Positions 1 to 64,000 of a stretch of DNA of 64,000 nt are shown here, in pieces. The notes below the pieces were generated by a model. The model had not been told where the DNA came from and searched no databases. It was given only the letters and a program-made list of their open reading frames with translations. Source of the DNA: Candidatus Obscuribacterales bacterium (GTDB taxonomy: Bacteria; Cyanobacteriota; Vampirovibrionia; Obscuribacterales; Obscuribacteraceae); the NCBI GenBank assembly GCA_965228855.1, contig CBDDIJ010000002.1, positions 1,056,001 to 1,120,000 on the forward strand. The letters are read 5' to 3'. Numbering within the stretch: position 1 is the first letter of the stretch; every line of letters begins with the position of its first letter. A program made the translations under genes and the position numbers.

Positions 1-180
1 TGACGATTCAATGTTTGAAACAGTTGAAGTGGTTTTCGACGCCATTCGTGAGCAGTTGACTGTTCACTGAGGTTTCAACGATTAATCAAGCACAGGAATT
101 CCGTTGACAACTGCGTCTTCATAAATCGAGCCGCCCGTTCTGATAGAGTATTTCTGGTTACCAGGACAGGCGGAAGCGTG

Positions 181-1284
181 ATGAATAAACGGCTTAAGAA
201 GTTGCAGGGCTCGCTGGCGAAAGCGAAAGTTAAAGGGCTTTTGCTTCGAGTTAATGAGTCCGGGCAATCGACTCAGCCGAATAATCAAAACGTTCTCTAT
301 TTGAGCGGGTTCGGCGGTTCGACTGCCGTTCTCCTTGTCACGGCGGACAAGGCTTTGATCGTCGCCGATGCGCGTTACTGGGCGCGCTGTAAAACCGAAG
401 CGAAAGACTTCGAGCTGGTCAAGGTGGAGCGAGGCAAGAAAGTTTCCGGCGCTATCAATCAGGCTTTGCAGCAAGCTGGACTGACTGCGAAGAGTAAAGT
501 CGGTTTTGAATCGCACCGCTTGCCTCACCAGATTTGGGAAGACTGGCAGAAGGATTTGAGGGCTACGCTTGTTCCGACAACCGGTCTGGTCGAAGCGCTA
601 AGGCAGTATAAAGAGCCGCATGAAATCGAAGAGTTGCGTGCTGCCTGCAAGGCGACGAGCAAGGTTTATCAGGAAGTGGTGGCACTGATGAAGCCCGGCA
701 TGACCGAGAACGATGTGGCCTTCGAAATAGATATGCGACTTCGGAAGCATGGTGCGGTCGACAATAGTTTCAGCTCGATCGTGGCTGCCGGACCAAATTC
801 TGCAATTCCGCATCACGCGACTGGAAACAAAAAGCTGAAGGCGGGTGAGCCTGTGGTCATGGATTTTGGTGGTGTCTTCGATGGTGGCTATTGTTCGGAT
901 ATCACAAGAACGGTCTTTGTTCCAGGAAAGGCTCCTACAGCCAAGATGAAGGAGATTTACAACATCGTTCTTGCGGCTAATCAGGCGGCGCGCAAAGCCC
1001 TGCGTCCTGGAATCATGTATCGAGATTACGATAAAGTGGCGCGAGATTACATTGCGGAGCGCGGCTATGGGCAATACTTCACGCATGGTCTCGGTCACAG
1101 CTTAGGTCTTGAAGCACACGATCCGTTCGACTATGAAAAAGCTCCTCTTAACGAAGGCGCGGTGTTCACGGATGAGCCCGGCATCTACATCGACGGCGTC
1201 GGTGGTGTGCGCATCGAGGACGATCTGGTTGTCACCGCCACTGGTGCCGAGCGATTGACGATGGCTCCATACTGGAAGTTCTAA
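181..1284 (+). CDS. Xaa-Pro aminopeptidase/dipeptidase (M24B) with creatinase-like N-domain
   Basis: Motifs YLSGFGGS, DARY, PHH, DFG..GYCSDITRT, HGLGHSLGLEAHD, EPGIY, GVRIEDD. Confidence 0.93.
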   Translation: MNKRLKKLQGSLAKAKVKGLLLRVNESGQSTQPNNQNVLYLSGFGGSTAVLLVTADKALIVADARYWARCKTEAKDFELVKVERGKKVSGAINQALQQAGLTAKSKVGFESHRLPHQIWEDWQKDLRATLVPTTGLVEALRQYKEPHEIEELRAACKATSKVYQEVVALMKPGMTENDVAFEIDMRLRKHGAVDNSFSSIVAAGPNSAIPHHATGNKKLKAGEPVVMDFGGVFDGGYCSDITRTVFVPGKAPTAKMKEIYNIVLAANQAARKALRPGIMYRDYDKVARDYIAERGYGQYFTHGLGHSLGLEAHDPFDYEKAPLNEGAVFTDEPGIYIDGVGGVRIEDDLVVTATGAERLTMAPYWKF

Positions 1285-1384
1285 GCCACCGCGTTTGCGC
1301 TTCAAATTTTCAGCGACCCTGTTTACTGATACCGCTTCAGTGAATGAACTGTTTCAACGGTCTGCTTTGCTGTATGTTTTGAAA

Positions 1385-2464
1385 CTAGCTCCAAGCCTCG
1401 CGTTTCGCGATGATGTCGTCGGCGACAGTGCGCATCAGTTGTTCAACAGGTCCGACCGTTGTGCCCAAAATCCCCATTGATTTGCGAACCTGGAGCCAGT
1501 GGAGGAAACACAGTCGCTCAAGCGCTGCGGCGTAGGGGAGCGCCTTTTGAACGTCTTCCGTTTTTCGCCCTGACTCGAAACAGTATGCTTCCAAAATTTC
1601 GTCCACGTGTTTTCTCAGCTCGCCGTTTTTAGGATGGTCCGAGATAAGAGACGCCAGATCCATCGTGGGCACGCCGATTTGAGTGAACCATGACCAGTCG
1701 ATGATAAAGGTGCGCTCGTTTCGTTTAATAATATTCTCGGCATACAGATCACCGTGAACCAGCGTGGTGGGCTCGCCGGCAAGCGCGTGCGCTATCTCTT
1801 TGGCTGCTTGTGCAATAGTAATCACGTCGTCATCTTTCAAATCACCCCATTCCAGAAGTGGCTTGGTGACTTGATTTGCAAATGTTTCAAAATCTATGGG
1901 ATTGAGCGTTCGCAAAACATTCATCTGAATCAGTTCGTCTGTGCGGTACGAATAAGCGCGGTGCATGCGCGCGATATCTTCGCCGAGGTGGCGGGCGGTT
2001 TTGGTTTCCACTGCCTGATCTTTCAAACTGACGCCGCCGAGGTCTTCGAGGAACATCGTCGTGAGCTGCCCGCTGTGCGCGGTCATATAGAGCTGCGCGG
2101 AACTGGCGATTGATGGAATCAGAATGCGTTCGTGCAAGTCCTGTTCCACGTCCCAGGGCGGCAAAACCTGTTTATAAATCAGCGAATCCGGCAGGCAGTC
2201 TTTGAGGACGATTCGCTCAACATAGCTTAAATCCCGATGGCGCAAAAGCTCACGGCTGACAATCTCGACTGTTTTACCATAGAACTCGGATAGCCATGAC
2301 TGGAGCTTCTCGTCCGGTGCGGGCGTGAGAAGGTGGAGCGAGGGATCTTCTTGAGGAGCTTGCAATGCTTGTCTCCACTGGTTTCCATGAATCGCGGCGA
2401 GTGCTGCGCGATTGTTGAGAGTGACGGCTGGGCTGGAGCGGAACGGGGCATGCACCGTCGACAA
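1385..2464 (-). CDS. Aminoglycoside phosphotransferase/choline kinase-like protein
   Basis: HGDLYAENI and IIDW motifs; start codon uncertain. Confidence 0.8.
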   Translation of the reverse strand: MSTVHAPFRSSPAVTLNNRAALAAIHGNQWRQALQAPQEDPSLHLLTPAPDEKLQSWLSEFYGKTVEIVSRELLRHRDLSYVERIVLKDCLPDSLIYKQVLPPWDVEQDLHERILIPSIASSAQLYMTAHSGQLTTMFLEDLGGVSLKDQAVETKTARHLGEDIARMHRAYSYRTDELIQMNVLRTLNPIDFETFANQVTKPLLEWGDLKDDDVITIAQAAKEIAHALAGEPTTLVHGDLYAENIIKRNERTFIIDWSWFTQIGVPTMDLASLISDHPKNGELRKHVDEILEAYCFESGRKTEDVQKALPYAAALERLCFLHWLQVRKSMGILGTTVGPVEQLMRTVADDIIAKREAWS

Positions 2465-3117
2465 TGCTTATCGTAGCAGCGGTCGAGTGTCGCGTAGCCA
2501 TTCAATGGCATTTGTGTACAAGCGTGATGAGATCGATCTCATGACAATGGCTTGAAACCTTGATTTTGCGTGAATTTCGTATCGCGCGAGCTGGAAGACG
2601 TGCGCTAGATGAGCTTGCCAAGCGGAATCGTAGCGATAACTAGCGCAGGTTTTCAACATAACAATCTAGTAAGAGTATCAAAGAGGAGCGAATTATAAGC
2701 TCATGAGCGTTTACGAACGTTGAAACCACCTGCGCGCACTTAATAGCTTGTGCTTGTATCTGATTCGATTTTCTTTGAGGCTCTTGGCACTAAACACAGG
2801 CAAAGTTTCACCCGACAAGTATTAGCTTTTAACTACACGCGACGTGTGTTTTAGCTGATCGCAGTCGGTGTGCCGGTGGTTTGGCATGAGCGCTCACGAC
2901 ATCAGCCGACCCGGTGTACCTCTGGTGCTCTCTGGTTGTGCAAGTCTCTTGCTGACTGCCGTTAAACGCAGTCTGGCTGTTCAAAGTCGAAGAGAAAACC
3001 GAGGAGGATTTTTCCCGAACGTCCGTGAGTCGAGCGCAGGTGGATACTTCGGTTTCCATCCGCTGTCGCAGTTCTCCGCTCGTTCGCAACTCCTGAACTC
3101 AGGCAAAGGAAGGACAC

Positions 3118-3978
3118 ATGTTCAAGCATATCCAATGGAAGAAGGCGGTGCCGCTCGTCATCATCGCGCTTCTGGCGACAGTTTTCGCCGGTACCGATGT
3201 GCTCAGCGCTGCTGTGCAGACGCAGATCATCGACGTCTTCAAGACGTACGTGAGCGGCATCGTTCCCTACACCGCCAACATCTTCGTCGGCCTCATCTTC
3301 ATCTGCCTTGCCAACCTGCTCTATGACCCGCTGAAAGCCGGCATGGAGAAGGCGCTCAATCTGAGCAATGCAGACGAACGCGGTCGGCGCATCGTATCGC
3401 GCGCGGTGCTCCTGATTTACTGGCTCATTGCCATCATTGTCGGCGTGAGCTTCATCGCTCCGGACTTCCTGTCCAAGCTGGTCGTTGGTTTCGGTCTGTT
3501 TGGTGCGGCCATTGCACTTGCACTGCAGGGCATCGCCAACGACTTCATCGCCGGCGCATTGCTCAATTTCCGCCCCAAGTTCTGTGTGGGTGACGAGATT
3601 GAGCTCATCGGCGTTGCTGTGAAGGGCAAGGTCACGGACATCGGCTATGTGCTGACCGTTCTTGAAACCGAGAACGGCACGTTCACGGTTCCGAACCGAG
3701 AGGTCTGGTCGCGACCGGTCAAGGTCACGAAGCCCGGCGTCGGCACGGTCACACCGTCCGGCGGCTTGAGCTGCACGACTGCAGAGGATGGCAAGTCGGG
3801 CAAGGGCACCGCTGATGGTGCTGCCGCTGCCGCTTCGTCGGTCACCGGTCAGTCGCCCGGTTCAACGGCGCCCTCCACGTCGGCACCCGGCACCACTACC
3901 GGTGGCGAAGCCGAGGGCAAGGACGACGGTGGCAGTGTAGCCCCGCCTGCCGACGACAAGACGCCTCCGGCGAAGTGA
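3118..3978 (+). CDS. mscS: Small-conductance mechanosensitive channel (MscS family) with low-complexity C-tail
   Basis: TM helices, ALQGIANDFIAG, VGDEIE, GKVTDIG, VPN motifs; AAGGAAGG RBS. Confidence 0.85.
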   Translation: MFKHIQWKKAVPLVIIALLATVFAGTDVLSAAVQTQIIDVFKTYVSGIVPYTANIFVGLIFICLANLLYDPLKAGMEKALNLSNADERGRRIVSRAVLLIYWLIAIIVGVSFIAPDFLSKLVVGFGLFGAAIALALQGIANDFIAGALLNFRPKFCVGDEIELIGVAVKGKVTDIGYVLTVLETENGTFTVPNREVWSRPVKVTKPGVGTVTPSGGLSCTTAEDGKSGKGTADGAAAAASSVTGQSPGSTAPSTSAPGTTTGGEAEGKDDGGSVAPPADDKTPPAK

Positions 3979-4061
3979 TTCGTTTTCTTCGTGCGACTCA
4001 TGTAATAACGCGCAGCTCTGCCAAGGCAGGCTGCGCCTAACTCTACGAAAAGAGGGTAGCA

Positions 4062-5588
4062 ATGAAATTCCAACTCGATACGAAAAGCTGCGCTGCGAAA
4101 TCCGCAACCGGCCAACTGCTCATCGTCCCCTGTTTCGAGAGCGACCTGAAAGCGGTCGCCACCGCCGGTGAGACCTTCGCCGCTCTCAACGCCGGTTCTG
4201 CCATCGTCACCGCCGCCGCCGAACAGCAGTTCTCCGGCAAGGCTGGTGAGCTGTTCCCGCACTTCAACGTCAACCACGGCGGCAATGTGCTGCTCGTTGG
4301 GCTGGGCGATACCGCGAAGCTGACGCTCGCCGTGCTCGAAGGTGCGATGGTCAAGGCGCTCAAGAAGGCGAAGGAAACGAAGGTCGCGGAGCTGTCCGTG
4401 GACCTGCAGCCCATCCTGGCGCAGTCTCTGGACGCCTACGCTGTCGGCCGCCTGCTCGGCTCCAGCGTCGTCACGCTGGACCACAACGCGAAGAGCTTCA
4501 AGACGAAGCACTCGAACCCCAGGGGCGACCACAACATCAAGTCGATGCGTGTGACCGCTCCGCAGAGCCTGGCCGAGACGGTCAAGAAGGGGCTGCTCGA
4601 CGGTCGTTCGCTCGGCTCGGGTGTCACCTGCGCCCGCGACCTGGTCACGCTTCCGGCCAACCACCTGACGCCGTTCAAGCTCATGGAAGCGGCCAAGGAT
4701 GTCGTCGCTCAGAGCAAGGGGCTCATCACGGGCAAGTACTTCTGGGGCAAGCGCTTGCAGCAGATGGGCGCCCATGCGCTCCTGGCTGTCGCCCGCGGCT
4801 CCAGCGAACTGCCCGTGCTCATCGAGCTCGACTACACGCCGGAGACCGGCCCGACGAAGGAGACGCTCTGCCTGGTCGGCAAGTCGGTCACCTTCGACAC
4901 CGGCGGCGTCAATCTCAAGCCGGCTGACGGCATGCGCCACATGAAGCGCGACATGGCCGGCGGCGCTACGGTGCTCGGCGCGCTGAAGGCAATTGCGGCG
5001 CTCAAGCTGCCGATCTCCGTGAAGGTGATCATGGCGGCTACCGAGAACATGCCCGACGGCAAGGCTTACAAGCCCGGCGACGTCATCAACACCATGAATG
5101 GTATCACGGTCGAGATCGACAACACCGACGCGGAAGGGCGGCTGACGCTCGCTGATGCGATCGAGTACGCCAAGCGCTCCGGCGCGACGCGCATCGTCGA
5201 CTTCGCGACCCTGACCGGCGCGGTGAAGATGATCGCCGGCGACGTCGGTGCTGCTGCGTTCGGCAACCATCCGGAATTCACCGCCAAGGTGGTGGAAGCC
5301 GGAGCGTCGGTCGGCGAGCTCATGGTCAATGTGCCGATGTGGGCTGAACTGCGCCGGCAGAACGACTCCGACATCGCCGACCTGAAGAACTCGGGCGGCT
5401 CCGGTGCCGGTGCGACTACGGCGGCGTGGTTTATCCGCGAATTCGCCGGCGAAGAAATCGATTGGGTGCACATCGACATCGCCGGTGTGGCCTGGCGCGA
5501 GCGTTCGCTCGGCGTCGATCCCAAGGGCGCAACCGGCTGGGGTGTTCGCACCGCCGTCGCGCTCGCTGAGTCGCTGGCTGCGAAGTAG
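4062..5588 (+). CDS. pepA: Leucyl aminopeptidase (M17)
   Basis: GKSVTFDTGG, DMAGGA, NTDAEGRL, ATLTGA, WVHIDIAG. Confidence 0.95.
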   Translation: MKFQLDTKSCAAKSATGQLLIVPCFESDLKAVATAGETFAALNAGSAIVTAAAEQQFSGKAGELFPHFNVNHGGNVLLVGLGDTAKLTLAVLEGAMVKALKKAKETKVAELSVDLQPILAQSLDAYAVGRLLGSSVVTLDHNAKSFKTKHSNPRGDHNIKSMRVTAPQSLAETVKKGLLDGRSLGSGVTCARDLVTLPANHLTPFKLMEAAKDVVAQSKGLITGKYFWGKRLQQMGAHALLAVARGSSELPVLIELDYTPETGPTKETLCLVGKSVTFDTGGVNLKPADGMRHMKRDMAGGATVLGALKAIAALKLPISVKVIMAATENMPDGKAYKPGDVINTMNGITVEIDNTDAEGRLTLADAIEYAKRSGATRIVDFATLTGAVKMIAGDVGAAAFGNHPEFTAKVVEAGASVGELMVNVPMWAELRRQNDSDIADLKNSGGSGAGATTAAWFIREFAGEEIDWVHIDIAGVAWRERSLGVDPKGATGWGVRTAVALAESLAAK

Positions 5589-5762
5589 CCCGCGACTACA
5601 ACCGTAACAGGACTGCTCGGCGCGGTTTTACACGCGTCGAGCAGCTGGTTATACCCATGAAACACAAACGAAGCCTTTCTTTCTCGAGCTCCCAAAAGCT
5701 CTGTTTAACGTCCGGATTCTCTCTGCGCGTGAGTGCGGGGATAACGATTTGGAGGAATAACA

Positions 5763-7211
5763 ATGGACGGACCTGATCACGGCGGCGACCACGGTGGTGG
5801 TCACGGCGGCGGTTTTGGCGGCGGTCACGGCGGGGGCGACCATGGTCACGGAGGTGGACACCACGGAGGTGGACACCACGGCGGCCATCACGGAGGTCAC
5901 CACGGTGGCCATCACGGCGGTCATCACGACCATCACGGCGGGCATCATGGCGGTCACCACGGTGGCCATCATGGTGGCAAGGGCGGTAGCATTACCGCTC
6001 AGTCGATCAGTGTTGCTGGTCCCAGCAGCTCTGGTCCGCAGGGTGGTGGCTCCGGTGCCAACGACCTCGGCGGCGACCACGATTTCGCCAACCACAGCCG
6101 CGATAGCGGCGGACCTTTCAACACCGGTCTGGACGATCACCTCTCGAACCTCGAGATGGACCAGTTCGGTGGCAGCCGACGTCTCTTCGACATCGACGCT
6201 GCAAACGATCAACTCATGCTCTCCTACGACCACTGCGTGGTCTTCGACGGAGGGCAGACCTGCGAGGGTGGCGGCTACCGGCTGGTGGACGCTGTTCGTG
6301 GCACCTTCGAGGATGACGTGTATGACCCGGACGGCTCAACCTCTCCGGTTCACACCACGCACCAGCTCACGCCGGAGCAAATCGAAATCGTCAAGGCGAT
6401 GGCGGCTGACCCGCGCCGGCGCATGTACGGTGTTCACGTTACCAACCACGGGCTCATCCACCTCAAGGACGAGTTCAAGCGCATCGCTGAGGCGTGCAAC
6501 TGTGTCCGCATCGACACGGTAACGCCGAACTTCTTCGCGTCCGACGATCAGCTGCCCGAGCTGGCCGACTGGAACATCTGGAAGCCGCCCTTCAGTCGCA
6601 AGAAGGTGCCGGCCGGTTACTACCCGAACGCGACCGGTTACACCAGGATCTGGAAACAGTACTGGCAGGTGAAACATCCGGACCCGACCTGGTGGGAGAA
6701 ACTCTTCATCCAGTACGGTCCGAAGCACAACCCGAACTGGCGCTTCGACCGCTTCTGCAACACGATTCTCGAGGTCACCTGCGTGACCTGGTATTACCGT
6801 GAAGCTTGCGACTATGAGACGCGTTTTCACGTCCGCGTGATTTCGCTTCCCTACCTGGACCCGCACGACAAGCGCTGGGGTTACCTGAAGGAACCGTTCG
6901 CGAAGTATCAGCTTGCCGCCAAGCAGCTGTGCGAACAAGTGCTCCGCCGGCTCAAGGCCTGCCCGCCTCATCCGATTGCGGTGCAAAACCGCGGCGAAAT
7001 CCTCAAGAAAACTCGCGAGGAAGCGGAGCAGCGTCGGGCGGAAGCTCAGTTGATGCGCGCCAACAGCGGCTTAAACGTGCCTGCCGGTGCGACGCCGCCC
7101 TCGGTCGATGCAGACGGCTGTCCGGTGAAGTCCGGCGCCGATATCGGTGCGGCACTCAACGCCAACCCGGACATGGTCACGGTGAAGCTGAAGCTGCCGC
7201 GACGCAGCTAG
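5763..7211 (+). CDS. Hypothetical protein with His/Gly-rich (GGHH)n N-terminus
   Basis: 482-aa ORF, GGAGG RBS, GC-rich third positions like its neighbours. Confidence 0.8.
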   Translation: MDGPDHGGDHGGGHGGGFGGGHGGGDHGHGGGHHGGGHHGGHHGGHHGGHHGGHHDHHGGHHGGHHGGHHGGKGGSITAQSISVAGPSSSGPQGGGSGANDLGGDHDFANHSRDSGGPFNTGLDDHLSNLEMDQFGGSRRLFDIDAANDQLMLSYDHCVVFDGGQTCEGGGYRLVDAVRGTFEDDVYDPDGSTSPVHTTHQLTPEQIEIVKAMAADPRRRMYGVHVTNHGLIHLKDEFKRIAEACNCVRIDTVTPNFFASDDQLPELADWNIWKPPFSRKKVPAGYYPNATGYTRIWKQYWQVKHPDPTWWEKLFIQYGPKHNPNWRFDRFCNTILEVTCVTWYYREACDYETRFHVRVISLPYLDPHDKRWGYLKEPFAKYQLAAKQLCEQVLRRLKACPPHPIAVQNRGEILKKTREEAEQRRAEAQLMRANSGLNVPAGATPPSVDADGCPVKSGADIGAALNANPDMVTVKLKLPRRS

Positions 7212-7219
7212 AGTGAGTG

Positions 7220-7260
7220 GGCGGCGATCGGTCAGTCTCATAAAACGACCGGTCGCCGCC
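7220..7260 (+). terminator. Stem-loop downstream of the His-rich gene
   Basis: GGCGGCGATCGGTC...GACCGGTCGCCGCC inverted repeat; no clear U-tract. Confidence 0.5.
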
Positions 7261-7341
7261 GCTTCCTGGCGCGCTAATTATTCGCCGTGTGCTATCCTTG
7301 CCTTGCTTCAAGCCCCTGCAAGTCAAGGTCTCCATCTCGAA

Positions 7342-8100
7342 ATGGCAAAAACGCAAACGGCGAAGAAATCGAACGTCAAACTAACCGTCGCAGGCTTGAG
7401 CGACGTTGGTTTGTTGCGGTCTGAGAATCAAGACCGGCTGTACATAAGCCGCGACAAACGGATTCTAGTTGTCGCCGACGGCATGGGTGGACATAATGGG
7501 GGTTCGGTCGCCAGTCAGCTTTTCATCGACTGGTTCGAAACCGAATTCAAACGCAAAAGTCCGCTTCTGAGCAGTCGACGTTCAATCAAAACCTGGGCGC
7601 AACGCGTCATTACGATGGCGAATTCGGAAATATACAAATGGGGCAGGACCGAGCTCGACCTCTGGGGAATGGGCACGACAGGCGTCGCGCTCGTTGTCGG
7701 AGACGACTTCGTGCATTGCTCTCACGTTGGGGACTCCCGAATTTACCGCGCCAGGCAAGGAAAGCTTGTTCAGCTGACGAAAGACCACTCGGCTGTTCAG
7801 GACATGATCGATGCAGGAGAATGCACTGAGGCTGAGCGCAAAGGCCACCCTCGGTCGCACATCGTCACTCGGTTCGTCGGCGACATCGCTGTCAACGTCG
7901 AACATCATGCGTATAAATGGCAGGAAGGTGATGTTTACCTCCTCGCCTCTGACGGCTTGACCGATATCGTCGAAGACTCGTTCATACAGTCGGTCTTATG
8001 CAGTCGGATGAGTATCAAACGCATGTGTGCCGAACTTGTCGATCGTGTTTTGATGTCGGGAGCTCCGGATAACGTCACGGTTTTAGTAGCGGGCATGTAG
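7342..8100 (+). CDS. PP2C-family Ser/Thr protein phosphatase (Stp1/PrpC-like)
   Basis: SDVGLLRSENQD, VADGMGGH, GMGTT, HVGDSR, SDGL, DNVT; ATG at 7342 preferred over the ORF-finder start. Confidence 0.93.
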   Translation: MAKTQTAKKSNVKLTVAGLSDVGLLRSENQDRLYISRDKRILVVADGMGGHNGGSVASQLFIDWFETEFKRKSPLLSSRRSIKTWAQRVITMANSEIYKWGRTELDLWGMGTTGVALVVGDDFVHCSHVGDSRIYRARQGKLVQLTKDHSAVQDMIDAGECTEAERKGHPRSHIVTRFVGDIAVNVEHHAYKWQEGDVYLLASDGLTDIVEDSFIQSVLCSRMSIKRMCAELVDRVLMSGAPDNVTVLVAGM

Positions 8101-8250
8101 CAACGCCTCCTCTAAACTTTGAGAGCCGACCGTGAAGGTTGGCTTTTCGTGCTGTGTTCGCTGCTTCCCGGCACTCTCTCGAATTCGTTTTATAAACCGC
8201 GCCTCCTCAAAACAGGCGAATCTTTAGCAATCAACGCAAAGGGATCGTCT

Positions 8251-9999
8251 ATGCACGATATGAACTTCCTGCAGGACATGCTGGTCCTGTTCGCGCTGGG
8301 CATATTCACCGTGGTGATCTTTCACCGCGTGAACCTGCCTCCGGTGCTGGGATTTCTCCTCACGGGTCTGCTGTGCGGACCCTACGGATTTAAGCTCGTG
8401 GAAAACATCCACGAGGTCGAGGCTCTGGCGGAACTCGGAGTGGTTCTGCTCCTCTTTACGATAGGCATCGAGTTCTCCTTTGAGAAACTGAAGAAGATGC
8501 GATACTTCCTGCTCATCGGCGGAAGCCTTCAGGTTCTTGGAACGATCGCGGCGACCGCCGTAATCGGAGGACTCTTCGGGTTGGCGCTCAACGTGGCAAT
8601 CTTCCTCGGCATGCTGGTCTCGCTGAGCAGCACCGTTCTGGTCGTGCGACTGCTTCAGCATCGCAACCAGATGACGGGCGGACATGGTACAGCATCCGTC
8701 GGCATCATGGTCTTCCAGGACCTCTGCATCGTGCCGATGGTGCTTGCTGTTCCCTTCCTCGGCGGCACCGAGCTGGACATGACCGAGATCCTGCTCATCA
8801 CCGGCAAGTCTGTCGCCTTCGTCATCGTTGCCGTTGTTCTGGCGCGCTACATGGTGCCCTGGCTTCTCGACCACGTCGCCAACACGCGCAAGCGCGAAGC
8901 GTTTGTGCTGAGCGTCATGCTGCTGTGCCTGGGTACCGGCTACGCCACCTCTCAGGTCGGTCTGTCGCTGGCTCTGGGCGCCTTCCTCGCCGGTCTGGTC
9001 ATCTCCGAATCGAAGTACAGCCATCAGGCCTTCAGTGACATCCTGCCGTTTCGTGAGGTGTTCAACTTCCTGGTGTTCGTGTCGATCGGAATGATGTTCG
9101 ATGCGCGCACGCTACTGGCAGAGCCCTGGCTGATCGCCTGGTGTCTGGTTCTGCTCGTCCTGATCAAGGCTGCCATCACGGCCGGTATCGCCTTCGGTTT
9201 CGGCTATTCGTTAAGAGTTGCCGTGATGACTGGCTTTACGCTGGCTCAGGTTTCGGAGTTCTCGTTCGTTCTTGCCAAACAAGGTTTGGCTGAGAAAGTT
9301 TGGGACGCCAGTGCCAATCAGGTATTCCTTGCGGTCGCCATTCTCTCGATGGCGGTCACGCCGGGGGTCTGGGCTATTGGCGAAAAGGTCGCGAAACTTC
9401 TCGAGCGCATCCTGCCCGACCGTTGGGTGGGTGGTCGACGCGCGGCGCCCGCCGATACCGGACAGGTCCTCGAAGGGCACGTGATCATCGTCGGCTACGG
9501 CATCAGCGGTCGCACGCTGGCTCGCGTCCTTACGGACGTCAACACACCGCACATCGTCGTGGAACAAGATCCTGACCTGGTTCGCATCGGTCAGGCGGCC
9601 AAAGAGCCAATCTTCTACGGGGACGCTGCCAGTCAATCGGTTCTCGAACATGCCGGCATCGGCACGGCGAAACTGATTGCAATTACCACAATCGACGCTC
9701 GCTCGGCTGCGCGGACGGCGGCACTGGCACGGGGGCTCAACCCCAACGTGCAGGTGATCGCTCGTGCCCGCATGCTCGATGAAGTCGACCCGCTTGTGAA
9801 AGCTGGTGCGCACGAGGTCGTCCCTGAAGAACTTGCAGGCAGCGTCGAGATGTTCGCGCGTGTCCTGATGACTCTTCAGGTGCCGGACCCGGTCGTCGAA
9901 TCCTGCATCGACCACGTGCACAAGGACTGGGCCGGGACTTACCCTCCCACCATCCTGGGTTTCGTGAAGTCGAACAAGAAAGAAGGAGAAGAAAAGTGA
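8251..9999 (+). CDS. CPA2 cation:proton antiporter with TrkA-N (KTN) domain, Kef-like
   Basis: LAELGVVLLLFTIGIE, SLSST, FQD, LGAFLAG, EFSFV; C-terminal IIVGYGISG and YGDA. Confidence 0.92.
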   Translation: MHDMNFLQDMLVLFALGIFTVVIFHRVNLPPVLGFLLTGLLCGPYGFKLVENIHEVEALAELGVVLLLFTIGIEFSFEKLKKMRYFLLIGGSLQVLGTIAATAVIGGLFGLALNVAIFLGMLVSLSSTVLVVRLLQHRNQMTGGHGTASVGIMVFQDLCIVPMVLAVPFLGGTELDMTEILLITGKSVAFVIVAVVLARYMVPWLLDHVANTRKREAFVLSVMLLCLGTGYATSQVGLSLALGAFLAGLVISESKYSHQAFSDILPFREVFNFLVFVSIGMMFDARTLLAEPWLIAWCLVLLVLIKAAITAGIAFGFGYSLRVAVMTGFTLAQVSEFSFVLAKQGLAEKVWDASANQVFLAVAILSMAVTPGVWAIGEKVAKLLERILPDRWVGGRRAAPADTGQVLEGHVIIVGYGISGRTLARVLTDVNTPHIVVEQDPDLVRIGQAAKEPIFYGDAASQSVLEHAGIGTAKLIAITTIDARSAARTAALARGLNPNVQVIARARMLDEVDPLVKAGAHEVVPEELAGSVEMFARVLMTLQVPDPVVESCIDHVHKDWAGTYPPTILGFVKSNKKEGEEK

Positions 10000-10394
10000 T
10001 TATCCTTGTTCACCTCGTATTTCTGACGCTCGTGTATCTGGTGCTGCCTGCCCTCAGCGCAGTGCTAGGCGACGGCGGTGTCATCGCTGATGGTGGCATT
10101 CTCGCTGCCGTCGGTCTGGCCGTTGCGTCGGAAGTCGTCCTCGTCATCATGTCAGTGCTGGCGAATGTGCTCACCAGGCTCGCGGGAATCAATCCGCTGC
10201 TGCAGCGCCGGAAGGCTGAGACGATAGCTCAAGTTGCGATCGGTCTCGGGCTGGCGGCGTTCCTTTCGCTGTTGCCGGCAAGTGTTCTCGGTCTGGCATG
10301 GTACTGGGTGCTGATCGTGCCCGCGTTTATCTGTCTGGGAATGCAGGTTATTGTGACGGTCAAGCGTCGTATGATCGCGCGTTCCTATCGCTAG
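9996..10394 (+). CDS. Hypothetical 4-TM membrane protein
   Basis: GTGA overlap with the antiporter stop, AAGGAG RBS, hydrophobic helices. Confidence 0.75.
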   Translation: MIILVHLVFLTLVYLVLPALSAVLGDGGVIADGGILAAVGLAVASEVVLVIMSVLANVLTRLAGINPLLQRRKAETIAQVAIGLGLAAFLSLLPASVLGLAWYWVLIVPAFICLGMQVIVTVKRRMIARSYR

Positions 10395-10442
10395 GAGCCC
10401 GTGCCTGGACCGGCAAGTCCTGCTCTCAGGTTTTGTGGCGTG

Positions 10443-10504
10443 GTGGCGCTGGCGGTGGCGGAGTTTTCTCCCCATCGCCGGTAGCCACTACGTTTTTTTT
10501 CTTT
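10443..10504 (+). terminator. Probable intrinsic terminator
   Basis: GTGGCGCTGGCGGTGG/CCATCGCCGGTAGCCAC stem followed by a long T-run. Confidence 0.55.
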
Positions 10505-10788
10505 GGTATTACGGGTAGTGCAAACTAGAGAATATAGTAAAATGGGCAGCTCGGCCGCCATTTTTTCGTCCGCATCCAGGACTTCAGGAGCCCCTTTAGG
10601 TTGGGCCTGACAATTCAAAGGCTGGATGTATTCAACTCGCTACAAGTTTCACGACAACTTGCGAATAAAAGTCTCTCAAAAAATTTTGAAAAATGGGAAA
10701 CAAAAAGTAGCCTTTACGAGTCCCGGTAGCAAAACGATTTATGATAGGTGAATGCGGCAAACACTGTGACCGCGCCAATCGGAGCCCC

Positions 10789-11547
10789 ATGAAACGCAAA
10801 ACTGTTTTTCGCGATTGTATTAGATCTGACCTGAAAGTTCTTCAAAAACTGGTTGAGGAACTGTATTACACGGACGCGGGACCGCGCGCCGATGTGCCGG
10901 AGATTGCGTTCACTTATCGCTCACTGTCTGCTAAGCCGGAAAAAGGTCGCCTTATCGTTTTCGAGAAAGGGGATGAACTGGTCGGTTACGCCATTTTGAT
11001 TTTCTTCTTCAGCAGTGAATTTGGTGGAGACATCATCGATATCGACGAGATTCTGGTCACAGAGGATGCACGTGGGCAGGGCGTCGGCAGTGCCTTCTTC
11101 GAGTGGATTTCCAAGACTTACAAAAAAGCGGTGGGCTGGAGCCTTCAGGTGCGCCCTGGCAATAAAAGGGCGCGAAAACTCTACGAGAGTTTCGGTTTCT
11201 TGACCTCAGCCAACCTTCATCTCTACAACATTTTTGCATGGAACGATCGTCATCTTTTGCGAGGCGAGTCGGCCAAGAGAAAGGAATTCAGCCGGAAAAA
11301 TACAACACCAAGCAAAACCGAGCCCAGGAGTGTCAGCAAAAAATCGACAGCCGAACACGGTTCACCAGCGGGACATGCAGAAAGTAAATCGAAGCCAAAC
11401 AATAAGACTCGTGCCAAGTCGACGGTAAAAACCAGCTCCAGCAGTGCGAAGGTAAAATCTCGAAGCCTCGGCGGTCGGTCCACTAAAACCGGATCATCCA
11501 GAGCCCAAGCTGCCGCCAAGAGTGCCGCCCGAAAACGAAGTCGATAG
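10789..11547 (+). CDS. GNAT acetyltransferase with Lys/Ser/Arg-rich basic C-terminal tail
   Basis: IDEILV..ARGQGVG, N.RARKLYESFGF. Confidence 0.85.
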   Translation: MKRKTVFRDCIRSDLKVLQKLVEELYYTDAGPRADVPEIAFTYRSLSAKPEKGRLIVFEKGDELVGYAILIFFFSSEFGGDIIDIDEILVTEDARGQGVGSAFFEWISKTYKKAVGWSLQVRPGNKRARKLYESFGFLTSANLHLYNIFAWNDRHLLRGESAKRKEFSRKNTTPSKTEPRSVSKKSTAEHGSPAGHAESKSKPNNKTRAKSTVKTSSSSAKVKSRSLGGRSTKTGSSRAQAAAKSAARKRSR

Positions 11548-11579
11548 GCAATCGAGATCAGATTTCTCAAGAGTCCCTA

Positions 11580-12071
11580 TTATGCTTGCGGAAAGAACAG
11601 ATAATCTTTTCCGTCTTTGCTCGGGCGAATGATAACAACCTTGCCCTCAGTGCGTTTCGGGCGTCCTGATTTGTTCAGTTCCATAAACATGTTTGAAACG
11701 ATGTCTTCAGGAACTATGCGGTCGCGCGATCGGTTTCGCTCCAGGCAAATCTCCAGAGGTATGTCCAGGAGCCAGAGTTGGATATCCGCGTATCCGAATT
11801 TTTCGCAGCGCTCGAGAATCGGTTTGCGTTGTTTGGGATTGAGATTGGTGTTGTCGATAATGACGTCGACGCCCTCCAGCATGAGCTCTTCGAGTCTCGT
11901 AAAGAAGAGTGCGAACACTTCTTCTTTATCGCCCTGCTCGGCAGCGTTGCCATAAAGTTCCAGGCGGATGCTGTCCGCGTTGATGTATTTCCAGCCCTTC
12001 TCGGCGATTTTTTGCGCGAGCGTGGTTTTACCTGAGCCAGGAACACCAATCATGAGAATAATCCGCTTCAA
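11580..12071 (-). CDS. P-loop kinase (AAA_33/polynucleotide kinase-like)
   Basis: GVPGSGKTT, DSIR, IIDNTN, CLERNRSR. Confidence 0.85.
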   Translation of the reverse strand: MKRIILMIGVPGSGKTTLAQKIAEKGWKYINADSIRLELYGNAAEQGDKEEVFALFFTRLEELMLEGVDVIIDNTNLNPKQRKPILERCEKFGYADIQLWLLDIPLEICLERNRSRDRIVPEDIVSNMFMELNKSGRPKRTEGKVVIIRPSKDGKDYLFFPQA

Positions 12072-12083
12072 AGATTCATCTCC

Positions 12084-12539
12084 TCAAGAGCCAGTTTTCG
12101 ATGATTGCACGGAGTTCGGCCGGTTCTTCGTTTCCTCGACGACCCACTTTGTCCAGACTCCTGCAAGATACATACTAAAGATGAAATAGGTGATCATCAA
12201 TATGCGCTCGGTGCGCATGTTGTCCTCGGTGGCGATTGAGATCCTGTGCCCGAGCCAGGCGTTGCCGAAATAAACGCCGCCGATTGTCAGAAAATAGAGG
12301 CAGGTCGAAACATAACTCATGCGCGCCCATTTGTTCAGTTTTTTATACGACAAGAGCGTTTCAAGCAGCCAGCCGCAGCCAAAGATCAGGAGAGACAGCC
12401 CGTAGTGCTGAAAGCGGCTGATTGGCATGTAGTTTTGCACATGCGTGAAAAAAACCGCAAGCGCGATCGCTGCAAACAGAAGAACCAGCCGGCAGCGGCT
12501 TGTAGATTGCCACAAAGATTTGATCGAGATGCGCGCCAT
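12084..12539 (-). CDS. Hypothetical membrane protein
   Basis: Four hydrophobic segments; directly downstream of pyrC on the same strand. Confidence 0.7.
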   Translation of the reverse strand: MARISIKSLWQSTSRCRLVLLFAAIALAVFFTHVQNYMPISRFQHYGLSLLIFGCGWLLETLLSYKKLNKWARMSYVSTCLYFLTIGGVYFGNAWLGHRISIATEDNMRTERILMITYFIFSMYLAGVWTKWVVEETKNRPNSVQSSKTGS

Positions 12540-12547
12540 TGCTTAAA

Positions 12548-13858
12548 TCATAACCGATCTTGATAGACGATCTTTCCGTTGGCGATGGTGGCGACCACTT
12601 TGGCTGAAAGCATGACGCCGTCGTAGGGGGAGTTCGAACTCTTGGAGAAACCTTTTGTCGTCTGGTAAGTCCAATCGCGTTTCGGATCAATGACGGCGAT
12701 GTCTGCGCGAGAACCTGCAACCAGGGCGGGATCGGGAAGACCGATGACAGATGCCGGACCGCTCGTCAGTAAATAAATCAGCTCATTGATCGTCAAATGA
12801 TCTTCCTTGACCAGTCGCTGATAAACGACGCTGAAAGCGGTTTCTAACCCGATGATGCCAAACGGTGCGCTGGCAAAAGCCTGTGCTTTTTCTTGCTTCG
12901 TATGAGGCGCATGGTCCGTGGCGATGGCGTCGAAGATGCCCTCTTTAAGCGCTTCTACGAGTTGGTTTTGATCGCGCTTGCTGCGCAGCGGCGGATTCAT
13001 TTTGAATCTGGTGTCGAAGTCGCGGATGTCTTCGTCTGCGAGCGTAATATGATGCGGCGAGACTTCTGCCGTGACTGAGAGCCCGTCTTCTTTCGCGCGT
13101 TTAATCAGTTGAATTGCTTCGCATGTAGAAACATGCGCGAAGTGCAAGCGTCCGCCGACCGCCCGCACTACTTCGATTTCACGGGCTACGCAAGCCGATT
13201 CCGACACGGAAGGGATGCCTTCGAGTCCAAGTTTGGTGGCGTACTGCGAGTCGTGCATGCAACCTTTTTTTGAAAGCGCATGGTCTTCAGGATGGCTTAT
13301 GATGGTCTTGTTGAGCAGTTTTGCAAATTGCAGTCCGCGCGCCATCACGGCAAGATTGTGCAACGGCATGCCGTCGTCGGAAAATGCGATTGCTCCCAGC
13401 TCCGCTAGCTGAGCCATTTCCGTGAGCTGTTCGCCTTTCAGTCCGAGCGTGACGGCTGCGAGAGGTAGCACGCGAATGCAGGCGGTTTCTTCGATCTTGT
13501 CTTTGATGATTGAAAATATGCGCGGCGTGTCGGTGGGCGGATCCGTGTTCGCCATTGAAACCACGGTAGTGAAACCGCCTGCAGCGGCCGCTCTGGTGCC
13601 GCTCTCAATCGTCTCCTTGCCTGCCTGATTCAGATCGCGCAGATGGGTGTGAATGTCGATCAGCCCTGGTGTAATCCACAAGTCATTGGCTTCGATGACG
13701 GTTTCATCGCTTGCTTCTGCGAGTTCTTCGCTGATTTCCTTGATGACACCATCGGCGATGCGCACATCGGCTCTGTGAAACTCTTTCTTGCTGCCCTTTC
13801 CCGGCTGATGGGGCGGGACGATCAAGCCGCGCCGCAAGAGGATCTTTTCTGTGGTCAT
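12548..13858 (-). CDS. pyrC: Dihydroorotase
   Basis: PGLIDIHTHLR, GTRAAAAGGFTTV, KMNPPLR, ATDHAPH; ATGA overlap with pyrB stop. Confidence 0.95.
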   Translation of the reverse strand: MTTEKILLRRGLIVPPHQPGKGSKKEFHRADVRIADGVIKEISEELAEASDETVIEANDLWITPGLIDIHTHLRDLNQAGKETIESGTRAAAAGGFTTVVSMANTDPPTDTPRIFSIIKDKIEETACIRVLPLAAVTLGLKGEQLTEMAQLAELGAIAFSDDGMPLHNLAVMARGLQFAKLLNKTIISHPEDHALSKKGCMHDSQYATKLGLEGIPSVSESACVAREIEVVRAVGGRLHFAHVSTCEAIQLIKRAKEDGLSVTAEVSPHHITLADEDIRDFDTRFKMNPPLRSKRDQNQLVEALKEGIFDAIATDHAPHTKQEKAQAFASAPFGIIGLETAFSVVYQRLVKEDHLTINELIYLLTSGPASVIGLPDPALVAGSRADIAVIDPKRDWTYQTTKGFSKSSNSPYDGVMLSAKVVATIANGKIVYQDRL

Positions 13859-14877
13859 CGATGTGAATCCTCTGAATTTAATAGAAGAAGTAAGACTGCC
13901 ATTCGTACGGGAATGCCGTTGGTTACTTGCAGATGGATGGCTGAAATGTTTGGATCGTCGGCAAGCTCCGACGTCAACTCGACTCCGCGATTGATTGGTC
14001 CGGGGTGGAATAGTCGAACCGTAGACTTTGCCTTCTTCATTCTGGCATGGTCCAGACGCCAAATTTTGCGATAGTCATCGAGGCTGGTTATCAGTCCGTC
14101 TTGCTGGCGCTCCAATTGCATGCGCAATGCCATGACGAAATCGGCGCGCTCAAGGGCTGGTGCGAGTTCATAATGAGTCGTGACGCCCATCTCTGATAGT
14201 CCTTCCGGCATCAAGGGTGGTGGCGCGCAGACATGAACGTCAACACCGAGATTGGTCAGAAGGCGTATGTTGGAGCGCGCTACGCGACTATGTTTAACAT
14301 CGCCGATGATCGCGAGTTTGCGCCCTTCGACGTTGCCGCATATCTCTTGCATCGTGAATAGATCAAGTAGTGCTTGCGTAGGGTGAGCGTTCCAGCCGTC
14401 GCCTGCGTTTACAACCGAGACATAGGAGGGTACTGCGTTGGAGAGCTGGGAAGCGGCACCTGAACTGGCGTGTCGTTGAATAAGGGCGTCGGCTCCCATT
14501 GCGATCAGGGTCGAGGCGGTATCGAATATGGTTTCACCCTTGGTGACCGAGGATGTGTTTATGTCCAGATTTATGACCTGGGCGCCTAGAGTCTGAGCCG
14601 CTAGAGTGAAGCTGCTCCGAGTGCGCGTGGAGTTCTCGTAGAAAACGTTGGCGACCACTTTGTCATTTAACAGATTGAGCGGAGATTTATCGCGGGCAAT
14701 GATGTGCTTCGCCGTTTCCGCCGTCGCCATTATGCTTGACACCTCGTCCCTGGTTAGGTCACCGGTGTCTATCAAATGTCGTCGTTGGTTGAATTTCCGA
14801 GCGCCGTCGCTGCGCGTGGTGGCGAGCAAAGCGGCTCTGTTTGTTTCTTGAGAAGGGTTGCTGATGTTCGATGGCAT
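13855..14877 (-). CDS. pyrB: Aspartate carbamoyltransferase catalytic subunit
   Basis: FYENSTRTRSSF, KGET, NAGDG..AHPTQALLD, HSRVARSN, HPGPINRG; start approximate. Confidence 0.96.
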   Translation of the reverse strand: MPSNISNPSQETNRAALLATTRSDGARKFNQRRHLIDTGDLTRDEVSSIMATAETAKHIIARDKSPLNLLNDKVVANVFYENSTRTRSSFTLAAQTLGAQVINLDINTSSVTKGETIFDTASTLIAMGADALIQRHASSGAASQLSNAVPSYVSVVNAGDGWNAHPTQALLDLFTMQEICGNVEGRKLAIIGDVKHSRVARSNIRLLTNLGVDVHVCAPPPLMPEGLSEMGVTTHYELAPALERADFVMALRMQLERQQDGLITSLDDYRKIWRLDHARMKKAKSTVRLFHPGPINRGVELTSELADDPNISAIHLQVTNGIPVRMAVLLLLLNSEDSHR

Positions 14878-15059
14878 TGACCCATTTTCCCAATCCGGCA
14901 GAGCGAATGTCAATTAAAGCCAAGCGGTTTAACTCTGCTAAACCAAAGGGGCAGTCAAGCAGCTGGATACAATTTGCAGGGTGGCTGTCGCCCGGATGCC
15001 TCGCGTGCGTTTCGAGTTCGTGAAACGGCATTTCTATGTCGTCGAGTGTTTTGTCGGTT

Positions 15060-15113
15060 TTGGCTACGGCTCGTAGACGCTTTTTTGAAAATCCGGCATC
15101 GTGGCGTAGACAA
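15060..15113 (+). repeat. 54-bp imperfect palindromic dispersed repeat, copy 1
   Basis: TTGGCTACGGCTCGTAGACGCTTTTTTGAAAATCCGGCATCGTGGCGTAGACAA. Confidence 0.9.
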
Positions 15114-15136
15114 GCGGGGGTGTTCTGGGTCTAGCT

Positions 15137-15305
15137 GGGAGGGTGAATCGCTGGAAAGACCCTCTATGGCTGGGTTGTGGTCTTGAAGGGAATACGAAGA
15201 AATATAGTAGGGATTTGGGTGGGAGGATGAATTGAATCTCTGGAAAGGCTCTCTATGGCAAGGTTTTGGACTCGAGGTGAGCACGAAGGAATATAGTAGA
15301 CGATT
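15137..15305 (+). repeat. Degenerate ~89-bp tandem duplication, each unit ending in AATATAGTAG
   Basis: CTGGAAAG.C.CTCTATGGC...ACGAAG.AATATAGTAG beginning at 15151 and 15240. Confidence 0.75.
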
Positions 15306-15313
15306 TTGTTAGC

Positions 15314-15344
15314 GCCACGGTCGAGAAGTCCCGTCGACCGTGGC
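15314..15344 (-). terminator. Stem-loop downstream of the 15376-15639 gene
   Basis: GCCACGGTCGA/TCGACCGTGGC perfect 11-bp stem. Confidence 0.55.
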
Positions 15345-15375
15345 TTTCGCTGGGAGCGTTTATGCTCCCGACAGA

Positions 15376-15639
15376 TTATTTGCGCATGAGCTTGATGACA
15401 CATGCGGCATCGTCGCCGGTCATGTCGGTGCCGAACATATTGCAGCGGCCGTCCTTGGGCGAATCGTAGATGTTTGAAAGCTCGCGCTTCACCGGAAGGA
15501 CAATGCTGTCGTTCGGCGCGAGCACGAGTTTGGCGAGCATGACGTGCACGCGAGTGCGCATGCGGCGATTCGCCTGGGAATTGAACTTCTTGGAGGAGCT
15601 AGGGGAAACGACCGGCGACTTTTTAAACGAGCGAGACAT
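15376..15639 (-). CDS. Small basic hypothetical protein (MSRSxKK...ANRR.R type)
   Basis: GAAGGAGAG RBS before ATG at 15639; 87 aa. Confidence 0.75.
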   Translation of the reverse strand: MSRSFKKSPVVSPSSSKKFNSQANRRMRTRVHVMLAKLVLAPNDSIVLPVKRELSNIYDSPKDGRCNMFGTDMTGDDAACVIKLMRK

Positions 15640-15770
15640 GGCGGACTCTCCTTCTGAGAGCGGCGCAGCCCGCCGGTCCACTGGAACCGGCTTTCAGAGA
15701 TGCGCCCAATCAGAAGAAGGGCAAATGAGTTTTGAAAGACATTCATTTCTCCTTGTGTGGAATCGTTTGG

Positions 15771-16244
15771 TTACTGAAAGAAGCGAACGCGCACCGCGAG
15801 CTTTTCCAGTACCGGAATGGTGAGTGTGGTCAGCACGAGCAAAATCGTGCCGAAGAACGGTTGGTAAATCTCCGGCCAGGTGACCTCGAACGGTCCGCCG
15901 AGCGCGAAGACCCAGACGGTGAAGGAAACCGACGCCGCAATCGCGTGAAATTTGCGCGAGGGTGGCTCGTTCAGAAAGAAGATGTAGGTCGGTTTCAGGC
16001 AGACGTAGAGAGGCGTCAATATCAAGATCGCTACGAACACGACCCAGTAAAGCGGGACTTGGTAGTCGAGGGTCTGGGTTTTGATGACGCCGTCCAGGAA
16101 CATGTACGCTGTCACAAGAGGTCCGGGGATGTAGCGAATGATTTTCTCGAAGTACGAGACTTCGCGGCTGTCCGGCGGAATGATTTTGTGTTTGTTGGGA
16201 CAGTTGGGGTCGCAAACACACGTGCAAGACACAGGGGGTTTCAT
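15771..16244 (-). CDS. Hypothetical membrane protein
   Basis: GGAGG RBS; Y.EKI.RYIP motif and WVFALGGPF; four TM segments; Cys-rich N-terminus. Confidence 0.75.
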   Translation of the reverse strand: MKPPVSCTCVCDPNCPNKHKIIPPDSREVSYFEKIIRYIPGPLVTAYMFLDGVIKTQTLDYQVPLYWVVFVAILILTPLYVCLKPTYIFFLNEPPSRKFHAIAASVSFTVWVFALGGPFEVTWPEIYQPFFGTILLVLTTLTIPVLEKLAVRVRFFQ

Positions 16245-16845
16245 GATGAACCCTCCGGGAGTTAATTGATGGTAAATCCTCGAAGAGGAACAGTGCGTAT
16301 CGAATCGACAGCGGCTCGGACCCGGGCGCCTTTGCGTCGTTTGGCGGTTTCAGTAGTGGAGGCGCTGGCTAGGTTGCTGTTAAATACTCGAGCTCAATGG
16401 TTTCGATACAGATGTCATGCTCATGGTGAGTGTTGTTATGCGATCAAATCCAGCGTTTTGCGGAGAAAATGCAAATCTAATCCGGAAATTTTGCGCAATT
16501 TAGATTGCAAACAGCGCTATGCCAATGGGGGGCGTTATTGCAATATCAGTATCTTCATTTGATTCTGAACTGTTCTGGTCTCTGCTTTCAGATGTCTTCG
16601 ATTTGCCCATGATCGAGTCGGTTCTTGAACCGAGCCCGCTTATCTTTCATTAATTCTCGACCATAGGGCGTCGCTGTTTCAAAATGGTACTACATACAGT
16701 ATTACTGACCCCTCCCTCTGACAACGCTTACAAGCCGCTTTCTGACAGGTATAGATTTGTTTTAAAGTACTCCTGAATGAGTCTCGTTTAATGCTTGAGA
16801 ACGGAATGAGGTATACCTTGCCAATGGTGACAGAAGGAGCCCGAT

Positions 16846-17535
16846 TTGAAATTTTTAGGATGGATAGTTTTCTCCTGTGGTTTGATGTCGTTTATCGAAC
16901 ACCAGGTTCACGCCCGCTTGATGCACCGCAGAAACTTTCTAAGTGAACGTTCGCCAAAGTACAAGCGCGTTTTCGAATCGCACGCTATCGTGCACCATAA
17001 GCACTACTCGAAGATATTTCATGACGAGCCGGTGCCGCCAGGCGAAGACAAAGAGATACGCCTGACTGTTCACAAAGCGCCAATCAAAGGACTGCCCGCA
17101 GCGTTGATCCTCGCCTGCTTCTCGTGGAAAGCGGCGGCAGCATTTACCGCTGTTATAACCGCCCACCATTGGATCTGGAACAAAATCCACCTTGAGATGC
17201 ACAAGCCCGAACAGCGCAAGTTCAGCAAGTGGCCTGTTTACCGCTTTCTCGCTCGCTATCACTGGCTGCACCACAGATATCCGGATAAAAACTTCAACGT
17301 TGTTTTCCCGTTCGCTGATTACGTTCTCGGCACGGTCGCCAAGGCGACGCCTGAGGATGAGCGGGCGATGATTTTGGAGTTCGAGTCAAATCAAGTTGCG
17401 GCGGATGCCGCTGATGCCGTTTCCACGGGCTTGCCTGGCGAAGAACCAGTGGCGTCTGTGTCCGTCGACGCTTCGGTGTCGAATCCGGCGCCACAGCCGG
17501 TTGCTGCCACCGCGACTGTTGACCTGACTGCCTGA
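16846..17535 (+). CDS. Fatty acid hydroxylase/sterol desaturase-like membrane di-iron protein
   Basis: His boxes HARLMH, HAIVHH, HLEMH, HWLHH followed by NFNV..P.ADYVLGT. Confidence 0.8.
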   Translation: MKFLGWIVFSCGLMSFIEHQVHARLMHRRNFLSERSPKYKRVFESHAIVHHKHYSKIFHDEPVPPGEDKEIRLTVHKAPIKGLPAALILACFSWKAAAAFTAVITAHHWIWNKIHLEMHKPEQRKFSKWPVYRFLARYHWLHHRYPDKNFNVVFPFADYVLGTVAKATPEDERAMILEFESNQVAADAADAVSTGLPGEEPVASVSVDASVSNPAPQPVAATATVDLTA

Positions 17536-17631
17536 ATTCAAGCGCAAATTTAAATTTGAAAGATTTTGAGTGGCGCAGCTGTTGATGCTACGATAGGTCC
17601 GAACGACGTTTTCGTAGCGGCTTGGTGAACG

Positions 17632-18522
17632 ATGCCATCAATTCTTTCGGCCGACGATATTATAGAGATTGCCGGCGGGCGGCTGGCGCAGGGTCTGGTA
17701 CCGAGCGAGTCCGGACGAATCGTGACGGACACTCGTCAAGATTTAGAGGGCGCCTGGTTTCTGGCCCTCCAGGGGCAGGTCTACGACGGTCACGATTTCC
17801 TGGGCGATGCTTACTCCGGTGGCGCCATTGGGTGCATTGTCGAGGAGCGTCAGAATTACCCATTGCCTGCCGAAGCGCCTTTCCCGCTCATCGCAGTGCC
17901 GGAGACGTTGATTGCGCTTCGCGATTTGAGCAGAAACTGGCGGCGCCGGTTGGCGCTCAAAATGATTCTTGTCGTCAGCGCCGAGCGTGAGCGGGCATTT
18001 GGTTTAGCGGGCTACACCGCCAAAATCTTGTCTTCACGCTTTCCGACAAAGCTCATCGACTTCAGCACTTCTCCCGGCAATCCGCTCTCTGAGCTAATCG
18101 CGCTCGATGAGTCGACTCAGTTCGTTGTGGCGAGCATGGTGCCGCCTTGTATTGATGATGTTTTGTTCGAGTCCGCAGCGTTGTGTCCGAACATTCTGAT
18201 TTTCACGGACGAGCCTTTCGCGTACATGCGTCTGACCACGACGCCAGAGGAACTTGAGAAAGGCATGATGAATCTTCTGTCCTCAATGGATCGACGACCG
18301 GGTCTGGTGCTGGCTTGTGGAACTGCGTCCGCGGTCGTGCGTGGTTTTGAAATGCCGCAAAACGCTACCTTCAAGGCGTTTCCGGGTGCGGCTTCCAATC
18401 CGCACGTGACCGGCGACGGCGAAGAACACTTTATGCCCAGTGCCGAAGAGAGCTGGTGTGTTGCGGAAGTCTGCAAGGATTGCGGAATTCCGGATGATAT
18501 CATATATGGTGCTTTTGTTTAA
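17632..18522 (+). CDS. MurF N-terminal domain-containing protein, degenerate Mur ligase
   Basis: TDTR, FLALQG..YDGHDF, V.ETL.AL; no GxxGKT P-loop and no C-terminal domain. Confidence 0.7.
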   Translation: MPSILSADDIIEIAGGRLAQGLVPSESGRIVTDTRQDLEGAWFLALQGQVYDGHDFLGDAYSGGAIGCIVEERQNYPLPAEAPFPLIAVPETLIALRDLSRNWRRRLALKMILVVSAERERAFGLAGYTAKILSSRFPTKLIDFSTSPGNPLSELIALDESTQFVVASMVPPCIDDVLFESAALCPNILIFTDEPFAYMRLTTTPEELEKGMMNLLSSMDRRPGLVLACGTASAVVRGFEMPQNATFKAFPGAASNPHVTGDGEEHFMPSAEESWCVAEVCKDCGIPDDIIYGAFV

Positions 18523-18600
18523 TTGGCTGGCAGGATGCGTCTAGCCGCATGGTTAGCGGCAGGAGCGTTATCTGTTGCTGTTAAACCTGCTCCGGTGCCT

Positions 18601-18993
18601 TCACGCCCGTTGTTCTGACGGATGTAAATGCCCTTTGCTGCGCGACACAAACAGGTAGAGCTGTTGAGTGAGCCACATTGTCCCAGGCAGAATGTAGAAA
18701 ACTGCGGCGATCTTTCCGAACGGCAAATTTTTGAGAATTATCGGCACGGCTTCCGGACCTTCCCATTCCAAGCCGTTCTCGTCGATTAAGAGCAGGCTCC
18801 ACTTCGAGCTATCCAGACGCTGAATCAGGTCAGTGGCACGCGGGCTCGTCGAGTCGCGATCGACAAAGACGAAGGATTGCTGCTTGTCCCACCATTTTAT
18901 GAGCGCGCCGAAATTTCGCACGACAGTGCAGCGCTCATCGCAAACGATGGTGAATGATAGGGACTCCTGGCATGCATTTGCGACAGTGTTCAT
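18601..18993 (-). CDS. DCC1-like (DUF393) thiol-disulfide oxidoreductase family protein
   Basis: IVCDERCTVVR (variant of DxxCxxC), G.EA..IL..LP, Y.FVSR. Confidence 0.65.
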   Translation of the reverse strand: MNTVANACQESLSFTIVCDERCTVVRNFGALIKWWDKQQSFVFVDRDSTSPRATDLIQRLDSSKWSLLLIDENGLEWEGPEAVPIILKNLPFGKIAAVFYILPGTMWLTQQLYLFVSRSKGHLHPSEQRA

Positions 18994-19315
18994 GTCAAGT
19001 GCACCTTCCCGGAAATTTTTTGAGTTGGTTAAGTTTAGCATTGGTTCACCTTTCCTGAGAAGCCGGTAGGATCAAATTTTTTGTGTTTTTTGAAAGTTTC
19101 AAAGTGTTCTTGGCAGCATGTTGTCATACTTAATTCTGTTGAATAAACCCTCTGCTTGAAAAGGGTGTTGGCTCAGAAAATGGGCATAACAAGTAAGTCT
19201 AGAGCGAGGATAGGTTGCTCTTTTCGGTCAATAGCACAGTAATCGCTGGAAGATGCTCGGGGTGTCGTTTTCGACTATGCCGGGCTTCTATCTCCATTGT
19301 CGAGGCATCTCTTAC

Positions 19316-22075
19316 GTGAGTGACGAACAACCGGAGGGAACGCTCCAATCGTCTGATAATGACGATGTCCTGAACACCGGTACGCATGAGCTTGCCGGTG
19401 AGTTGATTGCAAAACACTACGAAATTATCGGCGAGGCTGGATCCGGCAATGTTTCGCGAGTGTATCGAGCCAGGCATCTCTTGATCAATAAGATAGTGGC
19501 CATCAAGCTTCTGCATAAGCACAATCTCGCCAAGGCGAATACGATTATGCGTTTCCAGCGGGAAGCCACTATTGTTGCGCTTCTCGACCATCCGAACATA
19601 GTGAAGTTCTATGAGTTCGGTGTGCACTCGACTGAACAACCGTATTTGATCCTTGAGTTTGTCGAGGGCAAAACCCTTTCGCAGATCGTGGACGAGGGCG
19701 GTCCGCTGGAGCCGCGTCGCGCCTGCAGTCTGTTTATTCAAATCTTGGATGCGATAGAACACTTGCATCAGAACGACATTCTGCATCGTGACATCAAGCC
19801 CGACAACGTCATGCTTAACGAGAAGGATGTTGTGAAACTAGTTGATTTTGGTTTTGCCGGAAAACATCATCGAGATGAGGAAGAGCAGTCTCTGACAAAG
19901 GTAGGAGAGATTTTCGGCACGCCCAATTACATGAGCCCTGAGCAGCAGATGGGCAAAGAGCTTGATGAGCGGAGCGACATTTACTCGCTCAGCGCGCTGC
20001 TGTTTTTTCTTCTTGCCGGACGACCGCCGTTTCAAGCACAATCTACATTGACTACGCTGATGCAACATGCAAGCGAGGCACCGCCATCGGTGGCGTCGAG
20101 AGTTTCCGATTCTGAACTCGCAAAAAGGCTCGACGATGTAATAGCTCATGGATTAGCCAAGGAGCCGGAGAATCGAATTCAAACAATAGAGCAGTTTCGA
20201 TCCCAAATCGAGAAGATAGTGGGAGTCGATTCATCCGCAGTTAGAAAAACATCTGCAATGTCTCCGATTTCGTCTTCGTCGAAAGACCAGGTAGAACGCG
20301 CACCTCGTTCAACTGCCAAAGTGATGAAGGTCACGGCCGGCGCGGCTGTTTTACTTCTTATCGTTGGCGGATTTATTGTGATGAGCAATGCCAAGAAAGC
20401 AGATCGAGAACGCGAGGAACGAGCAGCGAAGGCGAAGTCGGAAGAGAATCGTCCGCAAACTCGTGAGGAGATGATCGCGCTCTGGAAGCATCTTGATATG
20501 AAAGGACAGACGCAGTTTAACACCGGACAGTACGCGCTGAGTGAAAAAACGTTTCGTCATGCTCTAGAGTTGGGGCGACAAATTGATCCTGATGGACCGC
20601 AAGTTCAAAACGCTCTGGAAGAGTTGATCGATCTCTCGACGGCTCAAAACAAGCCTCCGGAGCCAACCTGGGAGAAAGCGCTGAAACGCATAACGTCGGT
20701 CGCGCTGAAACTGCAGCAGAAAGAAAGTGCTGAACTCAAGCGAGATGCGGAACGTTTAGCCGGAGGTAAGAATCCAGGAACCAAGGCTGATTTGGCTGAG
20801 GTGAAGCGCGTGGTTGGTGGCTCGATCGAGTGCGCCCAGGAGTTGTATTGGCTCGGTGATATCGATGGAGCCTTGTCGTTGTTGAACAGCCTGGATGCTG
20901 TGGGGAAGAGGTTTCCTGAGATTCATAGATCGTGGGATGCAGTGGTTCGATATTTGAAGACAGAGGAAAGTTCTTATCGTTCTTCCGTGGATGTTGCTGC
21001 GGAGGCGCGTCCAACGCTGGTGGCTCTGGAACGTGATATTGCGAATGCGAAAAAAATGCCTGACTACGATCGGGCGCAGTTGGCAGAACATTATCGCGCG
21101 GCTTCTTTGATGGCGCGCCGGCTGAACGACTATCCGAAGGCAATGCTCTATCTGAAAGAGTCGACCGACGCTGTATTGAGCGCGTCCGGACCGACAAGTT
21201 CTCGCTATGGCAACGCCTTGATTGCCGAGGCTTTTCTCTACGATGATCTCGGGCAGCGCGGCAAGGCTCAGCAGAAAGCGCTTGCAGCCTTGAAAGTCTA
21301 CAAGGGACCGAAAGTTTCTGAGGCTTCGGATCCGAGCAATCTGAACCGGGTGGCGGACATCTACACTTTCCTTGGCGACTACAGCAATGCTGCAAGTACG
21401 CTCAGCGAGTCGCTCGCGTTGCAGCAAAAAGCGGAGATGAAAAACTATGCTCGAATTGGTGACTGTTTAGTCCAGATTGCGCATGTTGGTGTTTTGCAGA
21501 AACGCACTGAGGGACTGGCTCCGCTTCTGAAGCGCGCGATCGCTATTCGGAAACGCATTTATCCGGAAATTGTAAATTACATCAGCGCTCCTTTGCGAAC
21601 GCTAGGAACCATCGCGCTTCTGGAAGGTAGAGCTCAGGCAGCCGAGGGCTTCTACAAGCACGCGTTGGAGTTGGATCTGTCGGATAGAAGGGATCCGAAA
21701 CATGCTTCTGCAGCCGAGGATTACGCCGCGCTTGCTAAGGTGTACGCCAGTTATGGCACCAGGGGTGGTGACGAAAAAGCGGTGGCGGCTTTGAAATCTC
21801 AAATTGAAACTGTTTTGCGTACATACGGAAATCGAGGCGGGGTCGTGATTCCAGTGCAATTAGAGATTGCGCGCATCTATGAAAAGCGCGGTGAGTACGA
21901 TGCTGCTAGCAAAATTTTGATTGAAGCCGAAAAGTTGGCGGAAAAGTCGGAAGTCCCTATCGCGCCTCGAAGTCTGGCGCGTGTGTACATGCAGCACGCT
22001 AAGGTTTTAGAAGAGCTGGGTCGCCCCGACGAAGCCGCAAAACTGCGAGAGAAGTCGAACCAGGGCCGCTACTAG
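19316..22075 (+). CDS. Hanks-type Ser/Thr kinase with TM segment and C-terminal TPR repeats
   Basis: VAIK, RFQREA, HPNIV, HRDIKPDN, DFG, GTPNYMSPE, SDIYSL; GTG at 19316 is the likely start. Confidence 0.93.
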   Translation: MSDEQPEGTLQSSDNDDVLNTGTHELAGELIAKHYEIIGEAGSGNVSRVYRARHLLINKIVAIKLLHKHNLAKANTIMRFQREATIVALLDHPNIVKFYEFGVHSTEQPYLILEFVEGKTLSQIVDEGGPLEPRRACSLFIQILDAIEHLHQNDILHRDIKPDNVMLNEKDVVKLVDFGFAGKHHRDEEEQSLTKVGEIFGTPNYMSPEQQMGKELDERSDIYSLSALLFFLLAGRPPFQAQSTLTTLMQHASEAPPSVASRVSDSELAKRLDDVIAHGLAKEPENRIQTIEQFRSQIEKIVGVDSSAVRKTSAMSPISSSSKDQVERAPRSTAKVMKVTAGAAVLLLIVGGFIVMSNAKKADREREERAAKAKSEENRPQTREEMIALWKHLDMKGQTQFNTGQYALSEKTFRHALELGRQIDPDGPQVQNALEELIDLSTAQNKPPEPTWEKALKRITSVALKLQQKESAELKRDAERLAGGKNPGTKADLAEVKRVVGGSIECAQELYWLGDIDGALSLLNSLDAVGKRFPEIHRSWDAVVRYLKTEESSYRSSVDVAAEARPTLVALERDIANAKKMPDYDRAQLAEHYRAASLMARRLNDYPKAMLYLKESTDAVLSASGPTSSRYGNALIAEAFLYDDLGQRGKAQQKALAALKVYKGPKVSEASDPSNLNRVADIYTFLGDYSNAASTLSESLALQQKAEMKNYARIGDCLVQIAHVGVLQKRTEGLAPLLKRAIAIRKRIYPEIVNYISAPLRTLGTIALLEGRAQAAEGFYKHALELDLSDRRDPKHASAAEDYAALAKVYASYGTRGGDEKAVAALKSQIETVLRTYGNRGGVVIPVQLEIARIYEKRGEYDAASKILIEAEKLAEKSEVPIAPRSLARVYMQHAKVLEELGRPDEAAKLREKSNQGRY

Positions 22076-22196
22076 AGTGTCCGTGTGTCCGTAACTGTTA
22101 CTACTATATGCCCTCGTTAGGGCTGATGGGCGAAAGTTTTACAGAGTAAGGATCCAGGGAGTCGGTCCCTTTAGGGATGACTTGAAAAGTGGTTGT

Positions 22197-22250
22197 TTGG
22201 CTACGCCAAGATGACGGAATTCGCAATTTTCGGCATTCTGGCGTAGACAA
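22197..22250 (+). repeat. 54-bp palindromic repeat, copy 2
   Basis: TTGGCTACGCCAAGATGACGGAATTCGCAATTTTCGGCATTCTGGCGTAGACAA. Confidence 0.9.
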
Positions 22251-22317
22251 CTTTCCCGAGCGGACCGGCCGTTCATCGGAACTGATGATTCGCATGGGGT
22301 GCCAGAGCGTGAGGAAG

Positions 22318-22371
22318 ATGTCTATCCTGCGATGCCAGATTCCGCGAATTCCGTCATCGTGGCGTAGCCAA
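22318..22371 (-). repeat. 54-bp palindromic repeat, copy 3 (inverted relative to copy 2)
   Basis: Reverse complement TTGGCTACGCCACGATGACGGAATTCGCGGAATCTGGCATCGCAGGATAGACAT. Confidence 0.88.
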
Positions 22372-22480
22372 AACGCTTTTTTTCAAGGACTCTCTTAAGT
22401 GTTGATCCTGCAGATGCCGACAGTATGGGGAGTCTGGGCAGATCAACGGAGCTAGATCATATAGTAGGCATGTCCTGGTG

Positions 22481-22523
22481 AAAAAGAGGCACCCAGGCTT
22501 GTTTTGCAACAGGCCTGGGTGCC
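22481..22523 (-). terminator. Intrinsic terminator of htpX
   Basis: GGCACCCAGGCTTGTT/AACAGGCCTGGGTGCC stem with a T5 tract on the minus strand. Confidence 0.75.
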
Positions 22524-22529
22524 GGAAGG

Positions 22530-23588
22530 CTACATGATGCGGGGACAGCTGCCGCCGGACATCTCGTCGAGCATCTTGAGGCGCTCGGGGATCGGCGGGT
22601 GGTTTTCGCCCAGACCCTTCCACCAACGGCGGATGGAGGCGAAGACACCGCCCTTGTTCTTCTTCGGGTCGCCGGTGAACTCGTTGTCGAAATCCGACAC
22701 GAGAAGCAGCGGGCTCAGACCGGAGATGAGGAAACGCGTCTTCATGTCGGGTCCGCTGTGGAAGGTCATCCAGAGGACGATCTTCTGGAGCGAGGTCGAC
22801 AGCGCGCAGGGATTGTTGGTCCACAGCGCGGCGAGCGCGTCGGCATGGCTTTCGCGGCAGCGGCTCACGAACAGCGTGACGAACTTCGCGAAGATGCTGA
22901 CGATGTAGAAGAGAATCGCCATGACGATGAAGCCGGCGATGCCGCCAGTCGTCGCGAAGAAGCCCTTCTTCTGCTTGTTGACCTTGTTCTCCAGCTTGTC
23001 GAGCAGCGTCGCCGACTTGCGGGAACTGAACACGCCGTGAAACAGCCAGGGCAGACCCTGCGCAACGATCAGGCTGAACGCCGAGCCGAGCACCGCGGTG
23101 AACGAAGTGATCGCGACGTCGTGAGCCTTCACGTGCGCGAGTTCGTGAGCCAGAATGGCTTCAAGCTCGTCATCGTTGAGACCGACTTCGAACAGTCCTT
23201 CGGTTGCGGCGATGAAGGCGTTCCGCGGGTTGCGGCCGGTGGCGAAGGCGTTCGGCACGGGCAGCGGCGAAACATAAACCGGCGGCTTCACGGGAAGCCC
23301 GGTCACGGGGTAGAGCTTGTCGACGAGGCGCACCAGACGCGCGTGGTCCGGGTCGTTGAGATTCGGCGCCTGGCATCGCATCAGCTTCTTCACGAGAGTG
23401 CCTGAGTGATACCAGCCGAGCAGCGGAAAGAGAACCCAGAGGCCCAGGATGATCATGCCGAACGACCAGTGGAACCCGAGGTACCACAGACCGCCGACCG
23501 AGAGGGCAGCCAGGAACAGAACACCGAGCGCCGTCTGAATCCAGGTCATGGAGATTCGACGCTTGATGGCGGAGTGATTGTGTGCCAT
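22530..23588 (-). CDS. htpX: HtpX-like M48 zinc membrane protease
   Basis: PNAFATGRNP, ELEAILAHELAH, SRCRESHADA, HPPIPERL. Confidence 0.9.
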   Translation of the reverse strand: MAHNHSAIKRRISMTWIQTALGVLFLAALSVGGLWYLGFHWSFGMIILGLWVLFPLLGWYHSGTLVKKLMRCQAPNLNDPDHARLVRLVDKLYPVTGLPVKPPVYVSPLPVPNAFATGRNPRNAFIAATEGLFEVGLNDDELEAILAHELAHVKAHDVAITSFTAVLGSAFSLIVAQGLPWLFHGVFSSRKSATLLDKLENKVNKQKKGFFATTGGIAGFIVMAILFYIVSIFAKFVTLFVSRCRESHADALAALWTNNPCALSTSLQKIVLWMTFHSGPDMKTRFLISGLSPLLLVSDFDNEFTGDPKKNKGGVFASIRRWWKGLGENHPPIPERLKMLDEMSGGSCPRIM

Positions 23589-24174
23589 CCGAAAGTCCCT
23601 TTATGTGAGAGTTGTTGTTTCAGGTGCAAGAAAACAGCCACCGCGCCGACTTTGGAGAGCAGCGTGACGACTGGGTTTTAGCGATCCTGTATGACTTCAC
23701 CCACGAATGAGTGGGCTAACAGAGAGAAAAGTAGCGTGGGGGGAACGCTTTAGAAGGCCTGCAGTGAAACCAAAAGAAACTGAAATAAGAACTTTGGAAG
23801 TCTACTTAACTCGCTATTCTTGGCTCAAGAAGAAATAATTAGAGAGTCTATAAGTAATGACCAAAGTTACTAATTAGCGCGTCTTGACATTTTGGAACAT
23901 AGTTTGCGCGGCTCGCGATATGGAGGGATTGACCACGGATGGTTTCGGTTTCGCTTGTGGAAGCCTCTTGTCAAGCGGGTTTCCCGCGTGTTGTTTTGAA
24001 GTTTCTGTTTCAAAACAACCAGACCTTAATCGACCGCTGATACTAAATACGGTGTCAGTGATGTGTCGTTTTCGACATGAGCTGGCAGCCTGTGTTTCAA
24101 AAACTTATGGCTAGCTGAGTCGCGATGAACCGGAACATAGCCATTCTGACATCATTGAAAGTCAGAATTGACGA

Positions 24175-24396
24175 TTATTTTTTATAGCCTTCGGCGGCGA
24201 GCCGCTCAACTGTCCACATGCGTACGAGCGTGCCGAGAGGCATCTTCTTTTGATCGGCAGCCTTCATTAGAAGTAGCATCGTTTCTTCGTCAACCCTGAA
24301 CTGAACAGTGCCTGCAACACTGACTTCTTTTTTAGCCTTTGCTCTTAGGTTGTCTAACCGGTCTTGGGCGCTAAGTTTGTTATTATGCAATTTCAT
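24175..24396 (-). CDS. Putative antitoxin (CopG/BrnA-like ribbon-helix-helix)
   Basis: TVQFRVDE..L.KAADQKKMPLGTLVRMWTVERL; 3 bp downstream of the toxin-like ORF. Confidence 0.75.
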   Translation of the reverse strand: MKLHNNKLSAQDRLDNLRAKAKKEVSVAGTVQFRVDEETMLLLMKAADQKKMPLGTLVRMWTVERLAAEGYKK

Positions 24397-24399
24397 TGT

Positions 24400-24735
24400 T
24401 CATAACCTGTCTTCGAAGTCGTTTTTGTATTTCTTGCCTGCATCCATGGCATGAAAGATGTGCTCTCTATCTTCATCTTCAAAGTACTCAATGCCAATTT
24501 CTAAGATACGTCCTTCATAGGTCCATCCGATGATCATGGCTCTGGTATTGCCTCGGACGCTAGGGTCCAAGTCCTCGGCATAGGTGAGTTCTGAGGCAAA
24601 AACCTGTTGAATTTCCGACCGGGTGACTTCGTGTTTTGCTAGTTGGGAATCTTCGTAGGTTGTGTCAGGTAAATGATCCTCCGTCTGTCCTTTATTGTAA
24701 TACAAAACAGGACGACTGTGCGGACACCTCCTCAT
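24400..24735 (-). CDS. Putative BrnT/RelE-fold toxin (start codon unclear)
   Basis: LAKHEVT..EI.QVF, IIGWT..GRILEI, IFHAM resemble BrnT-like ribonuclease toxins. Confidence 0.7.
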   Translation of the reverse strand: MRRCPHSRPVLYYNKGQTEDHLPDTTYEDSQLAKHEVTRSEIQQVFASELTYAEDLDPSVRGNTRAMIIGWTYEGRILEIGIEYFEDEDREHIFHAMDAGKKYKNDFEDRL

Positions 24736-25829
24736 TTCTGCTGTCGAAAAAAGCGGCTGAAATTACCGTCTAGGTTGTATAGATGGTCGGGTATTTGTGG
24801 AAAAACAGTGACTAATTCGTCGGGCGTTTTTGGCCTAGGTCCAAGTTGTAAAACAGACTGAAGGTCAATGTGTTCGATGTACGGTGCAACGCGCTCGCGG
24901 AGGTCCGGGCCAAACCAACTAATCCATGTCCTCACATCGGGAATTCCGGCCCAATAGCTTTCATTACCAAATCCCCACTTCGTTCCTATGACTTCATTCT
25001 GAGAGTACAGTACGGGCGAATTTACGAGGCCACCCGCATAGATAGCACTTAAGGCGTCGGCAATTTTCGGAATTAAACCAGTTAGAGTATCCAGTTGGTC
25101 GTTCTTGATAGCTTCTAAGCAATTTAATTCTAGAGTGAATGTTGATAGCGGTCTCTCGTTGGAAAGAAGCCGAGATAAGCTGTTCGCGGTAGGAAGGCTC
25201 AGTTTTCCTTCAATGCATGGTTGGTCGGCAGTCCACATAAGAAACCCATCACTCAGCTCTTGTTGTCTGGTGCAAGTTTTGATGAAGCCCTCTAGCCCAT
25301 CTCTTTCATAGTTACCTTGAAAAGGCGGAGCCCCACCGAATCGCCGAGGAAGGCAGAATGACGCTTCATCCTGCAGAATCGATATCACCTTTCTGACTTG
25401 GCTTGTGTTCATACTACCTATCGCAAACCATTTGAGAGTGAGCAAGCAAATTTCTTGTTTGATGTCCTTCCGGAAAGAGAAGACCTTGTTTCTTGGAAAT
25501 AAAAGCTCATTTGTCAGGGGCGCATATAGTAGACCCTGCAGCTGAGATGCTAAATCGCACCCAAACTGTATTGCCTTATCCAGGTACCGATCTGATGATG
25601 TGAGCGTTACTAAAGTATTGAAATTTTCAGCATCGGCGATTGGAACATCCTCCGGTTCAACATTAAGAGAAGGCCAATCGAAATAAAATAGCGAGCGACC
25701 TTCCGAGTCGATAAAATGTAGCTCGGTCATTTCTTCAACTAAAGTTAGGTTGTGATTGCAAGCCACGACTTTAAGAAAAGCCACATCTACTGGCAACTCA
25801 AGATATAAATCGAGCCAAATTATTTGCAT
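24732..25829 (-). CDS. Hypothetical protein in the AT-richer block
   Basis: 365-aa ORF with GAGG RBS before ATG at 25829. Confidence 0.7.
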   Translation of the reverse strand: MQIIWLDLYLELPVDVAFLKVVACNHNLTLVEEMTELHFIDSEGRSLFYFDWPSLNVEPEDVPIADAENFNTLVTLTSSDRYLDKAIQFGCDLASQLQGLLYAPLTNELLFPRNKVFSFRKDIKQEICLLTLKWFAIGSMNTSQVRKVISILQDEASFCLPRRFGGAPPFQGNYERDGLEGFIKTCTRQQELSDGFLMWTADQPCIEGKLSLPTANSLSRLLSNERPLSTFTLELNCLEAIKNDQLDTLTGLIPKIADALSAIYAGGLVNSPVLYSQNEVIGTKWGFGNESYWAGIPDVRTWISWFGPDLRERVAPYIEHIDLQSVLQLGPRPKTPDELVTVFPQIPDHLYNLDGNFSRFFRQQK

Positions 25830-26086
25830 ACAAACCTCAATCCGTTGCAAGGGATACCATTATTACAATATGTCCGACCAGGCTAGTAAGACCAAGCGCT
25901 CTTCGGAAGCTGTGAAGTGGACCCGGTCCGTAGACAACCTCACACGGGTTGGCTAAGGTATAAGTGGTGGTACTACTGGCGGTGTCCTTCGGCGGCAACG
26001 TGACAGACCGCCTGGCGCATTTTGTTACAACCCATTGAAATGAGATAATCAAGCCTCACCGCCGAGGCCACTGCTGGAGACGGTCA

Positions 26087-26647
26087 ATGTTTAGAAGACT
26101 TTATTTGTCTGCATTTTCATTTTTTTGTTTGTCCATGTTTCATATTCTGTTTTTCCTTCCAAGCTCGGCATTCGAAGAACCGACAGAGTCGATTTTTCCT
26201 GACTTATCTTTTTTGGTAAATGAAGGTAAGTTTCCGGATTACAATGCGAGATGGTTCAGGAAGCTGGACACGATAGGTTTCGACATTGATTTTGTACCCA
26301 ATGCCTTTACCCGCGACGAAGAAGTACTAATAAAAGCTAATGCACGTAAACGATTGGAATCAAGCGGATTGAAGATTGTTGATCGCTTTGAGGCGAGCTC
26401 GAAAAAGTACCCGTTTTTTTTAATTAAGGTATACGCACTGTCTGGTTCCGCGAAAAAAATGACTTTCATTTCTGCGGACTTAATCCGAGAAGTTAGCCTT
26501 TGCGATGTTGATACGGAGCGTGGATTCACCTCCGTATGGCATAAATACTATTTCTGCAAATCAGAAGTGGTAGCAAATACGGTGCTAAAGGAAGTGATAG
26601 AGGAATTCCTGGACTTGAACACGCGATCAGAAAGAGTTGGAAAGTAG
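26087..26647 (+). CDS. Hypothetical exported protein
   Basis: GGAG RBS, signal-like N-terminus, AT-rich codons. Confidence 0.65.
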   Translation: MFRRLYLSAFSFFCLSMFHILFFLPSSAFEEPTESIFPDLSFLVNEGKFPDYNARWFRKLDTIGFDIDFVPNAFTRDEEVLIKANARKRLESSGLKIVDRFEASSKKYPFFLIKVYALSGSAKKMTFISADLIREVSLCDVDTERGFTSVWHKYYFCKSEVVANTVLKEVIEEFLDLNTRSERVGK

Positions 26648-26728
26648 GATGCATTAGCCAATATTTCGCCACCTGCTGTTTGGGAAGTATGCGGGGAACA
26701 GCTACTATTAGACGACCTAACTTCTACA

Positions 26729-27328
26729 TCACTTCTTGTTCACGTCAGAACCGCAGCACGACTCGCCTTTCGTTCTTCCTTGCTTAAGCTTCGGCTCGGC
26801 ACCGGCTTCTGAATTTTGCTCGCCTGTCGTTTTAGAAGCTGACTTCTTGCCGTTATCCCAGAGTCGCTCGCGCTTGTATTTTTGCAAGGTCGGACTTTCC
26901 GTTTCAAACGGATACTCCTTCGCGTAGCGTTTATCAATGAACTTTTGAATGTCGGAGATGCTCTTGCCCTTGCGATGAAACTTGAGCGCGAGAATCGCCT
27001 CTTCCTGGCAAATGTGACAATCCACGCCGTGGTCGCTCGTAAAGCAGTCGAGCAAACTGCCGTGGCAGTCCGTCATGTCGCAACCGCAATAACAAAAAAG
27101 TTTCTCGCAAACTTCCGGAACTTCCTTTGCGGCAAGATATCCGGCTTTGACCTGACCGACGTAATTGCCGGCGTCCAGAACTTCCTTCCTTGCAGTTTTG
27201 TCGCCGGCAGACGGCGCGGCGGCGTTCGCGAAGGCTGGCGGTGTAAACAAAAGCAACGCCGCGGATAGCGCGAGGACGCCTGACGGTTTCAAACTGAAAC
27301 GAGATTTTGGTTGTGTCGGAATCGCCAT
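26729..27328 (-). CDS. PCYCGC-motif-like Cys-rich exported protein
   Basis: Signal peptide (AFA), FCYCGC..CHGSLLDCF..CHICQEEA. Confidence 0.8.
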   Translation of the reverse strand: MAIPTQPKSRFSLKPSGVLALSAALLLFTPPAFANAAAPSAGDKTARKEVLDAGNYVGQVKAGYLAAKEVPEVCEKLFCYCGCDMTDCHGSLLDCFTSDHGVDCHICQEEAILALKFHRKGKSISDIQKFIDKRYAKEYPFETESPTLQKYKRERLWDNGKKSASKTTGEQNSEAGAEPKLKQGRTKGESCCGSDVNKK

Positions 27329-27478
27329 GCATCTAGTTGTAGCAGGTTTTTGTGCGGACGAAAACGTTTGTGCGCCGGAGCTTATGAGCGCGGAGTAATT
27401 TTAAGATCGTAAAGGTTTACAAGCGGCTCTAAGATCTATTTGATATGATCACTCATCCTGATGAACTGATCAGCCTTT

Positions 27479-29400
27479 ATGGGTGTCGACATGGATTTTG
27501 ATGTAATTGTTGTTGGCGGCGGGCACGCCGGAGCCGAGGCGGCGAACGCATCTTCGAAGATGGGTCTCAAGACTCTGTTGCTCGCGGTCAACCTCGACAC
27601 GGTGGGCGCGATGCCTTGCAATCCGGCTGTTGGCGGACCCGGCAAATCACATCTAGCTAAAGAGGTCGATGCCCTTGGTGGCGTAATTGGTATCGCCGCT
27701 GATGCTACATACTTGCAGTTGCGAACGCTCAACTCCAGTCGCGGACCTGCTGTGCAAGCCCTGCGCGCCCAGTCCGACAAGCGCGAGTATAGCAACTGGA
27801 TCAAAAATTATTTGGAAACCTTGCCGAACCTGACGCTCAAACAGGGCATGGTTAACCGCTTTATCGTAGAAGGGCGCCGTATCTGTGGTGTGGAACTGGC
27901 TTTCGGCGAGCGCATCAAAGCCAAAGCAGTTGTACTATGCGCCGGAACATTCCTCGAAGGAACGATTTGGATTGGGAAACAAACCCAACCCGCCGGCCGC
28001 GCCGGTGAGTTTCCCGCTGTCGGGCTGTCTGAAAACCTTCGTTCGATGGGCTTCACGACCGGTCGTTTGAAGACCGGAACGCCGCCACGCATCGATGGGC
28101 GCACAATTGATTACACCAATTTGCCTGTTGTTCCAGGCGATGAAAACCCTGATTTCTTCTCATTCCTCGACAAGCGTCCGGTTTTGGAACAGGTACCGTG
28201 CCACCAGACCAGAACCACCGAGAAGACGCACGAAATCATCCGCGCAAACCTGCATGAGTCGCCGATGTACTCGGGAATGATTCATGGAATCGGACCGCGC
28301 TATTGTCCTTCCATCGAAGATAAGATTGTTCGTTTCGCTGATAAGGACAGCCATTCGTTCTTCCTGGAGCCGGAAGGTCGCTCGACTTACGAGATTTACT
28401 TGCAAGGCTGCTCGACAAGTTTGCCGGTCGCGGTTCAACAACAGATCGTCAATTCGTTGCCTGGTCTGGAGAACGCTTCAATGGTTCGCGCCGCATACGC
28501 GGTTGAGTATGATTACTTGCCGGCAGTGCAGTTTACCCACGCGCTGATGGCTAAAGACCTTGATGGTTTCTTTGCTGCCGGGCAGATTTTGGGAACGTCC
28601 GGTTACGAAGAAGCCGCAGCGCAAGGTATCGTAGCTGGTATCAACGCCGCCCGCTATTGTCTCGACAAAGAGCCGATGATCCTCGCGCGTTCCTCCAGTT
28701 ACACCGGCACTCTCGTGGACGATCTGGTTACGAAGGAGATTGGCGAACCCTATCGAATGATGACGTCGCGCTCTGAATACAGACTGTTGTTGCGCCAGGA
28801 CAACGCTGATTCCAGGCTGACTCCGATCGGTCGAGAGATCGGTCTGGTCGACGAATATCGATGGAGACTTTTCTGCGAAAAACAAGATGCGATTCGCGCG
28901 GAGAAAGAGCGTTTGTCCTCGACCCGTGTTAAGCCTGATGAAAACTGGATTGCCGCGTTATCCGAAATAGGCGAGGAGATGAAACAGTCGCTGACGTTGG
29001 AAGAACTTTTGCGTCGTCCGCGCGTTCCTACTCTTTGATCGAGAGCCTCAGTCCGTCTGAGGAAGGCTGCGAATTCCCGCACGCCATGCCGGTTGAAACC
29101 GACATCAAATATGCCGGTTATATCGAACGTCAACGTCATCAAGTCGAGCAGGCTGAAAAATATGACAGTGTAAAACTGCCTGCCGACCTCGATTACACAA
29201 CGTTGGTGCATCTGTCTAAAGAGACACGCGAGAAGTTGAATCGCATACGTCCGGAGACGCTCGGACAAGCCGCTCGTATAGGCGGTGTTCGTCCGGCTGA
29301 TGTTTCGGTGCTCATGATCTTTTTGGAAACCGAACGACGCAATCGCACTCACGCCGAGCGCGGCAAGAATAAAACCGATCTGGCTACCGCAGGAAGTTAG
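27479..29400 (+). CDS. mnmG: tRNA uridine-5-carboxymethylaminomethyl(34) synthesis enzyme MnmG, split by a frameshift near 29025 (ORFs 27479-29038 and 29035-29400)
   Basis: [53 protein letters not shown]; second ORF carries [10 protein letters not shown] and [15 protein letters not shown]. Confidence 0.95.
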
Positions 29401-29402
29401 GC

Positions 29403-30353
29403 GTGCAGAGTCGCATGGAATCAATATCTCGCGCGATCTCGTTGAGCCTCAAGTCCAACTGGATGCGCGTTTCAGTTCTCGCTATAACTGTTTCGCTGAT
29501 ACCATGTGCTGCTTCGGCACAGCAAAACAGTACGGCAGTCAACCCGTTCGGGAAGCCGATGACGCCTGCATCTCAGTCGGCAGCGAAAGCGGTTTCTTCT
29601 AAAAATGAAAGTGGTGCTGCTCGCAAAACATCAGCATTCGTTTCTCCTTCTCTCGAAGGCGCAACATCTGCGCAGCCGGCGAAACCGGCATCACAGGCTG
29701 CTGTATCGCAAAGTCCTCACCTGCAGGGAGTGATTCAACACAGTGACACGCTTCCACCCTTGCCCGCAAAATATCGAGCTGGTGCTTTCTTTGGTGCGTA
29801 TGGATTGCCCTCTCCAACCGGTCAGCGTGAGCCTCGCGTCAATGTTCAATTTAAAATTCCAGACTGGTTGGCCGGTAAATGGGAGCGCAGTCATTCGGTC
29901 GAAACGCAGAGAACCGAGTTGCCATCTAATAAAGCGTTGAAGCCGGCAGGAATGACAACAGCGAAGTCGCAAGATGTTTTCGGCACTTATCGCGATAAAA
30001 CTGGACAGATATGGCAAGTCTTTTCTTCCGATCATGCGACCGGAGAAATCGATCGCGGCGAGTTTGTCGACCGGCACACAGTCACGAAATACAATCTCGA
30101 CGTCCTCAACGCGAAAACCGCCGTTGTTGAAGTGCGCGCGTTTCACTTGATCGTTAGCAAGAAGACGCAGCGCATCGTTCAAAGCTATCAGGACGAAGAA
30201 TTCAACACATACAATTTGCTGGGCGAGGGTGTGGTGAAGACCGACAGTTCCGTCAAAGTTTTCGATGGGGACGGCAATCCACAGCTCCTGACGCGGGGCA
30301 GCTCAGATGTAGTCAGAATCAGCCGTTTCGAAGATGTGCAGGCGGCGAGATAG
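29403..30353 (+). CDS. Hypothetical exported protein
   Basis: Signal-like segment (ASA), low-complexity linker, IPDWLAGKW beta-rich domain; start uncertain. Confidence 0.7.
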   Translation: MQSRMESISRAISLSLKSNWMRVSVLAITVSLIPCAASAQQNSTAVNPFGKPMTPASQSAAKAVSSKNESGAARKTSAFVSPSLEGATSAQPAKPASQAAVSQSPHLQGVIQHSDTLPPLPAKYRAGAFFGAYGLPSPTGQREPRVNVQFKIPDWLAGKWERSHSVETQRTELPSNKALKPAGMTTAKSQDVFGTYRDKTGQIWQVFSSDHATGEIDRGEFVDRHTVTKYNLDVLNAKTAVVEVRAFHLIVSKKTQRIVQSYQDEEFNTYNLLGEGVVKTDSSVKVFDGDGNPQLLTRGSSDVVRISRFEDVQAAR

Positions 30354-30623
30354 GTTTAGTCCATGAAAGTGCAGCTGATAAAACTGCAAATATTCGATTG
30401 AAAAATTTCTGTCAAGTTACACAACATTCGCCTTCCGCGATGTTATTACTGTATATATCTGCGGGTAGATAGTTAGCAGTGATACGTTTGCGCTTGTCAT
30501 CTTGGCGACGAAATGTGGCAGGAAACGGCAACACTGGCTGTTTTAGCTTGTGTCCAGGCGGGGAACGTAAGTAAGTGAAAGCAATCAGATTATTCGCACA
30601 AAAAAGAGGTTGGTCCAATTCCG

Positions 30624-33092
30624 GTGAGCTTCTTCAAACCAAAACAGTCCACAAATAAGCCTCAAGATGTGATGATTGGCGAGCTTCTTGTGAAGGCGCA
30701 AATTATCAGTCAGAAGCAGCTCGACGATTGTGTCAGGCAGTCGGGCATGAAGCGCCTGCATCTCGGGCAGATGCTAATGATGTCCGGCTACATCACTCCG
30801 CGCGATTTGCAAGCGGCGATGGATGCCCAGACGATGTTGCGGGATAATCTGATTGACGGCGAAATGGCTGTCAAATGCCTGAGAATGGCTTACAAACAAG
30901 GTCTTACATTCGCCGACGTAGTAAATAATCAGCAAGCGATCGACCAGGAGAAAGCGGATTCGGCGGTCTGGACGCTTGGTCATCTGTTGCACGAAGCGGA
31001 CGTCGCGACGCAAATGCAGCTGGATGCTGCTTATCAGCGGAGCAACGCAACCAATATTCCGACTGGTCGGATATTGATTTTGAACGGCGTTATCACCGAG
31101 CATCTGCTGTCGCGGGCGCTCGATTTGCTGGTGAAGGCGCGCGATGAGGTTTGTACTCGAGAAGAAGCGGTTGAAGCGATGCGCGTCGCCGCCGGAATGT
31201 CGCCCGGAACTCCCTTGACTCAAAGTCTGCTTTTGCCGAGTCCCAGCAAGCGCCCGCGGCTCGGGCAGCTGATGCTGTCTGCTGGAATCATGAGCGAAAC
31301 CGATGTTATGAACGCGGTCGAGTTCGGTTTAACCTATAACATTATGATCGGTCAGGTTATGGTCGAGCAGGGCTATGTGTCCGTTCAGATGGTCGAGGCT
31401 GCGCTGGAGCTGCAACGTTATGTGGAAGATGGGCAGATTGACGAGGCTCGTGCCGGTGATGTGCTTGAAAAGGTTTATCATGGCAACGGCAATGTTAACG
31501 ACCTGATTACGAGTCTCCAACCGGTTCTTCGCATGGCTGCCGATAGTCAGCCGAAGCTATCATTTGAAAAACTGCTTACGCTGGCTCGCGTTGTATCGCA
31601 GGAGCAAATTCATGAGGCGTTCGACATTTGCCGGCAAACTCCGGAAGCTCTTGCGAAGATCCTGTGTCTGACTGGTTTTATCGAAACCAGTACACATGAC
31701 TCCGTATTGCGGTGTCACGAGCTTCTCGAGTCTGGACGCCTGACTCAGGACGATGCGCTTGTTGCTCTGGACTATTGTTTCAGCAAGAGTACCGGATTCG
31801 ACGAGGCTTTGAGTGACCTCGGCTGGTCGGATCATGGATTGGCGCATAGCGAGCATGCCCAGCTCGCCCACGAACAAGAATTCGATCCCGACCGAACTGC
31901 AGATGAGATGCCGGTTCTGGCTGGGGATGCCGTTCCTGGTTTCAATCTTCTCGATCACTTCGGATTGGGTGGCGGAGATTCGGAAAGCACCGACGCCGAA
32001 GAGCCTGCGGTGGCTGATGAACCGGAAGAATACGCTCCGGCTGCGCCGAGCGTGGACGAGGAAGAGCAACAAGAGCCTGAGCCGGTTGCCGAAGAACAAG
32101 ATGACAATTCATGGGCGCTTCCCGATGATTCCGGGGAAGGTCCTTCCCTGTCCAGCATGGGAGTTGCGACCAGCGATATAGCCGTAATCAGTTTTACCGA
32201 ACAAATCCTGGATGATCCGATGAGCAATGTTGCCGAGCCGCCAGGCGGCAAGTTGGCAAACATTCTCGACCGACTGGCTGATGGCGATGAGGAAGATGCC
32301 GAGCCGGCTTCCAACGGATCGAGCTCTTCCGAGAACGGCGACTCCGCTGCTTCATCCAATGGTGGTGGAAACGGCGCCGGCGCCTTGCCTCCTCCGAAAG
32401 AGTTGAAGAAGCTCGACCCGGCTGACGCCAGACCCCTCGGACCGCTTGGGCGTGTGCGACCGGATCGCAACGCGCTGCGTGAGCAGGAGATGACGATTGC
32501 GCCTCAGCGCATGAAGATCGACGAAGCGCAGCTGCTGTCGAAGACTGAGATGGAAGCTGTTCCGGAGCCTGAGACCGATAAAAAAGCCGCGGTGGGTGCC
32601 GCAATGTACCGGCTGGCAGAGAGCTATTTCGAGCAGGGGGATTTCTCCGAAGCCCAGAAGATTTACGAGAAGATTCTTGCGATCCGCCAGGCGGAGCTGG
32701 GTAGCCAGCACATCGAGCTGGTCGATGACTTGAATAAGCTAGCGGAAGTGCTCTGGGTGCAGGGCAATTTCAGGCAGGCGGAGCCTTTTGTTCGCCGCGC
32801 CGTGACGATTTTGGAAACAACCCAACCGGTCGACCCGTTGCGTCTGGCTGAGGGACTGCGGATTTTGGCAGGTTTGTTCTTCCAGCAAGGGAAGTTCGAA
32901 CCGAGCATTCCGTTCCTCGAACACGCCCTGCTGCTTAAGAAAGCGTCGCTCGGTGAAGACCATCGCGACGTCGGTAATCTGTTGCGAGAATACGCGAAGC
33001 TGCTTAAGAAGATGGGTCGAACTGCCGAAGCCGAGAAGCATTACTTGCAAGCGAAGAAGATTCTGGCAAAGAATCCTGAGCCTGAAGAGTAG
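30624..33092 (+). CDS. Multi-MshEN-like repeat protein with acidic linker and C-terminal TPRs
   Basis: Repeated (R)(L/I)GxxLxxxGx(I/V)xxxxLxxAL motifs; kinesin-light-chain-type TPRs at the C-terminus. Confidence 0.8.
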   Translation: MSFFKPKQSTNKPQDVMIGELLVKAQIISQKQLDDCVRQSGMKRLHLGQMLMMSGYITPRDLQAAMDAQTMLRDNLIDGEMAVKCLRMAYKQGLTFADVVNNQQAIDQEKADSAVWTLGHLLHEADVATQMQLDAAYQRSNATNIPTGRILILNGVITEHLLSRALDLLVKARDEVCTREEAVEAMRVAAGMSPGTPLTQSLLLPSPSKRPRLGQLMLSAGIMSETDVMNAVEFGLTYNIMIGQVMVEQGYVSVQMVEAALELQRYVEDGQIDEARAGDVLEKVYHGNGNVNDLITSLQPVLRMAADSQPKLSFEKLLTLARVVSQEQIHEAFDICRQTPEALAKILCLTGFIETSTHDSVLRCHELLESGRLTQDDALVALDYCFSKSTGFDEALSDLGWSDHGLAHSEHAQLAHEQEFDPDRTADEMPVLAGDAVPGFNLLDHFGLGGGDSESTDAEEPAVADEPEEYAPAAPSVDEEEQQEPEPVAEEQDDNSWALPDDSGEGPSLSSMGVATSDIAVISFTEQILDDPMSNVAEPPGGKLANILDRLADGDEEDAEPASNGSSSSENGDSAASSNGGGNGAGALPPPKELKKLDPADARPLGPLGRVRPDRNALREQEMTIAPQRMKIDEAQLLSKTEMEAVPEPETDKKAAVGAAMYRLAESYFEQGDFSEAQKIYEKILAIRQAELGSQHIELVDDLNKLAEVLWVQGNFRQAEPFVRRAVTILETTQPVDPLRLAEGLRILAGLFFQQGKFEPSIPFLEHALLLKKASLGEDHRDVGNLLREYAKLLKKMGRTAEAEKHYLQAKKILAKNPEPEE

Positions 33093-33196
33093 ACTGCACG
33101 CATGCGCTCTCAAATGTCCGGGCGCGTTGAAAGCAGTCGTGTTGTAGAATGCATCTGTTGATCACTCTCCGGCTTCCGATCGATTGTGGGTAATCT

Positions 33197-33850
33197 ATGA
33201 GAATTCAAACACCTCTCGCGCTTTCAGTCTTATTTGCGACGACGATTTCTTTTTGTGCAGCAGGCGCGAACAGCGCTTTTGCGCAGCCGCAAGCGCAAGG
33301 GGAGCCTGATCCCTCTCTGCTAAAACGGCACGCTCCTACCGACTCCGATGCGGCCGTCGAGCTTAAGGAGTTCCATGGGCAGGGTATCTCGGTGAAATAT
33401 CCCGCCGGTTGGGAAGTTATTTCGGATGTGCCTGAGCCGCGAGTACTGCATGTAAAAACACTGGGCGGCAAGGTGAATGCCAGTGTAACGGTGCAGGACC
33501 TGCCGGATGACACATCCCTGGATGACTACAAAGAAGCCACCACTCGTGATATCACTGAGGAGGCTGGGCAAATTCATCCGGAAAAACTTTCTGAGGAAAC
33601 CACTCACCTCGGTGAAATGCCGGCATGGAAGTTGGTTTACTCAATCAAAGTTCCGGACAGTAAACCGGCTTCGTCTGCCAAGCAGACTTTGTTTGTAGCC
33701 GTGAAAGATGGTCGCGGTTATCTTCTTTGTTGCACCGCATTTGATGCACTTCCCGGCAAGTTCGACGGAGTTTTCAGATCTATGGCAGACTCGATGAAGG
33801 TTGATTCGGGGGCTGCAAAAGCGGCTCCGGCTGCGGATGCCCCCAATTGA
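33197..33850 (+). CDS. PsbP/DcrB-like exported protein
   Basis: Signal peptide, ISVKYPAGW, LGEMPAWKLVY, F..MADSMK. Confidence 0.7.
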   Translation: MRIQTPLALSVLFATTISFCAAGANSAFAQPQAQGEPDPSLLKRHAPTDSDAAVELKEFHGQGISVKYPAGWEVISDVPEPRVLHVKTLGGKVNASVTVQDLPDDTSLDDYKEATTRDITEEAGQIHPEKLSEETTHLGEMPAWKLVYSIKVPDSKPASSAKQTLFVAVKDGRGYLLCCTAFDALPGKFDGVFRSMADSMKVDSGAAKAAPAADAPN

Positions 33851-34361
33851 AATATCGAATCATCAGGGGGAGCAAGATGTGTCCCTGAACGATGCGGTGG
33901 AAGTAATCCTCATGAGAAAGTTCCACTTCCGAAAGTTCGAGTAGCTGTTCTTTCATCTCAAGCAAACCTAGTTGCTCTGCGTGTTGCGCGGCGACGAAGT
34001 ATTCTTGTGTATTGGCATTTTCCAAACGTCCGGCGAAGTACATCGGTAGAAACCAGCCCGTAAGAAAGCATCCAATGAAGGCTGACAGTCCGATGCACGA
34101 CATCATGAATTCGCGCCAGCACTGTGGTTTTCCGCCAAGTTTGTCGAGCATCTGTCCAACGAGAGCGCGATGTGTCCACTCATCAGTTTCAATTTTGTGA
34201 ATGTCTTTCTTTTGCTGCGGGTCGCGCACTGAGCGCCAGTGTCCTGCGTAGGCGTAAGCTGCGGCGAGTTCGCCCGAGTAAGCCATATGGAGAATATGGA
34301 TGAGGGCTTTTCGATGTTCTACTGCGTCCATAATTGGTCTACCGTTTTCATCGTGCTTCAA
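33780..34361 (-). CDS. Ferritin-like di-iron protein (Coq7/demethoxyubiquinone hydroxylase-like)
   Basis: AYSGELAA..AYAGH, DEWTH, LE, ELSHEDYF. Confidence 0.75.
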   Translation of the reverse strand: MKHDENGRPIMDAVEHRKALIHILHMAYSGELAAAYAYAGHWRSVRDPQQKKDIHKIETDEWTHRALVGQMLDKLGGKPQCWREFMMSCIGLSAFIGCFLTGWFLPMYFAGRLENANTQEYFVAAQHAEQLGLLEMKEQLLELSEVELSHEDYFHRIVQGHILLPLMIRYFNWGHPQPEPLLQPPNQPSSSLP

Positions 34362-34440
34362 TTATGTCACTTGGAAATCACGCGCGCTGAACTGAAGCAG
34401 ATCCGTTAATAATCGCTGCGAATTGTTTCAGGCACGAGCG

Positions 34441-36384
34441 TTACAGAGATCGAGCTACTGCTGTCAAACCTTGAGATAGGTTATCCGTGTCAGTGATCGC
34501 GGTCGCTTTTCCGAGCTGGCTTGTCTTGGCTCCTGCTGCGGCTGCTTCACTGGCCGCGGAGTTCTGGGCGACTGGGTTGTTTGCGACTTCTGTGGGTGAT
34601 GTGATGGTGTTATGGGTGGTGGCGTCTAATGCCGATGGTTTAGCATGGGAGAGATTGTTGCTGTCTGGTGCCGATGGTTTTGCGTGAGCTAAATGATCGC
34701 CGGCAGGCGCGTGGTGTCCATCAGCCACATGGTGTGCGGTTTTTGGCGCGTGTGAAACGGTATGGTGCGCGTTGCTAACCGTGTTCGTGGTTGGTGTATG
34801 TGTCGGCGCGGGAGTGTGAACGGAGGGCGATGCTTGTGCGACCTGCATATGACTGCCGCCATCAGGGATTGCAAGGTTTTGACCAGGATGGATCAGATCA
34901 GGATTGGCGCCGATTGTTCCCGCGTTTTGCTCGTAAATCGATGGCCAGTTTTTGCCGCCGCCAAGGTGATCTTTAGCAATATTCCAGAGATTGTCACCAG
35001 GTTTTACTAAATACTCGGATGGGTTGGAAGCAATGCTTTCAGCGCCGCCAGGCAGCTTCAAGTCCGTTCCCGAAAAAATCAAATCGGGGTTGCTGCCGAT
35101 TGCGTCTTTATTCAAGTCGTAAATTTCGGTCCAGCGCTGACCGGAACCGAGGTGATCTCTGGCGATGTTCCACAAGTTGTCGCCTTGTTGCACGAGATGA
35201 TGCGGCTGTGCATCGCCGGTGGTGGCAATCTCGGTGCCACTTCCGGTGGTGCTGTCGTTGCCGAGGAGCGAGCCGCGCCCATCGGTTTCAATGCCTGAAC
35301 CCTGCATGCTGTCAGCGTTTTGCTGCATGGATTGCATGCTGCTCTCGCCGCCGGTCTGAGCTGGACGCATCTGAGTAAATTGCTGCTGCCACTGTTGCGG
35401 AGCGACTTGACCGCCAGCAGACTGCATTTGCGCTGTTGGAACTTGCGAACCGCCAATCGTCGGACCGAATGACCCTTGTTGGTTTTCCATCGCCAGGAAT
35501 CTATTTGAATTCCAGTCGACATTCATTGCATTGCCGTGTACGAGCTGGTTTCCGTCCATGGAAGTCATTTCATACATGGAGCCGCCGGGACCGACGTTGC
35601 CACCGATGTCGAACGTTTGCGCGGTGAAGGGCTGGTGCTCCAGGCTCAGTGTGACAGGGCTTCCGACAGCGCTCGCGGCTTTGCCGCCGTCCATCAAACT
35701 CTGTTGAAGTAAAGTCTGGAACGGGTTGTTAGCGCCCATGGTCGTGAGCGTCATCGGGAAGTCGTGCATTACGACCGTCGCCAGTGTTGTGAACGCATTT
35801 TGCGCGGCTGCCGCCCATAAGGTCGGATCGAGCAGTGCCATTAAACCGCCATCGGCAGGGAAGAAGAAGGCCATGAGCGCGGAGAAGAAATCACCTACGA
35901 TTCCGGTCAATCCGGGCATCTTCAAGATCATTTGAACGAGCGGCGAAATCGGTTCGCCGCCCGGAGGCATTGCGCCGGCGAGGGCGCCCTGCTCAAGCCC
36001 TGGCATGAATCCCTGTTCCAGACCGGGTGTGAGACCTTGACCGGGGGTGAGCCCCTGTTCCAGACCCGGTGTTAATCCCTGGTTCAGCGAGCCAGGTTGG
36101 GTAATCGCCGATTCAACTCCTGTTGCATTCCAACTCGAGAAATCACTTCCGTTGAAACCGGAATTGTTTCCGAGGGAGGTTTCCGAGCCGAAGCCGCTGT
36201 CTATGCTGACGTCGGGAAGTTTTGCCTGCCCGCCGGACGTCTGAAAAAAGTCGCGAGCGCTATGTATATCAGTGGTTTGAGAAAGCTGATTGCCGATGCG
36301 CCCGTCGACAGCCGACGAGGACTCGAACCTCGGAGGCGTGTTCAGAATTTCCCCCGCTTTGACGGGGTCGAATTCGGGATGCAT
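34441..36384 (-). CDS. Large protein with two LysM domains and low-complexity regions
   Basis: VQQGDNLWNIARDHLG..W..IY..N..I..NPDLI and VKPGDNLWNIAKDHLG..NPDLIHPGQ. Confidence 0.88.
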   Translation of the reverse strand: MHPEFDPVKAGEILNTPPRFESSSAVDGRIGNQLSQTTDIHSARDFFQTSGGQAKLPDVSIDSGFGSETSLGNNSGFNGSDFSSWNATGVESAITQPGSLNQGLTPGLEQGLTPGQGLTPGLEQGFMPGLEQGALAGAMPPGGEPISPLVQMILKMPGLTGIVGDFFSALMAFFFPADGGLMALLDPTLWAAAAQNAFTTLATVVMHDFPMTLTTMGANNPFQTLLQQSLMDGGKAASAVGSPVTLSLEHQPFTAQTFDIGGNVGPGGSMYEMTSMDGNQLVHGNAMNVDWNSNRFLAMENQQGSFGPTIGGSQVPTAQMQSAGGQVAPQQWQQQFTQMRPAQTGGESSMQSMQQNADSMQGSGIETDGRGSLLGNDSTTGSGTEIATTGDAQPHHLVQQGDNLWNIARDHLGSGQRWTEIYDLNKDAIGSNPDLIFSGTDLKLPGGAESIASNPSEYLVKPGDNLWNIAKDHLGGGKNWPSIYEQNAGTIGANPDLIHPGQNLAIPDGGSHMQVAQASPSVHTPAPTHTPTTNTVSNAHHTVSHAPKTAHHVADGHHAPAGDHLAHAKPSAPDSNNLSHAKPSALDATTHNTITSPTEVANNPVAQNSAASEAAAAGAKTSQLGKATAITDTDNLSQGLTAVARSL

Positions 36385-36791
36385 GCGCGAAACGACTCAA
36401 ATTAGTAAGTAAGAGGATAGAAGATGCCTATTTATAGCGATTATTGGGGGTGATGTCAAGCGGTTTAAGCCTTACCCTTCAATCACCCTTCGCTAAAAAC
36501 CTTGACAGGGTTGGGTTTTCGGACGATCAGAACTTCAACATGAGTTTCTTGTGCACGGTTTGTGCATTGTGATTTCGGCCAATATCCTAAGCATTTGCGG
36601 TTTCCGTATTAAGTAGAACAGTTTCGTTTGTACCTGAAGATAATGGCAGAGTTGTGACAAGTTGACGCGGAGGCGCACGCGACGGTAAGTCAAATCAACA
36701 GAGTCAGCAATGCCGACCATCAAGCCGGCATTACCAAAACTACAAATCGTTTCCGGGCGCAAACAGTAATCTCGCTCCGACACAGCGAAGA

Positions 36792-37061
36792 TTACGATGC
36801 GCGCTCACTCTCGTCTCTAACGCATTCCTCGCATTTCACGAGCAGCCTGGATACTCGCATTCGCAAGCCTTGAGCGATACTCGCGACTGCACCGATACTG
36901 GGATTCCGCTTGCCTTGTTCTACATTACTCAGGAAGGCGCGATTGACTCCGGAGCCCTCGGCCAGTTCTTGCTGAGACAAATGTAGTCGTTTCCGGCGCT
37001 CGGCTATGGCTTTGCCAAGGCATTTGTAAAAGTGTCCGTGTACCGATCGTTTATTTGCCAT
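36792..37061 (-). CDS. XRE-family helix-turn-helix regulator
   Basis: LSQQELAEGSGVNRAFLSNVEQGKRNPS; AAAGGAG RBS. Confidence 0.9.
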   Translation of the reverse strand: MANKRSVHGHFYKCLGKAIAERRKRLHLSQQELAEGSGVNRAFLSNVEQGKRNPSIGAVASIAQGLRMRVSRLLVKCEECVRDESERAS

Positions 37062-37212
37062 TAGGTTGTCTCCTTTAGGATACGTCGGTTACGAGACGGG
37101 GCATCCTCGATTTGGTTTCATGAAATTTTTGCCAATACGATTAAAAAATGGCGGATTTAAGTTGCCGGGGTTTTAGAAGGCTCGGAACATCGATTGAGGT
37201 GGCGTTTGGGAT

Positions 37213-37887
37213 TTAAGACTGTTTCAGCTGGCGAAGTAACTCTTCGGCTGTCCGCACAGCTTCCTGTTCTTGAATATCTTTTGCAAAACCTAAAACGCGC
37301 TCGGCTTGTTTGACGGCTTTGTCCTTTTGATTGAGCTTGTAGAGCGCGGTGGCGCGTTTGATTCCGGCAGCCAGGGCCAGTCGCGGCAATTCGCTGTTGT
37401 CGGAAAACTGGATGCAGTTTTTGCTCTCGCGTTCGAGGTATTCCCAATCAGGTTTTAACTCCGCGTAGTGCATCAGGTTGAGCCAGCACAGTTGCGCCGA
37501 GTAGCCATCGCCTTCGTCGGCGGCGATGTTGAGAGCCTGCGAGAACTTGTCGTCCATAGCGTCAAGGTTGCCGAGTTCGCCAAAAGTGTTGGCTAGGCTG
37601 AAAAAATAATCGAAAAGGACCTTAAGCTCGAACTGTCCGGTGCAGCTCTTCATGTAGTCGGAATCGAGTATGGCTAGCGCCTCCTCGTGTCTGCCGAGGT
37701 CCATTAAACTCCAGGCTTTGCGCATATTGGACTGACCGAGAAAGTCGTGCGCCACCGCAGGCGGTGCTGAAATTTTATTGCCCTGGACGAGTATTTTGTC
37801 CCAAACAGCAAGCGCCTCTTCGTGTGAGCCTTCGCGCGCTTTACCGGCGGCGTCGTTGAACAAGTCTATGAGGTCTGGGGCGATCAC
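37213..37887 (-). CDS. TPR-like all-helical hypothetical protein
   Basis: 224-aa ORF, LGRHEEAL-type helices. Confidence 0.7.
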   Translation of the reverse strand: MIAPDLIDLFNDAAGKAREGSHEEALAVWDKILVQGNKISAPPAVAHDFLGQSNMRKAWSLMDLGRHEEALAILDSDYMKSCTGQFELKVLFDYFFSLANTFGELGNLDAMDDKFSQALNIAADEGDGYSAQLCWLNLMHYAELKPDWEYLERESKNCIQFSDNSELPRLALAAGIKRATALYKLNQKDKAVKQAERVLGFAKDIQEQEAVRTAEELLRQLKQS

Positions 37888-38365
37888 GTTGGTGTGCTTT
37901 TTTTGTTGATGACAATACGGATTGTGACAGTTATATCACGTGGACTTAGCTGGTCGTAGCTCGCACGAGCTTCGCGAGGTCAAAACAGCAAATAGTGGCT
38001 GTTTTGAGCTTAAAGAAACGGTGAACTTGTAGTTTATAAAGCTCGTTGTCAGTATCTTGCTAATCAAAATACTTTTCTCAGCAAACATCATTTCCTGTCA
38101 CCGAAAACTAAAACAGACCCGATTAGCTGCCTCGACAATTGTTCCGCTTGGGACCTGGTCGAAACGGTACCGAATGTGATACCGCGTCGTGCAGCAATTT
38201 TGTGTCGGAAGATGTAGTTGAGACGAGGCGAGAACCAACTCGCCCAGTGCCGCTAGCTCGTCCATCGGTAGATGTGATTCGCCGATGAGCGACAACTGTT
38301 TTCCACGCGCTGCTCGAAGTTCTCGAGCCGCACCGATCAACACAGGCAGGACTATTGGAGAATCC

Positions 38366-39445
38366 ATGTCCCAAAACGACCGCAACTCGCTTTCCAGCGT
38401 CGAAGTTCGCAAGGCGGCTCCGCAACGCAAATCCGTTACCATCTCTCGCGCTGACCTCGACTGGGCTTCCAGTCAGGGGCTCGTCGGCACCGACCAGGTC
38501 GGCAAGCTGTGGCAAGCACTCGTAGAGCGCTCGGCCGCAACCAACACCGGTGGTCTGAACCTCATCAACCTCGCCTACTACGGCGGCGCCACCATCGTGC
38601 TCATCGCCATGGCGCTGTTCATGGGGCTCGTCACCGCTCAGTACCAGGCTCCTGCGCTGGTCGGCACGTCGCTCGTCTACGGCGCCGCCTTCGTCGCGCT
38701 CGGCTCGCATCTCTTCTTCCGCAAGGGTCTCGAGGTGCCCGGCGGGCTGATGTTCACGCTTGCCGTGGCCATCACGCCGGTCTTCGTGTTCGCGGTCATG
38801 AACATGAACGGCGCCGCACCGCCCAGCACCTCTCAGGAGCTCATCCTCGAGGTGGTGACGGTGGTGGCGTCCGTGGTGGCGCTCACTTTCGTGCGCTTCC
38901 CGTTCCTGACCATGCCGCTGTTCACCGCGTTGTGGCTCATGAGCGTGACGATCACGAGCATGGTTTCGCACGGGCAGTCCTGGTTCTGGGGCAACGAACA
39001 GCTCATCGTCTCGATGGTGTTCGGCGTGCTCATGACTCTCGGCTCGGTCGTCATCGACCGGCGCACGGAGAAGGACTTCGCGTTCTGGGGCTACCTCTTC
39101 GGCGTCTCCAGCTTCTGGCTCGCGCTGACCTTCTTCGATAAGGGCGGACAGCTCGGCATGCTCGGCTACTTCGCCGCCAACATCGTGCTGTTGCTCGCCT
39201 CCGTCGTCCTCCAGCGCCGCATCTTCCTCGCTGCCGGCGGTCTCGGTGCGACCGGCTACCTGATGTACCTTTCGTGGGACATCTTCCAGGACTCGATGAT
39301 GGCTTTCGCCGTCGTGCTTTCGGGCATCGGCGTCGGCGTCATCTTCCTCGGTATCCAGTACCACAAGAACAAGGCTGCCATCGACGCTGCCATCCTGCGG
39401 CTTCTGCCCGCCGGACTGCGTTCGCTGCCGAATCGCCAGGGCTAA
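38366..39445 (+). CDS. DUF2157-like multi-pass membrane protein
   Basis: L..A..QGLV..DQ..LW N-terminus, AYYGGA.IV..AM..F, DFAFWGYLFG; GGAG RBS. Confidence 0.75.
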   Translation: MSQNDRNSLSSVEVRKAAPQRKSVTISRADLDWASSQGLVGTDQVGKLWQALVERSAATNTGGLNLINLAYYGGATIVLIAMALFMGLVTAQYQAPALVGTSLVYGAAFVALGSHLFFRKGLEVPGGLMFTLAVAITPVFVFAVMNMNGAAPPSTSQELILEVVTVVASVVALTFVRFPFLTMPLFTALWLMSVTITSMVSHGQSWFWGNEQLIVSMVFGVLMTLGSVVIDRRTEKDFAFWGYLFGVSSFWLALTFFDKGGQLGMLGYFAANIVLLLASVVLQRRIFLAAGGLGATGYLMYLSWDIFQDSMMAFAVVLSGIGVGVIFLGIQYHKNKAAIDAAILRLLPAGLRSLPNRQG

Positions 39446-39457
39446 ACGCCCGAAACC

Positions 39458-39483
39458 GGAAGGCTCGGCTCCCCGAGCCTTCC
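39458..39483 (+). terminator. Stem-loop after the DUF2157-like gene
   Basis: GGAAGGCTCGG-CTCC-CCGAGCCTTCC perfect 11-bp stem, no U-tract. Confidence 0.55.
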
Positions 39484-39583
39484 ACCCCCACCGACTTGCT
39501 ACTATATAATATCGGAAGGACTCCATCTCCAAGCCGAGTCCCAGCGAGGCATTCCCGTCCTGCGGTCAAGAGCCGGGGTGTTT

Positions 39584-39637
39584 TTGGCTACGCGTGAATG
39601 ACGCTTTTTCGAAAATCCGGCAACGAGGCGTAGACAA
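39584..39637 (+). repeat. 54-bp palindromic repeat, copy 4
   Basis: TTGGCTACGCGTGAATGACGCTTTTTCGAAAATCCGGCAACGAGGCGTAGACAA. Confidence 0.92.
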
Positions 39638-39728
39638 GTCTTCCTACTATATAGTACCGAGTCTGCTCTGGCTCAAAAGTGAGTGCCGTTCAGGGGTTGC
39701 TGGGTTGGGACTTAAGTCCGGGTTGTTT

Positions 39729-39782
39729 TTGGCTACGCGTGAATGACGCTTTTTCGAAAATCCGGCAACGAGGCGTAGGCAA
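39729..39782 (+). repeat. 54-bp palindromic repeat, copy 5 (direct repeat of copy 4, 145-bp period)
   Basis: Identical to copy 4 except one base (GTAGGCAA). Confidence 0.92.
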
Positions 39783-39941
39783 AATGGCTTTTGCGCGCCT
39801 CGAGGTTGCTATGCGAATGCCTGAAACGTACTGCCCAAGCGGGTTAACGCAGAAGTAGGGCTATGCAAGAATATAGTAGACGATATGGGGAGGTTCGGGA
39901 TGGTGGTATATTCGTTTGGTTCTGATCATTGGGTGAGGTTT

Positions 39942-40346
39942 ATGCCCAAAATTTTGGTGGTCGAAGACAGTCCGATTAACCAGAAGGTGATGACCTACTT
40001 CCTCGAATCCAAGGGTTTCGAGTGCGACCTGGCAACGAGTGGGGCTCAGGCTTTGACGCTCGTTCATACTAACGAATATGACTTGATCTTCCTCGATTTG
40101 CGCATTCCGAATCTTGACGGTTTCTCTGCTGCTCGTGCCATTCGCGAGACGGGCTGCACCGTTCCCATCATCGCGGTGACGGCGAGCGCCATGCCCGAGG
40201 ATGAGAAGAATGCGATGGAGTCAGGCATGAATGCGTTTATGACTAAGCCGTTCTCGCGGGCGGATTTCGATTCGGCAATCGCAATGTGGCTCAAGCCGAG
40301 GCAAGGGACTGAAACCGAGTCTGCCGGCTCGATGGCGGATAGTTAG
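39942..40346 (+). CDS. Single-domain response regulator (CheY-like receiver)
   Basis: ILVVEDSPINQ, DLIFLDLRIPNLDG, IIAVTA, KPF. Confidence 0.92.
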   Translation: MPKILVVEDSPINQKVMTYFLESKGFECDLATSGAQALTLVHTNEYDLIFLDLRIPNLDGFSAARAIRETGCTVPIIAVTASAMPEDEKNAMESGMNAFMTKPFSRADFDSAIAMWLKPRQGTETESAGSMADS

Positions 40347-40435
40347 CCGTCTCTTTGAAGCAGTTCCAGGTCTAATTAAGGATCTAAACAGATTGCGCCC
40401 GAATTGCTAAACTCAATTACGTCAATAAAGCGTTT

Positions 40436-41020
40436 GTGGGAGTTGCGGTTTTGTGGACTAGATTTTTTGAAAGTTCTTGGCCGCAATGTACGTTGCGTAA
40501 ACCGGCTTCCCAGGAACTTCTCGAGAAGTGCGAAGACGAGCTGAATGTTTCGATTCCGCTGCCGCTTCAACAGCTCCTCCGTGAGACTAACGGAGTAGCC
40601 GATCCAAATAATGAGTGCTTGATCTTCTCTGTAGAGGAGATGCTCGAATGCACAGAGGATATGTGGTTCAACACCGACTACGAGCAGCGCTTCCAGCCGT
40701 TCGTAAGTCTTTTGTTTTTCGGAACCGATGCTAGCGACAATCTATTCGCTTATCCAATACTCGGAGATAGACCGGACAAGAGCAAGGTGTTCAAATGGCG
40801 TCGCGACAACGACAGTCGCATGTATTATGCAGATGGTTTGGAGCAGTACTTCTACAAGCGCTGGAAGTGTCTTGAACAGAGCGATCCATCTCTTTGGGAT
40901 CAGAAATTGTCGTGCAAGGATTTTGATGACTACAAAACATTTATCACCGGTGGTGGTGGCGCGGACTTTTCGCCCGACTTCGCGCCGGATAGCTCCACGC
41001 CCGGGTCAATGAGCGGTTAG
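40436..41020 (+). CDS. SMI1/KNR4 (SUKH) family protein
   Basis: PASQE.LE.CE.EL.V.IP..L..LL.ETNG, FFG.D..DN.F; start uncertain. Confidence 0.8.
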   Translation: MGVAVLWTRFFESSWPQCTLRKPASQELLEKCEDELNVSIPLPLQQLLRETNGVADPNNECLIFSVEEMLECTEDMWFNTDYEQRFQPFVSLLFFGTDASDNLFAYPILGDRPDKSKVFKWRRDNDSRMYYADGLEQYFYKRWKCLEQSDPSLWDQKLSCKDFDDYKTFITGGGGADFSPDFAPDSSTPGSMSG

Positions 41021-41038
41021 CTCGAAAGTGGTTAATGT

Positions 41039-41986
41039 TTAGTCTCTAGGATTGAAAGGTCCGGATGGGGGAATCGGCGTGAAGGTTGTCGATGAGTCCC
41101 ATTGATTGATCATCGGCAAACTCACTGAACCGCCAGCCTGGAAGTCTCCCAGCATATTGCGACCGGCAAATCCGTTCCAGAACGGTCGTTGCAAAACACT
41201 TCCGTTCGACGTGATCGTTCCCGGCGCAGTTATCGCCTCACCTGGCTTGCTTTGCCATGTATAGCTGTATGACGGGGCGGAAATAATTGTTGGTTGCGAG
41301 TAGCCCGTACCATACATGCCACCGCCGAAGCCACCATAACCACCATAGCCACCGTAACCACCATATCCGTAAAATGGGTTCCTGTAGCCCATTCCGAAGC
41401 CACCGAAGTTTAGCCCGAAACCGCCCCGACCAAAACCAAATCCACCCCCGCCGAAACCAAAACCGCCATAGCCCATTCCGCCGAATCCGCCATAACCCCA
41501 GGGACCAAAGCCTCCCATCATGAACGGATTCATGAATTGCGGTTCGGTATAAACTGACGGCAGATACGGGTTAAACGAGGGACCTGAGGGCTGTTGAATC
41601 ACCACGCCGCCGTACATCGGCTCATACGTTTGAGTGAAAGTGGTGCCTTGTTGCTGAATAGGCGGAGCGCCGCGATTAATGAGCGGCACCAGATTGCCGC
41701 TAGGCGTCATTTGAAAACCGTTATCGATCAGCTGCTTCTCGGTCAGACGCGGGCGTTCCAGATTGCTCGGCTTCTTCCGCCGCGCCTCTTCCTCGTTCCA
41801 TTTGTCCAGGTCGACGACTTCTTCCATAAACATGTTGCCGTCGTTGCCCTGAATCACTTCGCCAGGACCGCCCTGCGAGGGCGTGATTTCGTTTGCTGCC
41901 TGCGCCGAGTATGATGCTGCCACCATTGCGACGAAAGACGCGAGAATCGAATTTCTCCAGGCTCTGGACCGTTTGATTGCCAACAT
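41039..41986 (-). CDS. Exported Gly/aromatic-rich low-complexity protein
   Basis: Signal peptide (AQA); GGFG/GYGG repeats. Confidence 0.75.
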   Translation of the reverse strand: MLAIKRSRAWRNSILASFVAMVAASYSAQAANEITPSQGGPGEVIQGNDGNMFMEEVVDLDKWNEEEARRKKPSNLERPRLTEKQLIDNGFQMTPSGNLVPLINRGAPPIQQQGTTFTQTYEPMYGGVVIQQPSGPSFNPYLPSVYTEPQFMNPFMMGGFGPWGYGGFGGMGYGGFGFGGGGFGFGRGGFGLNFGGFGMGYRNPFYGYGGYGGYGGYGGFGGGMYGTGYSQPTIISAPSYSYTWQSKPGEAITAPGTITSNGSVLQRPFWNGFAGRNMLGDFQAGGSVSLPMINQWDSSTTFTPIPPSGPFNPRD

Positions 41987-42117
41987 ATGAACTCCATTTG
42001 CCCGAATTGGTTCCGCCGAGCATTTTAATTTTAGCCGACTAAACCGTAGACCGCACCGGCGACTGAGCGTGACTGTTAAGACAGTATTGGACGGTCGCCA
42101 AGTAGTTGCGTCAATCC

Positions 42118-43737
42118 CTAATAACTTCCGGAAAACAAAAGAGTTCTAACTTTTTCCGCTTCGGTCTGCTGATTGTTCAATTCGTAAGAAGCCTGAAGGA
42201 GATCAAGAATTAGCTGTCGATTCGCAACGGGCGTTTGGCTGTTCATTCGCAGTTTTGCGAGTTCCAATAATGTAATGGCTTTCGCGATCTCGTTCTTCTT
42301 CAACGCTGCGCGCCCACCTTTCAGAGCCGTTCTGCATGAGCTCTGACGAATTTGTTCATCTTCCGGTCTAAATTTAAGTGCCTTCTCGAAGATTGAATTA
42401 GATTGCTCCCAAACGTTCATTCTCTCAAGATCTCGGGCGGTTGACAAATCTCTGTCAAAGTCAATTCCGCGAGTTCGGATATCGACCTCGTCCTTCTTTA
42501 TCCGAGCGTCTGAACTGGCAACGCTTTTCTGAGCCGCCGCCACTTTGGTCGCGTGTAATTCTCTCTTCTTCGTATCGTCGATGATTGCGTTCATCGCATT
42601 TATATCCGGCGCGGTGAGTTTCTCTAGCAGAGGTACTTGAAGCTGGAAGTACATGATGGTGTTTGGGTCAGGTAGGTGATCGGCGCCCAGGGCGTGCCCG
42701 ATTTCGTGAAGCGCCACGTTCTTCAGGTATTGTTGTCGAAAGGCAGGTTGGCTCGAACTTCGGTAAGTAAGTATGCGAATTTTGGCATGTTTCCTGGAGA
42801 GAGACCCATCCCATGTGCTCTGACACGTCCCAATTGCGTCTTTGCTTTTGGCGCCTAGTTTGTCCGGATGGTCCACCCATTCGCAGTCAATAGACGCTTC
42901 ACTTGCAGTTGGCACAAAGGCGAATTTTATACGATTACCCATTGTGCTCTGCCACATTTGAAACGACGCTACCAGGGCGCTTCTGTCGCCTTTAGCATAT
43001 CCGGGAATCTTCAAGCAACTGCTCTCGGTTGGTATAAAGACTTTCAGTGGAAACTTGGCTGTACCCCATCTAGCCTCCTTTTCGAACACTTCATCTTTAG
43101 CTTCGGACAGTGCTTGTTCGAGCGTTTTCTGATTCGCTGATCGAATGACTTTCTCTCTGGCGATTCTTTCTAGTGCTTGTTGAATTTCTTCGGCGGTCAT
43201 ATCCTCTCTAGGAGGCAATGTCGGCGGAGGGTGTACGAGTTTGTCGAGGCTGTAAATTCGCTGTTTGATTTGGATAATCGCGTGATGAGCCGGATAGGTT
43301 TTCTCTATGGAGCGAAGGGATTCCAATGCGCTTTCCTTGCGACTGAAGCGGATCTTCAGTAAGGCTTGCAGCAAAACAACATCGTCGCGCGGAGGCGTTG
43401 CCGAGCCTTTTGTCGCTCGTTTCGCGAGACCGTTCGAAAGAAACTCTAAACTTTCCGCGCTCGCTAGAAGTGGGTCACTGGAAGCGTTTCGCATTGCATA
43501 CATCAACCATTGATCGACCTCGTCCAGCCTGTTTCTCTTTATGCATTCGAGTGTCTTTCTCAAGACCTGCCATGTCACTTCTGGGTTCTTCTCAGCGGTG
43601 GTCTCTTCCATGAAGACCCGTCCATCAGGGTTCTCAATTACATTTCGTGCACAGGCCGCCGCTGAACTGCATGCGATAAACGCCACCGCTAGTAGTGTCG
43701 CGGAGGCTGTTGTTGAAGCGCGAAGGGACCCGTCCAT
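42118..43737 (-). CDS. Exported matrixin-like (metzincin) metalloprotease with helical/TPR-like regions
   Basis: HEIGHALGADH..DP..IMY Met-turn; signal-like N-terminus. Confidence 0.85.
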   Translation of the reverse strand: MDGSLRASTTASATLLAVAFIACSSAAACARNVIENPDGRVFMEETTAEKNPEVTWQVLRKTLECIKRNRLDEVDQWLMYAMRNASSDPLLASAESLEFLSNGLAKRATKGSATPPRDDVVLLQALLKIRFSRKESALESLRSIEKTYPAHHAIIQIKQRIYSLDKLVHPPPTLPPREDMTAEEIQQALERIAREKVIRSANQKTLEQALSEAKDEVFEKEARWGTAKFPLKVFIPTESSCLKIPGYAKGDRSALVASFQMWQSTMGNRIKFAFVPTASEASIDCEWVDHPDKLGAKSKDAIGTCQSTWDGSLSRKHAKIRILTYRSSSQPAFRQQYLKNVALHEIGHALGADHLPDPNTIMYFQLQVPLLEKLTAPDINAMNAIIDDTKKRELHATKVAAAQKSVASSDARIKKDEVDIRTRGIDFDRDLSTARDLERMNVWEQSNSIFEKALKFRPEDEQIRQSSCRTALKGGRAALKKNEIAKAITLLELAKLRMNSQTPVANRQLILDLLQASYELNNQQTEAEKVRTLLFSGSY

Positions 43738-43740
43738 TGT

Positions 43741-44886
43741 TCAATCCTGGTTTGGCTGCGGTTCCGTGCCTGTGTTTTGCGCATCTGACTGATCGTAGGG
43801 AATCGAATCAACGTTGATTTGCTCCGGCGCTTCTACACCAGGCACCGCCCCTGGAACGCTTTGAATGACCGAAGCTGCACCATTGGGTTGCGAAACCGTC
43901 GAGCCGGCCGCGTAGCCGTTCATATTCGCATCGTCTGCCCGCTGTCCTTCTGTCGGCGCCGAGCTTGGAGCTGTGGGCGTGGCGGCGTACGCCGGCTGAC
44001 CCTTGATGGACGCTATCAAATTGTCGAGAATCGCTTTGGTCGAGTCGAACATGTCTTTTGGAAGATCGACCGTCACGGTCTTTGTCATCCCCATTTTGCC
44101 TGCTGTGACCTCGGCTACCGGCTTTTCTCCTACCTTCACGAGCGACTCGAGAAGATTGACCCAGAGAGTCTTTGCGAGAACTTGCAGACCGGTGATTTTT
44201 GAAACCTGATAGTCGCCGTTGGGACGGTTTAAAAATTCGAAGCTGACCTTTTTGTTGAAACTTATCTTGGGCACGTCTTTTGAACCAACGTCTTTGACGT
44301 ACTTTTGTTCCAAACTCACCTCAACGACGTCCTTATCCGGGAGCATGAAAACAGCAATTTTATTGACGCATGCCTGCTTCATCTGCTTGGTGACTGATTC
44401 TCCGAAGGACAGCGGATCAATTGTTTTGTAATGTTTTCCCAGTTCGTCGAACGCGTGTGCAAGTTCGTCATCATTTATCGCGAGGCGCGCGTAAGCCGCC
44501 TTCGCCTCCTGCAGCTGGGCATCAGCCTTTTCGTAATCGCCTTTCTGGCAGTAGCATTGCCCGAGCTTTTTGTTTGCAATTGCCGTCATGCGATCTTTTG
44601 CGTTTTGATCGGCATCCACACGCGAAATCTGAGTCAGCGCCCGCTTGAACATGCTGATGGCTGGCGTCTCTTTGCCGTCGGTCAACATTGTTGTCCCGTC
44701 GCCGATCATCTTGCTCCACTTCGCGTCGGTAGATTGAAGGAACGCCTGCTCATCTTGCGAAATCCCTAACGGTGCCGATATTGGCGCGGTAGGTTCTGTT
44801 TGCGAATCCGCGAATGCGGCTTGATTGAAAGTGAAAAGGGCTAGGGACAAAGATGCGGCTAGGAGGAACTCACGGCGTTTTTTCAT
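43741..44886 (-). CDS. Exported hypothetical protein with TPR-like region
   Basis: Signal peptide (AFA), LGQCYCQKGDYEKA. Confidence 0.75.
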   Translation of the reverse strand: MKKRREFLLAASLSLALFTFNQAAFADSQTEPTAPISAPLGISQDEQAFLQSTDAKWSKMIGDGTTMLTDGKETPAISMFKRALTQISRVDADQNAKDRMTAIANKKLGQCYCQKGDYEKADAQLQEAKAAYARLAINDDELAHAFDELGKHYKTIDPLSFGESVTKQMKQACVNKIAVFMLPDKDVVEVSLEQKYVKDVGSKDVPKISFNKKVSFEFLNRPNGDYQVSKITGLQVLAKTLWVNLLESLVKVGEKPVAEVTAGKMGMTKTVTVDLPKDMFDSTKAILDNLIASIKGQPAYAATPTAPSSAPTEGQRADDANMNGYAAGSTVSQPNGAASVIQSVPGAVPGVEAPEQINVDSIPYDQSDAQNTGTEPQPNQD

Positions 44887-45499
44887 ATAATATCCATCCG
44901 AAAACTCACAGATACTCTACCCGGATTTTCAAGGTATTCCGAAGGTTTCAACTACCGCGAGATTAATTCCCTGGGAGCGTCGGCTGGGCATGGTTCTCAG
45001 TCCGATTACGCGGGTGTTTTGATCTTATAAATATCGAAAGCGCTCGTTTGGTGAGAGATCTTTTGGACTGAAATCATGACGCCAGTCATTCAGGTCTATC
45101 TAAAGCAGGCTACCGAGTGGTAACTTTGGGCACACATCATCTCTTTTATTTCTAGGGACGAAACACCACCAGCGCTTCAACCAAACGCTCAGATAGTTTT
45201 TTGCTGCAATTTTTGCGGTGAAAACAGCAACGCCTGTCGCCAGCCAATAGCTGAAGACCGAGATGATGTGCTTTTCGGCGCTCGGCGCCCAGGTGTTCCG
45301 CTAGTGTCGTTCGAGAAGACGTATTCGCGAGTGCCACTGAAGGCGGTGCCGTGTCGAAGTGGGTGTGGTGATTGCTTCGTGAAAAACCGTCGAGGCGATG
45401 ATGATTTGGCGGTGCTTGCGCGGGCGGTGTAGCCCGTTGCGAAGTGCCGCTTGCAGCATTACGCGTCAGCGTATTAACTCCTTTTCGAAAGGGAAAGCC

Positions 45500-46630
45500 A
45501 TGAAGAGAGCGCAAATTCTCTTGATTCTTGCAGTTTGCTTCGGCGTCTCAAATGCCGAGGCGAAGGGACCGGGCGGCCAGCATGGAGGCGGCCAGGTTCA
45601 CCATGGAGGTGGGAACGGACCTCGTGTGCAGCCGCATGTTCCGCGCGTGCAGCCGAACATCCCGCGGACGCAGCCGCATGTTCCGCGCGTGCAGCCGAAC
45701 ATCCCGCGGACGCAGCCGCATGTTCCGCGCGTGCAGCCGAACATCCCGCGTGTGCAGCCGCATGTTCCGCGCGTGCAGCCGAACATCCCGCGGACGCAGC
45801 CGCATGTTCCGCGCGTGCAGCCGAATATTCCGCGCACGCAACCGCATGTTCCCCGCGTGCAGCCGAATATTCCGCGCACGCAACCGCATGTTCCCCGCGT
45901 GCAGCCGAACATCCCGCGCACGCAGCCGCATGTTCCGCACGTGCAGCCGAACATTCCGCGCCCGCAGCCGCAGGTTCCGCACGTGCAGCCGAACATCCCG
46001 CGCCAGCAGCCGAATGTTCCGCGCGTGCAGCCGAACATCCCGCGCCAGCAGCCGCATGTTCCGCACGTGCAGCCGAATCTGCCGAATCGCCTTCCGCACA
46101 ATTTGCCTCCAGTCCACGTGGGGCGCCCGAATCAGATTCCGCAAAATGTGCGTCCGTATCCGGTTCGCTGCGTGCCTGATCGGCAGCCGGTGCATTACCG
46201 AAACTATCGCCCGCCCGTCGTGCAGAACAATTTCTGTGCGCCTGTCTACGGTCGATACACCGGTCGGTACAATTCGCCGGTGAGAAACAGTTTGTTTAAC
46301 ACCGGGTTCTGGTTTGGCGGAACGTGTTATTCCGCAAACCCGTACTTTTCGTACGGCAACTACTGTCCGACCAGCTGGTTTTACTTCGGTAACAACTGCT
46401 GGTTTCGACCGGGTAGTGGTTACTCTTATTCGCCTCCAATCGGCTTCAACGACACCATCACGGTCGTCGTCGAAGAGCAGTACACCGAGATGGAGCTAGA
46501 CCCGTTTCTCGGCATTGAAGTGCCGGTGACCAAGACAGTCACCTGGTATTACAACGCCTACTACGACGCAGGAACGGGTTGGTACGGGTACACCGACTGT
46601 CATGGTCAATTCCATTGGCTTCAGTGGTAG
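45500..46630 (+). CDS. Exported Pro/Gln/Arg-rich heptad-repeat protein with aromatic/Cys-rich C-domain
   Basis: Signal peptide (AEA) after ATG at 45500; PRVQPNI/PRTQPHV repeats. Confidence 0.8.
   Translation: MKRAQILLILAVCFGVSNAEAKGPGGQHGGGQVHHGGGNGPRVQPHVPRVQPNIPRTQPHVPRVQPNIPRTQPHVPRVQPNIPRVQPHVPRVQPNIPRTQPHVPRVQPNIPRTQPHVPRVQPNIPRTQPHVPRVQPNIPRTQPHVPHVQPNIPRPQPQVPHVQPNIPRQQPNVPRVQPNIPRQQPHVPHVQPNLPNRLPHNLPPVHVGRPNQIPQNVRPYPVRCVPDRQPVHYRNYRPPVVQNNFCAPVYGRYTGRYNSPVRNSLFNTGFWFGGTCYSANPYFSYGNYCPTSWFYFGNNCWFRPGSGYSYSPPIGFNDTITVVVEEQYTEMELDPFLGIEVPVTKTVTWYYNAYYDAGTGWYGYTDCHGQFHWLQW
45620..46081 (+). repeat. Coding tandem repeat, 22 x 21 bp with 42-bp higher-order period
   Basis: CCGCGCGTGCAGCCGAACATC alternating with CCGCGGACGCAGCCGCATGTT. 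Confidence 0.92.
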
Positions 46631-46697
46631 TGGCGCTTGTGGTGTCACTTCGCTGCGCGGAGACGTTTCTACGCGTTTGAGGTGACTGGAAAACAGC

Positions 46698-46740
46698 GCA
46701 TCCCGAGCGGTTCTTCATTGAGCCGCTCGGGATGCCTTTT
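46698..46740 (+). terminator. Intrinsic terminator
   Basis: GCATCCCGAGCGG/CCGCTCGGGATGC stem followed by CTTTT. Confidence 0.75.
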
Positions 46741-47130
46741 GCCTTCTTCACTTTCTTACCTTTTTGCACCATTTTCTGTTAAAGCAGTCCTGATCTGATG
46801 GTCAGGGTTTAAACATATGCTGCCGCACCATTTAATCACGCAGCCGGAGGGCGTCTAATCCCAGGGCTGATTTATCGCGGCAGATTGGGTCGCTCAATCC
46901 GCGCTACGGCAATCCGATATTGGATCAAAGAAACCGACACGAAAGTATGCTTCCTATAAATGCAGGATTAGCTTCAGTGATCACTTCCTGCTCAGGCTGC
47001 GGGAACATGAATGGAAGTGTTTCGGTCATAAGTCAAGTCAAGTGTGCAGGCTTTACTTAGAGGCGAGCCGTTTGCTACTTTAGTACGATAAGCAGTAATG
47101 GCATTGGTATCAATTCGTATCGGGGGAAAC

Positions 47131-48105
47131 ATGAAGAGAACTCGCTTTCTTTGCTGGACTTTATCTCTTGTCGCCAGTATGGCCTTTTGCGCGCAGCCTG
47201 GCGATGCCGCCGCCACCAAAGCTGAAAAAACTGAGCAATGGGGCTCGGAAACGATCGCGGTGCGCGCGAATCTAGCCGCTCAAGCCCTGAAGGATAAGAA
47301 GTACCAGAGCGCGATTTCACACTTCCGTGCTTTGATCGGCTTGGACCGAAACAACGAAGATTTTTATCTTGGATTGTACGTCGCTAGTGATAAAGGCGAT
47401 CAACCTGGACAAGCCGTAATGGCTCTGGAGGAGCTTTTCGATAAGAAGCCCGAACTGAAGGCAACTTATGCAAAAGAGTTTGTGGATGCGTTGAAAAAAG
47501 CCAACCGTGAGGCGCCTGAAGTTAAGGCTGCGGAAAAGCTCGTAAAAAGCGACTCGCCGGACAACCTCGCCGAGAAGAAGGTTGATGAGTTAGTCGAAAA
47601 AAGTTTGTACGAAGAGATTTATGTCGAGCCCAAGAAGTTAGAGCCGGTTAAACGCGTTGAGCTCGATGCCGACGAGGTTCACCTCGAGAAAACGCGCAAA
47701 GCGCTTACATACGAAACGGCATTTGCTCAGTCGGAGAATATCGTAGTCGCTGAGTTCATCGGATACGACAAGAATAAGCCGATTACCTACTACACCCCAC
47801 CGAAGGCTCATTACAAAATCACTGAGTATCTCAAGGGCGCTCCATTCAACAAAGCACTTCCGATCAAGTATGAGTTCCACGATAAGATTGTCGGCGAAGA
47901 AAAGCCCGCAGACTGGAAGTTTGATGAGGTCGCGCTGATGCCCAAGAAAGGGTCAAAGTGGATTATGTTCATTCCGACAGCCGTTCCGCTGGATGGAATG
48001 CTGGAAACCTTCCATGGCAAATATGGACGTCAGGAGTTTAACGAAGCGAACTACGACGAGATTCAGCGAATAATTCAGGAGCACCGGGGCGCTACCAAGT
48101 TCTAA
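47131..48105 (+). CDS. Exported hypothetical protein with N-terminal TPR-like region
   Basis: Signal peptide, KKYQSAISHFRALI; GGGGG RBS. Confidence 0.75.
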   Translation: MKRTRFLCWTLSLVASMAFCAQPGDAAATKAEKTEQWGSETIAVRANLAAQALKDKKYQSAISHFRALIGLDRNNEDFYLGLYVASDKGDQPGQAVMALEELFDKKPELKATYAKEFVDALKKANREAPEVKAAEKLVKSDSPDNLAEKKVDELVEKSLYEEIYVEPKKLEPVKRVELDADEVHLEKTRKALTYETAFAQSENIVVAEFIGYDKNKPITYYTPPKAHYKITEYLKGAPFNKALPIKYEFHDKIVGEEKPADWKFDEVALMPKKGSKWIMFIPTAVPLDGMLETFHGKYGRQEFNEANYDEIQRIIQEHRGATKF

Positions 48106-48147
48106 TCGCGTTACGGCCTTCTTTGTTATCCTTGCGCTGCTCGTACC

Positions 48148-49817
48148 TTAGCGAGCCGTTGCATCGTCGAGTTTACTTGCACCATCGCGGTAGTTCGCTT
48201 CGTCGCGTACATTCTCTCCGTCGCTTGCTGCTGCGTCGCGTACTTCTAACTTCTCGGTGCTTGTCTTGATGACGCGCTTGAGTTCAGGTTGAAAGATTTC
48301 CGCTGACAGGCTTAGCATTCCCGCCTGGCGAGGCGTAACTTCACAAGAAAACGATGCCGTGCCGTCCTGACGGTAATCTCTCGATTTCTCATTAAACTCG
48401 AGTTGCGATCCCTGCCATCTGAGATCTAGACCAGGAGCCAGGTTTTTCACTGCAGCGATCACTTGCATCGGTTTCCCAAAATCGACCTGTCCTTCAGGCT
48501 TGACCAGTTTTATAACCGGCTCTTGTACGGAAATTGGAATTGTCCGCTCGGCAACGACTCGATCGTTGCTTTTGTTGAGAATTTGAATTCGCACGGAGAA
48601 TTCGCCCGGTGGTGATGAGTCGGGAGCGATGTATGTGCAGCTATTCAATTCATCCGGATCGCCGACGATTGCGCCTTTTGAGCGCCACTCGACACCTGGG
48701 CGCAATGAGCCGAACGCATTACCTCTCGAAATAACAGATCCATCATTTTTGATCAGATTCCAAACCGTTTTATAGTGTTTCGCACCTTTAACTTCGATGA
48801 ATAGTCGAGTTTCGGAAGCCGCGAAGATTGGCTTTTCATCAGTGAAGTGAACGGACACCGGTCCGCTGAATCGGTTTCCTCAAACAGAGGCGCTAATTTT
48901 GCGAATGATTGTTTGCGGCAGAATTCCAGGTTCTCAAAATCTTTACTGAATGCGAAGGCGACCTTTTCATCAGGATTGTCGTACAGGTCCGCCTGCTCGA
49001 ATTGTTTTTGTTTGACTAAAATCTCTTTGATTCGTGACTTGATTTCGTTCGATGCCGGGATTGGTTGTGATGCGGCTGCGTTCCATCCAACCCGCATGAG
49101 AAGCAGATTGTAGTAACGGAGTGCAGACTCATAATCTCCCTGATCGTAAAAGGTATTCGCTAAGATGTTGAGATAAACTGGTTCTTCGCTTCGCGCAAGA
49201 GGCTCTTGGGCAACGCCTTCTCGCATTTTTTTCCCCAGTTGAATCAGGGCAGAGTGGAGATTGTATTCTTTGAACAAGGTGAGAGTGTCGGTGGCGGCAG
49301 CATGTGTCAATGACGATGAAAACGACATGTATTGCGGCTGTGTATCGATCAAGTTTTGCAAGCAGTCATTCAATATTTGAGTTGATGCGTGGAGTGCGTT
49401 AGTTTCTGCACCTAAGTGCATGATCGCTTTTCTGCACTCGGGGGCTGACTTTCCGTCGGCTTGATGTTGAGTAAGAAGGAGAGCTTCTCGATAAAAATGG
49501 AGCGCTCTGGGCGTGTCTCCAGTCGCATCGTAGGCTCGCGCAAGTCCAAGAGTGACCTCTATAGTCGTGGAGCGAGGTAGACGAGCCATTTTTGTTAATC
49601 CGATCGCCGCTCGAAAGCTCTTTATCGCGGCGTCCGGCTCTTGTGGGAGGTGTTTTTTGCCTTCCGCCGCCAGCGCCTGGAACCGGTCATGAGTCGTCCA
49701 ACCTGTTGCCGGTTGCGAGATCGCAGTTGTAATCACAAAAGCAAGCAGCAGTGTGCACGAGCGTTTTCGCGCTAGTTGGTTGTATTGGTTGCTTTTGCAG
49801 CTTGCTCTGTTACCCAT
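48148..49817 (-). CDS. Probable single exported TPR + beta-sandwich protein split by a frameshift near 48860 (ORFs 48753-49817 and 48148-48858)
   Basis: Two same-strand ORFs overlap by 106 bp; first has signal peptide and TPRs, second is beta-rich (CTYIAP) and lacks an RBS. Confidence 0.6.
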
Positions 49818-52525
49818 GTTTGGATAGCTTGCTCATTTTTCTGTCGGTAGATGACGCGACGGTGAACCTCTTCAAGCATTCTAGCAACTGCGGCTTTTGC
49901 ATAGGGAAGTTCGTGCGCCGCAAAAAACGACTTGAGGTCTTCTTCCTCTTCAGGCTTGTCGAAAGCTGCGCAGGCGTATGCCAGGTTTGCCATGCTTCTA
50001 GGCGGAAACTTCTTTGTAATTTCAGTCCAGTGCTCTTTTACGAATGTCCAGGTTCTATGTTTTGTTCTGTGACCATCCAGCATTCCTGCAAGAACGCGAA
50101 ATCCATCTTGACTTCGGATGGCGTCGCTTAGCACCATATTTAGTGTCCGGTCTACGAGTTCCGGTTGAGCAAAGTGTGTTAATGAAGATAGAAAGCGCTT
50201 CTCAAGCTCCGGTATCTTTTCGGTTTTGAGCGCCGCAATGATCTCTTCGTATTCCTTCTCTCCACCGTTGTAGGTGGTGACCGTCAAGACAGCCGATGCT
50301 ACATCCGGTGAAACTGACTGCCTGTCTACCATATATTGTTTGTAGAGTTCGCGCGCTTCGGCTATGCTTTCTGCGTCCTGTCCGAAAGTGCCGAGCAGAT
50401 TTATAACTGAGCGTCGCAAATCCTTGATGCTGTCTTCTTCACCGGGAGTTTCTTTCCACCCGAGTTTGTCTTTTACGGGTCCGACGACCGAGCTCATCAG
50501 TTTTTCATAATCGTTGTGGTGTGCGGAATCCAGGTAGACATAAGGATGCCAGCAGAAGTCCATTATTTTCTCCTGGACTATCGGATTCTTTTCGTCTGTT
50601 AATTTGAAGAGAACCGAGAGTTTGTCTTGGACTGGAAGGTTGCCTTTCCAGGTCAGTGCGCTCATATCGCTGAGGAATGCGAGACGTTCCTCAGGTGACA
50701 AATAGTCGAAGTGCTTGAGAATTTCTTGTTGGGTTTCGGTCGGATATTGGGTTCTATAGAAGCCGCGCCCGCCAGCGTTTACAAGTGCCCTGGACCAATC
50801 TTTCGGGAGCGTTATGGGTTCGATTTTGCCGACCATTAGTTTGGTAAGAGTCTTACCGTTTTCTTTAAACGGTTTCAATTCCCGAACTACCAGTGGGACT
50901 TGCCATAGCGAATTGTCGGCTTCAACGCCAGGCATTCCAAAGAATCTTTTCTGTGTTAGATTTAGAGGGCTGCCACCGCCAGTGGTGTTTAATATCGGGA
51001 AGCCTGGTTGGAAAACCCATGACTTCATGAGTCCGGAAACCGGCAAAGAACTGGCTTTTCCGATCGATTCCCAGAGGTCTTCGCTGGTGGCATTGCCAAA
51101 CACATGCGCGCTCAGGTAATCGTGAATTCCTTGTTGAAACTTTTTCTCTCCGACGTAGCTTTCCAGCATCCACAGAATGGATTCGCCTTTGTCGTACGTG
51201 ATGGAGTCGAACATTTCCGCTGCTTGTTTTGGGTCGGAAACATCAGAATGAATCGCACGCGTTGCTTGAAGTTCGTCAACTAGCATGCTGCCATTGCGCG
51301 TCAGAATTGCTTTTGTAAGTTCCTGCCATTCCGGGTGAATGGCGTCGACCGTCTTTGTCCCCATCCATGATGCGAAGGCTTCATTTAGCCAGATGTCGTT
51401 CCACCAGCGCATCGTGACGAGGTCTCCGAACCACTGGTGCGCGATTTCGTGGGCGACGATCGCGAATACGGTTCTCTTCGCTGAATTGCTGCCGGTCTTC
51501 TCATCGACGAGCAGGTTTGCTTCACGAAATGTGATGGCGCCAAGGTTTTCCATTGCCCCTGATCTGAAGTCGGGGATTGCTATCAAATCCAATTTGTTGT
51601 GTGGATATGGAATGCCGAAATACTCGTGCTGGTATTTCAAAATGTCGCAGGCCGCATCGAGCGCGTATTTACCGAGATGCTCTTTGCCAGCCAGCGCCCA
51701 GACGGTCACAGGAATTCCGTCGACCTCTTTTGTTTCGCCCGGCTTGAAATTGCCTATGATCAGTGCCACCAGATATGATGACATCTTCGGCGATGGCTCG
51801 AACGTTATTGTTTCGCGAAGCTCGCCGGGAGCTGCCAGAGCGTCGGCATAACCTTTTACCGGCTTCGATGCCTTCCCGTTCGAAAGTGCGATGGAACCCT
51901 CATTTACGTGTGCTGTTATCTTGAATTTTGCCTTCATCTCAGGCTCGTCGAAGCATGGAAACATGCGTCTCGCGTCCGTTGGTTCCATCTGCGTAGTTGC
52001 CAACCACTTCTTTTCGCCCTTGTCGTCAAGATAATGAGAGCGGTAAAACCCTCGTAGCTTGTCGTTTAGCTCGCCTGTGAATTCGAGGTGGAGCCGGTAT
52101 AAGCTGTTTTTCTCAAGTGGGGTTTTAAAGGCTACGCGAACCTGTTCGTGTTCCGCATCCACGGTTACAGTGCCGTTCTCCGCTTCGACTTTGGCGGGAA
52201 GGCGCGGCGATTCGCCAACGGTTTTTATTCGTGTAAGTTTCGCGTCAGTAATCTTGAGGTCGATCGCGTTGAGGACGATGGTGTCGGTTTTTTCTTTAAT
52301 TGAAACATCAATGGCGGCTGTTCCAAGGAACGTGAAATCGCGCAAATTTGGCGTGAATTCGAGGTCGTAGAGTTCAGGGAGGACGTCTGTTGGAAGTCGG
52401 TATTTGGAAGACGCGCTTTTGGTGGCGGATTGCGCGGGCTTGCCTTCCGCGGGACTCGCCGCCGGCATTGCGAAGAAGCTGATTGCCAGGCAGCTTGCGA
52501 TGGCGACAACCGACTTGGGTTTCAT
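49772..52525 (-). CDS. pepN: M1 aminopeptidase N (ERAP1-like C-domain) with signal peptide
   Basis: TQMEPTDARRMFPCFDEP, GAMEN, HEIAHQWFG..WLNE, YDKG; GAGGAG RBS. Confidence 0.93.
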   Translation of the reverse strand: MKPKSVVAIASCLAISFFAMPAASPAEGKPAQSATKSASSKYRLPTDVLPELYDLEFTPNLRDFTFLGTAAIDVSIKEKTDTIVLNAIDLKITDAKLTRIKTVGESPRLPAKVEAENGTVTVDAEHEQVRVAFKTPLEKNSLYRLHLEFTGELNDKLRGFYRSHYLDDKGEKKWLATTQMEPTDARRMFPCFDEPEMKAKFKITAHVNEGSIALSNGKASKPVKGYADALAAPGELRETITFEPSPKMSSYLVALIIGNFKPGETKEVDGIPVTVWALAGKEHLGKYALDAACDILKYQHEYFGIPYPHNKLDLIAIPDFRSGAMENLGAITFREANLLVDEKTGSNSAKRTVFAIVAHEIAHQWFGDLVTMRWWNDIWLNEAFASWMGTKTVDAIHPEWQELTKAILTRNGSMLVDELQATRAIHSDVSDPKQAAEMFDSITYDKGESILWMLESYVGEKKFQQGIHDYLSAHVFGNATSEDLWESIGKASSLPVSGLMKSWVFQPGFPILNTTGGGSPLNLTQKRFFGMPGVEADNSLWQVPLVVRELKPFKENGKTLTKLMVGKIEPITLPKDWSRALVNAGGRGFYRTQYPTETQQEILKHFDYLSPEERLAFLSDMSALTWKGNLPVQDKLSVLFKLTDEKNPIVQEKIMDFCWHPYVYLDSAHHNDYEKLMSSVVGPVKDKLGWKETPGEEDSIKDLRRSVINLLGTFGQDAESIAEARELYKQYMVDRQSVSPDVASAVLTVTTYNGGEKEYEEIIAALKTEKIPELEKRFLSSLTHFAQPELVDRTLNMVLSDAIRSQDGFRVLAGMLDGHRTKHRTWTFVKEHWTEITKKFPPRSMANLAYACAAFDKPEEEEDLKSFFAAHELPYAKAAVARMLEEVHRRVIYRQKNEQAIQTWVTEQAAKATNTTN

Positions 52526-52661
52526 CTCAATCTCCTCTTGTGAAACGGTTTCTCAATTTACCAGGTTTGAGTAGAATCGTTATGGTAAATTTTGTGTATT
52601 GCAGTTGGCAAATGTCTCGGCAAGTCGCAAATCTGTTTTTACTACTTCGGGCACGAATTTC

Positions 52662-53507
52662 ATGGACGATAAAACCAAATCGGCTGACGGCGAGATCGGC
52701 GAAGGCGACTCCCCCGCGCATAGAGGGGCTGACGACTCGACGGCGGAGATCATCGGCGCGGATGGCGAGGATCAGATTGTCAGTGGAGATGGTCATGATG
52801 ACGGGCAGCGCGGAATCAAACGGCTAGGACCCAAGAAGGAAGACGAGGAACCGAAGAAGGAAACCTCGATGTTGGGAGAGGTTGTTCAAACGCTGGTTAT
52901 GGCGTTTGCGATCTTTCTGGTTGTGAAGGCGTTTATCGCGGAAGCGCGCTACATACCTTCGAGTTCGATGGAGCCGACGCTGAATATAAACGACAGAATT
53001 TTAGTGGAAAAACTCACGAGCCGCTTCTTCGGCAGGCAGGTAGAGCGTGGAGATATTATTGTGTTCTTCCCGCCAACGATTGAAACGGGCGTGCCGGACA
53101 ACCCAATGCTTCAGTCGGTGGGCGGTTTGCCGTTCCTTCCGGAGGGACCGCCTGTATTTGTGAAACGAGTGGTTGGTATTCCCGGTGATACCATCGAAGT
53201 GAAGAGCGGTCAGGGTGTTTTTATCAATGGAAAAAAACTCGACGAGCCTTACGTCAAAGAACTTCCGCAGTATGACTTGAAATTGATGAGTGACATCGGC
53301 GGCATGGCGTCGACGCAGCAGTTAATTCAACCTTATGCTGACAGCAATGCACCAATTGTGGTGCCTGAAGGGCAACTGTTCATGATGGGCGACAATCGCA
53401 ACCACAGCGCCGATAGTCATGTTTGGGGCTTTCTTGAGAAGTCTAGAATCGTGGGCCGGTCTTGTGCGGTTTTCTGGCAAGATAAGTGGTTGCATTTCGG
53501 CCAGTAA
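52662..53507 (+). CDS. lepB: Signal peptidase I
   Basis: IPSSSMEPTL, FVKRVVGIPGD, GDNRNHSADSH. Confidence 0.95.
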   Translation: MDDKTKSADGEIGEGDSPAHRGADDSTAEIIGADGEDQIVSGDGHDDGQRGIKRLGPKKEDEEPKKETSMLGEVVQTLVMAFAIFLVVKAFIAEARYIPSSSMEPTLNINDRILVEKLTSRFFGRQVERGDIIVFFPPTIETGVPDNPMLQSVGGLPFLPEGPPVFVKRVVGIPGDTIEVKSGQGVFINGKKLDEPYVKELPQYDLKLMSDIGGMASTQQLIQPYADSNAPIVVPEGQLFMMGDNRNHSADSHVWGFLEKSRIVGRSCAVFWQDKWLHFGQ

Positions 53508-53595
53508 GCTCTGTGTCTCTTCGAGACTATCTGCTTGACCGGCCGTGGGAACGTTACTGTTCTGGTCTCTGCTGTCCTGGGGGAACGCAGGGTCC

Positions 53596-54519
53596 TCAGT
53601 GGCTCTGAGACTTACTCTGCGCGAGTTGCTTTTCGAATTTGTGTTTGTCTGAAACTGCGATCGAACAGGTCGGATCAATGCGGAGCGCCTGATCGATGTC
53701 CTCTATCGCTTGTTGGTAGTTGCCTAGCTCCGCGTTTACCTGAGCGCGACTGTGGTAGAAGTCTTCGCGGTTGCCGTTGTTCGAGATGGCTTGTGTATAG
53801 TTTTGCTCTGCCTCTCTCCATTCCTTACGCTTCTGGTGCAGGTTTCCGAGTTCGAAGTAGGCTTGAGGGCAGCTAGACTGTTTGACCGCGGTTAGCAAAT
53901 CGGCTTTCTCGTTTTCCGCGTTGCCGCGGTCGCGCCAGTAGATTGCTCTTTCGTGATAGGCCAACTCTTTGCTGTTTGAACTCGAGGAGCTTGAAATTGC
54001 CTGGGTGTAGTTTTTCTCGGCATCCGCATAGTCTTTGCGAGCTTCCGAAACGGCTGCCAGACCGGCATAGCCGGTGACGAATTTTTCTTTATCGAGGGCT
54101 TTGTTGAAGTCGTCTCTCGCGCGAGCGTAGTCGCCTTTCTTGTAGTAGATCCAGCCTCGCTCCGCATAAACCTGGTGCGCAAGGCATGCATCGCCGCAGC
54201 AGGCGAAGTTAAAAAAGCCCGGAGTTTTATCGCTAATAGCAATCGCACGGTTGATGCTGTCCAGGGCTTCATCGAGTTTTCCGGTTCGCCTCAGGCAATA
54301 CGCCAGGTTCTTTAGGCACAGTGCGTCGTCTTTGTGAATCGGCTGTGTAAGCGCTTCTTTGTATGCCGTGATGGCCTGGTCGAACTTTTGATTGCGCCGG
54401 TAGTAGTCCGCTTGCGAGTTTTGGCCGTCGTAAATACTCCAGCCAACGCCCGCCGCGAGGGGAACGACAAACAGTCCCCCAATCAAAAGTATGCGCGCCA
54501 GACTCGTCCGTTTCTGCAT
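53596..54519 (-). CDS. Membrane-anchored TPR protein
   Basis: N-terminal TM segment followed by multiple canonical TPRs. Confidence 0.88.
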   Translation of the reverse strand: MQKRTSLARILLIGGLFVVPLAAGVGWSIYDGQNSQADYYRRNQKFDQAITAYKEALTQPIHKDDALCLKNLAYCLRRTGKLDEALDSINRAIAISDKTPGFFNFACCGDACLAHQVYAERGWIYYKKGDYARARDDFNKALDKEKFVTGYAGLAAVSEARKDYADAEKNYTQAISSSSSSNSKELAYHERAIYWRDRGNAENEKADLLTAVKQSSCPQAYFELGNLHQKRKEWREAEQNYTQAISNNGNREDFYHSRAQVNAELGNYQQAIEDIDQALRIDPTCSIAVSDKHKFEKQLAQSKSQSH

Positions 54520-54629
54520 CTCGCAATTATATCTGAACCCTTGTCTACTATCGAATACCGTGTAAGTCGCACCCGAAAAGCCGCTATGGCACTGGGTCTA
54601 CAGCGGCGCTACTCATAACGCCGACTTCC

Positions 54630-54683
54630 ATGTCTACGACAGAATGCCGAATTCGGAGAAAAGCGTCATTCTGTCGTAGACAA
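54630..54683 (-). repeat. 54-bp palindromic repeat, copy 6 (16-bp perfect arms)
   Basis: ATGTCTACGACAGAATGCCGAATTCGGAGAAAAGCGTCATTCTGTCGTAGACAA on the + strand. Confidence 0.88.
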
Positions 54684-54771
54684 AATTGACGGACCGCGTT
54701 CGCGCCTCCAAGTTTATTCCGCCCGTTAAACCGTTTTGCGAAATTGCTGGAGTGCATTACCCGGAGCCGGT

Positions 54772-57700
54772 TTAAAGCTCTGCCATGCAGGTCACCTGTG
54801 GTTTCGGGTGACGGCAGAACTGGCTGCCGCCGGACTGCAGGTGCATCAGCACAGCTGTTGTTTTCAGCAGTTGCTTTGCTGTTCGTCTGGCGTGTGGCTG
54901 ATTCGATTGCATGAGCTCGCGCAGCGGAAGTATTGCAGACATCGCTGAGGGAATCGAATATTGGCTACTGAAGGCTTTTAAACCGTTCTCGAGCGACTGC
55001 GACGAAACGTACCGGTGACTGATCGCATCAGCCGGGTTAATCTCTGCCAGGCTGCCAATCGAATCCTTTGCGATCACAGCGCTTTCGCCCGGCAATACTT
55101 TGATGCGCTTGCCGCCAGCGGTGACGCTCACGGAATTGCTGTTCTGATCGTGCAGATTGTAGACTGCAATGCCGTCGGAGAAGGCGAGCACAAGAGCGAT
55201 AGAGCCTGCACCGACCTTTACCGATCCGAATTGCGTTTCAATACATCTGTCCTTTTCCGGAGCGGCAAGAATGCTTCCCCTCTGTAGGTTGAAGCTAGAC
55301 GCGGATGTGAAGCCGGTTTCGAGGATTCCCGGGATAGCACCACTTTCGAGTTCCGTTTCGCTCTTCCAGCCTTTCTTGAATTTGGTACCAAATTCGGTGG
55401 CGGTGAGAATGGGCGACGACGAACCGGAGATTGTGTTTATCAAACCTATTTCGCCCAAGGAAAACGCGTGTGCGCCTGTCTGTCCGCCTGCAATCTCAAG
55501 GAGCATCTCGGCGTTTTGAATTTGAGAATCAAATGTGTTTGTTAAACCGACTGAAATTGCAGGTTGAATCTCAGGCAGAACCGAGAGAGAGTCATTCGAT
55601 GAAACACCCGCACTGGCTTGGCTTGCAAGCACCTGCCCGTAATTAGCACCTCGGCGCGCCACGGTATTTGTGGCGGACAGCGTCGGTGCCGGAGCGGGTG
55701 GGTCGGCCGTAATTGAGACAGCGTCGTTTACTATGATCGCGCCTGGACCTGCTTTGCCAGCACTGAAGATGACATTGCCATTGATTAGGTTTATTGTGCT
55801 CGAACCGTTAGTAGTTATGCCGTTATTGAAGAAGACCGTTCCTCCGGAACCGTTAATCGTTACGCCTGAAGGAGTTGTTCCTGTCACCAATGGTGGTGGC
55901 AAGGTTCCGATTACGAATTGCACAGTACCTCCGCCGATAGAAGTTGAAAAGCTTGCGACAGAAGACAGAAAGCCCAGAGTGATAGAGGAGCCTTTCCCCT
56001 TGCCCAGGTTGTTGAGCGTGATTTCGCCATCGGTGGAAGTTATGCTGGCAAATGAGTTTAGATTCATGGCGCCACCGCCAGTGATGATAGTCACTGACTT
56101 GCCCGTCACTCCGGCGATGTTGATTCCGGCTGATGCCGAGATGTTGACGTCTCCTCCGCCTGCTACAGTTCCCAATTCCAGCGTTGTTTTCTTTGCCAGG
56201 CTTGCGATGTTGATGGCGCCGGATGAGCCAGCAAAAGCATTCGCTATTAGGTTAGTCGTTTGAACTGCCAGGGGCACGGCGCTGCTACCCAACGCGCCTC
56301 CTAGACTACTATCAAAGTTGACGGAACTTGCCGGACTTTCAGTGGTCAGGATTTTCACCTTTGTAGATGCTTGAGTGATATCTCCTGCTACCGCCTGCAG
56401 AGCGATTGAATTGGTTGATTTTGTTGAGCCTATGCTGGTGTTTAAGACAATTGCACCACTCTTTATGGCGATGGTCAGAGCCGAACTCAGTTTTGCGTTG
56501 ACGGTCACAAGATCGTCTGAAGTCAAAGATACGTTGCCTTTAGAGGTGCTCTCCACAAAATTGAGAGGACCAGCTGCCGAATTATTCGCGCTCACGTCGC
56601 CTGCGGCGTTCAGCGAGAGGTTGATTGCAGCGGTCTTGATGGGGGTGGCGAGACTTCCGATAGTTCCGGCGTCTGCAAACAAAACAATCGTGCCTGCAGA
56701 TAGCCCGCTCGAGGCCGGATCGTTCTGTATGGAAGAGCCAGCTCCTTTGCCTGTGCTTATTTCAATTTTGCCGTCATTACTGGTAGTGACACTTCCGGCT
56801 GCACCGAGGTTGATGATACTGTCGACCCCGGTGCTTGTGAGTATGACATTGAAACCGCTGATAGCGTTGTTGATCTGAATTGCGCCGGTCGATTCGAAAA
56901 TAAACTCTCCGGCGGTAGAGCCGGAAGCGCCCAGAGTGACCGCGGCCGCAGTATTGGAGAGGTTTACGCTGTCGCCACCATTGGCGGTGATGGTTTGAGC
57001 GCTGACGCCGAGTGCCTTCTTGCCGCCAATCACTCCGGTTTGCGTCGAGAGATTGAGGGTATTCGCTGTAATCGATTTCTTGCTTGTAATATCACCGGTG
57101 CCTGTAACGGTCAAAGTGATCTGGCTGGTAGTCGCGTTGCCCAGTACGTTGCCGAGAGTTATACTTCCATTGTTCGCACTGAATGCGATACTATCGAAAC
57201 CGAGAAGATCTCTTGAGAGTGTCACACCGCCACCATTATTGGTGACAGTCAGGTCGCCGGCTGAGCTGCCATTGGCTATCACGGTACCAAGAATTGCGTT
57301 TGTGCCCTTCTTCGCGCCGAACTCAAAGGCAGTGGAACTGTTGGATTGAAGAACCACATTGCCACTTGCTCCGCTATTGCTGCCACCGCTCACGTCGAGA
57401 TCGCCTGTGATTAGAAGGGCTCCTGGTCCGCTCTCGCCGGCAACCAGCGTGACATTAGTGCCGCCGGCGTCAGCCGCGAACGGGCTGATATTCAGTGCGT
57501 TTGTAGCGACGGACAGGTTGCCGCCGGTTATGATACTGACGTTGCTTTGTGAGAGGATTTGGCTTCCGGCGCTGATTGAGAACTGTCCGTTAGCTGTTCC
57601 GATCGTCAACGGCGCCGTGCCCAGCTGATGCAGCGATAGGGAGCCGGCTCCGTCCCCCTGTCTCACACTTAAATTGACATTCTGTGTCGCGTCCGCGACC

Positions 57701-60700
57701 AGTTGTCCGGCTTCGATTGATATAACTCCGCCTGTTCCGAGGGCGGTAGTGCCGGCGTGAACGGCGCCGTTGCTGATGGTGACAATCTGGTTTGCTGCTG
57801 CTTTGAAGTTGATGTTTCCGCCGTTGGCTCCAAACGATCCGGTGGCGGAAAGCAGATAATCACTTCCTAGCGAAACGTTTGTTTGTCCGCCACGAAGTTC
57901 GAGTGTGATCGAACCGCCGGCGCCTCCGTCGATGCCGTCAGCATAGAGCGCTAGAGGAGCCAACCCCGTGATGGAAATGTCGCTTGCTTTGAGGGTCAGG
58001 GCACCGCCGTTGAAACCGGAAGTCCCTTGCACGCTCAACAAATTGGTGGGCAAGTGGATGTCTCCATTACCGGCGTCAAAGAAGAGAGTTCCGCCTCTGC
58101 CGTTGCCGGGCGCGTAAAGGATGTTGCTTAGCGAGTTGATGTTGATGTCTTGATTTGAGATGAGGTAGATTGTTCCACCGTTCGTTGTTCCGTTTGCCGA
58201 GATCGAGTTGACGGAGTTTGTGCCGGCGCTGCCGATGTTGAGCGTGGTGCTGCCGAGCGCAGTTATATAAGCTGTTCCGCCGCTGCCGGATGGAGAGGAG
58301 GCCGTTAGATTGTTGAGGTGGACGTTGTTGCCCGCGAGGACATAAATGCCGGCTCCGACGGCTTTGAGGTCGTTTGCTGATATATCGGCGGTATTCAACG
58401 TCGAGGTAGTGTTAAACGGATCGCCAGAGAAAATCTGGGCTACCTGTAGACTGATGTTTATGTTGCCTGATGGCGCTACATATGGTTGTGCTGTCTGCAG
58501 CTGCACTCCACCGGGACCGAGTGCAGGCAATGGGCTGGGATTCGAACCGGTAGAGTCGATATCTCCTACCGATATGGCGGTTCCTGAGGTTTTGCCGGCC
58601 ACAATTTTGACTGTTCCATCGAGGCCGCTGCCGTTTGTTCCTGAAAGGATCGGCACATTGGTAGGAACCCTGATGTCGCCGGAGTTGTCACTGCCTGCGA
58701 ACGCTGCGAGCGTGATACCGAATGTGGAACCAGTTGTAACTGGTGCGCTGCGAAGTTCCGTTATCGGATTTGTTTCAAAATCGATTTTCCCTCCGGTCGC
58801 GGATGCGCCGGTTATGCTTACGCTGTCGCCGTTTGTGGTGAATTCGGCTCCGGCAAAAATGGTCAATGCACCGCTCTGCAGAGTTGTTGCTGAAGTTTTA
58901 ATCGCCAATCCGGGAGCCGCGGATACAATGTCATGGCCGGAGAACATGCCGATGCCGCCTGGCGCTAGAACATCACCGTAAAGGGAAATTGTGTCGCCTG
59001 CGGCAAGACCAATACCGAGAGATGTGGCGGTTGACTGCAGAACGCCGAGAGCGTCTATTGTCGAATCCGTAGCAACTGAGATTCTGCCCGATGACATGAC
59101 ATCGCCGTTGATCACGATGTCCGCATTGCCAGGGTTCACAAAGCTTCCGACCAGGAAGTTGCCGGTCGTAATCGCGCCAGCCGAGTTGATGGTCATTACG
59201 GTGGACGAGTTTCCCAGAAATTCGGGATTTCCGTTGGAGATGAAGACGTTGCCGGCGCCGGTTCCGCCACTGTGACTGATACTACCGATGTTGATTCCAA
59301 TCCCTGAAGTTGCGCCGGCGGCGATTGAAACTAAACCATTTACGCCAGTGCCATTGCCGCTGGCGTCGATATTGCTTCCACTTGGAAGGAGTATGTTGCC
59401 TGTGCTTGCGTTGATGCCGTATGCCGCCAGGATTATGTTTCCTCCGGCATTGTTCCCTGCTGTGGAGTTGCTGTTGATTGCTAATGTTGCACCAGCACTG
59501 TTGAAATCGATGCTGCCGCCGGTGGCGCTAGCGCCTGTGAAGGAGATGCTGCCGGTCGTTGGTGTACCGGGAGGGAGTGAGGTCGTCTGTTCGGCCAGGT
59601 TGCCTGTGACGTTGGCGCCGGCGACGATAGTGATATCGTAACCCTTGCCTGCGCCATCCTGGGCTTGAATCAGGCTGACTCCTGAGGTCGCGACGATGCT
59701 TCCACTTGCTACGATGGCGAGTGCTTCTCCGACCGAGATGTCACCGGTCAAAGTGATGTTGCCTGCAGCGTTGAAGTAGGTGGGATCACCGGTCAAGCAT
59801 TGCTGGCCTATGATGAGATTATCCGTATTGGCATTGACATGAACAGCGGTGCCCGATGAAACAACTTCGCCGGTAAGTTTTTCTACATTGACATCGGCCA
59901 AGCCATTTCCGGCATTGATCAACAATCTGCGCGAAAGGAGATCGCCACCACTGATGGTGGTATTGGCTGAACCGGTGTAGGCTGCGGATCTGAGGGCTAT
60001 GTCTCCGTTGGATGCGGAGAGCACGCCTCCGTTGTTTTCGACATGAAGGGGCTGTGAGTTAAATGAGTCTAGAACGATGTTTCCGGACTGCGATGAGATT
60101 GTTCCGCTGTTGGATATGTTTTTAGATTCAAGTGATATGTCGTGCACAGCCGAGATGTTTCCGCCGTGATTGCTTAGATTGCCACCGGATTTGATGGCAA
60201 GACTGCCGGAGCTGCTAATCGTGCCCGCGTTGTCGAAATCAGCCAAAGTGGACATGGTGAGGTCAACTGTCGATGCTCTGGAGCGGTCGATAGTTGTTAT
60301 CGTTCCGGTTGCCTGGTTGTCGATGCTCTGGGCGGATATGACTGCCTGTCCGCTGTTGCCGCGAACGGTTTGGCTCACAGTTCCGTAGTTGATGAGGTTG
60401 CCAGAAATGTCTATTTGCGAGCGGCTGTTGACTCTATCAACTGATTGAACAGCTTCCGGGATGACCACGTTGTGGATTGAATTTGCCTGTCGGCCGCTTG
60501 TTAGGTTTGAAAGCGAGAATGTGCCACCTGTAGCCTTACCGCTTTGGTCAACTGTGAGCGTCTGTCCTCTGCCCGTTTGTGCCTGTTGGAATGAAACAAA
60601 CTCTGCAGCGGAAACGCTGTCACCCTGTTGGATGGTCTTTATTGAGTCTCCCACCTGAATGGTGACGGACGGACCGCGCCTGAACATATCTTGCTGGATC

Positions 60701-60975
60701 ACAATGGAAGCGAGGCTTGAACTGAGATCTAGATCGATCGGTGTTACCGAAGGGGCACTGTATGTGTTTATGACCGGCTGGTTGCGGCTTTCGTTTCTCA
60801 AATTCAGACGAGCCTGCGCGTTCTGCAGTTTCAAATTGTGGAAACCTACATGCGGCACGCGACCTTGGCGATCGAACTGATTGTCGTGTGCTAGTGCCGG
60901 CGCGGCAAATTGCTGGATTAGCACAGCCGAAGAGAACAGTTTCACTCCAAGCGAAAGCGACGTATCTTTATTCAT
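54772..60975 (-). CDS. Giant exported filamentous-haemagglutinin-like beta-helical repeat protein
   Basis: ~2070 aa, signal peptide (ALA), G/N/S/T-rich repeats (GGNIIL, GGSITL, NSGTISS), distinct globular C-terminal domain. Confidence 0.8.
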   Translation of the reverse strand: MNKDTSLSLGVKLFSSAVLIQQFAAPALAHDNQFDRQGRVPHVGFHNLKLQNAQARLNLRNESRNQPVINTYSAPSVTPIDLDLSSSLASIVIQQDMFRRGPSVTIQVGDSIKTIQQGDSVSAAEFVSFQQAQTGRGQTLTVDQSGKATGGTFSLSNLTSGRQANSIHNVVIPEAVQSVDRVNSRSQIDISGNLINYGTVSQTVRGNSGQAVISAQSIDNQATGTITTIDRSRASTVDLTMSTLADFDNAGTISSSGSLAIKSGGNLSNHGGNISAVHDISLESKNISNSGTISSQSGNIVLDSFNSQPLHVENNGGVLSASNGDIALRSAAYTGSANTTISGGDLLSRRLLINAGNGLADVNVEKLTGEVVSSGTAVHVNANTDNLIIGQQCLTGDPTYFNAAGNITLTGDISVGEALAIVASGSIVATSGVSLIQAQDGAGKGYDITIVAGANVTGNLAEQTTSLPPGTPTTGSISFTGASATGGSIDFNSAGATLAINSNSTAGNNAGGNIILAAYGINASTGNILLPSGSNIDASGNGTGVNGLVSIAAGATSGIGINIGSISHSGGTGAGNVFISNGNPEFLGNSSTVMTINSAGAITTGNFLVGSFVNPGNADIVINGDVMSSGRISVATDSTIDALGVLQSTATSLGIGLAAGDTISLYGDVLAPGGIGMFSGHDIVSAAPGLAIKTSATTLQSGALTIFAGAEFTTNGDSVSITGASATGGKIDFETNPITELRSAPVTTGSTFGITLAAFAGSDNSGDIRVPTNVPILSGTNGSGLDGTVKIVAGKTSGTAISVGDIDSTGSNPSPLPALGPGGVQLQTAQPYVAPSGNINISLQVAQIFSGDPFNTTSTLNTADISANDLKAVGAGIYVLAGNNVHLNNLTASSPSGSGGTAYITALGSTTLNIGSAGTNSVNSISANGTTNGGTIYLISNQDININSLSNILYAPGNGRGGTLFFDAGNGDIHLPTNLLSVQGTSGFNGGALTLKASDISITGLAPLALYADGIDGGAGGSITLELRGGQTNVSLGSDYLLSATGSFGANGGNINFKAAANQIVTISNGAVHAGTTALGTGGVISIEAGQLVADATQNVNLSVRQGDGAGSLSLHQLGTAPLTIGTANGQFSISAGSQILSQSNVSIITGGNLSVATNALNISPFAADAGGTNVTLVAGESGPGALLITGDLDVSGGSNSGASGNVVLQSNSSTAFEFGAKKGTNAILGTVIANGSSAGDLTVTNNGGGVTLSRDLLGFDSIAFSANNGSITLGNVLGNATTSQITLTVTGTGDITSKKSITANTLNLSTQTGVIGGKKALGVSAQTITANGGDSVNLSNTAAAVTLGASGSTAGEFIFESTGAIQINNAISGFNVILTSTGVDSIINLGAAGSVTTSNDGKIEISTGKGAGSSIQNDPASSGLSAGTIVLFADAGTIGSLATPIKTAAINLSLNAAGDVSANNSAAGPLNFVESTSKGNVSLTSDDLVTVNAKLSSALTIAIKSGAIVLNTSIGSTKSTNSIALQAVAGDITQASTKVKILTTESPASSVNFDSSLGGALGSSAVPLAVQTTNLIANAFAGSSGAINIASLAKKTTLELGTVAGGGDVNISASAGINIAGVTGKSVTIITGGGAMNLNSFASITSTDGEITLNNLGKGKGSSITLGFLSSVASFSTSIGGGTVQFVIGTLPPPLVTGTTPSGVTINGSGGTVFFNNGITTNGSSTINLINGNVIFSAGKAGPGAIIVNDAVSITADPPAPAPTLSATNTVARRGANYGQVLASQASAGVSSNDSLSVLPEIQPAISVGLTNTFDSQIQNAEMLLEIAGGQTGAHAFSLGEIGLINTISGSSSPILTATEFGTKFKKGWKSETELESGAIPGILETGFTSASSFNLQRGSILAAPEKDRCIETQFGSVKVGAGSIALVLAFSDGIAVYNLHDQNSNSVSVTAGGKRIKVLPGESAVIAKDSIGSLAEINPADAISHRYVSSQSLENGLKAFSSQYSIPSAMSAILPLRELMQSNQPHARRTAKQLLKTTAVLMHLQSGGSQFCRHPKPQVTCMAEL

Positions 60976-61096
60976 AGATAACTCCAATTAAAACTGCCCC
61001 AATCGCCGTGACTCGGACACAGGGTGCCCAGGCGAGATTGAGGTGGTGAGCGCAACGTGCAGATTATATTACTATGTCGCGAAACTTTCAAAACTA

Positions 61097-61180
61097 CTAC
61101 TATAGAGCTCCGCACAAGACGTGACTCGAAACAGGGCTGCTACTATAGAGCTCCGCACAAGACGTGACTCGAAACAGGGC
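61097..61180 (+). repeat. Perfect 41-bp direct repeat x2 (43-bp period)
   Basis: CTACTATAGAGCTCCGCACAAGACGTGACTCGAAACAGGGC at 61097 and 61140. Confidence 0.92.
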
Positions 61181-61224
61181 ATACGCCGAGACTCACACTC
61201 CTCGCCCTCCTTCGCGGCATTCGA

Positions 61225-61278
61225 TTGTCTACGACCGAATGCCGGAATTCGCGAAATCCGTCGCTCTCCCGTAGCCAA
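61225..61278 (-). repeat. 54-bp palindromic repeat, copy 7
   Basis: Reverse complement TTGGCTACGGGAGAGCGACGGATTTCGCGAATTCCGGCATTCGGTCGTAGACAA. Confidence 0.88.
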
Positions 61279-61389
61279 AGCCCGTCTTTTCGAGGCAACC
61301 GAGGAGGTTAAAACGTCGAAAGCCCATCTAGGCGTGCGCGGACGGCTTTGTGAGTATATGTCGGCATATAGTAGGCGGGGTGTGAGGGG

Positions 61390-61412
61390 CAGGAAGCCGG
61401 AAAGGCTTCCTG
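61390..61412 (-). terminator. Stem-loop downstream of the 61423-61746 gene
   Basis: CAGGAAGCC/GGCTTCCTG stem. Confidence 0.5.
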
Positions 61413-61422
61413 GTATTGCGTT

Positions 61423-61746
61423 TCATTCGTGGTCGGGCTTCAGGAAGATCCTGTTCGACCAGAAGCTTGCGGTTGTGAGACCGAGGGCACTGCCGCTGGC
61501 CATAGCCAGAAGCGTCATGGCAGTGTAGCCTGCGATGTAGGGATTCAACCCGATAGCGGAGAGCGCGTCGATGAGGACCTCGGACTCCTGTGCGTAGAAG
61601 ATAAGTCCGAGGTTGATGTACGCGATGGAGAGCCAAGTCACGAGGGGAGGAATCGGCCCGCGCGATGCGACGGATTTGCTGATCAGGATGCCGGCGACGA
61701 AACCAGCGCACGCAAACAGGAGAATGGCGATGTTGAGCTCGTTCAT
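61423..61746 (-). CDS. Hypothetical 3-TM membrane protein
   Basis: AAGG RBS, hydrophobic helices. Confidence 0.7.
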   Translation of the reverse strand: MNELNIAILLFACAGFVAGILISKSVASRGPIPPLVTWLSIAYINLGLIFYAQESEVLIDALSAIGLNPYIAGYTAMTLLAMASGSALGLTTASFWSNRIFLKPDHE

Positions 61747-61781
61747 GAACGTTTTCCTTGTTCTCGCGTTGAAGCAGTTGC

Positions 61782-62207
61782 TTAGCCGTGGAATGCCGGC
61801 TGTCTCGTATACTCGAGCCAGACGTTGATCTGCCCGTCGTCGTTGGCGTACGGGTTGATCTCCATCCGGATGCCCTGCGCCGCCAGCCGCTCGGTGGCAG
61901 CCGCCAGCACGCCGGGCGTCGGGTAGAAGTTGATGTACTGGTTGGTGCCCTTCGAGATCGTGCCGCTGCAGGTGCGACGGGCGAGTTCGGCGGCCATGTC
62001 GTCGACCCAGGCGAGCGGGTCGGTCGACTTGCCGGAGGCGGCGTGCTTGGCGAGAGCCGTGTGCACGACCGGGTCGAAGCGCGTGTTGATGTAGACGATG
62101 AGCTCATCGGGACCGCAACGGCGAGCGCTGCGTTCGATGGTGACGGGGTTGACGAGGACGCGCAGGTGTTTGACACCTGTGGGTTCGCCGATGGTTGCTA
62201 CAAACAT
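61782..62207 (-). CDS. Hypothetical protein
   Basis: AAAGG RBS before ATG at 62207; GC-rich third positions. Confidence 0.7.
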   Translation of the reverse strand: MFVATIGEPTGVKHLRVLVNPVTIERSARRCGPDELIVYINTRFDPVVHTALAKHAASGKSTDPLAWVDDMAAELARRTCSGTISKGTNQYINFYPTPGVLAAATERLAAQGIRMEINPYANDDGQINVWLEYTRQPAFHG

Positions 62208-62312
62208 GGCATTACCTTTCCTGTTTGAATGCCGTATAAGCTGCGCAGGCGCTGAGCAGAGAGGAGGCGACCGAAGCCGCCCCCTCTCTTGTCTCAACGG
62301 CTCATGCTGTTT

Positions 62313-62960
62313 TCAGAACAGCGTGAGCTGGTCCGGGTGGACCTTCTGCTTGCGGCGCCGAGTGCGCGGCTTTGCGAAGGTTCCGGTGGGCGGAACCTGC
62401 GCCGTCTTCGCCGCGACTGCCGGGGCGGAGGTGGTCACCGTCACGGTCACTGTCACCGTCGCCGGGGCTTCGGTGCTCTCCGGTGCCGTGGACGCGGTCG
62501 GTTTCGCCACTGGAGCGACGTCCGTCTTCGTCTCGACCGGCTTGACGACAGGCGCAGCAGCCTTCGTCGTCTCGGGTTTCGCTGCCAGCGCCGGCGCCTT
62601 CATCGTGAAGTTGCAGCCCCAGGTGCCGTCTGCGCGGACCCTGGCGGTCTGGTTCTTCAGTTGGGCGATGGCGTCGAAGCAACGGCGCGCCTTGATGGGG
62701 CGCTCGTCGAACGAGTCGTAGCGAACATCGCTGTCCGCCACAACGTTGAGGCGAAACGTCCGCCACTTCTTGCCGTCGAAGATGGCGGAGCGGAACTGCC
62801 CGGACCACACTCGAGCGCCAGGCTTGAGGTGGCACCAGAGCTTCATGTCGCCGACCTTGGCATTGCGCTGAACCAGCTCCCGTGACGGAAAGATTTCCGC
62901 CAGGGCACCAGTCACGAGCGTTCTGCCGGTCAGCACGATCGGTTCTTTGCTGTCTTTCAT
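62313..62960 (-). CDS. Hypothetical protein with Ala/Thr/Pro-rich C-terminal half
   Basis: AAGGAG RBS; ends in QLTLF. Confidence 0.75.
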   Translation of the reverse strand: MKDSKEPIVLTGRTLVTGALAEIFPSRELVQRNAKVGDMKLWCHLKPGARVWSGQFRSAIFDGKKWRTFRLNVVADSDVRYDSFDERPIKARRCFDAIAQLKNQTARVRADGTWGCNFTMKAPALAAKPETTKAAAPVVKPVETKTDVAPVAKPTASTAPESTEAPATVTVTVTVTTSAPAVAAKTAQVPPTGTFAKPRTRRRKQKVHPDQLTLF

Positions 62961-62984
62961 AGATGCTCCTTTCTTTTTTTGGAG

Positions 62985-63803
62985 TTAGGAAAAACTACTG
63001 GAGGCTTCCTCCGCCCTCGTCATCGTCGCCACTTCCCACTGCCGCTGAACTTGCGGTTGCGGGGCGATTTGACGCTGACGGCAGAGTCCTCCATCCATGG
63101 CGCTGACCAGCGCGCGACGAGCGTCCGTCTCGAGCTCTTCGAGTTGGAAGCGGAGCGCGTCGCTGTCGTTGAGCTGCTCCACCATGGTCTGGAGCAGTTC
63201 AGTCAGGCTGTCGTAGCGAGCCAACCAGCGGCGCGCATTCAGGAAAGTGGCGTCGCCGTCGAGCCTCACGGCATCAACGACTTCGTCCCCACCCAGATGC
63301 GAACGCAGCGCCAGATAAGTCGCCACTGCACGGTCCCAGGCTTGCGGCTGGTTGGTGCGTGCGCGCCCGACATACGCCTCGATTGCCGCCGGCAGCTCGT
63401 CAGCTGCCACAGCCTGGCGAAGCGAGTCGATCGCGCGTGCTGCCTCGAGCGTGAAAGCCGCCTGTCTCCAGGCGTCGACCATCTCGGGCAGTTCTTCGGG
63501 CTTCTCAGGCTCCAGCAGGTGGAGCAGGAAGCGCTCGGACAACACACGGCGGAGACCGTCGGTTTCGTCCGAGTTCAGGGTCATGAGGTCGAATTCGATA
63601 AGCCCGTTCGAGCGGCTCGTGTTGAGCGTTTCGATGAGCTCGTGATACGCGTCCTCGACCTGGTCGTCCAGCGCGAGATGTTTCGCGCGTGCTTCGCGCT
63701 GACCGTCAGAACCGTCTCGCTGCAAGGCGAGCCAGTCCTCTTTCGCGGTCTCGCGATTCTGCAGCAGCGTGAGCAGCTGCGAGATTTTGAGTTTGAGTGT
63801 CAT
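62985..63803 (-). CDS. Hypothetical helical protein
   Basis: GAGGAGG RBS, 272 aa. Confidence 0.75.
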   Translation of the reverse strand: MTLKLKISQLLTLLQNRETAKEDWLALQRDGSDGQREARAKHLALDDQVEDAYHELIETLNTSRSNGLIEFDLMTLNSDETDGLRRVLSERFLLHLLEPEKPEELPEMVDAWRQAAFTLEAARAIDSLRQAVAADELPAAIEAYVGRARTNQPQAWDRAVATYLALRSHLGGDEVVDAVRLDGDATFLNARRWLARYDSLTELLQTMVEQLNDSDALRFQLEELETDARRALVSAMDGGLCRQRQIAPQPQVQRQWEVATMTRAEEASSSFS

Positions 63804-64000
63804 GGTAATACCCTCCTCGAAGCGCAGCCCATCGAAGTCTCGCGACCTCGACCAACGCGCCTCATTTTTTTTTAGTCACGGTGAGTAAAACCGCATTCCG
63901 CTGTTGGCTGCGCACGCGCAACTTGCAACGAAACCGGAAAACCGTCTTCGCGTGCTAGCGAGAACGGTTTCTGGCTTTACGCCAGAGCGACACTTCACTG

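Follow-up and report, generated by a model that had tools for sequence, protein, structure and literature searches.

The window, which is the whole 64-kb stretch of DNA that was analysed (G000:C2:1056001–1120000), contains dispersed composite elements made of a 52-bp core and CTACTAT boxes (Table 1). The core consists of two 19-bp dyads with consensus YGKC-N11-GMCR, 33 bp apart from centre to centre, around a 14-bp centre of the form T-tract/SS/A-tract, and its quarter-sites vary among few alleles. The window has 14 CTACTAT sites where 1.2 would be expected, and none of 100 shuffles contained as many. The nine box-core pairs claimed in an earlier sequence-only reading were all found where it had placed them, at fixed distances of 86 bp (four pairs), 97 bp (three) and 98 bp (two) when measured to the 52-bp core TG..CA; these equal its values of 85, 96 and 97 bp, which refer to a 54-bp core. 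No Rfam match was found in the window.

Table 1. Boxes, cores and associated duplications and segments, in window positions.
Feature	Position	Strand	Remarks
Core	15061–15112	.	two 19-bp dyads flanking 14-bp A/T-rich centre
CTACTAT box	15204–15210	-	core distance 98 bp
Box-anchored 89-bp duplication	15211–15299	-	second box 15293–15299; G007 without it
Box	22101–22107	+	97 bp to core 22198
Core	22198–22249	.	G007 has an additional 156-bp box-arm-core copy at this site
Second core	22319–22370	.	core pair (with 22198–22249) between convergent genes
Box	22461–22467	-	97 bp to core 22319–22370
Box	39499–39505	+	86 bp to core 39585
Core	39585–39636	.	copy 1 of 145-bp tandem unit
Box of tandem unit 2	39644–39650	+	86 bp to core 39730
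Core	39730–39781	.	copy 2 of 145-bp tandem unit
Box	39873–39879	-	98 bp to core 39730–39781
996-bp segment with TPR gene	53542–54537	-	missing in G007; breakpoint 7 bp outside box 54545
Box	54545–54551	+	86 bp to core 54631
Core	54631–54682	.	
Box-anchored 43-bp duplication	61094–61139	+	extra box 61097–61103
Box	61140–61146	+	86 bp to core 61226
Core	61226–61277	.	centre of complete two-armed 235-bp element 61140–61374
Box	61368–61374	-	97 bp to core 61226–61277

A regular-expression census of the genome to which the window belongs (G000) gave 215 cores against 4 in the reversed-genome control, and an HMM search gave 174–212 core loci depending on the cut-off. An inward box at 72–112 bp accompanied 162 of the 215 cores (on one side in 122, on both sides in 40) and 53 cores had no box. 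Outward boxes were rare, with 4 against about 60 inward boxes at 39 strict cores. The spacing classes in the window had been read as differing by about one helical turn, and the genome-wide distances bore this out: the histogram was not flat, inward boxes peaked at 74–76 bp (7), 84–88 bp (90), 96–100 bp (92) and 107–111 bp (11), that is in steps of about 11 bp, and the best phase coherence was at 11–11.6 bp. These helically phased distances support the earlier view of a composite element of defined geometry.

The cores are concentrated around the origin of replication, as 176 of the 215 lie at 66–1,125 kb of contig C2, a 1.06-Mb domain around oriC that makes up 13% of the genome and contains dnaA at 793 kb and the skew minimum at 789 kb. 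They are extragenic and mostly downstream of genes, only 2 of 174 lying inside called genes. When the gaps between genes were taken from a simple custom gene caller, itself unvalidated, a core was present within the origin domain in 45 of the 89 gaps between convergent genes, in 53 of the 360 between tandem genes and in 10 of the 123 between divergent genes (convergent gaps vs the rest, p = 6e-14). The boxed arms faced the 3′ end of a gene in 114 cases and the start of one in 41. Of 202 boxed arms, 122 had the box on the lagging strand, an excess that may derive from gene orientation. The element family was present in only 2 of 41 relatives, and the exact core pattern gave no match in the genome, metagenome and viral collections, searched with a tool that may omit the genome itself and its closest neighbours.

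Known identities for these repeats were considered. The canonical parS/ParB system and DnaA boxes were rejected, G000 having no perfect parS and a single non-canonical ParB_N protein, encoded on C4. The att/res reading of a site-specific recombinase was provisionally set aside, no link between the 17 tyrosine-recombinase matches and the elements having emerged. The high GC of the origin domain was ruled out as a product of the elements, because orthologues in element-free genomes have equal GC3.

The arms between box and core were compared in 151 cases, and their consensus was weak, phased in A/T and anchored on the box; the periodic signal lies inside the box only, that outside being weak. 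The spacers had been described as keeping their length while being essentially unrelated in sequence. The constancy of length was confirmed, but the arms do share a weak phased consensus (MGTAT at 15–19, CCSAAA at 29–36 and GGG/TTTSGG at 50–60). The CTYGAAAA motif reported for the long arms turned out to be a coincidence of small sample, being present in 4 of 78. An A-tract at 8–14 bp from the core was found in 50 of 78 long arms and 6 of 80 short arms. Arms of different loci mostly lack similarity to one another, which indicates that copying is rare or ancient; in two cases the same arm sequence was found at two loci far apart (80k/864k and 177k/942k). Base-pair covariation was not found in the arms and was weak in the core; folding gave z = −0.14 against shuffles for the core and −0.3 to +0.7 for the arms, with no hairpin at the box. 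Since the arms lack covariation, they are read as bendable double-stranded DNA and not as RNA. The earlier idea of a small RNA running from the box into a hairpin is not supported, as there is no arm covariation, no −35 signal and a core that folds no better than shuffles. As for the suggested DNA looping or wrapping site, such wrapping would be compatible with the phased arm motif.

The comparison of G000 with its close relative G007 was used to see which parts are kept; 39 orthologous arms were obtained from 124 tried. The box was intact in all 39, with one substitution in 312 positions (box positions 1–8), and the arm interiors differed by 8–22% with at most 1% gaps, fourfold sites differing by 12.7%. 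Boxes that remain intact and arms that keep their length at neutral-like interior divergence indicate that box and length are selected while the filling drifts. Judged from this alignment, the boxes are under purifying selection.

At the elements, G000 and G007 differ mainly by tandem duplications, which were present in 57 of 183 boxed arms. Among 52 primary duplications (5 array expansions dropped; events within arrays are not independent), 44 started at −15 to +4 of the box and extended inward by 22–327 bp, against about 10% expected. In 74 junction events chosen for having both boxes, the duplication start was placed at about −5 to −12, where the continuation of the copy gives way to the outer flank, and the flank beyond the junction matched at only about 50%. 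The same stretch is a hot zone for mutation between the two genomes, with 19–24% substitutions at −10 to −1 vs 2–4% at −40 to −16; it is also indel-rich, with gap counts dominated by a few long indels. Clean gene-sized indels ending 7–17 bp outside a box make up 3 of 69 listed differences, of which 13 were inspected: one comprises the TPR gene (window 53596–54519), absent from G007 with its breakpoint 7 bp outside box 54545, and the two others end 15 and 17 bp outside a box. The empty-versus-filled comparison proposed in the sequence-only reading was thus borne out for breakpoints, which fall at the box edge, but not for a fresh empty and filled site of a boxed element, as each of the 51 G000 clusters that could be mapped is matched by one in G007. 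The box-edge breakpoints, together with the candidate cognate nuclease described below, support its proposal of a bind-here-cut-there end of a mobile unit, in which the cut would lie at the box edge.

The family of candidate cognate genes was first exposed by an insertion in G007, where a 256-aa ORF lies between inverted arrays of a core variant. The candidate in G000 is an unannotated gene outside the window (C2:103074–103847). It encodes a 257-aa protein in which a CxxC linker joins a nuclease domain of the phospholipase-D (PLD) type, with a single HKD, to a helix-turn-helix (HTH) of the HipB/XRE type, members of the family being 230–300 aa long. The order at this locus is box, 97 bp, core, gene, core and box, and it is conserved in G007. 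The gene showed 26 synonymous vs 5 non-synonymous codon changes between the two genomes, and by this measure it is under purifying selection. In one contig set, which may be the source sample, reads agreed with the assembly at the gene locus. Four runs showed no excision joint there, the two read sets having no coverage of gene or elements. Matches to Pfam PLDc_2 and HTH_3 were obtained, the G000 protein scoring 24.6 bits, under the PLDc_2 cut-off of 27, and several members scoring over it. Nucleases of the PLD superfamily carry the motif HxK(x4)D(x6)GSxN and act as a dimer that forms one composite active site, through a phosphohistidine intermediate. Residues H107, K109, D114, S122, N124 and E133 were invariant in 21 aligned homologues, and HxKxxxxD..GSxN, E133, CxxC and the XRE HTH were invariant across the family. 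The HTH resembles HipB and restriction-modification controller proteins, and the nuclease domain is nearest to the Mokosh profiles (21 of 21 members match MkoC, best E 8e-14). The ESM Atlas gave only generic HTH clusters (≤0.82), and a PDB sequence search only weak HTH matches.

With this gene included, G000 encodes five paralogues, all in the origin domain, and one of them, at 918 kb, is without the HKD residues. The other paralogues adjoin other repeat families, among them a CTGCAA double dyad of the form 18+15+18, whose 44 matches fall into 11 clusters. Three paralogue loci are common to G000 and G007 and three differ; at three orthologous sites a paralogue gene in one genome stands against plain elements in the other, once between the identical two boxes.

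Among the 107 genomes of the order Obscuribacterales, 30 had full-length homologues by a count of the listed matches, the other 25 matches being mostly PLD-only. In a GTDB-wide scan the best 79 of 390 matches were considered, and those reaching the HTH were mostly from Obscuribacterales/Melainabacteria with a handful under other titles; 353 proteins were found at E ≤ 1e-30 among 50%-identity representatives. A double dyad, called when two dyads 32–34 bp apart scored at least 29/36, adjoins 17 of 37 homologous loci (12/23 in the first set and 5/14 in a held-out set) and none of 112 controls (PLD-only loci 0/31, distal windows 0/21, random genes 0/60), and the remaining 20 loci were without a high-scoring one. 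Nearly each of the flanking double dyads has its own sequence with the same kind of A/T centre, and many homologues have it downstream of the gene. The flanking dyad was dispersed in all five genomes searched (G013, 54 matches; G042, 18; G005, 6; G041, 5; G016, 4), the backwards controls giving none.

The box accompanies unrelated cores in other genomes, without being universal. In G041, a CTACTA(T/A) box was found in 4 of 10 arms, at about 45–75 bp, and in G005, CTACTAC at 53–55 bp in 2 of 12 arms; in G006 a box lies upstream of both genes. It was not seen near the cores of G013, G016 and G042, nor in most of the B and C arrays of G000, and an inward CTACTA within 800 bp occurred at 11 of 37 homologous loci vs 7 of 31 controls. 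A de novo repeat search of 350 kb near dnaA in six other relatives found nothing, their cognate repeats being few and elsewhere.

The properties of the system were compared with those of known ones. REPIN-RAYT (REP-associated tyrosine transposase) systems (10.1101/2021.07.10.451892, PMC3733652, PMC11208160) share with it hundreds of extragenic repeats, mostly 3′ or convergent, whose ends are conserved while the spacer drifts at constant length. Also shared are a cognate gene of low copy number with its own repeats on either side, the presence of several families of gene and repeat in one genome, arrays in tandem and IS110 parasites. They differ in the enzyme, which is HUH Y1 there and PLD/HKD with an HTH here, and in the repeat, a GTAG-footed hairpin there and double-stranded dyad pairs here. 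No HUH Y1 transposase (PF01797) was found in the genome (95% complete), and a GTAG-footed single-strand hairpin of the REPIN type was not found in the cores or arms, by folding and covariation. Further points of difference are the separate distant box in helical phase, the origin-proximal clustering and possibly the turnover of genes between close relatives, given that a RAYT gene stays at one locus within a lineage and that here three loci are shared and three differ between G000 and G007.

Among PLD-superfamily enzymes, the type IIS restriction enzymes BfiI/BmrI, and Nuc, resemble the protein in having one HKD per chain, a separate DNA-binding domain and cutting away from the binding site. 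BfiI holds the 5′ end as a phosphohistidine, frees the 3′-OH and re-joins ends (PMC2475615), and this intermediate and its transesterification are the chemistry proposed here. BfiI differs in using its own binding domain and not an XRE HTH, and the present system in having a 52-bp operator pair with a predicted cut about 100 bp away and in targeting the host's own repeats; no neighbouring methyltransferase gene was noticed. The anti-phage helicase-PLD system Mokosh (MkoB/MkoC) provides the closest profile for the nuclease domain but differs by its helicase, as no helicase is fused or adjacent here (257-aa protein, neighbours not helicase-sized), and in the HTH fusion and dispersed cognate repeats found here; proteins of about 930 aa with a Mokosh-like PLD domain occur in the same bacterial family. 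The rolling-circle origin of the pMV158 family has a nic site 5′-TACTACG/AC and a bind locus 84 bp downstream for RepB, with bent DNA between them (PMC1851628). The likeness is in layout only, in that a motif resembling the nick site is followed about 85 bp on its 3′ side by a high-affinity binding locus. It differs in its direct repeats, the elements here being inverted dyads in about 200 chromosomal copies, and the breakpoints here fall on the 5′ side of the motif instead of within it; neither the junctions nor folding point to a nick within the motif on an extruded hairpin. The best match to the Rep_OBD initiator (PF01719) had E = 0.72 and contained stops.

Taken together, this is a real, selected, enzyme-paired repeat system, which most probably represents a new class of mobile elements. 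The explanation towards which we lean, with somewhat more confidence than doubt, is a RAYT/REPIN-like repeat-enzyme system with PLD phosphohistidine chemistry, in which the core would be bound and a nick made just outside the box. The elements would be non-autonomous partners of the PLD-HTH protein. Two HTH dimers would bind the two 19-bp dyads on one helix face, and the phased arm would bend back and bring the PLD dimer to the box, permitting lengths about 11 bp apart. The CTACTAT strand would be nicked about 5–12 nt outside the box, with the 5′ end held as a phosphohistidine and the 3′-OH freed by analogy with BfiI. Resealing would be the usual outcome; sometimes the 3′-OH may prime strand displacement towards the core, the new 3′ end being joined to the held 5′ end. 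The product would be a duplication beginning at the box and ending anywhere, or rarely a copy at another site, and these steps would account for a fixed start with a variable end. Repeated cutting and repair could produce the mutation hot zone; the genome carries two Ku genes. The logic would be that of RAYT/REPIN with another enzyme chemistry and double-stranded recognition. The retention of boxes at old sites in 39 of 39 arms is not explained by selfish copying alone, and either the host benefits or a boxless core is harmful while the enzyme is present.

An unlikely alternative is that the system is a host-domesticated organiser or relaxer of the origin domain. The arms would be wrapped by the protein and, at places where supercoils build up from convergent transcription, nicked and resealed in the manner of a site-specific swivel (or gyrase would be recruited there), duplications being accidents. 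It gains from the purifying selection on boxes, from the preference of cores for convergent gaps and from the confinement of most cores and all five paralogue genes to the origin domain, to which G041 adds 5 of 5 cores within −390 to +154 kb of dnaA. Furthermore, only 3 of 41 relatives gave a ParB_N match, G000 has one GyrA/ParC-type gene, and the arm periodicity at +15 to +65 is like the flanks of the gyrase motif (PMC6379681). That motif is symmetric about the cut, however, and the arm motif is one-sided, with none of the periodic flanks on both sides of a cut that mark a gyrase site or BIME-2. The restriction of the elements to two relatives and of full-length homologues to 30 genomes, the differences at 3 of 6 paralogue loci, the location of 3 of 4 G016 cores more than 1 Mb from dnaA and the presence of two type IA topoisomerases also speak against it. 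A swivel is compatible with the repeat-enzyme system as a later stage of it.

We consider it improbable that the box is a −10 promoter (TATAGT outward or TACTAT inward) with the core-bound protein as autoregulator or activator in helical phase, copies spreading passively and breakpoints arising from polymerase collisions at the transcription bubble. The −10 consensus is TATAAT, which TATAGT matches at 5 of 6 positions; a step of about 11 bp is typical of activator sites. The hot zone coincides with the expected outward start site, the HTH resembles HipB and controller proteins, and box and core lie upstream of the gene in G000, G005 and G006. However, the 151 arms showed no −35 or TG extension, no sigma-70 match was found at 39350–40000, the boxed arms face mostly gene 3′ ends, the dyad is downstream of the gene in many homologues, and the invariant catalytic residues would be left without a role.

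It is very doubtful, and largely refuted already, that a known transposase (RAYT, IS630-like or IS110) moves these as common repeats of the REP/MITE type, the PLD-HTH gene being a bystander: GTAG in both box and core, the 3′-extragenic location, ends of the form CTA|CTATA..TATAG|TAG that recall the IS630 TA duplication within CTAG, and two IS110 elements sitting in cores speak for it, but Y1_Tnp is absent from the genome, the box has no hairpin, breakpoints lie 5–12 nt outside it and not at TA, interiors are heterogeneous without the near-identical copies and TA-duplication junctions of IS630/Tc1-type MITEs, the IS110s are 7 insertions into pre-existing cores that are absent at the orthologous G007 sites that could be checked, and the gene-dyad pairing recurs while its sequence changes.

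The repeat-enzyme reading in its fullest form, on which we are evenly divided, is that a PLD-family enzyme drives a mobile-repeat system here, which would be the first such case. The enzyme would be a compact 257-aa protein whose HTH would choose among many interchangeable 52-bp operator pairs and whose HKD would nick and re-join DNA through phosphohistidine about 100 bp away, copying its own sites and capturing or dropping neighbouring genes. Obscuribacterales would have retained it in their origin domain, perhaps as a site-specific swivel in a bacterial class in which ParB was not found. To our knowledge, the chemistry of transposases and site-specific recombinases is of the DDE, DEDD, HUH, tyrosine or serine type, and we know of no natural mobile element tied to the in vitro transesterification of the BfiI type. 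A literature search, covering main texts outside subscription journals, found no description of this enzyme-repeat pairing. A metal-independent, histidine-based recombinase or transposase, if true, would be a new class foreshadowed by BfiI transesterification. The system lends itself to direct testing, which would need a single small protein and its catalytic mutant, acting on a defined substrate of 235 bp in which the position of the cut is predicted. The pairing of different proteins with different operators at the loci examined may offer a natural code for HTH-DNA recognition, and an independent origin of REPIN-like repeat populations would provide a second case for asking why hosts keep such repeats.

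The cores (52-bp repeats with two 19-bp dyads) of the source genome were found to host insertions of two IS110-family elements, of which one lies at the core end and the other in a half-site. The copy of the former at C2:1120767 is located 767 bp beyond the end of the window. Likewise, IS621 in E. coli inserts into REPs. Within the window, CTACTAT, the motif of the boxes that accompany the cores, also occurs without a core, and the region between the first two of these coreless matches differs from the sister genome (G007). Two open reading frames of the window, one built of tandem repeats, gave no Pfam match.

Coordinates of the IS110 copies on contigs C2 and C5 of the source genome and of other features in the window
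Feature	Copies	Position
IS110 element, 1254 bp, identical copies at core end	3	C2:774697, 858558, 1120767
IS110 element, related copies in half-site of core	4	C2 ~197.8k, ~987.6k; C5 ~861k, ~1462k
CTACTAT without core	3	window 25526-25532, 26702-26708, 56306-56312
ORF of 21/42-bp tandem repeats		window 45500-46630
ORF of 2,000 aa		window 54772-60975

A TGTCAAT-ended variant of the core forms 73-bp tandem arrays, with 16 clusters on C2 and 5 on C3, and such arrays are also present in G007. These arrays are mostly without boxes and contain CTAG/GTAG in the linker; their flanking gene, a paralogue in the family of single-HKD PLD nucleases with an XRE HTH, was found in G007 and not in the source genome. 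A second HTH domain was observed in the family members P0004, P0010, P0014, P0017, P0047, and P0060. Among the other repeat families, the GATTGC family at the G013 loci L105, L206, and L208 is accompanied by another satellite, GAAAGAAAAA..TTTTTCTTWCAA, whose end lies about 12 bp away from the core, and the G042 loci L226-L235 contain rows of four dyads instead of two, with TACTAC within the linkers.

ParB_N was present in only 3 of the 41 genomes of the class (chromosomes 5–9 Mb), and no perfect parS was found in the source genome. The DnaA open frames are unusually long in the genus (570–680 aa; C2 793 kb and relatives). A canonical DnaA box was not detected anywhere in C2 785–815 kb. GC3 was 0.63–0.74 in the origin-proximal domain (C2 77–1125 kb), compared with about 0.55 in the rest of the genome, and the domain ends abruptly on its right side. 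This elevation is genus-wide, as it was also seen in the orthologues of G001, G002, G004, and G005. Separate stretches with GC3 of 0.8–0.9 were observed on C2:1-61k, where the stretch is absent from G007 at the syntenic junction, and on C4; these may represent either an island or bin contamination.

At locus L060 of G007 (C3:5836-7582), box-core elements stand on both sides of a short-chain dehydrogenase gene, and the counterpart in the source genome has a 102-bp array in place of the bracketed gene, which suggests a possible gene capture.
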